Shown: positions 1 to 57,072 of the stretch, in pieces
How the letters are laid out: every line of letters begins with the position of its first letter
Numbering within the stretch: the first letter of the stretch is position 1
From: a virus
Lineage: Duplodnaviria; Caudoviricetes
Virus record (IMG/VR): IMGVR_UViG_3300034283_002112
Span: 1-57,072 of that record
Length of the DNA: 57,072 nt
Direction: 5' to 3' (one strand)
Program-made: the position numbers and the translations under genes
Notes under the pieces: generated by a model
What the model saw: only the letters and a program-made list of their open reading frames with translations
What the model was told of the DNA's origin: nothing
Database searches by the model: none

Positions 1-931
1 CCACTGATTCAAACTTGACTTCGCCGGGAGCCATATCTTCGTCTACTCCTGCTGACTTGTTGGGTATCAAGGCCATCTCTCTTAGATTGTACTGCTGAAT
101 AAAAGTTTCTTTGATGAAATTGGCTTCTTCATATGAAATTTCAATGTCTAAGTTAACTCTAACGTGCATCTTGGGTCGAAGAAGTGACGCAGCGTTGTCG
201 ATAAGGTTGGCAAGTCCGTAAACTCTATATGTAGGCTGATCAGGCCAGGCATGGTATTTGGGTTCTTGTCCCCACTCCAGTATTGTGAGTCCACGTTCGT
301 CGTCACCAGCGTCTGCATAATTGTGAGGAAACGCATTGCCAATGTAGGTAATGTTCTTTTTGGTCTGTCGTTTGTGGAAGTGCCCAGTGAACACATGACC
401 AAATCCCCCAAGCTGATCTCGTTGCAGTTCCCCATGATCCGGCATCTCCACCATTGCATTCATCAAATAACCAGGCAGTTCAAAGTGCCCAAACAAGTAC
501 TGACCACTCATTTTGGCCAGGCGTTTATGATCGTCGCCACATAGCCAAGGGGCAATAGTGACATTGCCATCGCTGAACCAATCATTGCAAATTTCCACAT
601 TAGGGAGATGCTTGGCCCACTCCACGCTTTGAATGTCACGTTTGTCGCGATAATATAAATCGTGGTTGCCGGGGATAAAGTAAACATGCTCAAAATTAGC
701 ATTCATATGTTCCAAGGCTCGTAGGCTGTAGTTTAGTGTAACGATGTTTAGGCTAGCTCTGTTGTTGTGCCAGTCGCCCAAGAACAAGCAGGTCTCGCAA
801 CCTTCATCTCGTGCTTTTTGGGTAGCCCATTTTACAAAAGTCAAACAGTCTTCGTTGTGAACGACACTGTTTGACTTGAGACCAAAATGAATGTCAGTAA
901 AGATCGCGGCTTTTTTAAATAGATTTGTCAT
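1..931 (-). CDS. gp47: T4 gp47-like / SbcD-Mre11 family recombination nuclease (runs off the window edge)
   Basis: Absent from the ORF track because it has no stop in the window. Manual translation from ATG 931 gives MTNLFKKAAIFTDIHFGLKSNS...LGDWHNNR...IPGNHDLYY...GHFELPG...FTGHFHKRQ, which are the calcineurin-like phosphoesterase motifs DxH, GDxx, GNHD and GHxH. It lies downstream of a gp55-like gene, as in T4-like phages. Confidence 0.9.
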   Translation of the reverse strand, partial: MTNLFKKAAIFTDIHFGLKSNSVVHNEDCLTFVKWATQKARDEGCETCLFLGDWHNNRASLNIVTLNYSLRALEHMNANFEHVYFIPGNHDLYYRDKRDIQSVEWAKHLPNVEICNDWFSDGNVTIAPWLCGDDHKRLAKMSGQYLFGHFELPGYLMNAMVEMPDHGELQRDQLGGFGHVFTGHFHKRQTKKNITYIGNAFPHNYADAGDDERGLTILEWGQEPKYHAWPDQPTYRVYGLANLIDNAASLLRPKMHVRVNLDIEISYEEANFIKETFIQQYNLREMALIPNKSAGVDEDMAPGEVKFESV

Positions 932-937
932 TATCTT

Positions 938-967
938 ATTATAATATTCACACAAGGTGTTGGTCAA
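938..967 (-). promoter_or_regulatory. sigma70-like promoter of the gp47-like gene
   Basis: Minus strand reads TTGACC(967-962), 18 nt, TATAAT(943-938), 6 nt, ATG(931). Confidence 0.6.
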
Positions 968-1180
968 CTAAATCGACAACGTTGGGCCAAAGGTCTTGAA
1001 ATTGAGTAGAGTTCCATTGGTTACACCACTCTACTCTTTCGTAGAACTTTTGTTTGGTACAAGTCTCCGACGATGGTAATTGAGATTACCAATAACAACT
1101 CCAGCTACACAGCATGTCTTAACATCGCCGTTTTCTCTGACTGTGATGCCATTGAAAGGAGCTGTGCAATAAACTGTCAT
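948..1180 (-). pseudogene. Internally deleted twitch/SPASM radical-SAM gene remnant
   Basis: ATG 1180 overlaps the gp55 stop as ATGA and encodes MTVYCTAPFNGITVRENGDVKTCCVAGVVIGNLN, a twitch/SPASM N-terminus, which stops at TAG 1031. Another frame (about 1079-948) encodes ...KQKFYERVEWCNQWNSTQFQDLWPNVVDLV*, which resembles the C-termini of the intact rSAM proteins in this window. Confidence 0.65.
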
Positions 1181-2085
1181 TCGTCGAGGCCCTCGTCGAG
1201 GCTAGATACAACCGGTCCGGACATTTCTGCTGCACTCTTGCCGCCGGCATTTTGACGAGTCCACGACGGATTTAGGCCGTTGATTTCTAAGATGTCATCT
1301 CGTATGTTTTGCATTTTCTTCTCAATGTTGAGAATACGAGTAAAACTGTTGGTGATTGCAGCGGTATAGTAAGCGAATGGGTTTTGGCTTTTTGATTCAT
1401 CAAACTGTAACCCAATTTGTGATAGTTGTAATAGAGCTTGTCCACGCATCTCCTCATTGTAAGTGTAACCGCGCCAGTTAGAACGTGTAGCATACCGTTC
1501 GCACAGCTTCATAAACATCATTGCAAGCTTGCGAGTCATGTTGCCGTGTTCTCTTGAAAACTCGCCAGTTTCTAAATCGCCCCGCCAATGACTACGTCCA
1601 ACCAGGTACGGGTTTTTATCCTCATCTATGCGATAGTGTTCAAACGGCGGAAAGTTCAATCTCACGTAGTTCATGTCCAGCACCGGAACCTCTACTAGGT
1701 CATCTAAGGGATCTGTTTCAACATCGTCTAGTTCAAAGATTTCATCCAGTTTCTTTTTCTTTTGCTCAGCTTTGGTAAGTTTTTTGGGTGCTTTGGGAAT
1801 GTGATCCCAACAAGTAATACGAAACACTAGGTCTGTGTTGGGTATTTTCTTTTGATCAACAACTTCACCTGTTTCGCGTTTGATACGGTCAGCACGGTTC
1901 TTACGTGCTTCGACCACAGTGCGTTGATTGATTTTGTCCACACTGGGCAGTATCAAGTCAAATTGATGATCGGTGACTCTGTCCCGATACCAACAATAGG
2001 TATTTTTGCTGTGATGAATTTCTTTGAGGATATCTCTGTTGTTGAGATAATTTACTTTGGCAGGGGGTTTAGGGATTAAGGACAT
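1177..2085 (-). CDS. gp55: T4 gp55-like sigma factor for late transcription
   Basis: N-terminal VNYLNNRDILKEI and C-terminal RYATRSNWRGYTYNEEM...FDESKSQNPFAYYTAAITNSFTRILNIEKK match the gp55 pattern. It sits next to gp47, and TAAATA late promoters occur in the window. Confidence 0.85.
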   Translation of the reverse strand: MSLIPKPPAKVNYLNNRDILKEIHHSKNTYCWYRDRVTDHQFDLILPSVDKINQRTVVEARKNRADRIKRETGEVVDQKKIPNTDLVFRITCWDHIPKAPKKLTKAEQKKKKLDEIFELDDVETDPLDDLVEVPVLDMNYVRLNFPPFEHYRIDEDKNPYLVGRSHWRGDLETGEFSREHGNMTRKLAMMFMKLCERYATRSNWRGYTYNEEMRGQALLQLSQIGLQFDESKSQNPFAYYTAAITNSFTRILNIEKKMQNIRDDILEINGLNPSWTRQNAGGKSAAEMSGPVVSSLDEGLDE

Positions 2086-2094
2086 ATAGTACTT

Positions 2095-2122
2095 ATTGTA
2101 GCATAAACGCCACAGTTGTCAA
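2095..2122 (-). promoter_or_regulatory. sigma70-like promoter with extended -10 for the gp55-like gene
   Basis: Minus strand reads TTGACA(2122-2117), 16 nt ending TGC, TACAAT(2100-2095), 9 nt, ATG(2085). Confidence 0.65.
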
Positions 2123-2133
2123 CCAGAATTTGC

Positions 2134-2139
2134 TAAATA
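2134..2139 (+). promoter_or_regulatory. T4-type late promoter core (TAAATA)
   Basis: TAAATA lies upstream of an AGGAG RBS and ATG 2161. The same hexamer precedes several structural genes. Confidence 0.55.
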
Positions 2140-2160
2140 TGGTAAACAACAGGAGCCGCC

Positions 2161-3003
2161 ATGGATTATTCAGCTTACATTGCACAACAACAATATTATC
2201 AATACCAAGCACAACAGCAGGCGTATTATCAATACCAGCAACAGATTGCACAACAACAGGCTTATCAACAGTATCAGGCTCAACAACAACAGATTGCACA
2301 ACAACAGGCATACCAACAGTATCTGGCCCAACAACAACAACAAGCACAACAGGCAGCACAACAGGCAGCACAAGTTGCTGCACAACAGGCCGCCATTCAG
2401 GCTCAACTGGCCGCACAACAGGCCGCCGCACAACAAGCGGCTGCTGATGCTGCACAACAAGCTGCACTTCAGGCCCAACTGGCTGCACAATCTCAGGCTT
2501 CGCAACAGGCAGCATTTGAAGAGGCAGCTCGTCAAGCTGCACTTCAGGCCCAACTGGCTGCACAACAGGCCGCTGCTGCACAGGCTGCACAGCAGGCTGC
2601 AGAAATTCAACAACAGTTATATCTGCAACAACTGGCACAAGATGTACAGACAGTACAAATAATAACGCAAGCTGAGGCTCAAGCCCAGGCTCAAACAACT
2701 GCAACAGTGGCCGCGGCAGGCAGAACAAGAACCATAATTGACGCTGAAACGGCAGCAGCCGCTGCGGCAGCACCACCAGAATATTATTCTAGTCCTCAGT
2801 ACACAGCAACTCGTCCAGTCTCAGTAAGAATTGCTCCGACATCCACTCAATCAGATCCTACTGTGAGCACAACAGCCGCTGTGCCTACAGCAGTTACACC
2901 CAAAGTGAACTACACAGTGAGCCCGTCAGTAGATCTTCAACTGGCTGTGCAGCAGCTTGACAATCAGCCATTTGTTGGCATACCTGTACAACCTCCTGTG
3001 TAA
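2161..3003 (+). CDS. Gln/Ala/Tyr-rich low-complexity protein of unknown function
   Basis: 280-aa ORF with an AGGAG RBS and a TAAATA promoter. It has an N-terminal YQQQ/AQQQ repeat region, a central AAQQ coiled-coil-like region, and a Thr/Pro/Ser-rich C-terminus. Confidence 0.75.
   Translation: MDYSAYIAQQQYYQYQAQQQAYYQYQQQIAQQQAYQQYQAQQQQIAQQQAYQQYLAQQQQQAQQAAQQAAQVAAQQAAIQAQLAAQQAAAQQAAADAAQQAALQAQLAAQSQASQQAAFEEAARQAALQAQLAAQQAAAAQAAQQAAEIQQQLYLQQLAQDVQTVQIITQAEAQAQAQTTATVAAAGRTRTIIDAETAAAAAAAPPEYYSSPQYTATRPVSVRIAPTSTQSDPTVSTTAAVPTAVTPKVNYTVSPSVDLQLAVQQLDNQPFVGIPVQPPV
2239..2565 (+). repeat. Intragenic direct repeats in the Gln-rich gene
   Basis: CAACAGATTGCACAACAACAGGC occurs at 2239-2261 and 2287-2309. 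The 33-nt CAAGCTGCACTTCAGGCCCAACTGGCTGCACAA occurs at 2458-2490 and 2533-2565. Confidence 0.85.
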
Positions 3004-3011
3004 CTGTTGTA

Positions 3012-3040
3012 AACTGCCCAGTTTTTGTTACCGGTAAATA
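3012..3040 (+). promoter_or_regulatory. Late promoter (TAAATA) with an upstream T-tract motif
   Basis: aactgcccagtttttgttaccggTAAATA precedes ATG 3065. A similar element lies at 12249-12277. Confidence 0.55.
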
Positions 3041-3064
3041 AGCCATAAGAAGGCAAGCAAACCA

Positions 3065-5641
3065 ATGGCATACATCACCGTAGATGCTGGAGAATTCACA
3101 TATCAGGTCTGGGTAGACGACCCTGTGCCTGCACGATCAGATCCTGAATTACCGCAACCGTCGCCCCCTCAACAAGTACAGTCTAATTCACCCCCGCCGT
3201 CAGTTCCTGTGGTTCCAGGCACACTGAATGCCAGTGGCAACCCTCAATTTGTACTAGGCACACCAGAATATGTACAAGCTGAACAACTTGCAAGACAACA
3301 AAGTCGTGAAGACCTGCGACGAGCTGCTAGAGATTATGGAGTTGATTTTATTATTGGGGACGGCACACTTGGACCAGGCAGCGCAACAATTACAGCGGTA
3401 GTAGGTGATCGAGTATTCCTTGACCTACCAAACGGCCAATCAGTGGATATCACTAGTTACTTTGAAGGCAATCCAAAACCGCCTGTGGCTATAGACATCA
3501 GTGTGCCCACATACGGCACTAGTACAGTAACTACACCATTTAGAAACGTAACAGTAACAGCTCTGCCTGAAGTAGCCAGAACTGTGAGCACTTCTGAAGG
3601 CAACATAGTAGTTGATGCCAATTCTGAAACAGCTAGACTTATTCAGTGGAAAGGTTCTCAGCCGGGTATTGATGGACGCCCACTTAGAGAAACATGGGCT
3701 CGAGCAGGTATATCCGATCCTTACAGCAATCCTGCGATTGTTGGTCAGGCGGTTGAACAAATTGAACGTGCAGATGCACGAAAAGCACTGTTTAATCAGA
3801 GTGGAGTGACACCGCCGGGCAGCACCATTGCACCTTGGAACGATCCAAACTGGCCAGCATATCAAGGCAGCAACAGAGAAGCTTACACACTAGCTTCGGC
3901 AGCACTAACTGATACCAATGTTAAAAATCAACTCAAAGCCGAAAACGGCTGGGACGAGGCCACTTTCCAAAGTTGGGCATTGAGAGCCACCAACCCTGAA
4001 GAAGCAGGAAGACAAGCTGCTGCTTTTGATGCAGCCAATGGCATTGTAGCAGGACCAAGTTCAGGAACAACAACAGGCCTGTCAGCCAACGGTGCCACAG
4101 CAGTGACCACAACTGGTGCTGTCAACGCACAAGGTTTCTCTGTTTCCAGTGCCTCAAGTGTAGCAACGAACCAGTCGCCACCAAGCATAGATACATTTGT
4201 TGCCAACTATTGGAAAGCTGGCCAAGCAGGTGATTCTGGACCGTTTGCTGGCGGCACACTTCAACGACTAAACGCTACTAATGCAGTGTTTATAAAGGGT
4301 AAAGATTACTACTACATTGACAATAGATCTACAGTAGATGAGCTTGCCAACATACCAGGCTTTATCGCAGCAATTGAAGCCAACATTGGAGCTGTTCCGC
4401 AAACTGGTGACACAGTTCTCACCAATGCTGCTGGGCAAGCAACTGGTGTACGCGACAACGCAACTGGAGTAGTTACCGGTGTTGTAGCAGCAGCTGGTGC
4501 AGTTGCAGTCAATGCGGCTGGTGCTGTTGACGCAGCAACCGGAGGATTGGTCACAACAGCAACAGGAGCTGTTAACACAGCAACAAATATAGTTAATACA
4601 GCAATCCCTGTGGCCACAGCAGCACTGGCAGGGTTTGCTAGTGCCGCAACCGCCGCTGATGCTGCACAGTCGCTGATCAGCGGAGCCGTTAAATCAGCAG
4701 TGGCATTGCCATCGTCGCTGAGTCCATTTGTGACTGCGGCTACTGATGCTTTTAGTGCCGCTGCCAGCACAGGATTGACCACAGTTGAAAACTTGTTCAG
4801 TGGTCAAGCAGCTACCTTGTTGTTGGCCAAAAATCAAGCTACTCTGCAGGCCAGAAACAACGAAGCGGCCACAGCCGACTGGCGAGTGCGATTGCAATTA
4901 GGAACACAAGCTGACTATCTGTACAAGGACGCTGAACCTGGAATTCTGGCACCATTGTACGACACTGACGGTGTGATATTTCCCTACATGCCAACAATTG
5001 AAACTTCCTATGCTGCCAACTATGACAAATTTGATCTCACGCATTCCAACTATCGCGGCTATTTTTACAAAGGCAGCAATGTCAATGACATCAATCTTCG
5101 TGCCACATTTACAGCACAAGACACACAGGAAGCTAACTACTTGTTGGCAGTGATACACTTTTTTAGATCAGTAACCAAGATGTTTTATGGCCAGGATGCG
5201 TATCGTGGCGCACCGCCGCCCTTGGTGTTTTTGAATGGACTGGGTAATTATCAGTTCAATGAACATCCTTGTTTTGTGTCTAATTTTAGTTACAGTTTGC
5301 CCAATGATGTTGATTACATTCGAGCTCAAGCTCCCAACAACTACGGCAATCTGTTCAGCAAACGCGAACGCACTGGCAGTACCAGCGGAGGCCTGCTGGG
5401 CAGCGTGGCCACTAGATTGCTAGGTGCAGGATTAAACACAGTGAACCCAACCATGCCCAACGTACCAACACCGGGCATGATACAAAGCAATGTCACCAAT
5501 ATCAATGACGCCACTTATGTGCCTACCAAAATGGAAATCAACATTACTCTACTGCCAACAAATACTCGAGCACAAGTCAGTCAACAGTTTAGCCTCAAAG
5601 CGTTTGCCAATGGTAACTTACTCAAAGGAGGATTCTGGTAA
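3065..5641 (+). CDS. Putative baseplate/tail-tube initiator-like protein with a long low-complexity N-terminal extension
   Basis: The C-terminal ~250 aa (DWRVRL...GVIFPYMPTIETSY...FTAQDTQEANYLLAVIHFFRSVTKMFYG...APPPLVFLNGLG...PTKMEINITL) resembles tail-tube-fold baseplate proteins. It lies directly before the gp53-like gene. The function is inferred. Confidence 0.55.
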   Translation: MAYITVDAGEFTYQVWVDDPVPARSDPELPQPSPPQQVQSNSPPPSVPVVPGTLNASGNPQFVLGTPEYVQAEQLARQQSREDLRRAARDYGVDFIIGDGTLGPGSATITAVVGDRVFLDLPNGQSVDITSYFEGNPKPPVAIDISVPTYGTSTVTTPFRNVTVTALPEVARTVSTSEGNIVVDANSETARLIQWKGSQPGIDGRPLRETWARAGISDPYSNPAIVGQAVEQIERADARKALFNQSGVTPPGSTIAPWNDPNWPAYQGSNREAYTLASAALTDTNVKNQLKAENGWDEATFQSWALRATNPEEAGRQAAAFDAANGIVAGPSSGTTTGLSANGATAVTTTGAVNAQGFSVSSASSVATNQSPPSIDTFVANYWKAGQAGDSGPFAGGTLQRLNATNAVFIKGKDYYYIDNRSTVDELANIPGFIAAIEANIGAVPQTGDTVLTNAAGQATGVRDNATGVVTGVVAAAGAVAVNAAGAVDAATGGLVTTATGAVNTATNIVNTAIPVATAALAGFASAATAADAAQSLISGAVKSAVALPSSLSPFVTAATDAFSAAASTGLTTVENLFSGQAATLLLAKNQATLQARNNEAATADWRVRLQLGTQADYLYKDAEPGILAPLYDTDGVIFPYMPTIETSYAANYDKFDLTHSNYRGYFYKGSNVNDINLRATFTAQDTQEANYLLAVIHFFRSVTKMFYGQDAYRGAPPPLVFLNGLGNYQFNEHPCFVSNFSYSLPNDVDYIRAQAPNNYGNLFSKRERTGSTSGGLLGSVATRLLGAGLNTVNPTMPNVPTPGMIQSNVTNINDATYVPTKMEINITLLPTNTRAQVSQQFSLKAFANGNLLKGGFW

Positions 5642-5943
5642 TGGCTGCTACGTATACCACCGCTAGTCCTTATTATTCTACTGGGTTTACACAGTTTTAT
5701 CTTGATGTCATGGTCGATCGACCTATCCCCAAGGAAACTGACGATCTAGAATTTGAAATAAATCAAACCTATCAATACAGACCAGATCTGTTGGCTTACG
5801 ATCTGTACGGTGACGGTTCGCTGTGGTGGGTGTTTTATCAACGCAATCCTAACTCTTTGACCGCACCAGTGATAGACTTTGTCATTGGCAAAAAAATATT
5901 TTTACCTAAAATTTCTGTGTTGCAACAAAGCCTTGGAATATAA
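5641..5943 (+). CDS. Baseplate wedge protein, T4 gp53-like (LysM-like)
   Basis: YQYRPDLLAYDLYGDGSLWWVFYQRNP motif typical of gp53/LysM baseplate proteins; 100 aa; located in the baseplate cluster. Confidence 0.7.
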   Translation: MAATYTTASPYYSTGFTQFYLDVMVDRPIPKETDDLEFEINQTYQYRPDLLAYDLYGDGSLWWVFYQRNPNSLTAPVIDFVIGKKIFLPKISVLQQSLGI

Positions 5944-5946
5944 TCA

Positions 5947-8643
5947 ATGACCAATCCAGCAGCAGTTGCATCACAAATTAACTATTTAGAAAGTTTGATT
6001 GCTGGTTACGCATCAACTTTACGAGATCCTACATCTAGCCCGCAACAAAAATCTCAAGCACAGCGAGAAATTCCTCAGCTTGAATTGACTATAGCGTCTC
6101 TACGAACTCAGTTGACTCAACTGTCGTTGACTGTGGCTAGCGACGCCGGAGTTGTGCCACCACCGCCAAGAACTGCTGGACAAACAGTCAACGACGATGC
6201 AGTACCCAACCCAATTAAACCTCTGCCACTGGAAGCAGATCCAACCACTGGTAGGATACGTCCTATTAAAACAGTAACGGAACCCAGCAACGCTGATGTG
6301 CCGTCCACAGCTGAAACTGGTGATGTTGATCGCAATATTGATGGCCCTGTAAAAGCATTTTTTACCACACAGGCTATATTTTCTCAACCTGGAGTCCTTG
6401 CTGGCCGGCCACTCTTTGACCCATCTACTATCAACTATCCCAACACTGATGTTAGCTTTGGTATCAGGCAGCCTGGCAGCAACAGTGATTCAGGATTGCT
6501 CACAGGAGGCAGTGCTCCAATACGGCCAGGCATAGGGTCCGACGACGATTTTCCAACTCCTAGCCCACAAAAAACAGCCACAGAAGTCAACAACACCTAC
6601 AACAATGTGCTGCCTATTCAACCGCAGCCCAATGGCCTGGATCAATTTGGCAGTTATACATATTCTGTTAGTTTGTATTTGATGACCCCGCAACAATACT
6701 CAATTCTGGTACAGAGCAAAACCAAAACAGTAGTTGGCTATAATTTATTGATACAGAGCGCAGGTGCGCCCACAGAAGGTCGTAATCCTTATTTTAGCGA
6801 TGATTTTTATATTGAGAGTCTGGTAATAGAGAGCAACTTTCCCGGCGGCGGCACACGCATGGCACATTCGGTGTCCAGCATGAAAATAACTATCACAGAA
6901 CCTGCTGGTATTACTCTATTAGATAGACTGTATCAAGCAGTGCAGGAGTTTGTTCCCAAAGATGGTGCTGGTGCCATCAACTATACCTCAGTGCAATACC
7001 TGTGTGTGATACGTTGGTATGGCTGGGATCTTGACGGCAAATTGATAAAAAATCCTGGTGGTGGTACAACATTAACAGATTCCAATGCAGCCTTTGAAAA
7101 ATTTATTCCATTTAACATTCGAAAAATAAACTGGGGAGTCAGCAACAAGTTGGTGAGCTATGAATTAGATTGTGCACCTATTGGACAAACGCTGGGTGCA
7201 TCTACTGCTCGAGCAACTATCCCTTACGACATTGAACTCAGTGAGAGCACAGTCAAAGGCCTGCTGAGCGGCGACGCTGTAACGTCCACAACTTTTACAC
7301 CAACAAATAATTCCACCACAACGTCTACACCAGCGCCCGACAAGGCCAATGCTGCGCCCAGCACCAAAACAGTGATACGTCAAGGTCTCATGGGCGCCAT
7401 GAATGATTTTCAACAAAAATTAGTGTCAGACAATATCTATGAAGTGGCTGATCAGTATGAAATTGAATTTGTCAACGGAGCAGAAATTATTGCCAATGCC
7501 AGCGTGATCAAACCTGGTAACATAATAAAAAATCAAAGTGCCACCCCCATGGCTCCGCCAGTGACCAAAAGTCCTAGTGGCGCAGATCCCAAAAAAACCA
7601 GTGTGGATAACACCGTAAGGAATTTTGCCATCACCGCTGGACAGCAACTCATGCAGGTCATAGATCTAGTAATTCGCAACAGTACTTTTATCACAGACCA
7701 GGCCAGAGTAAACGAACAAGAAGAAACTGAAATTTTTGAAGATGAACTAGGCAACGTAGTAGAGATACCAAAAAACACCGCAACCAAGGCCACAATTTTA
7801 TGGCATAATGTAACCATGGATGCGGTGCCTATCAAATACGACAAAAAACGCAACGACTATGCTTACAAAATAACTTATGTTGTGAGTACCTATGTGGCGC
7901 CAAACTTTGACAGCAAGTACTTTCCAATACCAAATTTCAACGGCGTTCACAAAAGTTACAAGTACTGGTGGACAGGTGAAAACATTGGAATTTTAGATTA
8001 TCAAGTTTCCTTCAATGCTTTGTACAACATGACTATCTCTGGCAGTGAGCCAGGAAATTCAGCCACAGAACGCATACGTCAACAGCGTAGTTCCAGCATG
8101 AGAGACATTCCTAAATACACTTACCAAGCTCGCAGCACTGAAAGCTCATCTGGTGCCAAAGGCTCTGGCAATGAAGTATCGGCCAACGCAGCTGAATATT
8201 TGTACAGTCCCAATGACTTGAGTCAGGTAAAACTACGCATTGTTGGAGATCCGGCCTGGATCATGCAAGGCAGCCTGGCTGAAGGTATAAATGCAAAAAA
8301 TTTCAATCGTTCAGGATTTTTGCCTGACGGTACTATTAACTTTGACAGTCAACAGGTGTTGTTTGAAATAGCCTGGCAGCGTCCTCAAGACTACAATCTT
8401 GACACAGGCCTAGCAGATCCCTACGCATTGGTAAGTGGAGCGCGGGAGCCTATTCAAAGTAACATCTATCATGCAAGAAAATGTCTCAGCGAATTTCGCC
8501 AAGGCAAATTTGAACAAACTATTGAAGGTGCTTTATATTCCTGGCCAATACCTGCAGGACAGAACACACCGGCTACAACAGTGCGCAGTAATGCTGCGGT
8601 AAATCAAGCCAATAGTGGGCAGCCTGCAGGTGGCGGAGTGTGA
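5947..8643 (+). CDS. Putative baseplate hub protein (gp27/GpD-like)
   Basis: 898-aa ORF between the gp53-like and spike genes. It has a C-terminal LRIVGDPAWI...YHARKCLSEFRQGKFEQTIEG hub-type beta-barrel motif and a Pro-rich N-terminal extension. Confidence 0.55.
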   Translation: MTNPAAVASQINYLESLIAGYASTLRDPTSSPQQKSQAQREIPQLELTIASLRTQLTQLSLTVASDAGVVPPPPRTAGQTVNDDAVPNPIKPLPLEADPTTGRIRPIKTVTEPSNADVPSTAETGDVDRNIDGPVKAFFTTQAIFSQPGVLAGRPLFDPSTINYPNTDVSFGIRQPGSNSDSGLLTGGSAPIRPGIGSDDDFPTPSPQKTATEVNNTYNNVLPIQPQPNGLDQFGSYTYSVSLYLMTPQQYSILVQSKTKTVVGYNLLIQSAGAPTEGRNPYFSDDFYIESLVIESNFPGGGTRMAHSVSSMKITITEPAGITLLDRLYQAVQEFVPKDGAGAINYTSVQYLCVIRWYGWDLDGKLIKNPGGGTTLTDSNAAFEKFIPFNIRKINWGVSNKLVSYELDCAPIGQTLGASTARATIPYDIELSESTVKGLLSGDAVTSTTFTPTNNSTTTSTPAPDKANAAPSTKTVIRQGLMGAMNDFQQKLVSDNIYEVADQYEIEFVNGAEIIANASVIKPGNIIKNQSATPMAPPVTKSPSGADPKKTSVDNTVRNFAITAGQQLMQVIDLVIRNSTFITDQARVNEQEETEIFEDELGNVVEIPKNTATKATILWHNVTMDAVPIKYDKKRNDYAYKITYVVSTYVAPNFDSKYFPIPNFNGVHKSYKYWWTGENIGILDYQVSFNALYNMTISGSEPGNSATERIRQQRSSSMRDIPKYTYQARSTESSSGAKGSGNEVSANAAEYLYSPNDLSQVKLRIVGDPAWIMQGSLAEGINAKNFNRSGFLPDGTINFDSQQVLFEIAWQRPQDYNLDTGLADPYALVSGAREPIQSNIYHARKCLSEFRQGKFEQTIEGALYSWPIPAGQNTPATTVRSNAAVNQANSGQPAGGGV

Positions 8644-8664
8644 TTATGAAAAGGAAATGTCGAA

Positions 8665-8937
8665 ATGCGTTCTAATCCTGTTGGCTCTCCATCACAACTC
8701 AAAATACCAGGATCAGGTCCAATGATTGATCCTCAATCGCCAATCTTGGTTCCACGACAATCTGCTCCTGGGCTGCTAGCAACACGTGATAACAATGCTC
8801 CAGCACGCCAAAAAAATAATCCCCCAACCAGCAATGGAGAATTGGTCGGTGTTAATGTGTCCCTGCCTCCTCCATTGTTGATAAATTCATCAACGCTGAC
8901 AACTGAACCATTGCAGTTAATCAGCAGTTCACCTTAA
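8665..8937 (+). CDS. Pro/Ser-rich hypothetical protein, possibly the severed C-terminal tail of the hub gene
   Basis: In frame with 5947-8643 and separated from it by TGA(8641) TTA TGA(8647). Low complexity. Confidence 0.4.
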   Translation: MRSNPVGSPSQLKIPGSGPMIDPQSPILVPRQSAPGLLATRDNNAPARQKNNPPTSNGELVGVNVSLPPPLLINSSTLTTEPLQLISSSP

Positions 8938-8947
8938 AGGATAAAGC

Positions 8948-10444
8948 ATGGCAGAAGACGTCCAAAGAACACGCGGTCGGCCGCAGAATTACAAGCAAGA
9001 TCGCGGCGGTGTGCCAGCAGAATACGGTCCATACCTAGGCAAGGTAATGAGCAATGTGGACCCTACTCGTGCTGGACGTTTGCGTGTGTTTATTGAAGCG
9101 TTTGCCGACGGACCCCAGGACGATGACAACAAGTGGATTACTGTGAGTTACCTGCCTAACTACTACGGCTCCACACCCAACGCAGGCACAGGCACAGGCA
9201 CAGGCACATACCCTGGCAATCGCAACAGCTATGGCATGTGGTTTACCCCGCCAGACGTGGGCATAACAGTGATATGTATTTTTGCCAATGGTGATCGCAA
9301 CCAAGGTTTTTATATTGGTGTGGTACCTGAACAAGCATCTACACACATGGTTCCGGCCATTGGAGCCAGCAAAAAATTCACAGTGGCCAACCAAACTCAA
9401 CAAAGATTTTTCTATGGTGCTACTCAACTGCCGGTGGCCGAAATCAACGTTAACGATCCAGACATTATTAACCAGCCTCGATATTTTGAAGAAGCCAAGC
9501 CTGTGCACAGTTTCCAGGCCGCAATTATGTTTCAGCAGGGCCTGATACGTGATGTTAATCGCGGTCCTATTTCTAGCACTAGTCAACGTGAAACTCCCAG
9601 TCAGGTGTTTGGTATCAGTACACCTGGACGTCCAATTTATCTAGGCGGAAAAACACAAGAAGAAGTTATACAAAATCTTGACAACATACAATCAGGAGAA
9701 CTAAAAGTAATTGGCCGACTGGGTGGTCATACGCTGGTCATGGATGATGGCGCTACGGATGGCAAAGATCAACTGGTAAGGATTCGTTCAGCCAAAGGTC
9801 ACCAGATAACCATGCACGACAGTGAAGAATTTTTCTATATCACGCATGCCAATGGAAAAACCTGGATTGAATTTGGCAAAGAAGGCACCGTAGATGTTTA
9901 CAGTACTAATTCTGTGAATGTTCGTACTGCAGGCACAATAAATCTGCACGCCGACCAAGACATCAACATGTTTGCTGGTAGAAAAATCAACATGAGAAGT
10001 TTAGATGACTTCAACGTTGAGTCAGTGAAAAATATCAACATCAGTTCTGAAGCTAACTTGACTGTGTATGGAAAAACTGCGGTGCGAGTCAAATCTGACG
10101 GCACATTGGCCATACAAAGTGCCAGCACCGGATCCTGGGGAGCCAGTGCATTGGTCTTCAAAGGAGACACTATTGACTTGAATGGTCCATGGGCGCCCAC
10201 GGTTACCAAACCTGCACCAATTGTGATATCTTCACTGGATGACACTGAATTCAACGCCAGCGAAGGATGGCAGGTCAAAGCAGCAGCAATTAAAACATCA
10301 GCCACACGAGCACCCACACACGAACCGTATCCGTATCACAATCAAGGTATATCTACTGCTAGTCCGGCTGCATCTTCGGCCAGTAACACACCTCCAGGAT
10401 CTCAGTCGGTGCCGGCTGGGGTCTCAGTGGGCAGAAATCCTTAA
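8948..10444 (+). CDS. Baseplate central spike, gp5/VgrG/gpV-like
   Basis: N-terminal OB-fold motif GPYLGKVMSNVDPTRAGRLRVFI...GMWFTPPDVG, a beta-helix region (GHTLVMDDG...INLHADQDINMFAG), and a His-containing apex PTHEPYPYH. No lysozyme domain is recognisable. Confidence 0.75.
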   Translation: MAEDVQRTRGRPQNYKQDRGGVPAEYGPYLGKVMSNVDPTRAGRLRVFIEAFADGPQDDDNKWITVSYLPNYYGSTPNAGTGTGTGTYPGNRNSYGMWFTPPDVGITVICIFANGDRNQGFYIGVVPEQASTHMVPAIGASKKFTVANQTQQRFFYGATQLPVAEINVNDPDIINQPRYFEEAKPVHSFQAAIMFQQGLIRDVNRGPISSTSQRETPSQVFGISTPGRPIYLGGKTQEEVIQNLDNIQSGELKVIGRLGGHTLVMDDGATDGKDQLVRIRSAKGHQITMHDSEEFFYITHANGKTWIEFGKEGTVDVYSTNSVNVRTAGTINLHADQDINMFAGRKINMRSLDDFNVESVKNINISSEANLTVYGKTAVRVKSDGTLAIQSASTGSWGASALVFKGDTIDLNGPWAPTVTKPAPIVISSLDDTEFNASEGWQVKAAAIKTSATRAPTHEPYPYHNQGISTASPAASSASNTPPGSQSVPAGVSVGRNP

Positions 10445-10460
10445 CAAGGCATAGTCTACC

Positions 10461-11867
10461 ATGGCAACATATAATTTTCGTAATGTAGATAACGGTCTTT
10501 CTTATTTTGTAAGAGGGCCAGCCTCTCTAACCAAAGAACAAGCAGAAAGAATTTATAACCAGCAGCAATCAGCAGGAGCTTTGATAGCTATACAGCCTGG
10601 GCAAGCAATCACAGCAGAATTTCAATTGTCCAATGGCCTTACTACAGCTCAATCAGCAGTGACCAAAGACATTGCACAATTTTCAAGTGTTATTGCTGAC
10701 AAGTTAGGAGAACTGCCCAAGATTGGTGTGACCAATGGAATAACTATTGCAAACTATGCCAAGCAGGCTCCTGTTGTAGAAGGCATAAAAAACATATCTA
10801 GTGTCGAAGTCACAGGGGTGTTGGCGCAGTGCCAAAATCTCACGCAACAAAAAGCCACAGAAGCCACCAATCTGGGAGCCGGCAAGTATGCATTTACTGT
10901 TTCGCAATTGGAACGTGCAGGATACGTTAAGCCTGGCGCCACCGCCACTTTCATGACTTCGGGCACACGCAGTACTCTTACTGTGTTGAATATGACAGAA
11001 ATTTGGTCAGGTAAAGATGGCATATTTAATCTAAATCAGTTGTTGTCCAACTCATCGTTGCAAGATACAATTCAACAATTTTTAATGAGTTCAGGACTAG
11101 ATCAGCTGGCCGAAGTGGGCATTGATGTAGACCAGTTGCCCTCAAAAACTCAGGCCGGTCTAGCATGTCTCAGCGCCATTGATCCAGCACTGGCAGTGAA
11201 CTGGGTTAAAAATACGTCAGCAGCCACATCCATTGCAGTACTTGGACGAATTGGTCCAGCAACAGCAATCGCGGCAAGCTCTGGAGGTTTTAAAAATTGG
11301 CAAGCTCCAGATCGCATTGTCAGAGACGCAGCATTTGCTTGTGATTTTTCTGCTACAAAGACCAACAATGCCATGCGCAACGAAACAACTGAAGTTTTTG
11401 TAATCAACCCTGAAACTATTGTTGAGCAGCAGGTGATAAATTTTGCCTGTAATCAAATTGTGGGCAATGATAAAGTGGCAAAAATAGGCTACGGAGGCAC
11501 CCTACCTCCTGCTAACTTGGTCCAGACGCTGACAGAACTCACACAGGAGCTGACCAGTATCAGCAACCAAACCACAGCGGCACTAGAGCAAAAAATCACA
11601 GTGTTTAATGCATCAGTTCGCCGTACTCAGTTAGAAACGTATCGTAAAGAACTGGTGAATCTCAATGCCAATTTTTCTTTACTGACCAACAAGGCCTTGA
11701 CAGCTACACCGGTGTCTGCACAGTTTTTAGCTGATATCGAAGTGCAACGCTTGTCTATCCAAAGTTTAGTTTTAAGAATAGATCAAGTACTGCAAGTGAT
11801 AGCGCAGGTGTTAGGTCAACGCACAATTAGAACACTAGGCGATATAGTCAGTGGTGCTGGTGCATAA
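10461..11867 (+). CDS. Hypothetical baseplate-associated protein (possible lysozyme-like central domain, C-terminal coiled coil)
   Basis: 468-aa ORF between the spike and gp25 genes. The GAGKYAFTVSQLERAGYVKPG segment only weakly recalls phage lysozyme-like domains. Confidence 0.45.
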   Translation: MATYNFRNVDNGLSYFVRGPASLTKEQAERIYNQQQSAGALIAIQPGQAITAEFQLSNGLTTAQSAVTKDIAQFSSVIADKLGELPKIGVTNGITIANYAKQAPVVEGIKNISSVEVTGVLAQCQNLTQQKATEATNLGAGKYAFTVSQLERAGYVKPGATATFMTSGTRSTLTVLNMTEIWSGKDGIFNLNQLLSNSSLQDTIQQFLMSSGLDQLAEVGIDVDQLPSKTQAGLACLSAIDPALAVNWVKNTSAATSIAVLGRIGPATAIAASSGGFKNWQAPDRIVRDAAFACDFSATKTNNAMRNETTEVFVINPETIVEQQVINFACNQIVGNDKVAKIGYGGTLPPANLVQTLTELTQELTSISNQTTAALEQKITVFNASVRRTQLETYRKELVNLNANFSLLTNKALTATPVSAQFLADIEVQRLSIQSLVLRIDQVLQVIAQVLGQRTIRTLGDIVSGAGA

Positions 11868-11870
11868 ATA
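11865..11870 (+). promoter_or_regulatory. Late promoter core TAAATA
   Basis: Overlaps the upstream stop codon and lies 5 nt before ATG 11876. Confidence 0.5.
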
Positions 11871-11875
11871 TTATC

Positions 11876-12250
11876 ATGACCGTATTTGTTGGATTCAATA
11901 CTATTAACCAGTTCAAAAAGTTTACACTGACAGACTTTGATCTAATCAAGCGTGACCTACTGAACGCATTTAATATTCGCCAAGGACAACTGCCTGGGCG
12001 TCCTGCATATGGCAGTTCGATCTATGATTTTTTATTCGAGCCACAGACTCAAAAAACACAGCAAGAAGTAATTCAAGAAATACAAAGAGTGGCGGGCGGC
12101 GATCCAAGAATTTATGTCAGCGACCTTCAGTGCTATCCACAAGAAAACGGCCTGTTGGTGGAATTACAAATACAGGTCATTCCATCTAAAAACGCCGAAC
12201 GCCTAAGCATCTTTTTTGATCAACAACAACGCAATGCCAGCTATGTATAA
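11876..12250 (+). CDS. gp25: Baseplate wedge / sheath-initiator protein, gp25-like
   Basis: LIKRDLLNAFNIRQGQLPGRPAYGSSIYDFLFEP...DPRI is the GPW/gp25 pattern; 124 aa; precedes the gp6-like gene. Confidence 0.85.
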   Translation: MTVFVGFNTINQFKKFTLTDFDLIKRDLLNAFNIRQGQLPGRPAYGSSIYDFLFEPQTQKTQQEVIQEIQRVAGGDPRIYVSDLQCYPQENGLLVELQIQVIPSKNAERLSIFFDQQQRNASYV

Positions 12251-12277
12251 CTGAGCCGTTTTTTGTCACCATAAATA
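12249..12277 (+). promoter_or_regulatory. Late promoter (TAAATA) with an upstream T-tract motif
   Basis: aactgagccgttttttgtcaccaTAAATA precedes ATG 12305. Confidence 0.55.
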
Positions 12278-12304
12278 CTTCAAGGTGACTTAAGGTTAAC
12301 AAGC

Positions 12305-15300
12305 ATGGCAAAAACCACTAGACAAACGGCAATATTTGGTGTAGAAGACTGGAAACAGATCTATCAAACCTATCGTGAAGCTGACTTCCAAAGCTACGAT
12401 TTTGAAACTCTGCGCAAGAGTTTCATAGACTATCTACGTTTGTATTATCCTGAAACGTTCAACGACTACATTGAAAGCAGTGAGTTTATTGCACTGTTGG
12501 ACGTGATTGCGTTTATGGGACAAAGCCTTGCATTCCGTACGGATCTTAACACTCGCGAAAACTACCTAGACACTGCTGAACGTAGAGATTCGGTGGTGCG
12601 ACTTGCCAACCTTGTTAGCTACAGTCCCAAACGTAATACCGCAGCGCAAGGACTGCTCAAAGTTTTTAGCATGAGCACCACTGAAAATGTTATAGACTAT
12701 AACGGTGTAAATCTTAGCAATGTCACGGTTAACTGGGCAGACCCAACCAACCCAGACTGGCAAGAGCAGTTCACAACCATTATCAATGCCAGCTTGGTAG
12801 ACAGTCAACGCATAGGTCGTCCGGGCAACCGCCAGACTATACTGGGTGTACGCACTGACGAATACGCTATTAACTTGCTGCCAGGATTTTTGCCTGTGAT
12901 TCCTTACACAGCCACGGTAGATGGAGTAAGCATGCCTTTTGAAGCTGTAACATCAACATCTATCAATCGTGACTACATCTACGAACCAAGCCCCCGGCCC
13001 AATTCTCCATTTAATATTTTGTTCCGTAATGATCAGCTGGGGTTTGACAGCGCCAACACAGGATACTTCTTTGCGTTCAAGCAAGGTACACTGACCAACA
13101 CTGACTTTAACCTAGCTGAACGTATCAGTAACCGTACAGTGAACATCAATGTAGAAGGCGTCAACGACGAAGATCGTTGGTTGTTTCAACTTGACAACAT
13201 TGGCAACATTGCTCGTGAGTGGGCCTACGTAGAAAGTGTGTACACTGCCGCCGCTGAACAACAGGTAGAACTACGCCCAATTTTTTCTACAACCAGTAGA
13301 ACCAATGATCAAATTACCCTGGTGTTTGGTGACGGTGTGTTTTCAGAAATTCCTGTGGGTATTTTCCGTTGTTATACCCGAGCCAGCAATGGTCTAGAAT
13401 ACATTGTCAACCCAGAAGAAATGCAGGCAGTGTCACTGCCTATCAGCTACACTGATCGTAATGGAAATTTGCAGACCGTAACATTCACTTGTGGCATTAC
13501 TCAGCCAGTGACCAATGCACAAGCACGTGAAACTATTGATGCTATCAAACAACGTGCTCCTGCTCGTTATTACACACAAAACCGCATGGTCAACGGCGAA
13601 GACTATAATATCTTTCCGTTCACGGCCTACAACTCAATTATCAAGAGCAAGGCTCTAAACCGTTCAAGTATTGGTACCAGCCGCTATCTTGATCTTGTGG
13701 ACAACACTGGCAAATATTCCAGCACTAACACATTCTCCAGTGACGGTGCACTGTGGGAACAAAACATATTACCCGCCATACTGTTCTCATCAATCAATCG
13801 CAATGATATTGCTGACTTTGTGACCAATCAGGTGCAACCGCAGCTGAGTGAAGCTACCATGAAGCAGTTTTACTATGCTAACTTTCAACCTAGACCACAG
13901 TTGAATACTGCACCTACTGCGCTGAGTACCTGGAGTCAGAGCACCACACTGGCCAACGAAACCACTGGTTACTTTAGGAATGCAACAGGTACACCGATCC
14001 CAGTGGGCACAAACACCACTACAAATTTCAAATATGTGCAGATAGGAAGCCTGATCAAGTTTACTGCGCCCACAATCAATGGGCAGCCCTACTACTTTGA
14101 TAAAAACAATCGACTGCAACCTGGTACACCTACCCGACCTGATGAGCGGTTGGACATTTGGGCTAGTCCCATAGCCATCATTGGCGACGGCTATAACAAT
14201 GGTCTAGGCAATTTGATCAACGGACAAGGCCCAGTTACACTCAACAATTTTGTGCCCACAGGTGCTATAGTCAGCGAAGTGATACCAGTATTTGTTACTG
14301 ATTTGTCAGTGACACTGGAACAAGAAATTGGAGATCAAATTGAACTGTTACGAAACTTTGGACTGGGCTACGATTGGCTAGGCACAATAACTGGTACTAT
14401 AGGATCCTGGTATTTGATTACACAGCAAAATCTAGATATTGATGCAGAGTTTAGTTTGACCAATGCTGGTTCTACTTCGGGTACTGGCCAAGATGCCAGC
14501 TGGTTAGTGCAATTTGACGTTGAAAATCAAAACTACACAGTGACGTTACGTGGCCTAGCCTACTATTTTGGTTCAGTGCTACAGACACGATTCTTCTTTT
14601 ATGACAATCAACTGATCTACGACAGCCGCACAGGAACAGTGATCAAGGACTTTGTGAATGTGCTGGCCATGAACACACAGCCTGACAGCTCCAGTCCTTT
14701 GCCAGGTGACATATACATGACTATCATTGGCCAACCTGTGGAATCAGATGGCTACGTTGACGACTTCCAAGTCCTGGTCAGCTATCGAGATTCAGACAAC
14801 GATGGCGTACCTGATAACCCAGATTTCTTTAATGAAATTGTTGCCCCCAGTGACAACCCCAATCAGAAACTGATATTTTTACAACAAACTGTGGACTTTG
14901 ACAATCTACAACGTTATCTTCTAGTAGAAGACGGTGTGGTCAACAGTGACTATGACACCTATGATGCAATAGAGTTGGCAAAAAACGAGTGGTCACCAGG
15001 ACAGGTATTCTATGCCTACAACGAAGGTACTTTCTGGCTGCTGAGTGTCAACGTAGCCGGGGTTCGTACATTAGTTCAGCAGTCAGGCTGGATTGCACGC
15101 AATGGCCGACAAGATCTCTACTTCCAGTATCGTCACAATTCTCCGTTGACAGCAAGAATAGATCCAGGTACTACCAACATCATTGATCTTTATGTGGTTA
15201 TACAGTCCTATTATACAGCCTATCAAAACTGGATCAGAGACACTACAAACACAGTGACTGAGCCCAGTGTGCCAACCATTGATGAATTGAGCACTGCCTA

Positions 15301-15748
15301 TCAAGGCCTGCAAGATTATAAAATGATCTCAGACAACGTGGTTCTAAATTCAGTGGTATTCAAACCACTGTTTGGTGCCAAGGCTGCACAACAGCTACGA
15401 GCCACTATCAAAGTGATTCGTGCACAAGGATCAACCGCCAGCACTAGCGAAATAAAAAGCTCTGTAGTAGCAGAACTCAACAAATATTTTAGTATTGATA
15501 AATGGAATTTTGGCGACACATTCTACTTCTCAGAACTGGCAGCATATTTGCACCGTCAGCTGGGCAGCATCATTAGTTCTGTTGTGTTGGTGCCATTGGA
15601 TCCACAAAAGAGTTTTGGTGACTTGTATGAGATTAGATCTGCTCCCAACGAAATCTTCGTCAACGCAGCAGATATAACTAATATAGATGTGATTGAGGCG
15701 TTGACTAGCACCAATCTCCGAACAGCTCCTGGTAGCGGGGTAATTTAA
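12305..15748 (+). CDS. gp6: Baseplate wedge protein, gp6-like
   Basis: SYDFETLRKSFIDYL...FNDYIESSEFIALLDVIAF...YLDTAERRDSVVRLANLVSYSPKR, LVFGDGVFSEIP and ETIDAIKQRAPARYYTQNRMVNGEDY are gp6/baseplate-J hallmarks. Confidence 0.85.
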   Translation: MAKTTRQTAIFGVEDWKQIYQTYREADFQSYDFETLRKSFIDYLRLYYPETFNDYIESSEFIALLDVIAFMGQSLAFRTDLNTRENYLDTAERRDSVVRLANLVSYSPKRNTAAQGLLKVFSMSTTENVIDYNGVNLSNVTVNWADPTNPDWQEQFTTIINASLVDSQRIGRPGNRQTILGVRTDEYAINLLPGFLPVIPYTATVDGVSMPFEAVTSTSINRDYIYEPSPRPNSPFNILFRNDQLGFDSANTGYFFAFKQGTLTNTDFNLAERISNRTVNINVEGVNDEDRWLFQLDNIGNIAREWAYVESVYTAAAEQQVELRPIFSTTSRTNDQITLVFGDGVFSEIPVGIFRCYTRASNGLEYIVNPEEMQAVSLPISYTDRNGNLQTVTFTCGITQPVTNAQARETIDAIKQRAPARYYTQNRMVNGEDYNIFPFTAYNSIIKSKALNRSSIGTSRYLDLVDNTGKYSSTNTFSSDGALWEQNILPAILFSSINRNDIADFVTNQVQPQLSEATMKQFYYANFQPRPQLNTAPTALSTWSQSTTLANETTGYFRNATGTPIPVGTNTTTNFKYVQIGSLIKFTAPTINGQPYYFDKNNRLQPGTPTRPDERLDIWASPIAIIGDGYNNGLGNLINGQGPVTLNNFVPTGAIVSEVIPVFVTDLSVTLEQEIGDQIELLRNFGLGYDWLGTITGTIGSWYLITQQNLDIDAEFSLTNAGSTSGTGQDASWLVQFDVENQNYTVTLRGLAYYFGSVLQTRFFFYDNQLIYDSRTGTVIKDFVNVLAMNTQPDSSSPLPGDIYMTIIGQPVESDGYVDDFQVLVSYRDSDNDGVPDNPDFFNEIVAPSDNPNQKLIFLQQTVDFDNLQRYLLVEDGVVNSDYDTYDAIELAKNEWSPGQVFYAYNEGTFWLLSVNVAGVRTLVQQSGWIARNGRQDLYFQYRHNSPLTARIDPGTTNIIDLYVVIQSYYTAYQNWIRDTTNTVTEPSVPTIDELSTAYQGLQDYKMISDNVVLNSVVFKPLFGAKAAQQLRATIKVIRAQGSTASTSEIKSSVVAELNKYFSIDKWNFGDTFYFSELAAYLHRQLGSIISSVVLVPLDPQKSFGDLYEIRSAPNEIFVNAADITNIDVIEALTSTNLRTAPGSGVI

Positions 15749-18700
15749 TGTCAAGAATTAGAAGTGTAGAGTTTTTACCTGAGATTTTTCAAACTGATAT
15801 CAACAAGCAGTTTTTTGCTGCTACCTTGGATCAGTTGATACAAGAACCTCAATTTAAGAAGACCCAAGGCTTTATTGGCCGTACAGTGGGACCTGGAGTC
15901 AATCCCAATGATCGTTACGTAATTGAGCCCAACCGTGTTCGCGCTGACTATCAGTTAGAAGCTGGAGTGATTAGCCTTGAACCCGGTACAGGTAAAATTC
16001 AAGATGCTATCACTTATCCTGGCCTGCTGGACAGCATAGCCTATCAGATTGGTAGTCCTGGACTAACCAGTGGTCTTATCTCCACCGAAGGCGGCGACAG
16101 TATTCGTCCAGACCGACTGTTCGAAAGCCAATACTATACCTGGGACCCGTTCATTAACTGGGACACCTTTACCAACTTCAGTCAGTATTTCTGGTTGCCC
16201 AATGGGCCAGATGCTGTAACTGTGGCTGCTTCTACTGTACCAGCTACCAACAACTTCACAGTTACTCGTTCTAACGATTATTATAACTTTTCTGGAGTGC
16301 AGGGCAACGATCCTACCATTGATCTTGTGCGCGGCGGCAGCTACACTTTCCAAGTAGCTCAAAATCAAAAGCAAACCATAAACTACGGAGTAGGAAACAG
16401 CGGCACCAGTGCTTATATAATAAATCTGGCTGCAAATCCCACTGTGTCTCTGGTACGGGGAAACACCTATACCTTTACATTGAGTCTAACTGGTGACTAT
16501 CCGTTTTACATCAAAACAGCACCTACCACTGGACTGACCAATATCTACAGCAATGGCGTGACCAACAATGGTGCTGTCACGGGTGTGATCACTTTTGTTG
16601 TACCACAAAATGCTCCAGACGTATTGTACTATGCTGCTGCAAACCAAAGCAACATGCGTGGACAATTCAATGTTATTGACGCATCATCGGGCACTGGTTC
16701 TGGCTTCTGGATCCAAACAGCACCGGGAGTGAACGGGCGAATCCCAGCTACACCAAACATCAGCAGTCGTGATGTACTGGGTGTGACCAACAACGGCGAA
16801 GACCTTGGCACAATCACTTTCAACGTGCCTATCAAAACAGCACAACAATTTTATTACGGCCTACCTAACGTAGGTGGCGGTACTAGTCCTTACAATGTTG
16901 ACCTGATTACAGATCTTAAATTCAATCAAATTGATGGAATAAAAGTTACTGATTTCTTGGCTACCTATGGTGGCATCGATGGCATCACTGAACTCAATGG
17001 TCGCACATTAGTTTTTGATCAACCCATTGTGGATGTTGACCAAGGTGGCTGGTACAGCACCTCAACGTTTGATCCATTGAGTGCAGGCAGCGCCAACAAT
17101 GGTCTGCCTGGCAGCTTTGACAGCTTGCCTTATGCTCTGCAAACTACAGTACCAGTGAATGAACGATATGGTGTATGGCAAATCAACTATGTAGACAACG
17201 ATGGTTATGTGAGTATTCAGCTTGTTAGTACTCAGTTGATTGACAATTTAGAAAAATTTAATATTCTTTACGGCACTACATACGCCAGCACCAGTTGGTA
17301 TAAAAACGATGCTGGTTTCCTGCGACAAATACCGTTGCTCAGTGCCATTCAAGATACTCTGTACTATCAAGACGGCACCAATCCAGAAATTTTTGGACGT
17401 ATTCGACTAATTGAACAACCGCTGGCATCAACACTGTTTATAGAAGAAATACTAGGCAAAAAAACTTATACCAGCCCTAATGGAATTACATTTACTAACG
17501 GACTAAAAATTATTTTACGTGGTGAAGTAGAACCAGTCAGTTATGCTGAAAAAGAATACTATGTGTCAGGAGTAGGAACGGCCATTGAACTGTTGTTAGT
17601 ATCAAACTTTGTTGTACCTGAAACTTATGTAGTTGACGCCAACGACAGTACTGCTGTGGTAGAACCGTCTGAGCTTGACTATCTAACTATAAATCGTGCC
17701 AGCAAAGATCTCAATGCTTGGACACGCAGTAATCGATGGTTTCACATTGACGTTATCAATGCCACAGCTGAATACAACGGCACCACAGCTGATATTGACA
17801 ACAGCTACAGAGCCAAACGACCAATTATTGAGTTTCGTCCAGGACTGCGCTTGTTTGACATGGGCACCGAAGGCAAGCAACCGGTTGACATTATAGATTT
17901 TGAAGAAACTGATGCTTTTTCTAATATTCAAGGCGCCACTGGCTACAGCGTTGATGGTTACAATTTAATCAACGGCAGTCGAGTTATTTTTGCTGCCGAC
18001 GAAGATGCAGATGTGCGAAACAAAATTTGGGTGGTAAACTTTGTTGAGCCAACCATACCTGGACCAGACATTATTAACCTGACCTTGGCCACCGACGGCA
18101 TAGTGTTGTTTAATCAATGTACAGTTTGCACAGAAGGTGCCACACTCAAAGGTTTGACTTTCTGGTATGACGGTGTTGAATGGATCCGAGCACAACAAAA
18201 ACAAGGTGTTCAACAAGCTCCGTTGTACGATGTTTATGATTCCAATAGCATCAGTTTTGGCAACAAAGCCGTATACCCATCGTCTACATTTGTAGGCAGC
18301 AAGTTGTTCAGCTATGCTGTGGGCAACACAGGAATATTAGATCCTATATTGCAGTTCCCTTTGCAGTACCTCAACCTCAACAACGTTGGCGATATTGTAT
18401 TTGAAAACAACTTGTACAAAGATACATTCTTGTATGTTCGGGACAACGTGTCTGTTACTGAACCCATTAGTGCAGGTTTTGTTCAAGAATTTTTAACTAG
18501 AACAACAAGTGCTCGAGGCATTGGATGGAAAGTAGCAGCCACTGACACTCAAATTCGACAACAGTTTAAATTTACCTACACCGGTGATCCATTAAAGTTA
18601 GATATCAAAGTTGAGTCAACGGTGGCACCTTTACAAAATCCTGTGCCTCCAGTCAAAGTATATGTTGCTTCAGAATTCAAAGATCCAGACACATATACTG

Positions 18701-21700
18701 TTGTTACCACAGACAACACTACCACTATTACACTAGACAAAACTTATTTCGTCGGTGATACAATTGAAGTTTTAGCATTGAGTAATCAAAGCAGTGCCGT
18801 GGCTTTCTATCAGGTGCCTATCAACCTTGAAAAAAACCCACTCAATGGAAACAGTGAAAGTTTTACACTGGGCACAATTCGCACACACTACGAAAGTATC
18901 TGCGAGAATTTGTTAGATTTAACTGGTTCAATCAACGGTGCCAACAACACTAGAGATCTTGGCGATATTGGCCCGTATGGTCTGATAATTCTTCAACAAA
19001 GCGCCCCGTTGACTTTGGCCGGTTACTTTAATCGCAGCAAAGAATACAATATCTTTGCCAGCCTTCAATACAACAGTCGTGAGTATACCAAGTTTAAAAA
19101 CTTATTGATGAAAGAAGTTACTCAATTAGAGATCAACTTTCAGACCACGGCTGAACTGCTCACAGAAGCCATTGCAAATATCACCGCTGGCAGAGTAGAA
19201 ACCAATCCATTCTATTGGAGCGACATGTTGCCCAGTAGTTCAGTGTTTACTCAAACAGTGTACACAGTGAACTTGATAACAACCAACGTATTTGACACAG
19301 TACAGGTGTACAATTACACTTCTGCTAACTATCTTGGCCTGTTGGTTTACAAAAACAATCAGTTGTTGATTCGTGGCATTGATTATGTTGTTGCCACAGA
19401 TGGTCCACGAATCACAATCACAACAACTCTAGCAGTGGGAGATCAAATTACTGTTCAAGAGTTTCCAGCCACCTACGGCAATTTTGTACCAAACACACCA
19501 ACCAAATTGGGACTATACCCAGCATGGAAACCCAGTATATCCACAGTAAGCACCACTACTGGAACTGCTCAGGTAATTGTGGGACACGATGGCAGTCAAA
19601 CACCTGTGTTTGGTGACGTGCGCGATGATGTGTTGTTGGAATTTGAAAAACGTATCTACAACAATCTTAAGGTAGATGGAAACCCAATGCCACTTAGTGT
19701 GTACGATGTGTTGCCTGGACAATTTAGAGACACTGGTTATAGTTTTTCAGAAATCAATCAGATTCTAGCACAAGATTTTTTGAGTTATATTGGCTGGAAC
19801 AAACTAGACTACAACAATCAAAACTACATTGCCAACAATGAATTTAGTTGGAACTATTCAAATGCTACCAACAAGCTCAACGGAGAAAACCTCCTAGGTG
19901 CCTGGCGCGGAATCTATCGTTATTTTTATGACACTCAAAATCCTTCTCGAACACCGTGGGAAATGCTGGGCTTTACCATTGAACCTACATGGTGGATCTC
20001 TACCTATGGTCCAGCGCCGTACACCAATACTAACTTGGTACTGTGGGACGATTTAGAAGCTGGACTAATCCGCGATCCTGCTGGATCATATTTCTTGCCG
20101 CAATATGTAAGGCCTGGCCTTACTGATGTAATTCCAGTAGACTCAGAAGGCAACCTACTGAGCCCATTTAATTGTGTTGTTCAAGACTACAATGATCAAC
20201 AATGGCAGCGAAGCTGGGTAGTAGGTGACGGTGGCCCAGTAGAAGCATCTTGGTGGAATTCTAGTTCTTATCCTTTTGCTGTAATGCGACTACTGGCACT
20301 GACTCGTCCGGCTAAATTTTACAGTCTGTTTGCTGACCGAGATCTTTACAAGTTTAACGATGACTTTGGTCAGTATCTTTATGATCAACGTTACCGCTTG
20401 AATGCCAATGGCATTGAAGTCTACGGCGACGGTGTCAGCAAAGCCAGTTACATCAACTGGATTGTAGACTACAATCAGCAGTTGGGTCTAAATTCTACAA
20501 AACGATTACAAGACGATCTGGCCAATTTAGATGTGCGTCTGTGTTATCGCATGGCCAGTTTCAGCGACAAGCAGTATATTAAACTGTACACAGAAAAATC
20601 TAGTCCCAACAGTCTCAACAGCACGTTGCTGATTCCAGACGAAAGCTATGATTTAGTGTTGTACAAAAATCAACCTGTTGAGCGATTGATTTACAGTTCT
20701 GTAGTAGTCCAATTGGTCGAAGGCGGGTACGCAGTTTATGGTTATTCAACGTCTCAGCCGTATTTTAACATTGCAGTAAGCCAGGGTATTGGTAGATTGC
20801 GTCCTATCACAGTTGGCGATGTCACTGTCAGGGTTCCTACACAGTACACAAACTCAGTGGTCCAGGTTCCCTATGGATTTGTGTTTACTAATCCCACTAG
20901 TGTGTGTGATTTCTTGTTGAGTTATGGCAAACTGTTGAAAGATCAAGGTCTGACCTTTGATAATCGAGCCAACGGATTCATACTGGACTGGGAGCAAATG
21001 GCTCAGGAATTTTTGTATTGGACACAACAAGGATGGGAGATTGATAGTCTTATCAATCTTAACCCATTGGCTGGGAAGTTGATTATTACTAAACCAGGTT
21101 TGGTTGCTGACAGTATTGTAACTCAGACCAGCGAAAACATTTTGTTAAATCAAAACAAACGTGAACTGAATACTCGAAACTTGAACATTGTACGCCTGGG
21201 CAATACATTGAGCCTTGAGCCTCTAACAGATGAAAGTTTAAGTTTTGCTGATTTTAGATTTACTAATTTTGAACACATGATTGTGTTAAACAATCGCAGT
21301 GTGTTTGGAGACTTGATCTACGAACCAGTAACAGGAGCTAGACAAAGCCGTCTTGATCTAATTGCATTTAACTCAACACAGTGGAATGGTGTTGTCGATG
21401 CACAGGGCTTTATTCTCAATCAAGACAACGTCGAAGAATGGACTGGATTTAAGAAATATACCAAAGGCCAAATTGTCAAATACAAAGATCAGTTTTGGAG
21501 TGCGCAAACCATAGTAAACCCAAAACCAAACTTTGATTTTAACAATTGGGTCAAGAGCGATTATGAACAAATTGAACAAGGTTTGTTGCCTAACATTGCC
21601 AACAAATCCAATCAGTTGCAACAGACCTATAGTGTTAATTCTGTTAACTTGGAACAAGATCAGGACTTGTTGAGTTATGGTCTAATTGGGTTCCGACCAA

Positions 21701-24700
21701 GGCAGTACATGGCTGCACTCAATCTAGATGATGTCAGTCAGGTTAACATATATCAACAGTTCCTTAAGACCAAAGGAACTATACTGTCTGCTGAATTGTT
21801 GAGTCAAGCAAACCTAGGCAAAGAAGCAGCCGACTACAATATCTATGAAAATTGGGCAGTCCAGCGTGCTGTGTACGGTGCCAACGCCAACCGTAGTTTT
21901 GTTGAACTACGCCTTAACCGAGCACTGTTGAGCAGTAATCCAAGCCTAGTACAAGTGATTGAACCACAGCAGGTGAGTCAAGCTGATCAGCAAATTTTGT
22001 TAAGTGATGTTTGGAAACAAAGTTACAAACTTACCAGTCCGAACTTTTTACCCACAACTGAAGAAACCATCACTGACACTGCTTTGCCCAGTGCTGGTTA
22101 TGTAAATCTCAATGATGTAGACCTTACTGCATTTTCACTAATCGATGATAAGTCTGCCATTGAAGCAGCTCTTGGTGCAGTCAAGGTTGGATCAGATCTG
22201 TGGGTGGCCAAGGTCAACACCTATGATTGGGATGTATTCCGTTGTGTACAAGTTCCTGGCTATATTGATCACATCTGTGACAACCTTGACGGAACCAGTA
22301 TTGCAAGATTTACCAAGGTACACGGATTGATTCCAAGTGACCAACTGATTATCAGAGAATTTGCTCCGTCAGTAGACGGTGTCTACACAGTGTTAGAAAC
22401 ACCTGATGTCAACAGTGTTGTTATTGCGTACACTTTTGTTGGATCACAGAGTGTGATTGACGGTGTAGGTATTGGTTTTAGCTTGCAATCAGAACGAGTA
22501 GCACAGGCCAGTGATATAATCAATCTTCCCTACGCCAATGATATTACCACAGGCAACAAAGTATGGGTAGACAACAACGGCAACGGACGTTGGGCAGTGC
22601 TAGAAAAACAAAACCCGTTCTCAGACATCACTGAACTTGCACCGCAGCTTTTGGATGCCACAGAACAGTACGGAGTGGCTGTGGCTCAGGCCAAAAATAG
22701 ATTGGCAGCATTAGTGGGCAGTCCACGATACGGATTCAATGTTGGTGCTGAAAAAGGCGGAGTATATGTTTACGTTAAAAACTACGGTGATCAATACATT
22801 CCTGTCAGCCCGTTAGGCCAAGGAGATGCTGTACTCACACTTGATGTTACTGGTGCGCTAGGCTACGGTAATGCAGTGGACTTTGGTAATCAAACCTGGG
22901 CCATAGCTGGTGCCAGCAAGAGTCTAGGACCAGCAGGACAAGCAGATGTAGGTTATGCTGCAATCATTTATCGTGATCCTACACTGGGAGAACCAGGAGT
23001 AAATCCATATGCACAATGGCAACTCATTGTGCCTGAAGATTTAGATACCCTAGGAGAGTTTGGTCACAGTGTTGCCATGAGCACAGATGAGCGCTGGGCC
23101 TATGTTGGAGCACCGGGAGCCAACAAAGTCTATGCCTATGGGCGTGTGGATTGGGAAGATCAATTTGTACAAACACTAAGCAACGGAACAACCAAGACTT
23201 ATCAAATTGGCAATGTTATTCAAATCAATGCCAATGCACAACTGTTAGTAACTCTTAACGATACCCCTCAGACTTTGGCTACTGACTATACTGTGGCGGC
23301 TGACTTTAGCTCTGTTACATTTGTAACTGCCCCAGCAGCAGGTGTGGTGGTCAAAATACAAAGAATCAATCGTCTTAATATGGATGGCGGAACATATTAT
23401 GATGTTACTGGAACAAGTGGTACTGGATCAGGTGCTGAGTTTACTATCACACGCCTACGAAACACATTGACATTGGTTGGATTAACCAATAGTGGATCAG
23501 GGTATCCTGCTAGTTCTACGGCTGTTATCACAATTAACCAAGCAAATTTTGGGGGGAGTGGCGCAGGATCGTCGTCTCTAGTAGTAACTGTCAATACAAA
23601 TGCCGCTGGACAAGCTGAGAATATTGCAAGTTACACATGGACGCCACCAACTGCATTAACTAATACTTTCTCATTGAATGAGTATTTCTTCACAGCAACA
23701 AATATCTATTCATTCTCAGTCTATGTGGAAGGTGTGTTGCAACGACCAAATATTGATTATGAGTTTGGCACAGACTCTAGCTATGACCTTATATTCATCA
23801 ATTCACCTTCTGCAGGTGAATTGATCGAAGTCCAAGCACAAAGCTACTTTGAATATGTTCACACATTGCAACCACCTGGCTTGGCCAGTGATGCACGTTT
23901 TGGTCACAGTGTAGTCACGTCTACCGACGGTCGTCAAGTACTAATCGGAACACCTGATAGAACTGTTAGCGGTAAAGTAGAAGCCGGTAGTGTTTATGTG
24001 TTTGACCGTAACGTGCAAAGATTTATCTACGGAACTGATCCAAGTTCAGTTGCATTCACAGTGCTTGGAACAGTAACAGAACCAGTGAGCGTGATTGTAA
24101 ACAATCAATTTTTGGTCAACGAAGTTGATAATATTCTCAATGGTACCAATACCTTTACTGTGGCAGGAAATCTTGTGACAGTAAACACTGATTTAGCAGT
24201 TGGTGACACAGTTGAAATAGAAACTAATCAATTTAGATTGGTGCAGACCATCACACAAAACACTGTTGCAGAATTTTCTAATTTTGGACAAGCAGTAGAC
24301 CTTTGTGCTTATAATTGCAGTTTGTATGTTGGAACACCACAAGATAGTACCGCCACCTGGAAAGCAGGTTCGGTGCAACGCAGTGTAAATCAAAGCCGCA
24401 GTTATGGTACAATCACAGCCACGGTGGCCAACCCAAGTCTCACAGTTGGCAACACACTGAGAGTCAACAACATTGACGTTGCAGTGCCATCCGCTGGTAC
24501 ACTGATCAGTTTTGCTTTGGCTATCAATGCTGATGTTCCCAATGTGATTGCAACTGTCAACAACGGTTTGTTGACGTTGAAAGTAAAAAATGCTGCCGCT
24601 GCTTCTCCTACAGACCTACTACAAGTTGCACCGGGCTCAGTTGGCACTGCATTTGATGCGTTTGGATTCCAGACGTTCACATACTCTCAGACTCTGTACA

Positions 24701-27700
24701 GTCCATATCCAACAGAATTTGCTCAGTTTGGTTACAGCGTGTCTGTAGATGAAACTGCGGTAAATCTAGTAGTAGGATCGCCACAGGGAACCTTGTGGGT
24801 ACTAACAATATGGGACGACGGACTAGTAGACTGGGATAGTAACAGTACTATATTCTTCAGCACTGTAGAACAGAGTGGTAGCGTATACACTTACGATTAT
24901 CTGCCTGCTGCCAATGAAAACGCAGCCAACACAGGAAAATTTGTATTTGGCATTCAAATAGTTGATTCCAATGTAAGACCTCTTGACGGCTATGGTACTT
25001 CAGTAAGCTATGTAGATGGAGTGCTGATGCTTGGTGCTCCGGGCAGTGATGCTGTAGCCGGTGACAGTACCGCAGCGGATTCCGGCCGAGTTTTTGTATC
25101 ACAAAATCCAAATAGAGTTCCTGCATGGACCACATTAAGACAACAGCAACCAGTGGTTGACGTTGGACTAATCAATGGAGTATTCACATACGATCGAATT
25201 ACCAGTGCTCGCACTGAACAGTTTGATTTCTTTGATCCTTTGCAAGGCAAAATACTTGGAGCAGCAAGACAAAACATTGACTACATTGGAGCAGTTGACC
25301 CAGCACAGTACGACAACGGCCCAACCAACAACAATGGCACAACATGGTTTGCAGAACATGTGGGAGAAATTTGGTGGGATATTGGCACAGTAAGATTCAT
25401 TGATCCCAACCAAGATGATATTGTGTATGCCAGTCGACGTTGGGGGCAATTGTTCCCTGGATCTACCATTGACATCTATCAATGGGTTGAGAGTTCACAA
25501 CCACCAGCGTCTTACACAGGACCTGGAATACCTCTCAACATAAATTCGTTTAGTTTCAGTGCTCGTCTCAGTGCAGATGGGGTTGTGAATACATATTATT
25601 ATTTCTGGGTGCGAGGTATATCTACTGTGGCCTCTAACAAAGGTAAAACTTTGAGTGCTACAACTGTAAGTCGCTACATTGAAAACCCAAAAAGCAGCGG
25701 TATTCCGTATATTGCTCCTATCAATGCCAGTACAATTGCCTTGTATAATGCCTCAAACATCATCGAAGCTCAGGATACCATAATCAACATTGAGTATGAT
25801 CGTGAGTATACCACCAACAATGTTCACGTAGAGTACGAGCTGATTGCACAAGACAAGTCTGACGGTTTTTTGAGTGACGGACTATATCGTAAATTACAAG
25901 ACAGTTTCTGCGGAGTTGACACATCAGGCAATCTTGTACCAGACCCTAATTTGAATGCTGCAGAAAGATACGGAGTCCAATTCCGTCCACGCCAATCAAT
26001 GTTTGTGGATCGCTTTGAAGCTTTGAAAAATTATTTACAACGTGCCAATGCAGTGTTGGCCATGTATACTATTTCTGAAAGTAGAAGTTTTAATCTGCTG
26101 AATTCCAGCGATCCTGAGCCAGATTCTACCACACCTGGACAAGTTGAGCCAAACTGGAACATGCGTGTGGCCAACTTGGAAATTTTGAGTTTCCAAAATA
26201 TATACGCTGTGCCAGTCGCCACGCCTACCACTCAAGGTTATCGTTATCTAGTGGCCAGCGACAGTAGTAACAACGGTCTGTGGACAATTTATCAAGTGCA
26301 ATATGTACAAAACGGATTGTTTAATGCTCGAGAGTTGGTACTGATCAAAGTACAGAACTATGACACCAAACGTTACTGGAGTTATGTTAACTGGTACCTG
26401 CCAGGATACAACCCATCTACCAAAGTGACCGCAGAAGTTCCTAACTTCAGCACACTAGACACCTTGTCTGTTCCTGAGGGAACCAGTGTGCGAGTGACTG
26501 CTAACGCACAAGGTAAATTTGAAATTTATCTCAGGTCGTTGACTGGTTGGGATCGTGTGGCTCTAGAAGACGGTACCATTGCATTCTCAGCTGAATTGTG
26601 GGATTACGCACTGGGACGTTTTGGATTTGACGTTGAAGTGTTTGATGCTCAGTACTTTGACCAAGAGCCAGTAATTGAAACTCGCAAAATTATTCAAGCC
26701 ATCAACCAAGAACTGTTCATTGACGATCTGCTGTTAGAACGCAACCGTAGCTTGACTCTAATGTTTAACTATGTGCTCAGTGAGTTTGCGGCCCCTGAGT
26801 GGTTGGTCAAAACTTCCCTGATAGATGTTGATCACCGAATTCGAAATCTAGAACCTTTCCAGAACTATCGTCAAGATAATCAGGAATTTGTGCTTGACTA
26901 TATTCAAGAAGTCAAGCCCTATCACGTACAAATTCGTGAATTTAATCTGTTGTACAATGGTCAAGACCAGTACGGCGGCGACGTCACTGACTTCGATGTA
27001 CCAGCATACTACAACACTAGTTTGCCAATACCGCAGTACACAAGTCCAATATTAAACATCAGCGACACAACTGATCCACGTTACCAATCGCCATACTTGC
27101 TCAGTACTCCTGAACCAGACAATGTTCTTAGCGATGTTGATCCAGGTGCGTTAATTTGGCAAGCCTGGCCGTACACACAATGGTACGGAAACTATTTGTT
27201 AAACTTACAAAGAATTGAGATAGTAGATGCAGGCTCGGGCTATACAGATGTTCCGACTGTGATTATCACTGGCGATGCTGATGTTCCTGCTACTGCTGAA
27301 GCTTTCTTGACCAGCTTTGGATCTATTGCTTTTATTACTATAACTGATCCTGGGTCAGGATATTTTGCCACTCCGGTAATTACATTTGACGGGGGTAACG
27401 GCACAGGCGCAAGAGCTTATCCTATAATGGGCAATGACCTTGTTCGTAGCTTTAAGACCGTGATCAAGTATGACCGTTGTTCGTATCAAACACAAGTTCT
27501 TACCTGGGATCCTAGTGGCACGTACGAAGACGGCACACTAGTCCGATTCATTGATCGGGTATGGAGAGCGTCTAGTCCAGATTCGACTGCTGTAGTAGGA
27601 CCAACATTTAATCTTGATGATTGGACTCTAGTACCTGCCAGCGAGCTTGGCGGCATAGACCGAACAACTGGTTATTATGTTCCAGGGGTCAATGAGCCTG

Positions 27701-30330
27701 GTATAGATTTGCCGTTGTTGATTGATGGCATAGACTATCCTGGTGTACAAGTTTATGGTAAAGAGTTTGTGTCTGGCGAGACTCTAGATGTTGAGTACAG
27801 CAGCAGTTTTACTGACGTATATCTTGGCACACGAGTTACAGACATCAATGTTGATGGTGGCGAGTTCATTGGACTGTACGAAGGCCATGCTCCTGAAGAA
27901 CTAGTAAATGGCAGTGAGTTTGACACTGTTGATATCAAGGTGTTCACACGCCCAGGCAGTGACTGGTCTTTGTTTGATGGTGTTGCAGGAAATGACGGTC
28001 ATGGATTTCAAATAGCCAGCCGTCGCTACACAGTGTCTGATGTGGGCAATGCTGTGTTTAATTGGGACGGTATTGAAGAACATCCTGTTTATCTTGATGT
28101 TGCAAACATTACCACAGGCGTAAACTTGGATCTTGGCACCGATTACACTGTTGATTGGATAGCAAAAACTGTCACAGTTACTAATAGCATCAGTGTTAAC
28201 GATTCTATATCAATCACAGCCTATGAAATTGGAGGCGGTAGTCAGCTATATCGGGCCAATGTCATAGGTGATAACGAAGACTTCTTGATAGTACCAGTAG
28301 CAGCCAGCGAAATTTACGATGTTGTACTGTTTGTCAACGGCGTGCTAACTCAGGTCAACACGTGGGAAGCTTACTATCCAGCTGACGTCTGGAATCAACT
28401 CACAGCCTACAACAGATTAGATGTGGTTTACACCGCAGGTCCCGGCTATTATCGTGCTATTCAAAATGTTCCTGCTGGCATTGCAATTACCAACACTGAC
28501 TATTGGCAGTCTTTTGTGCCCAGTCAGTTGAGCAAGGTCAACTTGTCTGCTGCTTACACCGCCAGCGACTACTTGACTTTTGTTGTACTGGGCATTACTA
28601 CTCCAATTCAATATTCTTGGAGCACTCCACAAACTGAATATTTCACCGTTGATGCAGCAATCAATGCGGCTCGCACAGTAAATCTTTCCAACGACACTGG
28701 CGGCACCAATCCTTGCAACGCCATTGTTGAGATCAATGGCTTACGCCTGCGTCCTTCAGAAGGCGCAGAATACATTGGAGACAACACAACCACAGGATTT
28801 GCTTTGCCAACCCGAGGCGGATATTCCCAAGGTATTGTTGATGCACTGACTGATGTCACAGTGTATGTTAACAATGTGCTACAACAGCAAAACACCGGTG
28901 CAGGAGGAGCTTATGTGGTAACTTCTTGGAACAGCGTCAGTAATGACCGTGAAGTAGTGTTTGCAGTACCTCCATCAGTTGGTGATCGTATATTGATTGC
29001 TGTGAGTACAGTAGCTGAATACCTTATTGTGAACTCACAACTACAACTAGTTACTGCACCCACAATTGGCGCAACTATTGCAGTGACCACTTATAACGAC
29101 ACAAGTCAACAAAATATTCTTACCTTGGTATTCCAGGGTCCATTGAATACTGGTATCACTGTAACTGAAAGCTATGACAGCACTACTTTTGATGCTGGCA
29201 GCACAACCGGTGCTCCAGGATCTTATGATTATTCTGCTGGTGCAATAATTCCAGACAACAATCTTGATCTTCAGCGATTGGGAGTACAAGCTGGTCGTTT
29301 GTGGGTCACACTCAACGGCTATAGACTGTTTGACGGTGTAGATTACACTGTACAGGGCCAGTATCTCATACTGGCATCTGGACCAATGGCCAGTTCTGAT
29401 ATTGTTGTGATAACTGAGTTCACAGAAAGCGTGGTGCCTGAGGCATTGGCTTTCCGTATTTTCCAAGACATGCGCGGAGTGCAGGCAACCTATCGCATGA
29501 CTACTGCAACAACCACATTCTTAACAGCCAATGTCACTGCCAGTGCTGATATCATTTATGTTAATAATGCCAGTGCGCTGACCGAACCAGATTTGCCCAA
29601 CGGAATTTTTGGTGTGTGCATGATAGAAGGCGAACGTATTATGTATCGCAACAGAAATACAGCATTGAACACCATCAGTGGACTCATGCGTGGCACAGCA
29701 GGAACTGCTACAACTGGCCACAGTGCTGGTACTGTGGTCTATAACATGGGACGCGGCAATTTGATGTATGAAGAATACCAAGATCGTATTGTAAAAGATA
29801 CATCGTTGGGCGACGGTTCTACTACTATTTTCTATGCACCCAACATCAATGCTGTGCCAGAATACCCACGTGACAGTAGTACTGCTTATATCGATCACAG
29901 CATTGAAGTGTATGTAGGCGGAATTAGACAGTATCCTATCACTGACCTTGAAACTCCAAGCCAGTACAGATACACTGTATCTATAATAGAACCATTAAGC
30001 ATTGAATTCATTACCGACAATGATCCAGTTAGTCCGCTGCTGGCACCGGCTGTTGGCGAAGAAGTTTCAATAACTCAACGAGTAAGCAAGAGCTGGTACG
30101 ATCTTGGAACTATTTCTCCAGTTACCAGTATTGTGGTTGGAGACAGTTACTTTATCTGGGCGTTGGGAAATACCAACTGGATTGCACTGGGCGCCGAAGA
30201 CGCTAGAGAAGGTGCGTTGTTTACAGCTACCGCAGCAGGAACAGGAACAGGACAAGTGCGTACGGCTAGCGATGGTATAGCTCTGCAAGAAACTGACACT
30301 CAGGCTGCAAGGTTCCTGCGTGGTTTATAA
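15748..30330 (+). CDS. Giant (4860 aa) multidomain baseplate/virion protein in the gp7 position
   Basis: Uninterrupted ORF coupled to gp6 by a TAATG overlap. It carries YIQEVKPYH (similar to the wedge-protein KP motif), seven FG-GAP-like repeats, cupredoxin-like and CBM5/12-like modules, and many V-x-x-N-G...DY beta modules. Confidence 0.75.
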   Translation: MSRIRSVEFLPEIFQTDINKQFFAATLDQLIQEPQFKKTQGFIGRTVGPGVNPNDRYVIEPNRVRADYQLEAGVISLEPGTGKIQDAITYPGLLDSIAYQIGSPGLTSGLISTEGGDSIRPDRLFESQYYTWDPFINWDTFTNFSQYFWLPNGPDAVTVAASTVPATNNFTVTRSNDYYNFSGVQGNDPTIDLVRGGSYTFQVAQNQKQTINYGVGNSGTSAYIINLAANPTVSLVRGNTYTFTLSLTGDYPFYIKTAPTTGLTNIYSNGVTNNGAVTGVITFVVPQNAPDVLYYAAANQSNMRGQFNVIDASSGTGSGFWIQTAPGVNGRIPATPNISSRDVLGVTNNGEDLGTITFNVPIKTAQQFYYGLPNVGGGTSPYNVDLITDLKFNQIDGIKVTDFLATYGGIDGITELNGRTLVFDQPIVDVDQGGWYSTSTFDPLSAGSANNGLPGSFDSLPYALQTTVPVNERYGVWQINYVDNDGYVSIQLVSTQLIDNLEKFNILYGTTYASTSWYKNDAGFLRQIPLLSAIQDTLYYQDGTNPEIFGRIRLIEQPLASTLFIEEILGKKTYTSPNGITFTNGLKIILRGEVEPVSYAEKEYYVSGVGTAIELLLVSNFVVPETYVVDANDSTAVVEPSELDYLTINRASKDLNAWTRSNRWFHIDVINATAEYNGTTADIDNSYRAKRPIIEFRPGLRLFDMGTEGKQPVDIIDFEETDAFSNIQGATGYSVDGYNLINGSRVIFAADEDADVRNKIWVVNFVEPTIPGPDIINLTLATDGIVLFNQCTVCTEGATLKGLTFWYDGVEWIRAQQKQGVQQAPLYDVYDSNSISFGNKAVYPSSTFVGSKLFSYAVGNTGILDPILQFPLQYLNLNNVGDIVFENNLYKDTFLYVRDNVSVTEPISAGFVQEFLTRTTSARGIGWKVAATDTQIRQQFKFTYTGDPLKLDIKVESTVAPLQNPVPPVKVYVASEFKDPDTYTVVTTDNTTTITLDKTYFVGDTIEVLALSNQSSAVAFYQVPINLEKNPLNGNSESFTLGTIRTHYESICENLLDLTGSINGANNTRDLGDIGPYGLIILQQSAPLTLAGYFNRSKEYNIFASLQYNSREYTKFKNLLMKEVTQLEINFQTTAELLTEAIANITAGRVETNPFYWSDMLPSSSVFTQTVYTVNLITTNVFDTVQVYNYTSANYLGLLVYKNNQLLIRGIDYVVATDGPRITITTTLAVGDQITVQEFPATYGNFVPNTPTKLGLYPAWKPSISTVSTTTGTAQVIVGHDGSQTPVFGDVRDDVLLEFEKRIYNNLKVDGNPMPLSVYDVLPGQFRDTGYSFSEINQILAQDFLSYIGWNKLDYNNQNYIANNEFSWNYSNATNKLNGENLLGAWRGIYRYFYDTQNPSRTPWEMLGFTIEPTWWISTYGPAPYTNTNLVLWDDLEAGLIRDPAGSYFLPQYVRPGLTDVIPVDSEGNLLSPFNCVVQDYNDQQWQRSWVVGDGGPVEASWWNSSSYPFAVMRLLALTRPAKFYSLFADRDLYKFNDDFGQYLYDQRYRLNANGIEVYGDGVSKASYINWIVDYNQQLGLNSTKRLQDDLANLDVRLCYRMASFSDKQYIKLYTEKSSPNSLNSTLLIPDESYDLVLYKNQPVERLIYSSVVVQLVEGGYAVYGYSTSQPYFNIAVSQGIGRLRPITVGDVTVRVPTQYTNSVVQVPYGFVFTNPTSVCDFLLSYGKLLKDQGLTFDNRANGFILDWEQMAQEFLYWTQQGWEIDSLINLNPLAGKLIITKPGLVADSIVTQTSENILLNQNKRELNTRNLNIVRLGNTLSLEPLTDESLSFADFRFTNFEHMIVLNNRSVFGDLIYEPVTGARQSRLDLIAFNSTQWNGVVDAQGFILNQDNVEEWTGFKKYTKGQIVKYKDQFWSAQTIVNPKPNFDFNNWVKSDYEQIEQGLLPNIANKSNQLQQTYSVNSVNLEQDQDLLSYGLIGFRPRQYMAALNLDDVSQVNIYQQFLKTKGTILSAELLSQANLGKEAADYNIYENWAVQRAVYGANANRSFVELRLNRALLSSNPSLVQVIEPQQVSQADQQILLSDVWKQSYKLTSPNFLPTTEETITDTALPSAGYVNLNDVDLTAFSLIDDKSAIEAALGAVKVGSDLWVAKVNTYDWDVFRCVQVPGYIDHICDNLDGTSIARFTKVHGLIPSDQLIIREFAPSVDGVYTVLETPDVNSVVIAYTFVGSQSVIDGVGIGFSLQSERVAQASDIINLPYANDITTGNKVWVDNNGNGRWAVLEKQNPFSDITELAPQLLDATEQYGVAVAQAKNRLAALVGSPRYGFNVGAEKGGVYVYVKNYGDQYIPVSPLGQGDAVLTLDVTGALGYGNAVDFGNQTWAIAGASKSLGPAGQADVGYAAIIYRDPTLGEPGVNPYAQWQLIVPEDLDTLGEFGHSVAMSTDERWAYVGAPGANKVYAYGRVDWEDQFVQTLSNGTTKTYQIGNVIQINANAQLLVTLNDTPQTLATDYTVAADFSSVTFVTAPAAGVVVKIQRINRLNMDGGTYYDVTGTSGTGSGAEFTITRLRNTLTLVGLTNSGSGYPASSTAVITINQANFGGSGAGSSSLVVTVNTNAAGQAENIASYTWTPPTALTNTFSLNEYFFTATNIYSFSVYVEGVLQRPNIDYEFGTDSSYDLIFINSPSAGELIEVQAQSYFEYVHTLQPPGLASDARFGHSVVTSTDGRQVLIGTPDRTVSGKVEAGSVYVFDRNVQRFIYGTDPSSVAFTVLGTVTEPVSVIVNNQFLVNEVDNILNGTNTFTVAGNLVTVNTDLAVGDTVEIETNQFRLVQTITQNTVAEFSNFGQAVDLCAYNCSLYVGTPQDSTATWKAGSVQRSVNQSRSYGTITATVANPSLTVGNTLRVNNIDVAVPSAGTLISFALAINADVPNVIATVNNGLLTLKVKNAAAASPTDLLQVAPGSVGTAFDAFGFQTFTYSQTLYSPYPTEFAQFGYSVSVDETAVNLVVGSPQGTLWVLTIWDDGLVDWDSNSTIFFSTVEQSGSVYTYDYLPAANENAANTGKFVFGIQIVDSNVRPLDGYGTSVSYVDGVLMLGAPGSDAVAGDSTAADSGRVFVSQNPNRVPAWTTLRQQQPVVDVGLINGVFTYDRITSARTEQFDFFDPLQGKILGAARQNIDYIGAVDPAQYDNGPTNNNGTTWFAEHVGEIWWDIGTVRFIDPNQDDIVYASRRWGQLFPGSTIDIYQWVESSQPPASYTGPGIPLNINSFSFSARLSADGVVNTYYYFWVRGISTVASNKGKTLSATTVSRYIENPKSSGIPYIAPINASTIALYNASNIIEAQDTIINIEYDREYTTNNVHVEYELIAQDKSDGFLSDGLYRKLQDSFCGVDTSGNLVPDPNLNAAERYGVQFRPRQSMFVDRFEALKNYLQRANAVLAMYTISESRSFNLLNSSDPEPDSTTPGQVEPNWNMRVANLEILSFQNIYAVPVATPTTQGYRYLVASDSSNNGLWTIYQVQYVQNGLFNARELVLIKVQNYDTKRYWSYVNWYLPGYNPSTKVTAEVPNFSTLDTLSVPEGTSVRVTANAQGKFEIYLRSLTGWDRVALEDGTIAFSAELWDYALGRFGFDVEVFDAQYFDQEPVIETRKIIQAINQELFIDDLLLERNRSLTLMFNYVLSEFAAPEWLVKTSLIDVDHRIRNLEPFQNYRQDNQEFVLDYIQEVKPYHVQIREFNLLYNGQDQYGGDVTDFDVPAYYNTSLPIPQYTSPILNISDTTDPRYQSPYLLSTPEPDNVLSDVDPGALIWQAWPYTQWYGNYLLNLQRIEIVDAGSGYTDVPTVIITGDADVPATAEAFLTSFGSIAFITITDPGSGYFATPVITFDGGNGTGARAYPIMGNDLVRSFKTVIKYDRCSYQTQVLTWDPSGTYEDGTLVRFIDRVWRASSPDSTAVVGPTFNLDDWTLVPASELGGIDRTTGYYVPGVNEPGIDLPLLIDGIDYPGVQVYGKEFVSGETLDVEYSSSFTDVYLGTRVTDINVDGGEFIGLYEGHAPEELVNGSEFDTVDIKVFTRPGSDWSLFDGVAGNDGHGFQIASRRYTVSDVGNAVFNWDGIEEHPVYLDVANITTGVNLDLGTDYTVDWIAKTVTVTNSISVNDSISITAYEIGGGSQLYRANVIGDNEDFLIVPVAASEIYDVVLFVNGVLTQVNTWEAYYPADVWNQLTAYNRLDVVYTAGPGYYRAIQNVPAGIAITNTDYWQSFVPSQLSKVNLSAAYTASDYLTFVVLGITTPIQYSWSTPQTEYFTVDAAINAARTVNLSNDTGGTNPCNAIVEINGLRLRPSEGAEYIGDNTTTGFALPTRGGYSQGIVDALTDVTVYVNNVLQQQNTGAGGAYVVTSWNSVSNDREVVFAVPPSVGDRILIAVSTVAEYLIVNSQLQLVTAPTIGATIAVTTYNDTSQQNILTLVFQGPLNTGITVTESYDSTTFDAGSTTGAPGSYDYSAGAIIPDNNLDLQRLGVQAGRLWVTLNGYRLFDGVDYTVQGQYLILASGPMASSDIVVITEFTESVVPEALAFRIFQDMRGVQATYRMTTATTTFLTANVTASADIIYVNNASALTEPDLPNGIFGVCMIEGERIMYRNRNTALNTISGLMRGTAGTATTGHSAGTVVYNMGRGNLMYEEYQDRIVKDTSLGDGSTTIFYAPNINAVPEYPRDSSTAYIDHSIEVYVGGIRQYPITDLETPSQYRYTVSIIEPLSIEFITDNDPVSPLLAPAVGEEVSITQRVSKSWYDLGTISPVTSIVVGDSYFIWALGNTNWIALGAEDAREGALFTATAAGTGTGQVRTASDGIALQETDTQAARFLRGL

Positions 30331-30335
30331 CAAGG

Positions 30336-30341
30336 TAAATA
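30336..30341 (+). promoter_or_regulatory. Late promoter core TAAATA
   Basis: Lies 7 nt before ATG 30349. Confidence 0.5.
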
Positions 30342-30348
30342 AGTGATC

Positions 30349-30498
30349 ATGTCAAATACAGTACCAAACAAGCAACAAACCCCAACAATGCCGGCCGCAC
30401 CGCGCCGGCCCAACGAGCACGGTACAATTAGCGTACAGGGTTATTTTAGAGTGTTTGATCCAAAAACACAAAAAACCATTGTGGAGGGTCGCTCATGA
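30349..30498 (+). CDS. Small 49-aa protein missed by the ORF track
   Basis: MSNTVPNKQQTPTMPAAPRRPNEHGTISVQGYFRVFDPKTQKTIVEGRS*. It follows TAAATA, fills the gap, and its stop overlaps ATG 30495 as ATGA. Confidence 0.7.
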   Translation: MSNTVPNKQQTPTMPAAPRRPNEHGTISVQGYFRVFDPKTQKTIVEGRS

Positions 30499-31100
30499 TA
30501 GTTCCAGGATTGGCCAAAATTGAAGGTTTTGTAAAAATTCACAACCCAGAAACTGGCGAAGTTTTTGTCGACAAGAAAAATGCTATTCACTACGAAAATA
30601 TCAGTATCAGCATGGCCCAAACGCTGAGTGATCGCAATACCGGCTACATCTACGCCATGGCGTTTGGCAACGGTGGCAGCTCAGTAGACCCCACAGGAGT
30701 TATCACATATTTGCCGCCTAATACAACTGGCCAAAACGCAGACTTGTATAATCAAACTTATATTAAAGTTGTCAACGATAATTCAGCAGCCGACACTGAC
30801 CCTGAAAACAACAAAATGACCCCAATTCACACTTCGGGCACAGTGTACACAGACATTCTTGTTACTTGTTTGTTGGACTACGGGGAACCTCCTGAACAAC
30901 AGGCATTTGACAATTCAACCAATTTCAATGGTGAATATGTGTTTGACGAACTTGGGCTCAAAGCCTGGAATGGTAGCGCAGACAATTTAAGATTGATCAC
31001 TCATGTGATTTTTCACCCTGTGCAAAAGAGCTTGAACCGTCAAATTCAAATTGACTATACCTTGCGTATTCAAACGCTCAGCAACATAAATGCTGTATAA
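30495..31100 (+). CDS. Putative virion structural protein (tail collar / fibre-attachment-like)
   Basis: 201 aa with MAFGNGG...FDELGL...ITHVIFHPVQKSLNRQIQIDYTLRI. It lies between the giant baseplate protein and the tail fibre. Confidence 0.55.
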   Translation: MIVPGLAKIEGFVKIHNPETGEVFVDKKNAIHYENISISMAQTLSDRNTGYIYAMAFGNGGSSVDPTGVITYLPPNTTGQNADLYNQTYIKVVNDNSAADTDPENNKMTPIHTSGTVYTDILVTCLLDYGEPPEQQAFDNSTNFNGEYVFDELGLKAWNGSADNLRLITHVIFHPVQKSLNRQIQIDYTLRIQTLSNINAV

Positions 31101-31103
31101 ATA
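31096..31103 (+). promoter_or_regulatory. Canonical T4 late promoter TATAAATA
   Basis: Exact TATAAATA upstream of the tail fibre ATG 31131. Confidence 0.7.
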
Positions 31104-31130
31104 TGATATAATTAGGAACAGGTAACTGAC

Positions 31131-32867
31131 ATGGCTTATGTAATCAACCTTACCGATGGTGCTACTTTTGCTACCATCTCAGACGGTACTATCAATACTT
31201 CTAGCTCAATGACGCTGGTAGGTAAAAACTACGCCGGCTACGGTGAGTTCTTAGACGAAAACTTTATTCACTTGTTGGAAAACAATGCTAACACTACAGC
31301 ACCCCCGGCACCGTTGACCGGCCAGTTGTGGTGGGACAAAACCAACAATTTGCTCAAAGTTTACAACGGCACAACATTCAAAACTATTTCAGCAGCTACA
31401 GCCAGTGCTAGTGCACCTGCATCTAATGTCACAGGAGATTTGTGGTACGACACAGTTAACCAGCAACTTAAGGTGTGGACTAGTTCTGCTTTCTTAGTGG
31501 TTGGTCCAGCCTTCTCCAGTGCTACAGGCACAGCTGGTGCTATTCCTGAAACTATTAACGATTCAGGCGGCGGTCCGCACCTGGTTACCACTTTGTACGT
31601 AAACAACAGTCGTCAAGCCATTGTCAGTCTAGACTCAGCTTTTACACCTGCGTCGCCAATTAACACCGACTTCCCAACTATCTATCCAGGTATAACTGTG
31701 ACCAAGGGCGCCAGCAGTGTTCTCAGCGGAAACGTGATCAACACTGGTAACCTTACTTTGGGTGCAGGCGGCGCAACCACAGTAACAATAACCAGTACTG
31801 GTGCAAATATTTCTGGATATAACAACAGCACCGGCAACGTTACAGGTGGCAATTTAATCACAGCTGGCCTGGCCACAGTGTCTGGCAACGTTACAGGTGG
31901 CAATTTCTTAACCAGTGGCATTATCAGTGCCACTGGCAACATCACCAGCGGCAACATTGCAGCAACCAACCATACAGGTACCGCAGTTAGCGTGACTGGC
32001 AACGTTACAGGCGGTAATGTACTAACAGGTGGAATTTTGAGTGCTAGTGGTAATATCACTGGTGGCAATATTGCTGCTACACTGCACACTGGTACCGCAG
32101 TTAGTGTTACAGGAAATGTCACTGGTGGTAATTTGATTACTAGTGGTCTAGTGACTGTGACTGGTAATATCAATAGTTCAGCTAATATTGCAGGTAGTTT
32201 CTTCTTGGGCAACGGCGCATTGCTAACTGGTATCAGTGCAGCGGTTACTGTTCAAAAGATTTCTTCTGGCACAACCGAAGTTAACATTCCTAGTTCAGGC
32301 GGATCAATTTTTGCTAACGTTGCAGGAACTTCCAACGTCATGGTTGTTTCTAGTTCGGGTGCCACATTCAGCGGTATCACTGTGCCCAGTATTGGTAAAA
32401 GCGGGTCAAATGCTGTGGGCAACATTGGATCAAGTGCTAACTATTTCAACCAGGTGTTTGCCACAGCTACCACAGCATTATACGCTGACGTTGCAGAACG
32501 ATTTGAAGCAGACGAAATCCTGGATCCAGGAACTGTGGTTGAACTTGGCGGTGCCAAAGAAATCACCAGATCTCGTGTAGAACTCAGCGACTTAGTGTTT
32601 GGTGTGATAAGTACAAGACCAGCCTTTACCATGAACGGTGGAGCCGGCGAAAACGATACACACCCGCCAGTTGCAATGACCGGTCGCGTTCCAGTCAAAG
32701 TTTCGGGTATAATACACAAAGGCGATCGATTAGTTTCAGCAGGAGATGGGTTGGCTCGTGCAGCTGGTCCAGGCGAAGCAACATCATTTAATGTGATCGG
32801 ACGTGCGTTAACATCCAAGCTGAGCACAGATATTGGTACCGTTGAAGCAATTGTAAGTATCAAATAA
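31131..32867 (+). CDS. Tail fibre protein with a C-terminal intramolecular-chaperone (peptidase G2-like) domain
   Basis: N-terminal LVGKNYAGYGEFLDENFIHLLEN...GQLWWD attachment region, a GN(V/I)TGGN repeat shaft, and C-terminal YADVAERFEAD...PGTVV...GVIS...VAMTGRVPVKV...KGDRLVS chaperone-type motifs. Confidence 0.75.
   Translation: MAYVINLTDGATFATISDGTINTSSSMTLVGKNYAGYGEFLDENFIHLLENNANTTAPPAPLTGQLWWDKTNNLLKVYNGTTFKTISAATASASAPASNVTGDLWYDTVNQQLKVWTSSAFLVVGPAFSSATGTAGAIPETINDSGGGPHLVTTLYVNNSRQAIVSLDSAFTPASPINTDFPTIYPGITVTKGASSVLSGNVINTGNLTLGAGGATTVTITSTGANISGYNNSTGNVTGGNLITAGLATVSGNVTGGNFLTSGIISATGNITSGNIAATNHTGTAVSVTGNVTGGNVLTGGILSASGNITGGNIAATLHTGTAVSVTGNVTGGNLITSGLVTVTGNINSSANIAGSFFLGNGALLTGISAAVTVQKISSGTTEVNIPSSGGSIFANVAGTSNVMVVSSSGATFSGITVPSIGKSGSNAVGNIGSSANYFNQVFATATTALYADVAERFEADEILDPGTVVELGGAKEITRSRVELSDLVFGVISTRPAFTMNGGAGENDTHPPVAMTGRVPVKVSGIIHKGDRLVSAGDGLARAAGPGEATSFNVIGRALTSKLSTDIGTVEAIVSIK
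31833..32170 (+). repeat. GN(V/I)TGGN shaft repeats of the tail fibre
   Basis: GGCAACGTTACAGG recurs three times. The HTGTAVSVTGNVTGGN segment is duplicated, with GGTACCGCAGTTAG at 31977 and 32091. Confidence 0.8.
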
Positions 32868-32880
32868 TTAGGACAAAAGC

Positions 32881-33846
32881 ATGACATACGTAAGCGGTGG
32901 TTTAATACAGGCCACAGACTATAATGGATTCGTAAGTACCACGGCCAATGCCAACGTCAACGACGTTTGGGGCACTGGATCGGGAGACAAAGGCTGGGGG
33001 CAAAGTGCGCTGGCCACTGTGAGCGCTACCAATACAATCACTGCTACTCAATGGGGTAGTTTGGTTAACACCCTTGCCAGCATGGGAAGCCAGACCAACA
33101 CCGCAATCACTGCAAGATCGGCACCCACTACTGGTCAAACCATTAACATACTATCAGCTCTCAACACTGATCTAACTAACATAACCACTAACCGCGCATT
33201 TGCAGCAGCCAACGGTAGTCAATTTACAGGCTGGACTGGAACCAACTCTAAAACAGCAGCAACATCTGGCAGCCCTTGGACTATTACTTTTACTAATACA
33301 GTGACTTTTGCATCTGCCAACGCTGCTCGTTGGTTTTTCAATGCTGGCGGACGAATCAAACTAGATGTGAGCAAAACATCAACTACTGCCACAGGCGATC
33401 CTGAATGGAACGATCTAGCCAATACCTTGTGCGGAGACATATTTTTTACCGGCATTGCTGCCAGCAAAACTATTGCTGGTGCTGCATACACTGGAACTAC
33501 CAAAGTTGGCGGTTCAGGTACGCCCAACACACTGAGCACTGCTACTGGTTTTTATGCTTTGACCCCTGGTGCAGCAGCCACTATCATCTATAAACAGTTT
33601 GCCGATACTGCTCCGTACACCGCAAACTTTATTCAACACAGTGTGGCGCTGAACGCCGCTTCGACTGTTTTAACATTTACTACACTTTGGTCAGCATCAG
33701 ACGGCGACCCAATTTCGGGCGGTACTGCAAGTTCGGGAGCTACTCCCGGAACTGCACCTACTACTATTTGTACATATTTCCCGCCCTCAACAACATATTT
33801 GAGCAACAGTTGGGGAACACCAGCTGTAGCTGCCACAACAGTTTAA
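32881..33846 (+). CDS. Thr/Ala/Gly-rich virion protein (putative short fibre or tail component)
   Basis: 321 aa; MTY..GGLIQATDYN N-terminus and ARWFFNAGGRI motif; last gene before the terminator of the structural block. Confidence 0.6.
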   Translation: MTYVSGGLIQATDYNGFVSTTANANVNDVWGTGSGDKGWGQSALATVSATNTITATQWGSLVNTLASMGSQTNTAITARSAPTTGQTINILSALNTDLTNITTNRAFAAANGSQFTGWTGTNSKTAATSGSPWTITFTNTVTFASANAARWFFNAGGRIKLDVSKTSTTATGDPEWNDLANTLCGDIFFTGIAASKTIAGAAYTGTTKVGGSGTPNTLSTATGFYALTPGAAATIIYKQFADTAPYTANFIQHSVALNAASTVLTFTTLWSASDGDPISGGTASSGATPGTAPTTICTYFPPSTTYLSNSWGTPAVAATTV

Positions 33847-33849
33847 TCA

Positions 33850-33885
33850 AAAGGGCCGCAAGGCCCTTTACTTTTCTCTTTTTTT
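33850..33885 (+). terminator. Rho-independent terminator
   Basis: AAAGGGCC-GCAA-GGCCCTTT hairpin (GNRA loop) followed by a T-rich tract, immediately after stop 33846. Confidence 0.85.
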
Positions 33886-33895
33886 CCTGTATACT
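33867..33895 (+). promoter_or_regulatory. sigma70-like promoter of the enzyme operon
   Basis: TTTACT(33867-72), 17 nt, TATACT(33890-95), 6 nt, ATG(33902). Confidence 0.6.
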
Positions 33896-33901
33896 AACAT
33901 C

Positions 33902-34210
33902 ATGGATACTGATGCCCTTGTTGCTCATGCACGAGCAAGATTTAATCATGCTGTTGCAAAACGGCTACTAAAAGAAAAATACCTGGCCAAAATGACCTTT
34001 GCTTATCGCGGTGGCATGTGGCGTGCTGGGCCTGAACTGCTGGCCGTGTTACAAACTGTGCCAGTAGAAGATGAAGTGGTTATTGTTGACTTATACGAAA
34101 ACCCTGTCAAAGTTGATCCATTAGAACTACAGCATTTGGCATTTGATCGTTGGCAAGAACAAATGAATGCCTGGCACGTGGAGTTTGAAGAAATGAGCAA
34201 ACGTCGATGA
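33902..34210 (+). CDS. Hypothetical protein, first gene of the enzyme operon
   Basis: 102-aa ORF whose stop overlaps the next ATG (ATGA). Confidence 0.75.
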   Translation: MDTDALVAHARARFNHAVAKRLLKEKYLAKMTFAYRGGMWRAGPELLAVLQTVPVEDEVVIVDLYENPVKVDPLELQHLAFDRWQEQMNAWHVEFEEMSKRR

Positions 34211-35010
34211 CCACCGGCGCACTGATATTTGCATTTAACAATGAACAAACCGACTACCTTGCTATGGCTCGATGGAATGCTCGAAACATTCGTAGGCACC
34301 TTAACATTCCAGTGGCCGTGGTCACAGACCAAACAGGATCTGATATTGTGGAAGGATTTGATCACGTCATTTATGCAGACCCCAAAGCGGGAGGAACCCG
34401 TTATTTCCAGGATTATGATGCCACTGTTACGTGGCATAACGCAGGCCGAGTTGATGCTTATAGTTTGTCCCCCTGGGACCGCACACTAGTATTAGATGCT
34501 GATTATGTTGTGGCCAGTGCTGCACTGCGCAATGTAATCAACACTGATCGTGACTTTATGTGCTATCGTTGGGCCACAGACATGACCACCGGACGGGAGT
34601 TAGCAGCTCTCAACACATTTGGACGCTATCAAATGCCCATGCGTTGGGCCACAGTAATGATGTTCCGTAGATCAAACACAGCACAATACATCTTTGACTG
34701 TATGCAAATGATCCAAGACAACTGGCAACATTATCGTGATTTGTATGCTATAGACAAAAGCACATATCGCAATGATTTTGCATTGAGTATTGCCCTGGGC
34801 ATTGTAAGTGGTCACACCAACCATGTAAGTGATATTCCATGGCCCATGATGAGTGTCATGCCTGAACATACTTTAAAGCAAGTAGACGCCGACAGTTACG
34901 AGATTACATTTGTAGATGCTGACCAAAAGCCTCAAACAGTAGACTGGATTGGTTTTGATTTCCATGCCATGGGCAAACGTCATTTGGAGAATATCATTGC
35001 GTCCCGTTGA
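34207..35010 (+). CDS. Putative GT-A fold glycosyltransferase (GT8/nucleotide-diphospho-sugar transferase-like)
   Basis: ALIFAFN...IPVAVVTD...YSLSPWDRTLVLDADYVV (DxD motif)...RNDFALSIAL. Confidence 0.65.
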   Translation: MTTGALIFAFNNEQTDYLAMARWNARNIRRHLNIPVAVVTDQTGSDIVEGFDHVIYADPKAGGTRYFQDYDATVTWHNAGRVDAYSLSPWDRTLVLDADYVVASAALRNVINTDRDFMCYRWATDMTTGRELAALNTFGRYQMPMRWATVMMFRRSNTAQYIFDCMQMIQDNWQHYRDLYAIDKSTYRNDFALSIALGIVSGHTNHVSDIPWPMMSVMPEHTLKQVDADSYEITFVDADQKPQTVDWIGFDFHAMGKRHLENIIASR

Positions 35011-35761
35011 AGAACAAGGTTACATTATTCCTGCGTTCAATGTAGACAAGATAGACTACGTTGACTGTGCTCGTACATTGGCAAAAACTTTACTGGCACA
35101 GCATCCCAAGGCACGTATTTGTTTGCTAACCAACGAACCCTATGCAGCGGACTATAGTTTGTTTGCCTACACACACGTTGTAGACATCAATCGAGAAAAT
35201 CCCTATGCCAACGACCCTTTGGTATTTGCTCAAACACCATTCCGCGAAACTATCAAGTTAGAAGCAGACATGCTGATTGCCAGTCCGATAGATCACTGGT
35301 GGACCATGTTTAGGCATCGTGATGTGGTGTTGTCTACTGGCTGCCGTAACTGGCGCGACGAAATCAGCACAGCTCGAGACTACCGAACAGTTTTTGATCA
35401 AAACAATTTGCCAGATGTGTACAATGCCATTACCTATTGGCGTCGCAGCGAAATGGCCAAAGAGTTCTTTGACACTGTGCGCAATATATTTGATCATTGG
35501 ACAGAATATCGTCGGCTCATCAAATACTCACCTGATGTACCAGATACAGATTTGGTCTACGCCATGGCTGCACAGGTCATAGGGCTCGAACTGGTTACAA
35601 TTCCGGACTCGCCCTCAATTGTACACATGAAACAAGCACATGCAGGCACAGCCACAAAAGACTGGACACAAGAATTAGTTTGGGAAATGAATCCATTGAG
35701 AATCAATACCATTGCTCAATGGGGTGCGTTTCACTATAATGTCAAAAGGTGGCAACCATGA
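34997..35761 (+). CDS. Putative GT-A fold glycosyltransferase, paralog of 34207
   Basis: GYIIPAFN...DYVDCA...ICLLTNE...TPFRETIKLEADML (ExD at the DxD position)...TDLVYAMAA. The start is set at TTG 34997; the track extends it to 34949. Confidence 0.6.
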   Translation: MRPVEEQGYIIPAFNVDKIDYVDCARTLAKTLLAQHPKARICLLTNEPYAADYSLFAYTHVVDINRENPYANDPLVFAQTPFRETIKLEADMLIASPIDHWWTMFRHRDVVLSTGCRNWRDEISTARDYRTVFDQNNLPDVYNAITYWRRSEMAKEFFDTVRNIFDHWTEYRRLIKYSPDVPDTDLVYAMAAQVIGLELVTIPDSPSIVHMKQAHAGTATKDWTQELVWEMNPLRINTIAQWGAFHYNVKRWQP

Positions 35762-36084
35762 TAACCCCAGATGAATTCTTTGGTGCATTGGAAAGTATGC
35801 CACAACCTCAGTCTGTGTTTTATAGACTGTATTATGAAGGCGAACGTCCACTATTCTACAGCATGGAAGACTTGCCCGGTACATACATTGAAGTTACCCC
35901 TGAACAGCATGCTCGAAGCCAAATGAAAGTGCGTATTCGCGACGGAAAGATAATTCCTATCACTTGGCAAACAGCACAAAAACTCGCACCCAGCAACGCA
36001 GGCACACTGTGCCACGCACAAGATGTTGCTATTGTTGTAAAAGAAAACGGAACCTATTGGAGCAAGAGGACTTATGAAAGTTGA
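35758..36084 (+). CDS. Hypothetical protein
   Basis: ATG 35758 overlaps the previous stop (ATGA); FYRLYY motif; about 108 aa. Confidence 0.65.
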   Translation: MITPDEFFGALESMPQPQSVFYRLYYEGERPLFYSMEDLPGTYIEVTPEQHARSQMKVRIRDGKIIPITWQTAQKLAPSNAGTLCHAQDVAIVVKENGTYWSKRTYES

Positions 36085-36994
36085 TATCGCAGATTTAGAT
36101 TGTATCTACCTAAGCTATGACGAACCACAAAAAGAAGAGTTTTGGATCAAGATTAAGAACATGGTGCCTTGGGCAAAACGGGTGGATGGCGTTAAGGGCA
36201 GCGATGCTGCTCACAAAGCGGCAGCACAGGCCAGTGACAGTGATAGATTCATTCTCATTGATGGTGACAATCTCCCCAACCCGACGTTTTTTAATCAGAC
36301 GCTTGTTCTTCCTAATGAAGAATACAAGAACGCTGTGTTCCGGTGGCGGGCACGTAATCATGTCAATGGACTCATGTACGGCAACGGAGGCCTAAGTTCA
36401 TGGACCCGGGAGTTTGTGATGAACATGCAAACTCACGAAGCCACAGACGGACGAGATGAAACCCAGGTAGAGTTTTGTTTTGATCCCTTGTATTGGCCCA
36501 TGCATGATTGTTATTCCACAACTTACCCTAATGGTGATGCTTTCCATGCGTGGCGTGCAGGTTTTCGAGAAGGCGTTAAGATGTGCCTGCAACGCGGTCG
36601 CAAACCCACAGTAGAAGAATTTAAAAATCAAGTGCTACGAAACTTAGACAATCTCACAATCTGGCACAACGTAGGCACAGATGTAGAATATGGTGAGTGG
36701 GCCATTGCTGGTGCACGTCAAGGCACCTATATGACCATGCTTACTAATTGGGATTATACCTTGGTGCAAAACTTTGATGCCCTGGCTGAACTATGGCTTA
36801 CAGTGAAAGACAGCCAACCAAGATTGCTCAGTAATCGCTTGGCTGAGGATTTGCACACACAATTGGATCTGCCAATGGCCATCCTAGAATGTGAACAAAG
36901 CGCATTTTTTAAACATCACTATCGTTTGAACTGGCACAATCAAGGTGTGATGATTCGAGAAATCGATGTTATTCGCAAAATAGAAGGTTGGTAA
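36074..36994 (+). CDS. Putative GT-A-like glycosyltransferase
   Basis: LDCIYLSYDEP...KRVDGVKGSDAAHKAAA...RFILIDGDN (DxD)...NHVNGLMYGNGGL...AWRAGFREGVKM. Confidence 0.6.
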   Translation: MKVDIADLDCIYLSYDEPQKEEFWIKIKNMVPWAKRVDGVKGSDAAHKAAAQASDSDRFILIDGDNLPNPTFFNQTLVLPNEEYKNAVFRWRARNHVNGLMYGNGGLSSWTREFVMNMQTHEATDGRDETQVEFCFDPLYWPMHDCYSTTYPNGDAFHAWRAGFREGVKMCLQRGRKPTVEEFKNQVLRNLDNLTIWHNVGTDVEYGEWAIAGARQGTYMTMLTNWDYTLVQNFDALAELWLTVKDSQPRLLSNRLAEDLHTQLDLPMAILECEQSAFFKHHYRLNWHNQGVMIREIDVIRKIEGW

Positions 36995-38379
36995 TGAGCA
37001 AAGGCGATCAAAGTCGCTTCATGCGATCAGCTGAGCAAATGAAAACGGATCTCGGTCCTGCACTGTGTCTAGCCAAATGGAAGCAAGTGAGCTTTCACTT
37101 GCCCACTGGTCTCAACAACTCATGTTATCATCCGCCCTTGCACAAGATTACTGAAGCTGATCTTGCTCGTCCTGGCGGCCTGCACAACACTGATCACAAA
37201 AAGGCTCAGCGTGTGATGATGCTGAAAAATGAAAAGCCTACAGAGTGTCAGTACTGTTGGAACATGGAAGCCAACGACAAACTCAGTGACCGCCACTATC
37301 GTTCAGGAGAACCCTGGGCCGCTGTGGACTTTGAACGGATTCGCAACTCAACAGGAACCGAAGATGACGTCATACCCAGCTATGTTGAAGTTAATTTTAA
37401 CAACGCTTGTAACCTTAAGTGCAGTTATTGCTCTCCCCAGTTTAGCTCTAGCTGGGCAGACGAAGCTAACCGTTATGGCGCTTATGCTACTTCCACACCA
37501 CATAATGCTCCTGAACACTTTACAGGGTCTAGACGTGTTATACCCGCTAGGGAACACAATCCCTATGTTGAAGCGTTTTGGGATTGGTGGCCCACGCTGT
37601 ATCCTGAGCTAGAACACTTTCGCATGACCGGCGGCGAGCCCTTGATGGACAAGAATACCTATCGAGTATTTGACTATGTGTTGGATAATCCCAGTCCCAA
37701 GTTGCATCTAAACGTAACATCAAACTTCAGTGTGGAAGATGCACTGTTTGAAAAGTATCTGGGTTATACCAAACAACTATGCACACCCAACATCGAACAC
37801 TTCATGCAGTATGTGAGTCTGGATTCAGGTTCGGGTCCACAAGCCGAATACGTCAGACACGGCATGAGTGCAGAACGTGTGGTACGCAATGTCAATCGTT
37901 TCTTGACAGAAGTGCCCACTCGCAACAGTTTGACCTTTATCATTACCATGAACAATCTGGCAGTGACTGGATTTCAAGACTACATGGAATGGATCCTGCA
38001 ACTTAGACGCATACACAGCACCACCTATCAGCGTGTGTGGTTTGATACACCTGTGCTGCGAGAACCAGCTTGGCAGAGCTTGCAACTGCTGCCTGAAAGT
38101 TATGCAGTACAGCTAGAAAAGTCACGTGACTTCATGCTGGCCAACATGACCACAGAAGACAATCCCTTACACGGATTCAAAGACTACGAAGTGCAACGTC
38201 TGGAACGTGACATTGCCTGGATGCGCTCGGGGCAAAAGCAAGATCACAGTCAGGCCAAAGCAGACTTCTATCGTTTCTTTAGTGAACACGATCGTCGCAG
38301 AGGCACAGACTTTAAGAAAACGTTTCCCGAAATGGCCACCTGGTGGCACGAATGTGAATACTATGCTAGGAACACATAA
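36994..38379 (+). CDS. Radical SAM protein with N-terminal twitch domain (no. 1)
   Basis: CNLKCSYC and TGGEP motifs; N-terminal CLAKW...SCYHP...CQYCW. ATG 36994 overlaps the previous TAA. Confidence 0.9.
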   Translation: MSKGDQSRFMRSAEQMKTDLGPALCLAKWKQVSFHLPTGLNNSCYHPPLHKITEADLARPGGLHNTDHKKAQRVMMLKNEKPTECQYCWNMEANDKLSDRHYRSGEPWAAVDFERIRNSTGTEDDVIPSYVEVNFNNACNLKCSYCSPQFSSSWADEANRYGAYATSTPHNAPEHFTGSRRVIPAREHNPYVEAFWDWWPTLYPELEHFRMTGGEPLMDKNTYRVFDYVLDNPSPKLHLNVTSNFSVEDALFEKYLGYTKQLCTPNIEHFMQYVSLDSGSGPQAEYVRHGMSAERVVRNVNRFLTEVPTRNSLTFIITMNNLAVTGFQDYMEWILQLRRIHSTTYQRVWFDTPVLREPAWQSLQLLPESYAVQLEKSRDFMLANMTTEDNPLHGFKDYEVQRLERDIAWMRSGQKQDHSQAKADFYRFFSEHDRRRGTDFKKTFPEMATWWHECEYYARNT

Positions 38380-39478
38380 ACTCGTTGTAGATGAATGGGC
38401 TGAAACCTGGGACCTACTGAAGCTGTATGCTGACAGCAGTTTTTGGCGCTGGTCAGATGTGGACTTTGATCCTGCATGTCGATACATTGTGGGACGAACT
38501 GTGCTCAAAGACAACTGGGCTAGTATCACTGCTCTGGCCACACAATGGCCTGGCCGCATTGTGTTTTCAAACCCTGCTGAGGGATCGGAAACAATAAAAT
38601 TACAGTTACAGCGGCTACGTATCACAGACTATGTGAGTGACGGGCGTATAGGACTGCTGACATCTGGCGACTTAGAACCTGGCATCAACTACTGCAAGAC
38701 TGATTGTTATTTCACAAACATTGTGGAATACACAGAAAACAAAGCAGCACAGTTACAAGCGGCTCTAGACTATAAGTCACACAGGCCCTATGAATTTCTT
38801 TTTTTAAATGGCCGACTGCGCCCGCATCGCAAGTATCTAATAGATCATATGAGAGTACAGGGCCTGCTGACTCATGCACTGTGGACCAATCTCAGCAGTC
38901 GTGTGGAAATGGCGTTTACTTCTCGGTTAGACACAGGCAAAACAGAACGCATTAGACTGCTGCCCCCAGAATACGAAATAGAACGTGCTAGGGAAAGATT
39001 AACTCCTGATCTTTACACTGACAGCGGATTCATCAAACACAAGCTGTTCAACAACACCTGGGGCGATGCCATTGTAAATCCACGCTGCTACACAGATACC
39101 TGGTTCAGTCTAGTGACAGAAACCATTTATGATTACCCGCATACTTTTAGAACAGAAAAGATCTGGAAACCCATTTTAATGGCACACCCATTTGTGGTAG
39201 CTGCCAATCGGGGCTACTTGCGAGACTTACGCAACGCAGGATTTAAAACGTTTGGTACACTGATAGACGAAGGGTATGATCAAATTGATTGCCCAAGCAC
39301 ACGAATAGAGTGTATAATAGATACAGTGTGTGGCATAAGCGAATCGGGCGCTGCTGAATTCTGGGAAGCCTCACGCGACATTTGTAAATACAATCAGCAA
39401 CGTCTCGTAGAGTACAACCGTGAACAACGTGCTCTATTGCCACAACATCTACTAACTTATCTCAATGAACGATCTTGA
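38363..39478 (+). CDS. Glycosyltransferase-like protein of the LVTET...TEK family (GT10-like motif)
   Basis: FLFLNGRLRPHR...FSLVTET...RTEKIWKPILMAHPF...LRNAGFKTF...IDEGYD. The start is set at ATG 38363. Confidence 0.55.
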   Translation: MLGTHKLVVDEWAETWDLLKLYADSSFWRWSDVDFDPACRYIVGRTVLKDNWASITALATQWPGRIVFSNPAEGSETIKLQLQRLRITDYVSDGRIGLLTSGDLEPGINYCKTDCYFTNIVEYTENKAAQLQAALDYKSHRPYEFLFLNGRLRPHRKYLIDHMRVQGLLTHALWTNLSSRVEMAFTSRLDTGKTERIRLLPPEYEIERARERLTPDLYTDSGFIKHKLFNNTWGDAIVNPRCYTDTWFSLVTETIYDYPHTFRTEKIWKPILMAHPFVVAANRGYLRDLRNAGFKTFGTLIDEGYDQIDCPSTRIECIIDTVCGISESGAAEFWEASRDICKYNQQRLVEYNREQRALLPQHLLTYLNERS

Positions 39479-40796
39479 ATTTCGCCAGCAAGTGCTGGAC
39501 ACAATCAGTCCCAGTTTTTGTGGCGCAAAGTGGTTTAATGCTACCATTTGGCTTGGTAGCGGCATGAGCACCAGCTGCCACCATCCGCCAGCTCATTTGG
39601 TGGACATTGATAAAGTCACTACCAACCCTAAGCTGCTGCACAATACACCGCAAAAGAAAGACGACCGTGCACGAATGATTGCAGGTGAACGTCCTGCAGG
39701 CTGTGAATACTGCTGGAAGATAGAAGACATGGGTCGTGACGCTGTGAGCGATCGTGTTTACAAAAGCAAAATATATCCCATAGAGGCCTTGCATGAAGCT
39801 AGAAATACACCCGCAGATCGGGACGTTAACCTCCGTACTCTGGAAATTGCTTTCGATCGTACTTGCCAGTTTGCTTGTAGTTATTGCAATCCTGCTTTTA
39901 GTAGCACATGGGTTAAAGATATTAGGAATAACGGACCCTACAGCAGTCTTGTTAGTGACGGTCGTAATCACTTTACACACGAGCACTCAAGCGCTCAACT
40001 GTATCGTTTCGGGGAGACCAATCCGTATGTTGAAGCGTTTTTTGCATGGTGGGAGTCGGATCTACATCTTACACTACAGGAGCTCAGAATCACCGGAGGG
40101 GAGCCCCTCATGTCCGGACACACCTGGAAGCTGATTGACTGGTTCCGCAACAATCCAGGACGCAGCCGCACACGCCTAGCCATTAACTCAAACCTAGGTG
40201 CTGATGTAGACGTAGATCGTTTACTAGATTCAATACAGGGACTAGATGTAGATATCTATACCAGCCAGGAAGCTGTGGGTACTCAAGCTGAATACATACG
40301 TGATGGCCTGGACTATGCCGCCTGGCAAGCCAACGTAGAAAAGATCTTGACCAGCGGTCGTGTACGCACCTTGCACTTTATGGGCACAATCTCAGCACTG
40401 TGCTTGCCTAGCTTGACTGATCATTTGCGTTATCTACTAAAATTAAAGCAACGCCACGGACGTGACGCAGTAAGTTACACACTGAACATCTTGAGATTCC
40501 CCAGCTTTCAAAGTGCCTTGGTCATGCCACATAGCCTACGTGCCCGCTTTGTTGCAGAACTAAAAGAACTGCACTACCGCAATCAGCACAATCCTTTGTT
40601 TCATGAGCATGAGCTGGATCATGTACAAAGACTGATTGACTATTTGGACGTGGTCGAAACTCCTCATTCGGAAGCATTTGACATGCCTCGCTTGCTAAAC
40701 GACTTTTGTGAGTTTTTCTCACAGTATGACCAACGCCGGGACAAAGATTTTGCCACAACGTTTCCTAAATTAAAAGAATGGTACCAATCACTATGA
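39465..40796 (+). CDS. Radical SAM protein with N-terminal twitch domain (no. 2)
   Basis: CQFACSYC and TGGEP; N-terminal CGAKW...SCHHP...CEYCW. Confidence 0.9.
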   Translation: MNDLEFRQQVLDTISPSFCGAKWFNATIWLGSGMSTSCHHPPAHLVDIDKVTTNPKLLHNTPQKKDDRARMIAGERPAGCEYCWKIEDMGRDAVSDRVYKSKIYPIEALHEARNTPADRDVNLRTLEIAFDRTCQFACSYCNPAFSSTWVKDIRNNGPYSSLVSDGRNHFTHEHSSAQLYRFGETNPYVEAFFAWWESDLHLTLQELRITGGEPLMSGHTWKLIDWFRNNPGRSRTRLAINSNLGADVDVDRLLDSIQGLDVDIYTSQEAVGTQAEYIRDGLDYAAWQANVEKILTSGRVRTLHFMGTISALCLPSLTDHLRYLLKLKQRHGRDAVSYTLNILRFPSFQSALVMPHSLRARFVAELKELHYRNQHNPLFHEHELDHVQRLIDYLDVVETPHSEAFDMPRLLNDFCEFFSQYDQRRDKDFATTFPKLKEWYQSL

Positions 40797-42490
40797 ATCT
40801 AGAGCAACAACTACAACAATTACGATCTGAATATTCTGTACTGGCAGAAATAGATTTGTCCAGCTGGTCCGACAACTATGAACAATCAACTAGATGGTTG
40901 ATTCGAACACTACAACAGTTGTATCAGGCTGAATATGCTGCTAATCAACGTATTGTGTTTGTGCACCAACATGACTATTATGTGTCTGACAGTCAAATTG
41001 GATTGATTTTAAAAAATATTCAAATTCAATTGAATGAAATTGATATCAGCAACTTTTTTGTGATAGTAGTGAGCACAGCACCAGACATTGACAGTCAAAT
41101 GACAGCACTGGCGTCAATCAGTGCCGACAGTGTGCCAGTGAGTTACTTTTCAGTAGATGGCGAATTTCAAAGAAATCAATTTGATCGACATCCTTACAGT
41201 AGAAAAGAAGAGTATCAGTACGGGTCGTCTAATCCTCTCAAAATTGACATTAACTCTGTAACAGACAAAGAACGTCACTTGCTGACTGAGAGCAAAACAT
41301 TTTGCATCTATCCCTGGATACACATGCACGCCTGGCCCACAGGCGAAGCATATCCATGCTGTCATGCCAAGCCCTATCCTAAATTTGGCGATACTAGAAC
41401 ACAAACTCTGACTGAAATTTGGAATGGCACTGAATATAAACAAATACGTCAGTCCATGATGAACGATCAAGCACACCCCAGTTGTTCAAAGTGTTATGAG
41501 CAAGAAGATTCAGGATTCTTCAGCGGTAGACAAAGTGCCAACAAACATCACGGACACCATATTGGACGGGTGCATGAAACACAACATAATGGATATCTAG
41601 AAAAGTTTCAAATGACTTATTGGGATATTCGTTTCAGTAATTTGTGCAATTTGCGCTGCCGCAGTTGCGGCCACATATTCAGTAGCCAGTGGTATCAGGA
41701 TCAAGCCAAATTGGCCGGAGGCGACTGGGGTAAGAAACACAAGCCTTTAGTGTATGCAGGCCGCACAGAAACTGACATGTGGGAACAACTGGAACCGCAT
41801 CTGGATTACGTGGAGCAGATTTATTTTGCTGGCGGCGAACCCTTACTGATGGAAGAGCACTACCATATTCTAGATGAATTGGTAAAACGCAAACGTTTTG
41901 ATGTGCGACTGATCTACAACACCAACTTCACGCATACAGACCTAAAAGGCCGAAGTGTGTTTGAATATTGGAAACAGTTTGATTCAGTAGCAGTGGGTGC
42001 CAGCTTGGATGATTCTGGAGCACGTGGCGAATACATACGCAAGGGCACAGACTGGGTAGTGGTAGAACAAAACCGCAGAGACATGCTGGCAATTTGTCCC
42101 GGGGTAGACTTTTATATCAGCCCCACGCTCAGCATCATGAACGCCATGCACTTGCCAGACTTTCATAGAGACTGGGTGGAAAAAGGACTGTTGCAAGCAC
42201 AGGATCTAAATGTGAACATTCTTCAAGACCCTGTGCACTACAGAATTGACATTGCCACGCCAGAGTACAAACAGCAGATCAAGCAAAAGTTTGAACAACA
42301 CCTGGAATGGCTGCGTCCCCTGGACCACTTGAGACGAGCCACTGTGGGTTTTGAATCAGCTGTCAATTACATGATGAGCACAGACAACACTCATTTAATA
42401 CCACAATTTTGGGCCAAGACTCAACAATTAGATGATATCAGAAAAGAAAACATCTTGGACATTATTCCTGAATTAGCTGCATTAAAATGA
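40793..42490 (+). CDS. Radical SAM protein with twitch/SPASM domain and an extra N-terminal domain (no. 3)
   Basis: CNLRCRSC and AGGEP; FCIYPW...YPCC...CSKCY; about 170 extra N-terminal residues. ATG 40793 overlaps the previous stop. Confidence 0.9.
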   Translation: MNLEQQLQQLRSEYSVLAEIDLSSWSDNYEQSTRWLIRTLQQLYQAEYAANQRIVFVHQHDYYVSDSQIGLILKNIQIQLNEIDISNFFVIVVSTAPDIDSQMTALASISADSVPVSYFSVDGEFQRNQFDRHPYSRKEEYQYGSSNPLKIDINSVTDKERHLLTESKTFCIYPWIHMHAWPTGEAYPCCHAKPYPKFGDTRTQTLTEIWNGTEYKQIRQSMMNDQAHPSCSKCYEQEDSGFFSGRQSANKHHGHHIGRVHETQHNGYLEKFQMTYWDIRFSNLCNLRCRSCGHIFSSQWYQDQAKLAGGDWGKKHKPLVYAGRTETDMWEQLEPHLDYVEQIYFAGGEPLLMEEHYHILDELVKRKRFDVRLIYNTNFTHTDLKGRSVFEYWKQFDSVAVGASLDDSGARGEYIRKGTDWVVVEQNRRDMLAICPGVDFYISPTLSIMNAMHLPDFHRDWVEKGLLQAQDLNVNILQDPVHYRIDIATPEYKQQIKQKFEQHLEWLRPLDHLRRATVGFESAVNYMMSTDNTHLIPQFWAKTQQLDDIRKENILDIIPELAALK

Positions 42491-43125
42491 GTTTGAATTT
42501 TGACAGTTTTTTTGGTGCACCTACTTCCTATGTGCCGGGACCGTATTTTTTAGCTGCGGGTTGTAGTCATACTTCAGCGGTGGGAGTGGACGCTGATCAA
42601 TGCTGGGCAGGCCAACTGGCTCAACGCACTCGAATCAAGACTTGTAATCTAGCCGAAGCCGGGGGCAATGCCTGGATTGCCAGTGTACGTATAGCACAGT
42701 GGATCCTGGTCACCGGTCGTCCAGAGTTTGTTGTAGCACAATGGCCTCACCCCATACGCACAGTGATATGGAAAAATGGCCAAGGTAATTCTGTTAACGT
42801 ACACGACACTGAAGATCATTTATTTCACACTCGCTTGCGCTACGGCGACTCTAATTACTGGGCTGAGTGGATGCAGGCAATAATTACTACAAATGCCATT
42901 TGCGTCGCGGCCAAAATTCCCATTATAAATTGGAGTCTTGACAACGTTGATCCGCACTATCTTGCACTGTTAAAGGCCAATGGCATTGTTGTGCATGATC
43001 AAACAGATCAACCACGCTGGGAAATAGACCGGCTAGGCTCAGATCAACGACATGCCGGACCCTTGTCACATGCGCAATGGGCACAACAATTACAGGAAAT
43101 GTTAAATGCAATTACCACACGATAA
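42487..43125 (+). CDS. SGNH/GDSL-hydrolase-like protein
   Basis: Block I-like AAGCSHT, block II-like NLAEAGG, and block V-like DQRHAG (DxxH). Confidence 0.6.
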   Translation: MSLNFDSFFGAPTSYVPGPYFLAAGCSHTSAVGVDADQCWAGQLAQRTRIKTCNLAEAGGNAWIASVRIAQWILVTGRPEFVVAQWPHPIRTVIWKNGQGNSVNVHDTEDHLFHTRLRYGDSNYWAEWMQAIITTNAICVAAKIPIINWSLDNVDPHYLALLKANGIVVHDQTDQPRWEIDRLGSDQRHAGPLSHAQWAQQLQEMLNAITTR

Positions 43126-44323
43126 ATTCTGCGTATTACCTTGGATCAGTTTGGAGGCCAGTCCCATAGGTACAGTACGTCCTTGCTGCCTAGCCGACGA
43201 CGAAATTGTAGACAACGCTGGCAACAAATTTGAATTAAGTACAGCAAACTTTAAAGCCATTCAAAACTCGAATCACATGCGCGATCTGCGTCAAGAGTTC
43301 CTGGATGGAAAAAAACCTCAAACCTGCCGTAAGTGCTGGAACGAAGAACGATCGGGACGTACATCAAAACGCATGCACACCTTGAACAAACTCAAGCATA
43401 CACTTGACGAACAGACCTGGACCACTGATGCTAAAGATTTGATTTATCTAGATCTTAAACTGGGCAACATCTGCAACCTAAAATGTCGTATCTGTGGCAG
43501 TTGGAGCTCGAGTCAGTTTGCCACTGAAGAATTAAATCAACTGCTGCCCGCAGAAAAGAAAAACAGCTTTCATTATCAGATGTTGCGAGCCGGGGCATGG
43601 CCACAAGAAAATGCGAATTTTTGGGATCAAATTGATGCCTGCTTAACTGACATTCGCTATATAGAATTCACCGGCGGTGAACCTTTCATGATTGATCAGC
43701 ATTTTGACATGCTGCAAGGCATTGTAGACCGTGGTATTGCACACCAAGTGGAAATACACTACAACACCAATGGCACACAATATCCTGAACGTGGTGCTGA
43801 TATTTGGCGCCATTTTAAAAGAGTAGAAGTGGCCCTTAGTATTGATGATACTGGACCGCGCTTTGAATATCAACGCACCAATGCCAAATGGTTTGAGGTA
43901 GAAGACAATGTTCAAAAATTCGCTGAATTGAAAAAAATAGTGCCTTGCTTGACCTTGCAAGTGTGTTGCACTGTGAATATTTTCAACATTTTGAATCTGC
44001 ATGAAACCTCAGACTGGATATACCGGAAGGAATTTGATTTTGTGTATTGGAATATGATGCACGAAGCTTGGTATTTTTCAATTGCCAATTTGCCCAAAGC
44101 AGCCAAAGAAAAAATTGATGCAATATTTGCCAGCCGTCCAACACATCCTGAATGCCAGGCTGAGTTTATTCGAGTAATTGATTTTATGAATCGTGGCGCT
44201 GATTCAGATGGATCCATGATGCGAATGAAAATACGTGATTTAGATCGCAAACGCCAACAAAATCTAGCTGAAGTAGATCCTAGCCTGGCTGCTATATTAG
44301 AATATGACTACAACCAAGCCTAA
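43106..44323 (+). CDS. Radical SAM protein with N-terminal twitch/SPASM domain (no. 4)
   Basis: CNLKCRIC and TGGEP; FCVLPW...RPCC...CRKCW. Confidence 0.9.
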   Translation: MQLPHDKFCVLPWISLEASPIGTVRPCCLADDEIVDNAGNKFELSTANFKAIQNSNHMRDLRQEFLDGKKPQTCRKCWNEERSGRTSKRMHTLNKLKHTLDEQTWTTDAKDLIYLDLKLGNICNLKCRICGSWSSSQFATEELNQLLPAEKKNSFHYQMLRAGAWPQENANFWDQIDACLTDIRYIEFTGGEPFMIDQHFDMLQGIVDRGIAHQVEIHYNTNGTQYPERGADIWRHFKRVEVALSIDDTGPRFEYQRTNAKWFEVEDNVQKFAELKKIVPCLTLQVCCTVNIFNILNLHETSDWIYRKEFDFVYWNMMHEAWYFSIANLPKAAKEKIDAIFASRPTHPECQAEFIRVIDFMNRGADSDGSMMRMKIRDLDRKRQQNLAEVDPSLAAILEYDYNQA

Positions 44324-45608
44324 CACTTTGTGTATGGCACCTTGGACGCACACATATCTAAGCCCGCAAACAGAGCGTAGAATGTGCTGTGCGTCGCGAG
44401 AACCTGCACAGAACTTTGAACAGTACATAGACACCTCAGCAGGCACAGGTCGATATATTCCTGTAACGCTGGAACAGCACTGGAATAGTGATCACATGAA
44501 AAGTGTTCGTCGTAGAATGATGGCAGGAGAAACATTGCCTGAGTGCGATGTGTGCAATTCAAAACTGCTTAATACCAGCGTTTACCGCACCTACTTTGAT
44601 CATTTGTTTGGGCACAAACTAGAGGAAATATATGCAAGTACCGATGCTTCGGGACACACAAGCATGGCTCCTGTTTCGTGGGATTACCGCTTTAGTAACC
44701 TTTGCAACTTCAAATGCAGAACCTGCGGTGACATGTTATCAAGTGCATGGGAGACCGAACAAAAGACTCACAGCATGGTTGACTGGCACAATCCAAAAAA
44801 CAACTGGATGCGAACTGATGTTCGTGCTGACATCTCAAGGTTTCAGGACACGCAGATTGAAGCGGAATTTGCTGCCGCCGTTGAAAGACATGCTGTCGAA
44901 GAGATCTACTGGGTAGGTGGTGAGCCCTTGATGTATGAACAGCACTGGCGTTACATGCAACGCATTGTTGAACTAGGAGATGGGCCCAGATTATATGCAC
45001 GATACAACACTAACCTTAGCCGAATTCATTATCGGGGGCGTGACCTTTATAGCGATATTCTGGATCATGTACGAGATTGGCAAATTTGTGCAAGCATTGA
45101 CGGCACTAGAGCAATCGGTGAATACATTAGAACAGGCCTTGACTACGCAACGTTCTGCAGAAACTTCGAAGCAGGACTGCAACACCAACGAAACCGACGT
45201 CAAATGAGATTGGACTTTACACTGACATTACCAGGCATGTTTGAAGTTGATGCAATGCAGCAACTGGCCGCCAGCTACGACGTAGAACTGTTGGCCAAGG
45301 TAATATTCAGCTTTACTCCAGATATCATTATGAGTCCATTGGCATTGCCCCGACACCTGTTGGATGCCTGGATAGATCAACTGGTGCCCAATTGCACATC
45401 CAGCGCCATGCGCGATGTACTGTTACAGTTAAAGAATCGCCCCACATTCGAACAACAATGGCCTGAAGAATATCGTACAGGTCTTGCTCGAGGCAAGGCT
45501 CGTGTGTTAAAATTAGAAAGCATAAGAACACAGTCGGTAACAATGACAGATATATTGGGCTCACGCCCTGAAATACTAAAATGGTGGAACGAAATTGGAA
45601 TCAATTGA
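44304..45608 (+). CDS. Radical SAM protein with N-terminal twitch domain (no. 5)
   Basis: CNFKCRTC and VGGEP; LCMAPW...RMCC...CDVC. Confidence 0.9.
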   Translation: MTTTKPNTLCMAPWTHTYLSPQTERRMCCASREPAQNFEQYIDTSAGTGRYIPVTLEQHWNSDHMKSVRRRMMAGETLPECDVCNSKLLNTSVYRTYFDHLFGHKLEEIYASTDASGHTSMAPVSWDYRFSNLCNFKCRTCGDMLSSAWETEQKTHSMVDWHNPKNNWMRTDVRADISRFQDTQIEAEFAAAVERHAVEEIYWVGGEPLMYEQHWRYMQRIVELGDGPRLYARYNTNLSRIHYRGRDLYSDILDHVRDWQICASIDGTRAIGEYIRTGLDYATFCRNFEAGLQHQRNRRQMRLDFTLTLPGMFEVDAMQQLAASYDVELLAKVIFSFTPDIIMSPLALPRHLLDAWIDQLVPNCTSSAMRDVLLQLKNRPTFEQQWPEEYRTGLARGKARVLKLESIRTQSVTMTDILGSRPEILKWWNEIGIN

Positions 45609-46629
45609 AATAGATCTCCGCGGCAACAACGGAGATTGTCTAACTGTGTATATCAATGTGCATGACAACAGTTTGAGTCGTAAATGGTTGGCGGCTCTCA
45701 ATGATATTATTCGTAACCAACTGCATCTAGAAAAGAACTATTGTTGGATGGGCTGGACTGAGCATGATCGCAACTTAGAATATCTTTGCACACAAGTCAA
45801 TCGCAGTATTCATGCAATCAACAGCAGCGATTTAGATTATCGTATACAAGATTTTTTCAGTCCTGCCAACGTAGTACAAAAAAATCTCGATGTCAATCAT
45901 GATAAAATGAATCATCTACATCGTTATTTTGAAGACCTGCAAGGAACTTCGGGTGCAATGAGCAGGTACTACACAGCCGCAGACGATCACACACGTTGGC
46001 ACATACGCCAATTAAATTTACTGTGTCATGAAATAGAAAGTCTTGTGCTCAGCATGCGTAAAGATGTACAAGCACCCGAATGGAAGCGCCCCAGTCAGTT
46101 GATGTGCTGGCTCAATGCCCCGCGTTTTGTGCTAGAACAACAAGACTATGAGTTGTTTGGAGTTGACACTATTAACCGTAGGCTTGGCGGTGTGTATGTG
46201 GGTGTGAACAAAGCAGTGGGCAAGCATCATTGGGAAGTGTTCAACGACGAAGGCCGCGACAGTCGCATCGGCGAACTTGTCACAACATCACTAAAAGCAC
46301 AGACCGAAGCTGCGGGAGATTTTGATATTGAGTGGGCACGTGATCCCGGCGCTTACTCTTGGCAAATTGCAAAGATAACAGAATTCCGTGAGTGGCTTGT
46401 TGCCAACGGGTTTGATCCCGAAGACAAGAGTCTTACCATTGGTCATCCGCAGGTTGGGCAAATTGATCTTGTTAGGTCGTTTGGCACTGATGATTATCAA
46501 GAAATATGGCGCCAGCTGTCCACCAAATTGGATGTGTATAAAATACGCACATCCGTTGTCGAAGCTACATACAGCTACCGCTGGAGCAATCCAGACTATG
46601 CAGAACAACAGATAAGGGCATTAAAATGA
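45595..46629 (+). CDS. Hypothetical protein
   Basis: 344-aa ORF overlapping both neighbours. It has HRYFEDL and LNLLCHEIES segments, but I recognise no family. Confidence 0.75.
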   Translation: MESIEIDLRGNNGDCLTVYINVHDNSLSRKWLAALNDIIRNQLHLEKNYCWMGWTEHDRNLEYLCTQVNRSIHAINSSDLDYRIQDFFSPANVVQKNLDVNHDKMNHLHRYFEDLQGTSGAMSRYYTAADDHTRWHIRQLNLLCHEIESLVLSMRKDVQAPEWKRPSQLMCWLNAPRFVLEQQDYELFGVDTINRRLGGVYVGVNKAVGKHHWEVFNDEGRDSRIGELVTTSLKAQTEAAGDFDIEWARDPGAYSWQIAKITEFREWLVANGFDPEDKSLTIGHPQVGQIDLVRSFGTDDYQEIWRQLSTKLDVYKIRTSVVEATYSYRWSNPDYAEQQIRALK

Positions 46630-46727
46630 AATGGATTAAACGTATTTGGGATCGTATTCAAATGGAAATTCGCTATCGTAAAAAGCTAAAAGAACTGCGC
46701 AAACGAGACCCGTTTATCTACAAATGA
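46626..46727 (+). CDS. 33-aa basic peptide ending RDPFIYK (carbamoyltransferase-associated, SxtK-like motif)
   Basis: MKWIKRIWDRIQMEIRYRKKLKELRKRDPFIYK*. It has ATGA overlaps at both ends (46626-29 and 46724-27) and fills the gap exactly. Not in the ORF track. Confidence 0.8.
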   Translation: MKWIKRIWDRIQMEIRYRKKLKELRKRDPFIYK

Positions 46728-48211
46728 ACATACTAGGAATTTCAGCAGGATTTCACGACGCTGCTGCCACTGTGATTAACCGTGAAGGCAATATTCTTTT
46801 TGCTGGACATAGTGAACGCTACAGCAAGAAAAAGAATGACTCAGAATTATGTTCTTCTTTAATAAGTGAACTGGAACAGTACAATCCCATTGACACAGTG
46901 GCCTACTATGAGCGTCCTTGGACCAAACAACTGCGACAATGGTATGCCGGGCAGGGTATAGAGTGGAACAAACTTACTGTACGTGGCGTAGTGCATGATC
47001 AAATTGGCCATGCACACTGGCAGGACCTACAACATTATCACAACTACAACCATCATCTATGTCATGCAGCAGCAGGTTTTCAAACATCGCCTTATGATCG
47101 TGCCACAGTGGTGGTAATAGATGCTGTGGGCGAATTTGAAACAATAACAATATGGGGAGCAGAATATGATCGAAATGGTGTGGCAAAGTATAAAAGACTT
47201 TGGTCTCGGCGTTATCCACATTCAATTGGACTGTTCTACAGTGCAGCTACTAGCAGCGTTGGCCTGCGGCCACTAGACGAAGAATACATCTTAATGGGTA
47301 TGGCTGCTTACGGCAGCTCAGAACATAATCTAACACTGCAAAAAAAGCTAGTAAGTGATACAGTGAATATTAAATTCCGTGAAAATCTACACACAGGCAT
47401 AGACAGTAAACACCTAGCTGACATGACAGACTATGACATTGCTGCCAGCGCACAATACATTGCAGAAAATCTAATCAACAATGTCATGTGCAGAGCACGT
47501 GATTTTAAGTGGTCCAACAATTTGGTATACATGGGCGGTGTTGCTCTTAACTGTAGTGCCAATCGTAACCTAGGGAAGTTTTTTGATAACATATGGATTA
47601 TGCCTTGCCCTGGCGATGCTGGTTCTAGCCTGGGCGCTGCTGCCCTGGCTTGGGGTAAAAGAGTTAAATGGACTGATGCTTATCTCGGACATGATATCGC
47701 TGGTGACTATCCTGTTGATGATATTCTCAATCATCTGGTATCTGACCTCATTGTTGGTGTTGCTAGCGGCCGCGCTGAGTTTGGCCCTCGTGCACTAGGA
47801 AATCGTAGCTTGCTGGCCGATCCACGGGGCGAGCGTATCAAGGACCAAGTAAATGCAATCAAACGACGACAAAAATTTAGACCTTTTGCCCCTGTTATTT
47901 TGGAGGAACATGCTGATATGTACTTTGATATGCCTAGGGGTTTCAGTAACAGTAGGTATATGCAAGTCATCGCTCGTTGCAGGCATCCTCACATATTTCC
48001 TGCTATTGTTCATGCTGACGGCACTAGTCGTGTACAGACTGTGCCGCGAGATGCAAGCGGAATTAGGCAACTGCTGGAAAAGTGGTACGTAATGACTGGG
48101 TGTCCCATGCTGCTGAATACCAGCTTGAACATTCGCGGTGAACCCATGGTCAACGATCGCAAGGACGCAGACAGATTTGAAACACTGTATGGTGTCAAGG
48201 TTTGTTCATGA
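46724..48211 (+). CDS. Carbamoyltransferase, NodU/CmcH/TobZ family
   Basis: GISAGFHDAAA, ERYSKKK, HHLCHAAAGF, VIDAVGE, GGVALNC, GDAGSSLGAA, EFGPRALGNRSLLA, FRPFAP, HADGTSRVQTV and LLNTSLNIRGEP motifs. Confidence 0.95.
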   Translation: MNILGISAGFHDAAATVINREGNILFAGHSERYSKKKNDSELCSSLISELEQYNPIDTVAYYERPWTKQLRQWYAGQGIEWNKLTVRGVVHDQIGHAHWQDLQHYHNYNHHLCHAAAGFQTSPYDRATVVVIDAVGEFETITIWGAEYDRNGVAKYKRLWSRRYPHSIGLFYSAATSSVGLRPLDEEYILMGMAAYGSSEHNLTLQKKLVSDTVNIKFRENLHTGIDSKHLADMTDYDIAASAQYIAENLINNVMCRARDFKWSNNLVYMGGVALNCSANRNLGKFFDNIWIMPCPGDAGSSLGAAALAWGKRVKWTDAYLGHDIAGDYPVDDILNHLVSDLIVGVASGRAEFGPRALGNRSLLADPRGERIKDQVNAIKRRQKFRPFAPVILEEHADMYFDMPRGFSNSRYMQVIARCRHPHIFPAIVHADGTSRVQTVPRDASGIRQLLEKWYVMTGCPMLLNTSLNIRGEPMVNDRKDADRFETLYGVKVCS

Positions 48212-49473
48212 CTGATAGAGTGTTTCCCATCAAGAGTGACACTGCTTGTTTGTTGAAGTGGGCCTGGTCAACAGTATACCTAGGTCAAGGCACAAGTTCC
48301 AGCTGTCATCGTACTGATCAAGCGCCTATACCTCCGGACAACTTTGCAAGTTTTCACAACTTGCCCAACAAAGTAGCAGCACGAAAGCAAATGCTGGAAG
48401 GCACATGGCCACAAGGCGGATGTCAATACTGCGAAAAGATCGAGCAAGCAGGTGGTATGAGCGATCGACAATATCAACTCCGAGCCGGACACGAAGCTGA
48501 TCGTACTCCTGAAGAGTTGTTGACAGATCCCACTGCTACAGAAGTTGTACCCACTATCTTGGAAGTCTATTTCAACAACACCTGTAACATGGCCTGCTTG
48601 TATTGCGGATCACACTTCAGTACCAAATGGGAAGAAGAAAACAAACGGTTTGGTGTGTTTGAACAAGGGCGTGTTAAGTTTGGCTATAATCAACCAAGCA
48701 ATCCCAACTACAATCAAATGCTGGCAGACTTCTGGCAGTATCTTCGAGACAAAGATCGTTATCGCCACATACGCTACTATCAGATCCTAGGTGGTGAACC
48801 TTTCTTTCAACCAGAATTTGACACCAGCTTGGATTTTTGGGAAAGTCATCCTAACCCTGAACTCACATTCAATATCATTACCAACTTGAAAGTGCCCACA
48901 AAGAAGTTCCGTGCGTACATAGATCGCTTTGGGGCAATGGTCGAGTCAGGTGCTCTCAAACGTCTGCAAATAACTGGCAGTTTGGATGCCTGGGGTCCGC
49001 AAGAAGAATATGTACGCTGGGGACTTGACCTAGCTGAATGGCAAGAGAACTGGGAATACTTGTTGGATAAAGACTGGGTGGTCATGTGTATGAATACTGC
49101 TATATCTGCACTGACAATTAAAACATTGCCTGACTTGGTGGAACGTATCAACGGGTGGAACGCACGCCGTAACCCTTGGAACCCTATCAGCTTCAGTTTC
49201 ATGAGTGTGATGACACCGCCTGAAATGGTTCCAGACATATTTGGTGCAGGTGTGTTTGACGCAGACTTTGAACGTGTGTTAGCAGCCATGCCTACAGACA
49301 AACCTGGGTCTCTAGACGCACGTGAACACATGGCAGGTATTATGCAACAGATACAAGCAGGGCCACGCGATCAGAGTCGCATAGAAGATCTAAAGGTTTA
49401 CCTAACTGAAATAGATCGACGCCGAGGAACCGATTGGAAACAGTTATTTCCGTGGCTTGCAGAGCTCAACTAA
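48208..49473 (+). CDS. Radical SAM protein with N-terminal twitch domain (no. 6)
   Basis: CNMACLYC and LGGEP; CLLKW...SCHR...CQYCE. ATG 48208 overlaps the carbamoyltransferase stop. Confidence 0.9.
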   Translation: MTDRVFPIKSDTACLLKWAWSTVYLGQGTSSSCHRTDQAPIPPDNFASFHNLPNKVAARKQMLEGTWPQGGCQYCEKIEQAGGMSDRQYQLRAGHEADRTPEELLTDPTATEVVPTILEVYFNNTCNMACLYCGSHFSTKWEEENKRFGVFEQGRVKFGYNQPSNPNYNQMLADFWQYLRDKDRYRHIRYYQILGGEPFFQPEFDTSLDFWESHPNPELTFNIITNLKVPTKKFRAYIDRFGAMVESGALKRLQITGSLDAWGPQEEYVRWGLDLAEWQENWEYLLDKDWVVMCMNTAISALTIKTLPDLVERINGWNARRNPWNPISFSFMSVMTPPEMVPDIFGAGVFDADFERVLAAMPTDKPGSLDAREHMAGIMQQIQAGPRDQSRIEDLKVYLTEIDRRRGTDWKQLFPWLAELN

Positions 49474-50472
49474 ACTGGCGTTGAACTGTATGCGATCTGC
49501 GTAGAGCACATGACTCGTACGCAGATTTTCTATTGCCGCCGAGTGTTTAGAATGTGCAGGGTTGACAACGTCTTGTACAGCAAAGTTAGACCATGTGCCC
49601 CAATCTTCGAGTCTGTTGACTACCCCGTCAAACCCAAAGTCAACACACAGCTTGCAGAAGTTTTGCACGTCATGATGGTTGGCTTGTTGAAATACAAACT
49701 TCAACAGCACTTCTGACTTGGTACGTTGTTGTACCAACTTCAGCCACTCTAAGTTACGCATCAGCACATCCCAGCGTCCAGGTCTGCGTACATTGTGATA
49801 CACTTCTGTAGAGCCTGCGTCTATGCTGATAAAGTATTGTGTAATGTTGTCTAGTATAGGACTGTTGCTTAATTGCTTTTCCATCAGCAAACCATTGGTA
49901 AACAGTCGTATGGTTTGTTGCGGAGTAGGCTGGAACTCACGGATCAGCGGACGCATAATAGAGCTTGCTAGTGGATCGCCGTTGCCCGACATAACAATGT
50001 GACACGGCTCTTCAAACTGCTCCAGCAATCTGCGCATGTGTTGCACCTGTGCTAGCTTGCGTTCATAGTCTGGGCCTTGTGAAACCATGATAGCATCGCT
50101 GCGGCAACTAGGGCAAGCTAGATTGCAACTTTCGTCTATGTTGATGCTGACAACATAGCGAGTATCAAATAAGTCTTGGTTTCTAACACCACAACGATCT
50201 ACAGCACAGTGTGTGAAACGGCCATCTACAATGTCTTGTTGTAAGGCTTGTGCTGTAGGATGTGCCCATACATCCGCTAGGCGATCAAAATCAGTGATCT
50301 GACCAGGACTAACAGGCAACCATGCCTCACAGCCGCATACAAAACAATCCCCTTTCCAGTCTACTACCAATTGACGACTAGGTGCATTGCAGCGGTAGTC
50401 TATGGTGTAGCCCAGTTGCGCATTGCGCGGGATTGAATTGTAGGCATGCTGATTGGCAATCGGGATGATCAT
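49444..50472 (-). CDS. Radical SAM protein with N-terminal Cys cluster (no. 7)
   Basis: CNLACPSC; GNGDP in place of GGEP; N-terminal CNAP...CFVCGC...HCAVDRC. Confidence 0.85.
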   Translation of the reverse strand: MIIPIANQHAYNSIPRNAQLGYTIDYRCNAPSRQLVVDWKGDCFVCGCEAWLPVSPGQITDFDRLADVWAHPTAQALQQDIVDGRFTHCAVDRCGVRNQDLFDTRYVVSINIDESCNLACPSCRSDAIMVSQGPDYERKLAQVQHMRRLLEQFEEPCHIVMSGNGDPLASSIMRPLIREFQPTPQQTIRLFTNGLLMEKQLSNSPILDNITQYFISIDAGSTEVYHNVRRPGRWDVLMRNLEWLKLVQQRTKSEVLLKFVFQQANHHDVQNFCKLCVDFGFDGVVNRLEDWGTWSNFAVQDVVNPAHSKHSAAIENLRTSHVLYADRIQFNASLVELCKPRK

Positions 50473-51488
50473 AGATATGACTCTAGACTACCACGACGAC
50501 GTAGATCCTGGGTACAGCAGCTGATGCCGCCGTCCCAGAAGTAGCTGTGACGCAACTCACTTATAATCGGATTGATCCGATGCTTCTTACAATAATCAAA
50601 CACCTGCTTGTTATAAGCACTGAAGATTACGTTCTCTTCGTCCAACACAAGACAGTTAACGTCAAAAACTGTCTCTGCTACGAATCCAGTCCATTTGTTT
50701 AGATAAGTGTCCACAAAGTCTGTGAACTCAGGCGTAGGGGTTTGTCCTTGCACGTACCAAGCACCAGGGTTAGATTCGTACTTGAACTTGCCAACTTCCA
50801 TGGCGGCCCAGATACTTGGGTCCCAAATCTTGCACACATCCCAACCAGGGAAATCACGTGCTAGATCCAAGTTAACATCGTGCTTGGAACTCAACAGCAC
50901 ACCAGGCTTGAGAATAGCAAACACAGCATCGCCGTGTCCGTCTGTGATGGCTTCGTGAATACGATATTCAGGACCCAGTACGTTATCCACTATCCAACGG
51001 GTTTGTTCGGGCTTTAAGAAGTCTGAGTTGTCAAAGAATACATCGCGGCCCACACGCACAATACAGCTGGCACTTGCACCATTTAGAATGCAGTCTTTGT
51101 CCCACTCGCTCTTGTGTGGGTTGATTATTTGATCTTTGTACTCAGCACAGATGGTATCTAACTCTTTCATGTTGAGCACACGCAACAGTTTGTTGCCCAG
51201 TGTGATTTGCCAATCTCTCGGAGTCAGTGGTGGCAGCGGAGCACCACCACCTTCAGTTTGAAACCATACAAACTCGTCCTTGGGTCGAACATCGGGTCTG
51301 CGTACTCGGGCACCGTATTGCTCAATGGTCCGTTGTAGGTTGTCAAGATCCTCTTCTGTTTCATGCAAGATCTGTTGCATTTGATTGCGAACTTGAGGAT
51401 TGTCAATGAAGTCAAAGTAATCTGCTGGGTAGGCACTGCCCACAATAACTTCTTCTAAAGGTTGCCAAGATGTGTAACTGTTGATCAT
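50469..51488 (-). CDS. Amidinotransferase (glycine / inosamine-phosphate amidinotransferase family)
   Basis: INSYTSWQPLEEVIVG N-terminus, PRD, GHGD and C-terminal GGISCCTQDLRR are pentein-fold motifs with the catalytic His and Cys. The start is set at ATG 51488 (ATGA overlap). Confidence 0.85.
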   Translation of the reverse strand: MINSYTSWQPLEEVIVGSAYPADYFDFIDNPQVRNQMQQILHETEEDLDNLQRTIEQYGARVRRPDVRPKDEFVWFQTEGGGAPLPPLTPRDWQITLGNKLLRVLNMKELDTICAEYKDQIINPHKSEWDKDCILNGASASCIVRVGRDVFFDNSDFLKPEQTRWIVDNVLGPEYRIHEAITDGHGDAVFAILKPGVLLSSKHDVNLDLARDFPGWDVCKIWDPSIWAAMEVGKFKYESNPGAWYVQGQTPTPEFTDFVDTYLNKWTGFVAETVFDVNCLVLDEENVIFSAYNKQVFDYCKKHRINPIISELRHSYFWDGGISCCTQDLRRRGSLESYL

Positions 51489-52654
51489 ATGTTTAATTGT
51501 GCGAATAAAGTATTTAGGCGTTGAGTCTTGCTGGCGGCAAATAAACGCTGGTTGTGTACAATATCGTTCCAGCAACTGGCATACCAGGCTTGCATGTCTT
51601 GCGACTGTATTTGCTGTATAGCACGTCGAGCAGCTTGCCAACGTTGTGTGTTGTTGGGTATGACATCGTAGAAATTGTCTATGGCATGATCAAACGTTCT
51701 ATAACCCAGGTTGCGCAGAGTGCTTAAACTTCCCTGTGGTCCTATGATCACAAACGGATGTCCGTTTTTCAGTGCTTTGAATGTTTTTTCAGTAAGGAAT
51801 GTGCCGCCGCTGCCGTCTGCGTCAAAGTGTGTTTCTAGTATGATGCTGCAATAGCTGCTGACATAATGTTGCGATACTGTAAGGCTGTGGTCATTGTGCT
51901 GGTCCGCAGTCAAGTCATCACAGACCTTAGGTCTGTGGCTCATAAACTTCCCAACATCCACTCCTGGTTGATGTTCTATAGGGTTGTCTTGGGGATCATC
52001 ACCTAGCGGCAGTTCTGTATTGTAGCTCCACAAGCTGTGATCCAACACACCTATTTGCTGTAGTTCTGCCATTGCACTGGCACGCCACCATTTGTGTGTG
52101 CGACTCAATGCCAAGAACTCATGTTGCCTTGCTGTTTGATGTTGTATTACTAGTCCTTGGCTACGGTTTCTACGCCAGTACAGCAATTCATGGTCGGGAA
52201 AATACACAAAGCCAGGAACGCCATGTGCTGCGGTATTGCCTGAAACAAAGCGATAGCAATTGCTAGACAAGCAATGGCGGTCGCACAGTTTGTCCAGTCG
52301 GTATTTGATGGTATGTGGATTATCGCCTTCATGATAGTAGAACACGATAGTAACTGTGCCTTGACGCACATCATGCATGATGTTGTTGTCGATCAAGGCA
52401 AAGTAATCTATAGTGAAATCAAAGAATCCCAGTCCTATCACATACATGCCTCTGCCTTTGGTCACTAGTTCATATTCAACACCGTGGTCATCCATGTGCC
52501 CAAACAATTCAGCGGGAGTAGTATGAGGCCAATGTTGACCAAATTCTCTCCAGGCCTGAGTGTAAGGTCTTGCTTGGTGTTGGGCCAATGCTGGGTAAGG
52601 TCTGCCCTTGATTGTGCGGTCAACCCTGAATTTCAATGCTGTTAAGCATGTCAT
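51485..52654 (-). CDS. Glycosyltransferase-like protein of the LVTET...TEK family
   Basis: FLALSRTHKWWR...SIILETHF...FLTEKTFKALKNGHPF...LRNLGYRTF...YD. The start codon is uncertain. Confidence 0.55.
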   Translation of the reverse strand: MTCLTALKFRVDRTIKGRPYPALAQHQARPYTQAWREFGQHWPHTTPAELFGHMDDHGVEYELVTKGRGMYVIGLGFFDFTIDYFALIDNNIMHDVRQGTVTIVFYYHEGDNPHTIKYRLDKLCDRHCLSSNCYRFVSGNTAAHGVPGFVYFPDHELLYWRRNRSQGLVIQHQTARQHEFLALSRTHKWWRASAMAELQQIGVLDHSLWSYNTELPLGDDPQDNPIEHQPGVDVGKFMSHRPKVCDDLTADQHNDHSLTVSQHYVSSYCSIILETHFDADGSGGTFLTEKTFKALKNGHPFVIIGPQGSLSTLRNLGYRTFDHAIDNFYDVIPNNTQRWQAARRAIQQIQSQDMQAWYASCWNDIVHNQRLFAASKTQRLNTLFAQLNI

Positions 52655-53759
52655 TTAGTTCGTCCCAAAGTATCTTTTCAAATGCACCGCCGTAGAAATG
52701 ATTATAATTGTGTTCTACGATTTCTCTGGCTTGGTGATGTAAATCTTGGCGTTGTTGTATGGTCATGCTGTCTAGAGATTTCAAAACGGTAGCAATTTTT
52801 TCTATCCTGATTTGATCATTGGACTCGTTGTCATAGCTTTCGTCCCAGAGCTTGCTGAAAGTTTTGAATCCATATCTTTGTAGATAAGCAAGGCTGCCTT
52901 TTGTGCCAACAATCACAAAAGGCATTTGTAGACAAATGGGTTTGAAAGTTTTTTCAGTGATATGTAAACGTTGGCCTGAAGCAACAGTTTCTGTCACAAG
53001 ATACAACAGACTGTCTGCTGATTGATCAAACAAGCTGAGCCAGCATGAGTGCATGGGAAAACCAGTTTCTCCAGCAAACTCAATTGGTAAATCAACTTGA
53101 TTGAACACATCCTCAATATCAGGGTACGCAGTTTTTAGCGGCTGGGCTGCATCACCAATAGAGATACCTTCAGCAGGACACACCGCAGGGCAACTAATAT
53201 GATTGTCAGTCATACCTAGTTTAAAAATCCAGTACAGCATTTCTAGTCTATGATGTCTCATGCCTGCTACAATGCGATTTGGTGCAATAAATGTCTTGGT
53301 CGGCGTTCTATCTTTGGGATCAGCTATTAAAAACGTTTTGTCGTATCCTCTATACCAATCTAGTGCTGCCCATCCGTGAAAGAAATAGTATAGAGGTTTC
53401 CATCCGTAAAATTGACACATATGATCTACAGACTCACTTTCGAACTCACTGGTAATTAGATATCCAGTTTTGGTCAACCTTCTGTTTTTATTGGTCGGAA
53501 TACCATCTTCATCGAAATTTAGATCAGCGTTTGATTGATCCACATGCGCAAATGTTTGCATGTGTATGTTCAAATGTATTGGCTCTTGGTCAAATAAGAA
53601 TATATAATTGTGTTCGTGCACTTCGTCACTGCCATAGTTAGCTACGCTGTCAGGATCGCTTCGCCCAAACGGATCGCAGAAAAACACCCTAAAGCCAGGA
53701 CGATTTTTTTGTATCCAAGGCCAGAAGGTATTGTTGTAAATTTCGTCTATTCTAATCAT
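52620..53759 (-). CDS. Glycosyltransferase-like protein of the LVTET...TEK family
   Basis: FIAPNRIVAGMRHHR...YLVTETV...HITEKTFKPICLQMPF...LQRYGFKTFSKLWDESYD. Confidence 0.6.
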   Translation of the reverse strand: MIRIDEIYNNTFWPWIQKNRPGFRVFFCDPFGRSDPDSVANYGSDEVHEHNYIFLFDQEPIHLNIHMQTFAHVDQSNADLNFDEDGIPTNKNRRLTKTGYLITSEFESESVDHMCQFYGWKPLYYFFHGWAALDWYRGYDKTFLIADPKDRTPTKTFIAPNRIVAGMRHHRLEMLYWIFKLGMTDNHISCPAVCPAEGISIGDAAQPLKTAYPDIEDVFNQVDLPIEFAGETGFPMHSCWLSLFDQSADSLLYLVTETVASGQRLHITEKTFKPICLQMPFVIVGTKGSLAYLQRYGFKTFSKLWDESYDNESNDQIRIEKIATVLKSLDSMTIQQRQDLHHQAREIVEHNYNHFYGGAFEKILWDELNDMLNSIEIQG

Positions 53760-56700
53760 GTTTGATATTTTTTATTCAGGGAAGAAACCCAATTTGTTTG
53801 CTCATGAGCAGCAGGCAGATAGTATTGAGCATGCACAAAGTTTGAGTCGTACAAGATTCTTTTGGTGGGTGTCATACTTATGTGACTACACAGACTGGGA
53901 CTGGCTTTATGAGCCGCCGCCTTGGCAAGCTGACCAGAATCATGTGTGGCCTAGTCAATGGCATCAGTATTCGGGCACATATCTCGCACCCAAGACGCCA
54001 ACAGACCAGTGGAACTTCCATGAACAAGAAATAATAACAAAACATGTGCAAGAAAACTGGCGTGTGTTGTATCCTATCAATCATGCACAGTTTGATTTTT
54101 CATGGCACCCGCATCCCTTAGATCCACCGTACATTTACATATGGGGCAATCAACACTGGCCAGGGGAAAAAATGCCCACAGTAGAATATCGTGTTGAAGG
54201 TGCTACTGAACGCAAGTACATGGACTGGCCAGCCTCATTGTTGCCAACCGCTACTAACTGGACAACTCCTGCAGAGATTGATCCTGCCAGTGTTGATTAT
54301 TCATGGCGACCAGACCCACAAGATCCGCCGTACATCTACGAGTTTGCCACACAATGGCAGCCAAACGGTGGTGCTGTGTACACAGTGCCTGGTGCTACAG
54401 AACGCAAGTATATGGGCATTCAGCATCGCAGACTCAGTGATCCTGTTAACTGGACTGTTCCTGATCTAGTAGATGTCAACAGTGTAGACACATCATGGCA
54501 TCCAAGCAACACAGAACAGCCTTACATCTACGAGTTTGCCACACAATGGCAACCCAATGGTGGTGCTGTGTACACGGTGCCTGGTGCTACAGAACACAAG
54601 TATGTGGGCATTCAGCATCGCAGACTGCCCAATAAAGCTGCCTGGAAATTTTTAAACGCCATTGCTAGTTTTGATTACTCGTGGCATCCTGACAACACTG
54701 AGCCAGCCTACAACTATGTGTTTGGTAATCAACATTGGCCGGCTACAGAAATGCCCACTATTGTTTACGAAATGCCAGACGCTGTATCAGACAAGTTTGT
54801 GGATGTACTAGTTGCACGCCTGTGGGGTTGCATGGGCAACTGGGAGTTGTGCGAAGACATTGATGATGCTGCCTGGGATTGGTCATGGGTGCCTAATCCC
54901 AATGATCCTCCTTATAACTATGTGTGGGGCAATCAATGGAATTCTCCTGAGCTCAAAGCCAGCTTGCGGTATCATGTCAAGGGTGCAACAGAATTCAAAT
55001 ACATGGATCAGCGCACATGCAGACTACCACAACCGGAATTGTTTACAAATCATTTGTCTGTGGCTGAGTTTGACTACAGCTGGGAACCTGATCCCACAGA
55101 TCCGCCAATGACTTATGTGTTTGGCAACCAGTGGAACACAGGCGTGCTCGAACCCACAGTGACTTATACCACAGGTGGAACAGAAACCAAGTATGTAGAC
55201 AACATTGTTGCCAAGATTGCGCCAGACAAAACTAAATGGGAATTATTAGATGACATTGAAGAATTTGATTACAGTTGGAGGCCTGATCCTACTGATCCTC
55301 CTTATATCTATGTGTTTGGTAACCAGTGGCTTGCTCCTGAACAGCGACCTGCTGTCCAATATCATGTACCTGCCGCTGATGAAATAAAATACATGAATTA
55401 TCCTCGTGCAAAACGCCGAGGAGATCCTGAACGTTTTGAACAATTATATCCTTGCGAGTTTGATTGGTCATGGGAACCTGAACCAGGGAGCCCTCCTTAC
55501 ATTTATGTGTTTGGCAATCAATACTACTCAGCAGAAGTCATGCCCACATTGACACTGACTGTGCCTGGTGCAACAGAACGCAAGTACATGGACATAGCCG
55601 CAAAATTGCTGCCGCGACATGACAATCATTGGCACACGTTGGTAGACTGTGAATGGGATTATACCTGGAGGCCAGAACCAGGCAGCCCGCCTTACATCTA
55701 TGTGTTTGGCAACCAATGGTGGTCAGCTGAAAAGATGCCCACGGTAGAGTATCACATGCCTGGTGCAACAGAACGCAAGTACATGGATATCAATGCAGAG
55801 TTGTTGGTAGACATGACATATTGGCACATTCCTGAATATGTAGACGTCACGGACATGAACTTCAGTTGGGTTCCTGATCCTGGCGAACCCTCTTACATCT
55901 ATCAGTTTGCCACACAACATCAAAAGACAGGTGGCCCACAATATCGCATGCCCGGAGCAACAGAGTTTAAGTATGTGGACATGATGCGAGCAGAAGTTAA
56001 ACGAGAGGCCGCACCCATATTTGAAATTGACCACCTGGACGGTGCTGCAGGACAGATTCCTGACACAGTCAAGAAGGTGCGTTATTTTGACAACTATCGC
56101 GACACACTGATCCGACTGGCCAAGAGTCTAGTAGGTGAATATGAACATGTATGGGTATGCTCAAGTATCTGTGACTACACTGGCTTTGACTTTTCGTGGC
56201 ATCCAGAAACTTGGCAAAGCACAATGTTGCATGTATTCCCCAGCAATGATCAAAAATTTGGAGACACATTCTACATGCATGTGCCTACCTTTGCAGAACG
56301 TGCAGAAAAGAAACAGTTGTTGGAATGGTATTCAGTAAACTATGTGTCACGTCGAAGTGTGCCCCGCAGACCTATGCCTGTGATTGAACACACCAATGAC
56401 ACACATGTTGACACAGTAAAAACCGCAGACTGGGCTGGACCCTTGGCACTATTCTCTACAAATGGTGTGCCCATCACCTTGCCCACTGTTCCACTTTGGC
56501 GCCAAGAACTCAAGACTATTGTGCCGCTGAGTGCAGGTGCCAGTGTTGTAATTGTGCCTCGAGTTGCTCGAGGCGATATCAAGACACAGATGTATGACTA
56601 TCCACACATTGATAAGACACAGAAAAAACGTCATGGCGATAAATCACTGGACATTGTGTTTATTAGCAACGGAGAATACAGCGCCGAACAGAACTACGAT

Positions 56701-57072
56701 CATTTGCTAGACAGCACCTATAATAGAAACAATTGTGTTCGTAGAATTGATGGCGTTAATGGTCGCGTGGCAGCGTATCATGCCGCTGCCCGAGCATCAA
56801 CTACACCTTGGTTCTTTGCAGTATTTGCTAAACTACATGTTAACATGAACTTTGATTGGACCTGGCAACCTGACCGCATGCAGCAGCCCAAACACTACAT
56901 CTTCCATGCAGAAAATCCAGTGAATGGATTGGTATATGGTCACCAGGCTATGATTGCCTACAACCGAGACTTGGTGCTGTCTAACACAGGGCACGGGTTA
57001 GATTTTACATTGGATTCGGCGCACGAAGTAGTTCCTTTGCACTCAGGTATCGCATATTATGCTGACACACCG
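53758..57072 (+). CDS. Large Trp/Tyr/Pro-rich repeat protein with a C-terminal GT-A-like domain (runs off the window edge)
   Basis: Absent from the ORF track because it has no stop in the window. Manual translation from ATG 53758 (MFDIFYSGKKP...) is open for 1105 codons. The C-terminal LDIVFISNGE...RRIDGVNGRVAAYHAAA...NPVNGLVYGH aligns with ORF 36074. Confidence 0.9.
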   Translation, partial: MFDIFYSGKKPNLFAHEQQADSIEHAQSLSRTRFFWWVSYLCDYTDWDWLYEPPPWQADQNHVWPSQWHQYSGTYLAPKTPTDQWNFHEQEIITKHVQENWRVLYPINHAQFDFSWHPHPLDPPYIYIWGNQHWPGEKMPTVEYRVEGATERKYMDWPASLLPTATNWTTPAEIDPASVDYSWRPDPQDPPYIYEFATQWQPNGGAVYTVPGATERKYMGIQHRRLSDPVNWTVPDLVDVNSVDTSWHPSNTEQPYIYEFATQWQPNGGAVYTVPGATEHKYVGIQHRRLPNKAAWKFLNAIASFDYSWHPDNTEPAYNYVFGNQHWPATEMPTIVYEMPDAVSDKFVDVLVARLWGCMGNWELCEDIDDAAWDWSWVPNPNDPPYNYVWGNQWNSPELKASLRYHVKGATEFKYMDQRTCRLPQPELFTNHLSVAEFDYSWEPDPTDPPMTYVFGNQWNTGVLEPTVTYTTGGTETKYVDNIVAKIAPDKTKWELLDDIEEFDYSWRPDPTDPPYIYVFGNQWLAPEQRPAVQYHVPAADEIKYMNYPRAKRRGDPERFEQLYPCEFDWSWEPEPGSPPYIYVFGNQYYSAEVMPTLTLTVPGATERKYMDIAAKLLPRHDNHWHTLVDCEWDYTWRPEPGSPPYIYVFGNQWWSAEKMPTVEYHMPGATERKYMDINAELLVDMTYWHIPEYVDVTDMNFSWVPDPGEPSYIYQFATQHQKTGGPQYRMPGATEFKYVDMMRAEVKREAAPIFEIDHLDGAAGQIPDTVKKVRYFDNYRDTLIRLAKSLVGEYEHVWVCSSICDYTGFDFSWHPETWQSTMLHVFPSNDQKFGDTFYMHVPTFAERAEKKQLLEWYSVNYVSRRSVPRRPMPVIEHTNDTHVDTVKTADWAGPLALFSTNGVPITLPTVPLWRQELKTIVPLSAGASVVIVPRVARGDIKTQMYDYPHIDKTQKKRHGDKSLDIVFISNGEYSAEQNYDHLLDSTYNRNNCVRRIDGVNGRVAAYHAAARASTTPWFFAVFAKLHVNMNFDWTWQPDRMQQPKHYIFHAENPVNGLVYGHQAMIAYNRDLVLSNTGHGLDFTLDSAHEVVPLHSGIAYYADTP
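54058..55990 (+). repeat. Ten tandem ~62-68-aa repeats (W...FDYSWxPDPxDPPYIYVFGNQW...GATERKYMD)
   Basis: (S/T)WxP cores at about 54100, 54301, 54493, 54679, 54883, 55078, 55273, 55468, 55663 and 55864. Units 2 and 3 are near-identical in DNA, with a 192-nt period. Confidence 0.9.

Follow-up and report, generated by a model that had tools for sequence, protein, structure and literature searches.

What might a jumbo phage make with a block of genes for radical-SAM, glycosyltransferase-like, carbamoyltransferase and amidinotransferase proteins? Positions 33902-57072 of the window (the whole 57,072-nt stretch that was analysed) hold 21 overlapping genes on about 23 kb of lake-water jumbo-phage DNA, and we know of no characterised system with such a gene composition. 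The block consists of 20 open reading frames of 102 to more than 1105 aa and one of 33 aa (Table 1). With conservation-guided starts, the genes overlap by 2-47 nt at every junction, five junctions being 4-nt overlaps of the ATGA type, and no non-coding base is left, in agreement with the tight packing described in the first-pass annotation; the minus-strand position of four genes (g16-g19, 49444-53759) is absent from that account. The name "island" given to the locus is misleading, because its GC content matches that of the remaining window and relatives carry the block in synteny: it is a conserved module, not a variable island.

Table 1. Features of the module, with positions in the window.
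Feature	Position	Strand	Assignment	Details
Hairpin	33850..33885	+	terminator-like	GGGCC-GCAA-GGCCC and T-run; between fibre-like gene u14 and g01
g01	33902..34210	+	102 aa	no Pfam/PHROG family; 35/48 g09-anchored loci
g02	34207..35010	+	267 aa, possible GT-A (GT8-like)	DxD-like LDADY; paralog of g03
g03	34964..35761	+	about 265 aa, paralog of g02	phrog_1903 (annotated unknown function), E=1.1e-12
g04	35749..36084	+	111 aa	no Pfam/PHROG family; 41/48 loci
g05	36074..36994	+	306 aa, DxD (IDGDN) protein	homologous to g20 C-terminal domain
g06	36988..38379	+	N-terminal-twitch radical SAM	NF033640, 308 bits
g07	38363..39478	+	GT-B-fold glycosyltransferase-like (AF2 model)	invariant E..EK
g08	39465..40796	+	N-terminal-twitch radical SAM	NF033640, 286 bits
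g09	40778..42490	+	N-terminal-twitch radical SAM	NF033640, 407 bits, residues 172-568
g10	42487..43125	+	212 aa, SGNH-like	variable member; 5/48 loci
g11	43106..44323	+	N-terminal-twitch radical SAM	NF033640, 339 bits
g12	44304..45608	+	N-terminal-twitch radical SAM	NF033640, 277 bits
g13	45595..46629	+	344 aa, phage-specific	possible cyclophilin-like barrel with helical insert (model)
Peptide gene	46626..46727	+	33-aa basic peptide	invariant C-terminal D-P-F-I-Y
g14	46724..48211	+	NodU/TobZ-type ATP-dependent carbamoyltransferase	Pfam Carbam_trans_N and _C
g15	48202..49473	+	N-terminal-twitch radical SAM	variable member; NF033640, 228 bits; 9/48 loci
g16	49444..50472	-	other radical SAM	variable member; N-terminal SPASM-like Cys domain; 6/48 loci
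g17	50469..51488	-	amidinotransferase (AGAT/StrB1/SxtG superfamily)	profile against PDB
g18	51485..52654	-	GT-B paralog of g07	BLASTP to g07 E=1.3e-12; joint alignment
g19	52620..53759	-	GT-B paralog of g07	BLASTP: g07 E=4.5e-12, g18 E=7.7e-10
g20	53758..57072	+	repeat protein	runs past window end; ~13 repeats of ~65 aa, then g05-like domain

The module belongs to a clade that is abundant in lake water and has jumbo phages of the Rak2/PBECO4 type as relatives. Co-occurrence in relatives had been named in the first-pass annotation as one test of its proposal, and the genes do strongly co-occur: of 48 loci anchored on g09 and flanked by 10 kb on both sides, all 48 have g06, g08, g11, g12, g13, g14 and the peptide gene, whereas g05 is present in 46, g07 in 45, g02, g03 and g18 in 42 each, g19 in 41 and g17 in 36. 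The position beside tail genes is also retained, the module always coming after baseplate wedge, a 4860-aa protein and fibre-like genes. Three relatives show the order baseplate wedge, 4860-aa protein, u12, u13, module, with identities of 30-87%. The terminator-like hairpin parts the block from the fibre genes, so that joint transcription with virion genes is no more than possible, and was counted against the reading in which a protein is the acceptor.

Seven twitch-type radical-SAM proteins had been proposed, of which six (g06, g08, g09, g11, g12 and g15) belong to NF033640 ('twitch domain-containing radical SAM protein', NCBIfam), with scores of 228-407 bits against a cut-off of 170 bits. 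In these paralogs the Cys-rich auxiliary-cluster (twitch) domain precedes the CX3CX2C core, at the N-terminal side; g09 features an additional N-terminal extension of ~170 aa in the alignment, and g08 has a homolog, 50% identical, in Ralstonia phage RsoM2USA. The seventh protein, g16, belongs elsewhere, scoring only 33.8 bits on NF033640, with Pfam scores of 35.7 bits for Radical_SAM and 22.1 bits for SPASM. Solved enzymes are only distantly similar to the NF033640 proteins: the nearest reaches E=3.3e-8, viperin, BlsE, MoaA and BtrN match more weakly, and we know of no member of this family with a known substrate.

The trio of glycosyltransferase-like proteins noted for a TEK motif is predicted to share the GT-B fold. 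The AF2 model of g07 (pLDDT 91.2) has this fold, its structural matches (Foldseek, VIA) are glycosyltransferases throughout (Z 10.9-12.7), and g18 and g19 are its paralogs. Of the three supposed GT-A-like proteins, g02 and g05 carry DxD-type motifs, but all of these calls are weak: g02 and g03 may be GT-A proteins, as suggested by a profile match to glycogenin at E=0.005, while Pfam gives no match for either even at E≤1, and g05 is possibly GT-A-like, judging from its DxD and from the automatic name of one Atlas cluster. Homologs of g05 occur in at least 8000 metagenomic clusters; the 120 listed have no Pfam domain, and their source names are all 'hypothetical protein'. The description of g20 as a repeat protein with a degenerate glycosyltransferase domain agrees with the homology of its C-terminal domain to g05 (28% over 118 aa, E=7e-5), a domain that lacks the DxD (VFAKL where g05 has IDGDN). 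Full-length homologs of g20 in relatives measure 821-1650 aa, and tblastn found no match to it among 50,697 phage records.

Both predicted group-transfer enzymes were confirmed at the family level. The C-terminal and N-terminal Pfam carbamoyltransferase domains are found in g14 (E=1.6e-47 and 3.5e-35, respectively), which also matches phrog_1601 at E=5.8e-95. All seven PDB profile matches of g17 are amidinotransferases (AGAT 3.3e-19, StrB1 9.6e-15, SxtG 4.5e-14), and its catalytic Cys and His motifs align with AGAT. The assignment of g10 as an SGNH protein is weaker; the Ser/Gly/Asp-x-x-His motifs are invariant (S27, G60, D186, H189), but the GDSL match in the PDB has an E-value of only 0.91, leaving g10 a putative member.

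Whatever its acceptor, the block is probably a glycan assembly and tailoring line. Thirteen related loci have the peptide and the carbamoyltransferase but no more than one N-twitch radical SAM, and mostly keep the repeat protein and GT-B. Pfam counts from 91 otherwise unexplained neighbouring ORFs in these g14 loci, made without a background control, are B12-binding 10, Radical_SAM 10, DegT/DnrJ/EryC1 6, UDPG_MGDP_dh 4, Epimerase 3, GDP_Man_Dehyd 3, MannoseP_isomer 3, and RmlD, cytidylyltransferase, FkbM methyltransferase and GNAT 2 each; the neighbours are thus nucleotide-sugar enzymes, e.g. DegT aminotransferases, UDP-glucose/GDP-mannose dehydrogenases and GDP-mannose dehydratase, with B12-radical-SAM enzymes beside them. 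Since the core lies among nucleotide-sugar genes in relatives, a glycan line is supported, as it also is by the glycosyltransferase and GDSL genes near bacterial N-twitch radical SAMs, although the module in this window contains no sugar-nucleotide genes, which counts against it. Of the earlier proposal of a tailored glycan on virion or tail proteins, the sugar part is supported by the GT-B fold, the nucleotide-sugar context and co-occurrence, while the case for the target is circumstantial.

The 33-aa peptide had been regarded as a small partner of the carbamoyltransferase. It is real and conserved with g14, being present in all 114 loci that hold g13 and g14, in 31 of 34 g14 loci without a g13 match, and in all 49 g14-anchored full loci. 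Ten residues are invariant, among them Y17, D28, P29, I31 and Y32, and it is more conserved than the neighbouring enzymes. Its codons vary at the third position in 31 of 33 cases and at the first and second positions in 15-19, indicating a protein under strong constraint. The D-P-F-I-Y end resembles the g20 repeat core D-P-P-Y-I-Y, and P[FY][IVN]Y occurs seven times in g20 but is absent from the 33 other proteins scanned in the window (17,725 aa; 0.63 expected), a match that is short and post hoc. Owing to its conservation and the motif in common with g20, the peptide may also be an acceptor or precursor. The adjacent g13, joined to the peptide gene by ATGA, has 10 uncharacterised phage proteins as matches in BFVD; its AF2 model (pLDDT 81.6) has no Foldseek match in the PDB, and its structural rows include cyclophilins at Z 7-8.

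Peptides are frequent substrates of SPASM/twitch enzymes; PQQ and mycofactocin are made from small peptides by SPASM radical SAMs, and mycofactocin is then glycosylated. By analogy, the product could be peptide-primed or peptide-derived, the 33-aa peptide acting as precursor or scaffold, with the radical SAMs modifying its conserved Tyr/Phe-containing C-terminus and the glycosyl-, carbamoyl- and amidinotransferases then decorating it. The conservation of the peptide, its likeness to the g20 repeats and the neighbouring g13 fit such a route, but we consider it unlikely. In its distribution the peptide goes with g14 and g20, not with the radical SAMs (nine of the 49 full loci have no N-twitch member), and bacterial N-twitch arrays are without it, tblastn matches being only on phage-like contigs (L164-L168). 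Six glycosyltransferase-like genes exceed the needs of known peptide-derived products. Pfam gives no match at E≤0.01 for the block proteins without an assigned family, and thus none to a PqqD/RRE-type or peptidase family.

For the glycan line, a phage protein is the favoured acceptor, and the two together fall slightly short of an even chance. Circumstantial evidence for a virion or tail protein comes from the conserved site after the baseplate and fibre genes, from a block that lacks enzymes of membranes or lipid carriers, and from the closest near-complete relatives, where known entry enzymes of DNA modification are missing. The 20 block proteins of at least 102 aa include no flippase, polymerase or polyprenyl-phosphate transferase and no TM-like stretch (top 19-residue hydropathy 1.81). 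This, and the fixed core beside tail genes in diverged relatives, argues against host-envelope remodelling, in which the enzymes would alter a surface polysaccharide (O-antigen, capsule) of the infected host, for instance as a barrier to superinfection. For clusters of jumbo cyanophages that contain carbamoyl transferases, glycosyltransferases and sugar enzymes, Iyer et al. 2021 (PMC7824862) suggest that the products decorate capsular polysaccharide or make a secondary metabolite; those clusters appear there as sporadic and polymorphic, in contrast with the core of the present module. Envelope remodelling would also suit the nucleotide-sugar genes of relatives and the neighbours of bacterial N-twitch radical SAMs (GT1 4, GT2 4, GDSL 4 and PhyH 5 among 120 ORFs at 43 loci, without a background control); we nevertheless judge it improbable.

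DNA hypermodification, in which the glycosyltransferases and carbamoyltransferase would decorate a modified base, as in 5-carbamoyloxymethylcytosine or glycosylated 5hmC, has precedents in the carbamoylation of 5hmC in DNA by a phage NodU/TobZ-type enzyme (Yang et al. 2021, PMC8670742) and in the diverse glycans placed on DNA by phage GT-A and GT-B enzymes (bioRxiv 10.1101/2023.12.21.572611). The tied top structural rows for g07 (Z 12.7) include T4 beta-glucosyltransferase, which acts on DNA; in RsoM2USA, the one cultured relative with a mini-module, these genes adjoin DNA-metabolism genes (ligase, helicase) instead of tail genes; and a ThyA gene lies near the module in two relatives (G001, G002). 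However, the DNA pathways described in these two sources have as clustered genes either a thymidylate-synthase-like hydroxymethylase or a C5-methyltransferase together with TET, and Yang et al. describe group 1 glycosyltransferases flanking carbamoyltransferases on unmodified contigs. Among five relatives searched for such entry enzymes (97-100% complete), ThyA-like proteins occur in two, neither of which is among the three closest, and the one translated (G002) has the canonical dUMP-type Asn motif; C5-methyltransferase and TGT/DpdA were found in none of the five, nor was Tet_JBP, in a search without positive control. DNA is accordingly a very improbable target.

The preferred reading is a soluble, cytoplasmic glycan assembly and tailoring line of a lake-water jumbo myophage, for which the substrates, the sequence of reactions and the acceptor are all inferred. 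An oligosaccharide would be built from host nucleotide sugars by as many as six glycosyltransferase-like proteins, namely the three GT-B paralogs, the GT8-like pair g02 and g03, and the DxD protein g05. The six diverged N-terminal-twitch paralogs and the seventh radical SAM may each carry out one radical step on a sugar, candidates being oxidation, epimerisation, dehydration and C-C/C-methyl chemistry. A hydroxyl would be O-carbamoylated via carbamoyl-AMP by the NodU/TobZ-type enzyme, an amidino group would be moved from arginine to an amino sugar by the AGAT/StrB1-type enzyme, and an acyl group might be added or removed by the optional SGNH protein. As acceptor we envisage a phage protein synthesised in the same cell. 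A fibre and the giant baseplate-associated protein, with genes immediately upstream, would both qualify; alternatively, the module may supply the acceptor itself, in the repeat protein g20 and the 33-aa peptide.

The 21 tightly packed genes reported in the first-pass annotation are confirmed as 20 ORFs (g01 to g20 in map order) and one ORF of 33 residues. With gene starts set where homologs begin to align, each junction overlaps by 2–47 nt and the module holds 0 non-coding bases. Sixteen genes (g01–g15 and the 33-residue ORF) lie on the plus strand, followed by g16–g19 on the minus strand and by g20, again on the plus strand. The overlapping starts of g19 and g20 leave no intergenic room for promoters; in relatives the g19 and g20 matches are about 100–300 nt apart, so that g20 may start further downstream in the window. 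The sole gap near the module, 55 nt between the fibre-like gene u14 and g01, is occupied by a terminator-like hairpin. Given this hairpin, the module could form a transcription unit of its own, apart from the fibre genes. The T4 late-promoter consensus (TATAAATA) has a single match in the window, where 1.3 would be expected, and that match is not at the module. Between 37100 and 57072, sigma-70-like sites (29, against 35.1 in shuffles) and terminator-like sites (11, against 17.7) are both fewer than in shuffled sequence.

Coordinates of the module, of features in and beside it, and of related loci
Feature	Sequence	Position	Strand	Remarks
4860-aa ORF	window	15748-30330	+	directly after baseplate wedge gene; FG-GAP repeat match
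Terminator-like hairpin	window	33850-33885		GC-rich, with T-run; between fibre-like u14 and g01
Module	window	33902-57072		20 ORFs (102 to >1105 aa) and the 33-aa ORF
g09 N-terminal extension	window	40778-41290		about 170 aa
33-aa peptide gene	window	46626-46727	+	ATGA overlaps: start on g13 stop, end on g14 start
Divergent starts of g19 and g20	window	53757-53760	-/+	overlap in CATG
g20	window	53758-57072	+	repeat protein
Second g20-like and g19-like pair	G001 (a relative), L248	3363-6837		inverted; downstream of the module
RsoM2USA mini-module	L001	15984-21560		three DUF6071 genes, g08-like radical SAM (50%), g14-like carbamoyltransferase (45%)

The window, one virus contig of 57,072 bases, is a fragment of its genome; its GC content is even along the whole length (0.41–0.48) and it contains no tRNA genes. 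On the 5′ side of the module, PHROG matches identify a T4-type late sigma factor, virion proteins, a baseplate hub and a baseplate wedge gene. In a search with the wedge protein, 97 records matched; over 92–99% of its length it shares 34% identity with its counterparts in jumbo phages of Salmonella, Escherichia and Klebsiella (310–373 kb) and in the 469-kb Sinorhizobium phage Phosso, phages of the Rak2/PBECO4 group. The 4860-residue ORF beside it is 31–61% identical in three relatives and may be a giant protein of the baseplate or a fibre, possibly a glycan acceptor; three fibre-like or unassigned genes come after it. The order of baseplate wedge, giant protein, u12, u13 and module is the same in three relatives.

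Seven twitch-type radical SAM proteins had been counted at first pass, of which six stand and one is set apart. The NCBIfam model of the family NF033640 (N_Twi_rSAM) has a curated full-length cut-off of 170 bits; g06, g08, g09, g11, g12 and g15 score 308, 286, 407, 339, 277 and 228 bits, respectively; g16, at 33.8 bits, falls outside the family and is a different radical SAM. In 28 aligned NF033640 sequences the cysteines of the CX3CX2C motif (C290, C294 and C297) and the GGE residues (G352, G353 and E354) are invariant, as are four cysteines upstream of CX3CX2C. The Pfam SPASM match is N-terminal to the Radical_SAM match in g09, g11, g12 and g16. A Cys-rich, twitch/SPASM-like auxiliary-cluster domain is thus predicted to precede the radical-SAM core, and would bind a cluster. 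The phage N-twitch paralogs share only 21–31% identity, as against 60–93% between orthologs in relatives, indicating that the six copies are old and have been separately maintained. The closest solved enzymes are remote (best E=3.3e-8 by profile comparison), with viperin, BlsE, MoaA and BtrN weaker still, and g11 scores a weak 25 bits on a model of the mycofactocin maturase whose cut-off is 265. The N-terminal extension of g09 is found in some relatives and missing in many, where the match begins at residue 145. Literature searches on N-terminal twitch/SPASM radical SAMs and on NF033640 returned no paper on the family, and we know of no characterised member.

The carbamoyltransferase, the amidinotransferase and the three TEK-motif glycosyltransferase-like proteins named earlier hold up under comparison of profiles, of structure or, for g18 and g19, of paralogs. 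Both Pfam domains of a carbamoyltransferase are found in g14 above their gathering scores, Carbam_trans_N (Kae1-like) at 122.5 bits (cut-off 24) and Carbam_trans_C (YrdC-like) at 161.7 bits (cut-off 27), and 16 homologs all retain His110, His111 and His114. By its sequence g14 is a two-domain carbamoyltransferase of the NodU/TobZ type; it scores 135 bits on the NodU equivalog NF041651, against a cut-off of 1000, which makes it a member of the superfamily and not a NodU ortholog. For g17, all seven PDB profile matches are amidinotransferases (AGAT, StrB1, HsvA and SxtG; E from 3.3e-19 to 4.5e-14), and no Pfam match appears at E≤0.01. The g17 segment GGISCCTQD aligns with GGGFHCWTCD of AGAT and GHGDAVF with PHIDATF; we take this Cys motif, near the C-terminus, and the His motif to hold the catalytic residues.

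The predicted structure of g07 (pLDDT 91.2, pTM 0.89) matches only glycosyltransferases in Foldseek, with SenB the best at E=4.3e-4. All 50 matches listed by VIA are likewise glycosyltransferases, with Z scores of 10.9–12.7 and 258–288 of the 371 residues aligned. The model of g07 thus displays a GT-B fold, and g18 and g19 would share it by paralogy to g07 only. E253, E265 and K266 (the E..EK motif) are invariant in the family formed by these three proteins, which have no Pfam match and whose best PDB profile hits, at E=0.054, are unrelated capsid proteins. The top VIA matches of g07 are tied, among them T4 BGT (Z 12.7) and H. pylori FucT of family GT10 (Z 12.5), and act on DNA in the case of T4 BGT and on sugars, lipids and proteins in others, so that the fold is uninformative on the acceptor.

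For the paralogs g02 and g03, which are possibly GT8-like, a PDB profile search gives glycogenin as a weak best match (E=0.005; 19 of the 20 matches are glycogenin and one is NleB), and a Pfam scan of 20 homologs yields nothing consistent even at E≤1. The DxD protein g05 carries the motif IDGDN, which is replaced by VFAKL in the homologous C-terminal domain of g20. Its homologs fill at least 8000 metagenomic clusters, and among the 120 clusters listed there is no source name other than ‘hypothetical protein’ and no Pfam domain; one Atlas cluster is automatically named ‘Glycosyltransferase 2-like’. A PDB profile search with g05 gives a single, unusable match at E=0.22, and hhalign detects no relation to g02 and g03. 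In g10, S27 (GCSHT), G60 (GGN) and the D186-x-x-H189 pair are invariant in nine homologs and occupy SGNH-like positions; there is no Pfam match, and the sole PDB match, a GDSL protein at E=0.91, is not significant. VIA returns many cyclophilins for g13 at Z 7–8, which is the usual noise level of that search, so no fold is claimed. This protein has no PDB profile match and no Foldseek match in the PDB at E≤0.001, its Atlas search scores (0.81–0.82) are at chance level, and its BFVD matches are uncharacterised phage proteins only; we regard it as phage-specific. Neither g01 nor g04 matches Pfam or PHROG.

The genes of the module also co-occur in relatives. Gene order from g01 to g20 is kept. Of the g09-anchored loci, 48 have both flanks, and all 48 contain g06, g08, g11, g12, g13, g14 and the peptide. 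Most other members are nearly as constant (g05 in 46, g07 in 45, g02, g03 and g18 in 42 each, g19 in 41, g17 in 36 and g01 in 35), g15 (9), g16 (6) and g10 (5) are variable, and g20 is counted in 26 of the 48, a number limited by flank length. In a set of 49 g14-anchored loci the peptide is present in 49, g20 in 44, any GT-B paralog in 43 and any N-twitch radical SAM in 40. In IMG/VR, at least 599 stretches match a g14 query, with identities of 64–87% for the best 80, and a g09 query finds 127 relatives; many matches lie on contigs of 320–374 kb. DNA of this phage is detected in 20 lake-water or metagenome sequencing runs, 13 of them beyond the seven possible source runs, and there are no RNA runs among those listed. 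Two more distant relatives, G001 and G002 (contigs L163 and L162), carry a thymidylate synthase gene near the module; in G002 this gene lies about 3 kb beyond g20.

Contigs with the module, or with the part that shorter contigs can hold, are also filed in bacterial MAGs at 45–77% identity (L164–L171), under the labels Haliscomenobacter, Legionellales, Betaproteobacteria TMED41, Rickettsiales, Porticoccaceae, Flavobacterium and Polynucleobacter. They probably come from phages and were binned with bacteria; their labels are at best a weak lead to the host. Among 50,697 cultured-phage records, the Ralstonia phage RsoM2USA is the only one with part of the module, a mini-module that adjoins DNA ligase and helicase genes. 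It is the sole tblastn match of g08, and neither megablast with 12 kb of the module nor tblastn with g20 finds a match in these phage records. The paper describing RsoM2USA makes no mention of carbamoyl, radical, ORF199 or ORF202.

Gene context in the relatives bears on the chemistry of the product. Thirteen g14 loci have at most one N-twitch radical SAM, yet the peptide and g14 persist in them, in most cases together with g20 and the GT-B genes. Their 91 otherwise unexplained neighbouring ORFs were scanned with Pfam; as raw counts taken with no background, the commonest families are B12-binding (10), Radical_SAM (10), DegT/DnrJ/EryC1 aminotransferase (6), UDP-glucose/GDP-mannose dehydrogenase (4), epimerase/dehydratase, GDP-mannose 4,6-dehydratase, mannose-6-phosphate isomerase and DUF6071 (3 each), and RmlD, cytidylyltransferase, FkbM methyltransferase and GNAT (2 each). 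As annotated, these neighbours are enzymes of nucleotide-sugar synthesis and tailoring, and the proposal that the module assembles a glycan is thereby supported.

Bacterial NF033640 genes, from Bacteroidota, Bacteriovoracaceae, Elusimicrobia and others, are either solitary or grouped in arrays of up to about five paralogs. Seven MAG contigs (L181, L183, L188, L196, L214, L234 and L236) have three to five paralogs side by side, mirroring the phage array; they are assigned to Elusimicrobia, Oligoflexia and Halobacteriovoraceae, with two unclassified. Among 120 ORFs near the bacterial genes (43 loci; raw counts, no background) the commonest families include Radical_SAM (7), PhyH (5), and GT1, GT2, UbiA and GDSL (4 each).

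What the glycan would be attached to can be approached through the genes that accompany the module. A cytoplasmic protein or peptide is the most economical acceptor, and is favoured because the entry enzymes of DNA modification were not found in the closest relatives, nor membrane components in the module, and because the module has a fixed position next to the tail genes. DNA is an unlikely alternative. Two studies (PMC8670742; bioRxiv 10.1101/2023.12.21.572611) show, in the parts available, that DNA can be a substrate of carbamoyltransferases and glycosyltransferases from phages, and the pathways treated there share with the module the carbamoyltransferase superfamily, GT-A/GT-B enzymes and an origin in IMG/VR contigs. 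Both studies stress that such pathways are clustered with a hydroxymethylase of the thymidylate-synthase type, or else with a C5-methyltransferase and TET; this defining neighbour was not found in the closest relatives of the module. Five relatives were searched, four rated 99–100% complete and one 97%, one of them with direct terminal repeats. A ThyA-like protein (PF00303) is present in two of these five near-complete genomes (97–100%) and in none of the three closest, and the translated ThyA of G002 has the canonical dUMP-type Asn motif. C5-methyltransferase (PF00145) and TGT/DpdA (PF01702) are absent from all five, as is Tet_JBP (PF12851) in a search made without a positive control. As judged in the three closest relatives, the window being a 57-kb fragment, no base-modifying entry enzyme was found in genome or cluster. 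In the consulted sections, the bioRxiv study (10.1101/2023.12.21.572611) mentions neither radical SAM nor amidinotransferase and PMC8670742 no radical SAM. Envelope remodelling, which the accessible part of Iyer et al. (PMC7824862) proposes for jumbo cyanophage clusters, is not favoured, as the module has no membrane or lipid-carrier component (TM-like segments: none in the 20 island proteins of at least 102 residues) and a fixed position beside the tail genes.

Within the favoured class of protein or peptide acceptors, the 33-residue ORF is one candidate. All 114 loci with both g13 and g14 contain it, as do 31 of 34 in which g14 occurs and g13 gives no match. Residues 14–33 are nearly invariant across loci whose enzymes are 40–90% identical, and at this level of comparison the peptide is more conserved than its neighbouring enzymes. 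The third codon position varies in 31 of the 33 codons and the other two in 15–19, so that the constraint acts at the protein level. The invariant end of the peptide, D-P-F-I-Y-K, resembles the repeat core D-P-P-Y-I-Y of g20, a likeness that is short and post hoc; the pattern P[FY][IVN]Y occurs seven times in g20 and in none of the other 33 window proteins scanned. With this shared motif, the same enzymes might take both the peptide and g20 as substrates.

It is conceivable, although we think it rather unlikely, that the module product is built on a ribosomal peptide, as a Tyr-linked or cross-linked, carbamoylated and amidinated viral glycopeptide or glycoprotein of a new class. The D-P-F-I-Y-K end and the approximately 13 D-P-P-Y-I-Y cores of g20 would then be sites recognised by the N-twitch radical SAMs and the glycosyltransferases, and the free peptide might serve as a primer, a cofactor or a released effector. 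The 33-residue ORF would supply the small precursor peptide that RiPP systems encode in the cluster. The island proteins of no assigned family have no Pfam match at E≤0.01, and so no PqqD/RRE or leader peptidase domain at this threshold. Complex prediction of g14 with the peptide gives a score of 0.00 which, made without controls, carries no weight for or against binding. PQQ and mycofactocin are peptide-derived cofactors made by SPASM radical SAMs, and the module similarly places a short conserved peptide, which bears a Tyr close to the C-terminus, within a cluster of SPASM/twitch radical SAMs and glycosyltransferases. It differs in having six maturase-like paralogs in place of one, and in that its peptide tracks g14 and not the radical SAMs.

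The module can also be compared with other systems of related chemistry. The enzyme classes are those of BtrN, TobZ and StrB1, which tailor aminoglycosides and aminocyclitols: the C-terminal auxiliary-cluster domain of BtrN aligns with the twitch region of the module radical-SAM profile, at a marginal E=1.6e-3, g14 shares the two-domain architecture of TobZ/NodU, and g17 matches StrB1 (1bwd) at E=9.6e-15. However, the twitch domain is N-terminal in the module enzymes and C-terminal in BtrN, the module is without inositol or 2-deoxystreptamine pathway genes, and its carrier is a phage instead of an actinomycete. In chloroviruses and mycobacteriophages, glycosyltransferases that the virus encodes near its structural genes decorate virion proteins in the cytoplasm, and a glycosyltransferase of chlorovirus NY2A is among the GT-B matches of g07 (Z 11.5). 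To our knowledge, the chlorovirus and mycobacteriophage systems rely on a single glycosyltransferase or a few of them and do not involve radical-SAM, carbamoyl or amidino chemistry; the module is known from its genes alone. Virion glycosylation is reported for mycobacteriophages (Freeman et al. 2023, as cited in the part of PMC12619734 at hand).

A further precedent is provided by the clusters of jumbo cyanophages, as described in the available portion of Iyer et al. 2021 (Viruses 13:63, PMC7824862). These multi-gene clusters, too, bring together paralogous glycosyltransferases with sugar-modifying enzymes and with carbamoyl transferases that resemble NodU, and both they and the module are computational predictions in large phages; the family of g14, phrog_1601, is the one found in cyanophages. 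The cyanophage clusters differ in their halogenase, 2OG oxygenases, cupins, HAD phosphatases and methylases, and the same portion of the text names no radical SAM and no amidinotransferase (PMC7824862). They are also sporadic and polymorphic (PMC7824862), in contrast with the fixed, syntenic core beside the tail genes seen here. Literature searches on radical-SAM, carbamoyltransferase and glycosyltransferase genes of jumbo or lake phages gave no description of this module; a paper on a ‘moraphage’ that was considered describes a different lineage.

We therefore regard the module as real and the glycan reading as supported. Phage glycan clusters have been predicted earlier, and none with this chemistry is described in the literature searched; the initial statement that no characterised phage pathway of this composition is known agrees with every search made. 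The module unites six NF033640 paralogs, carbamoyl and amidino transfer, six glycosyltransferase-like proteins, a DxD-less glycosyltransferase-like repeat protein and a 33-residue peptide. It is also common, with at least 599 IMG/VR stretches matching g14, at least 8000 clusters of g05 homologs and 13 further lake-water runs. Solving it would give NF033640 a function, including in the arrays of Bacteroidota, Bacteriovoracaceae and Elusimicrobia, and could uncover a glycan of a new kind, on virion, peptide or surface, through which host range or the evasion of defences is shaped in these abundant phages of fresh water.
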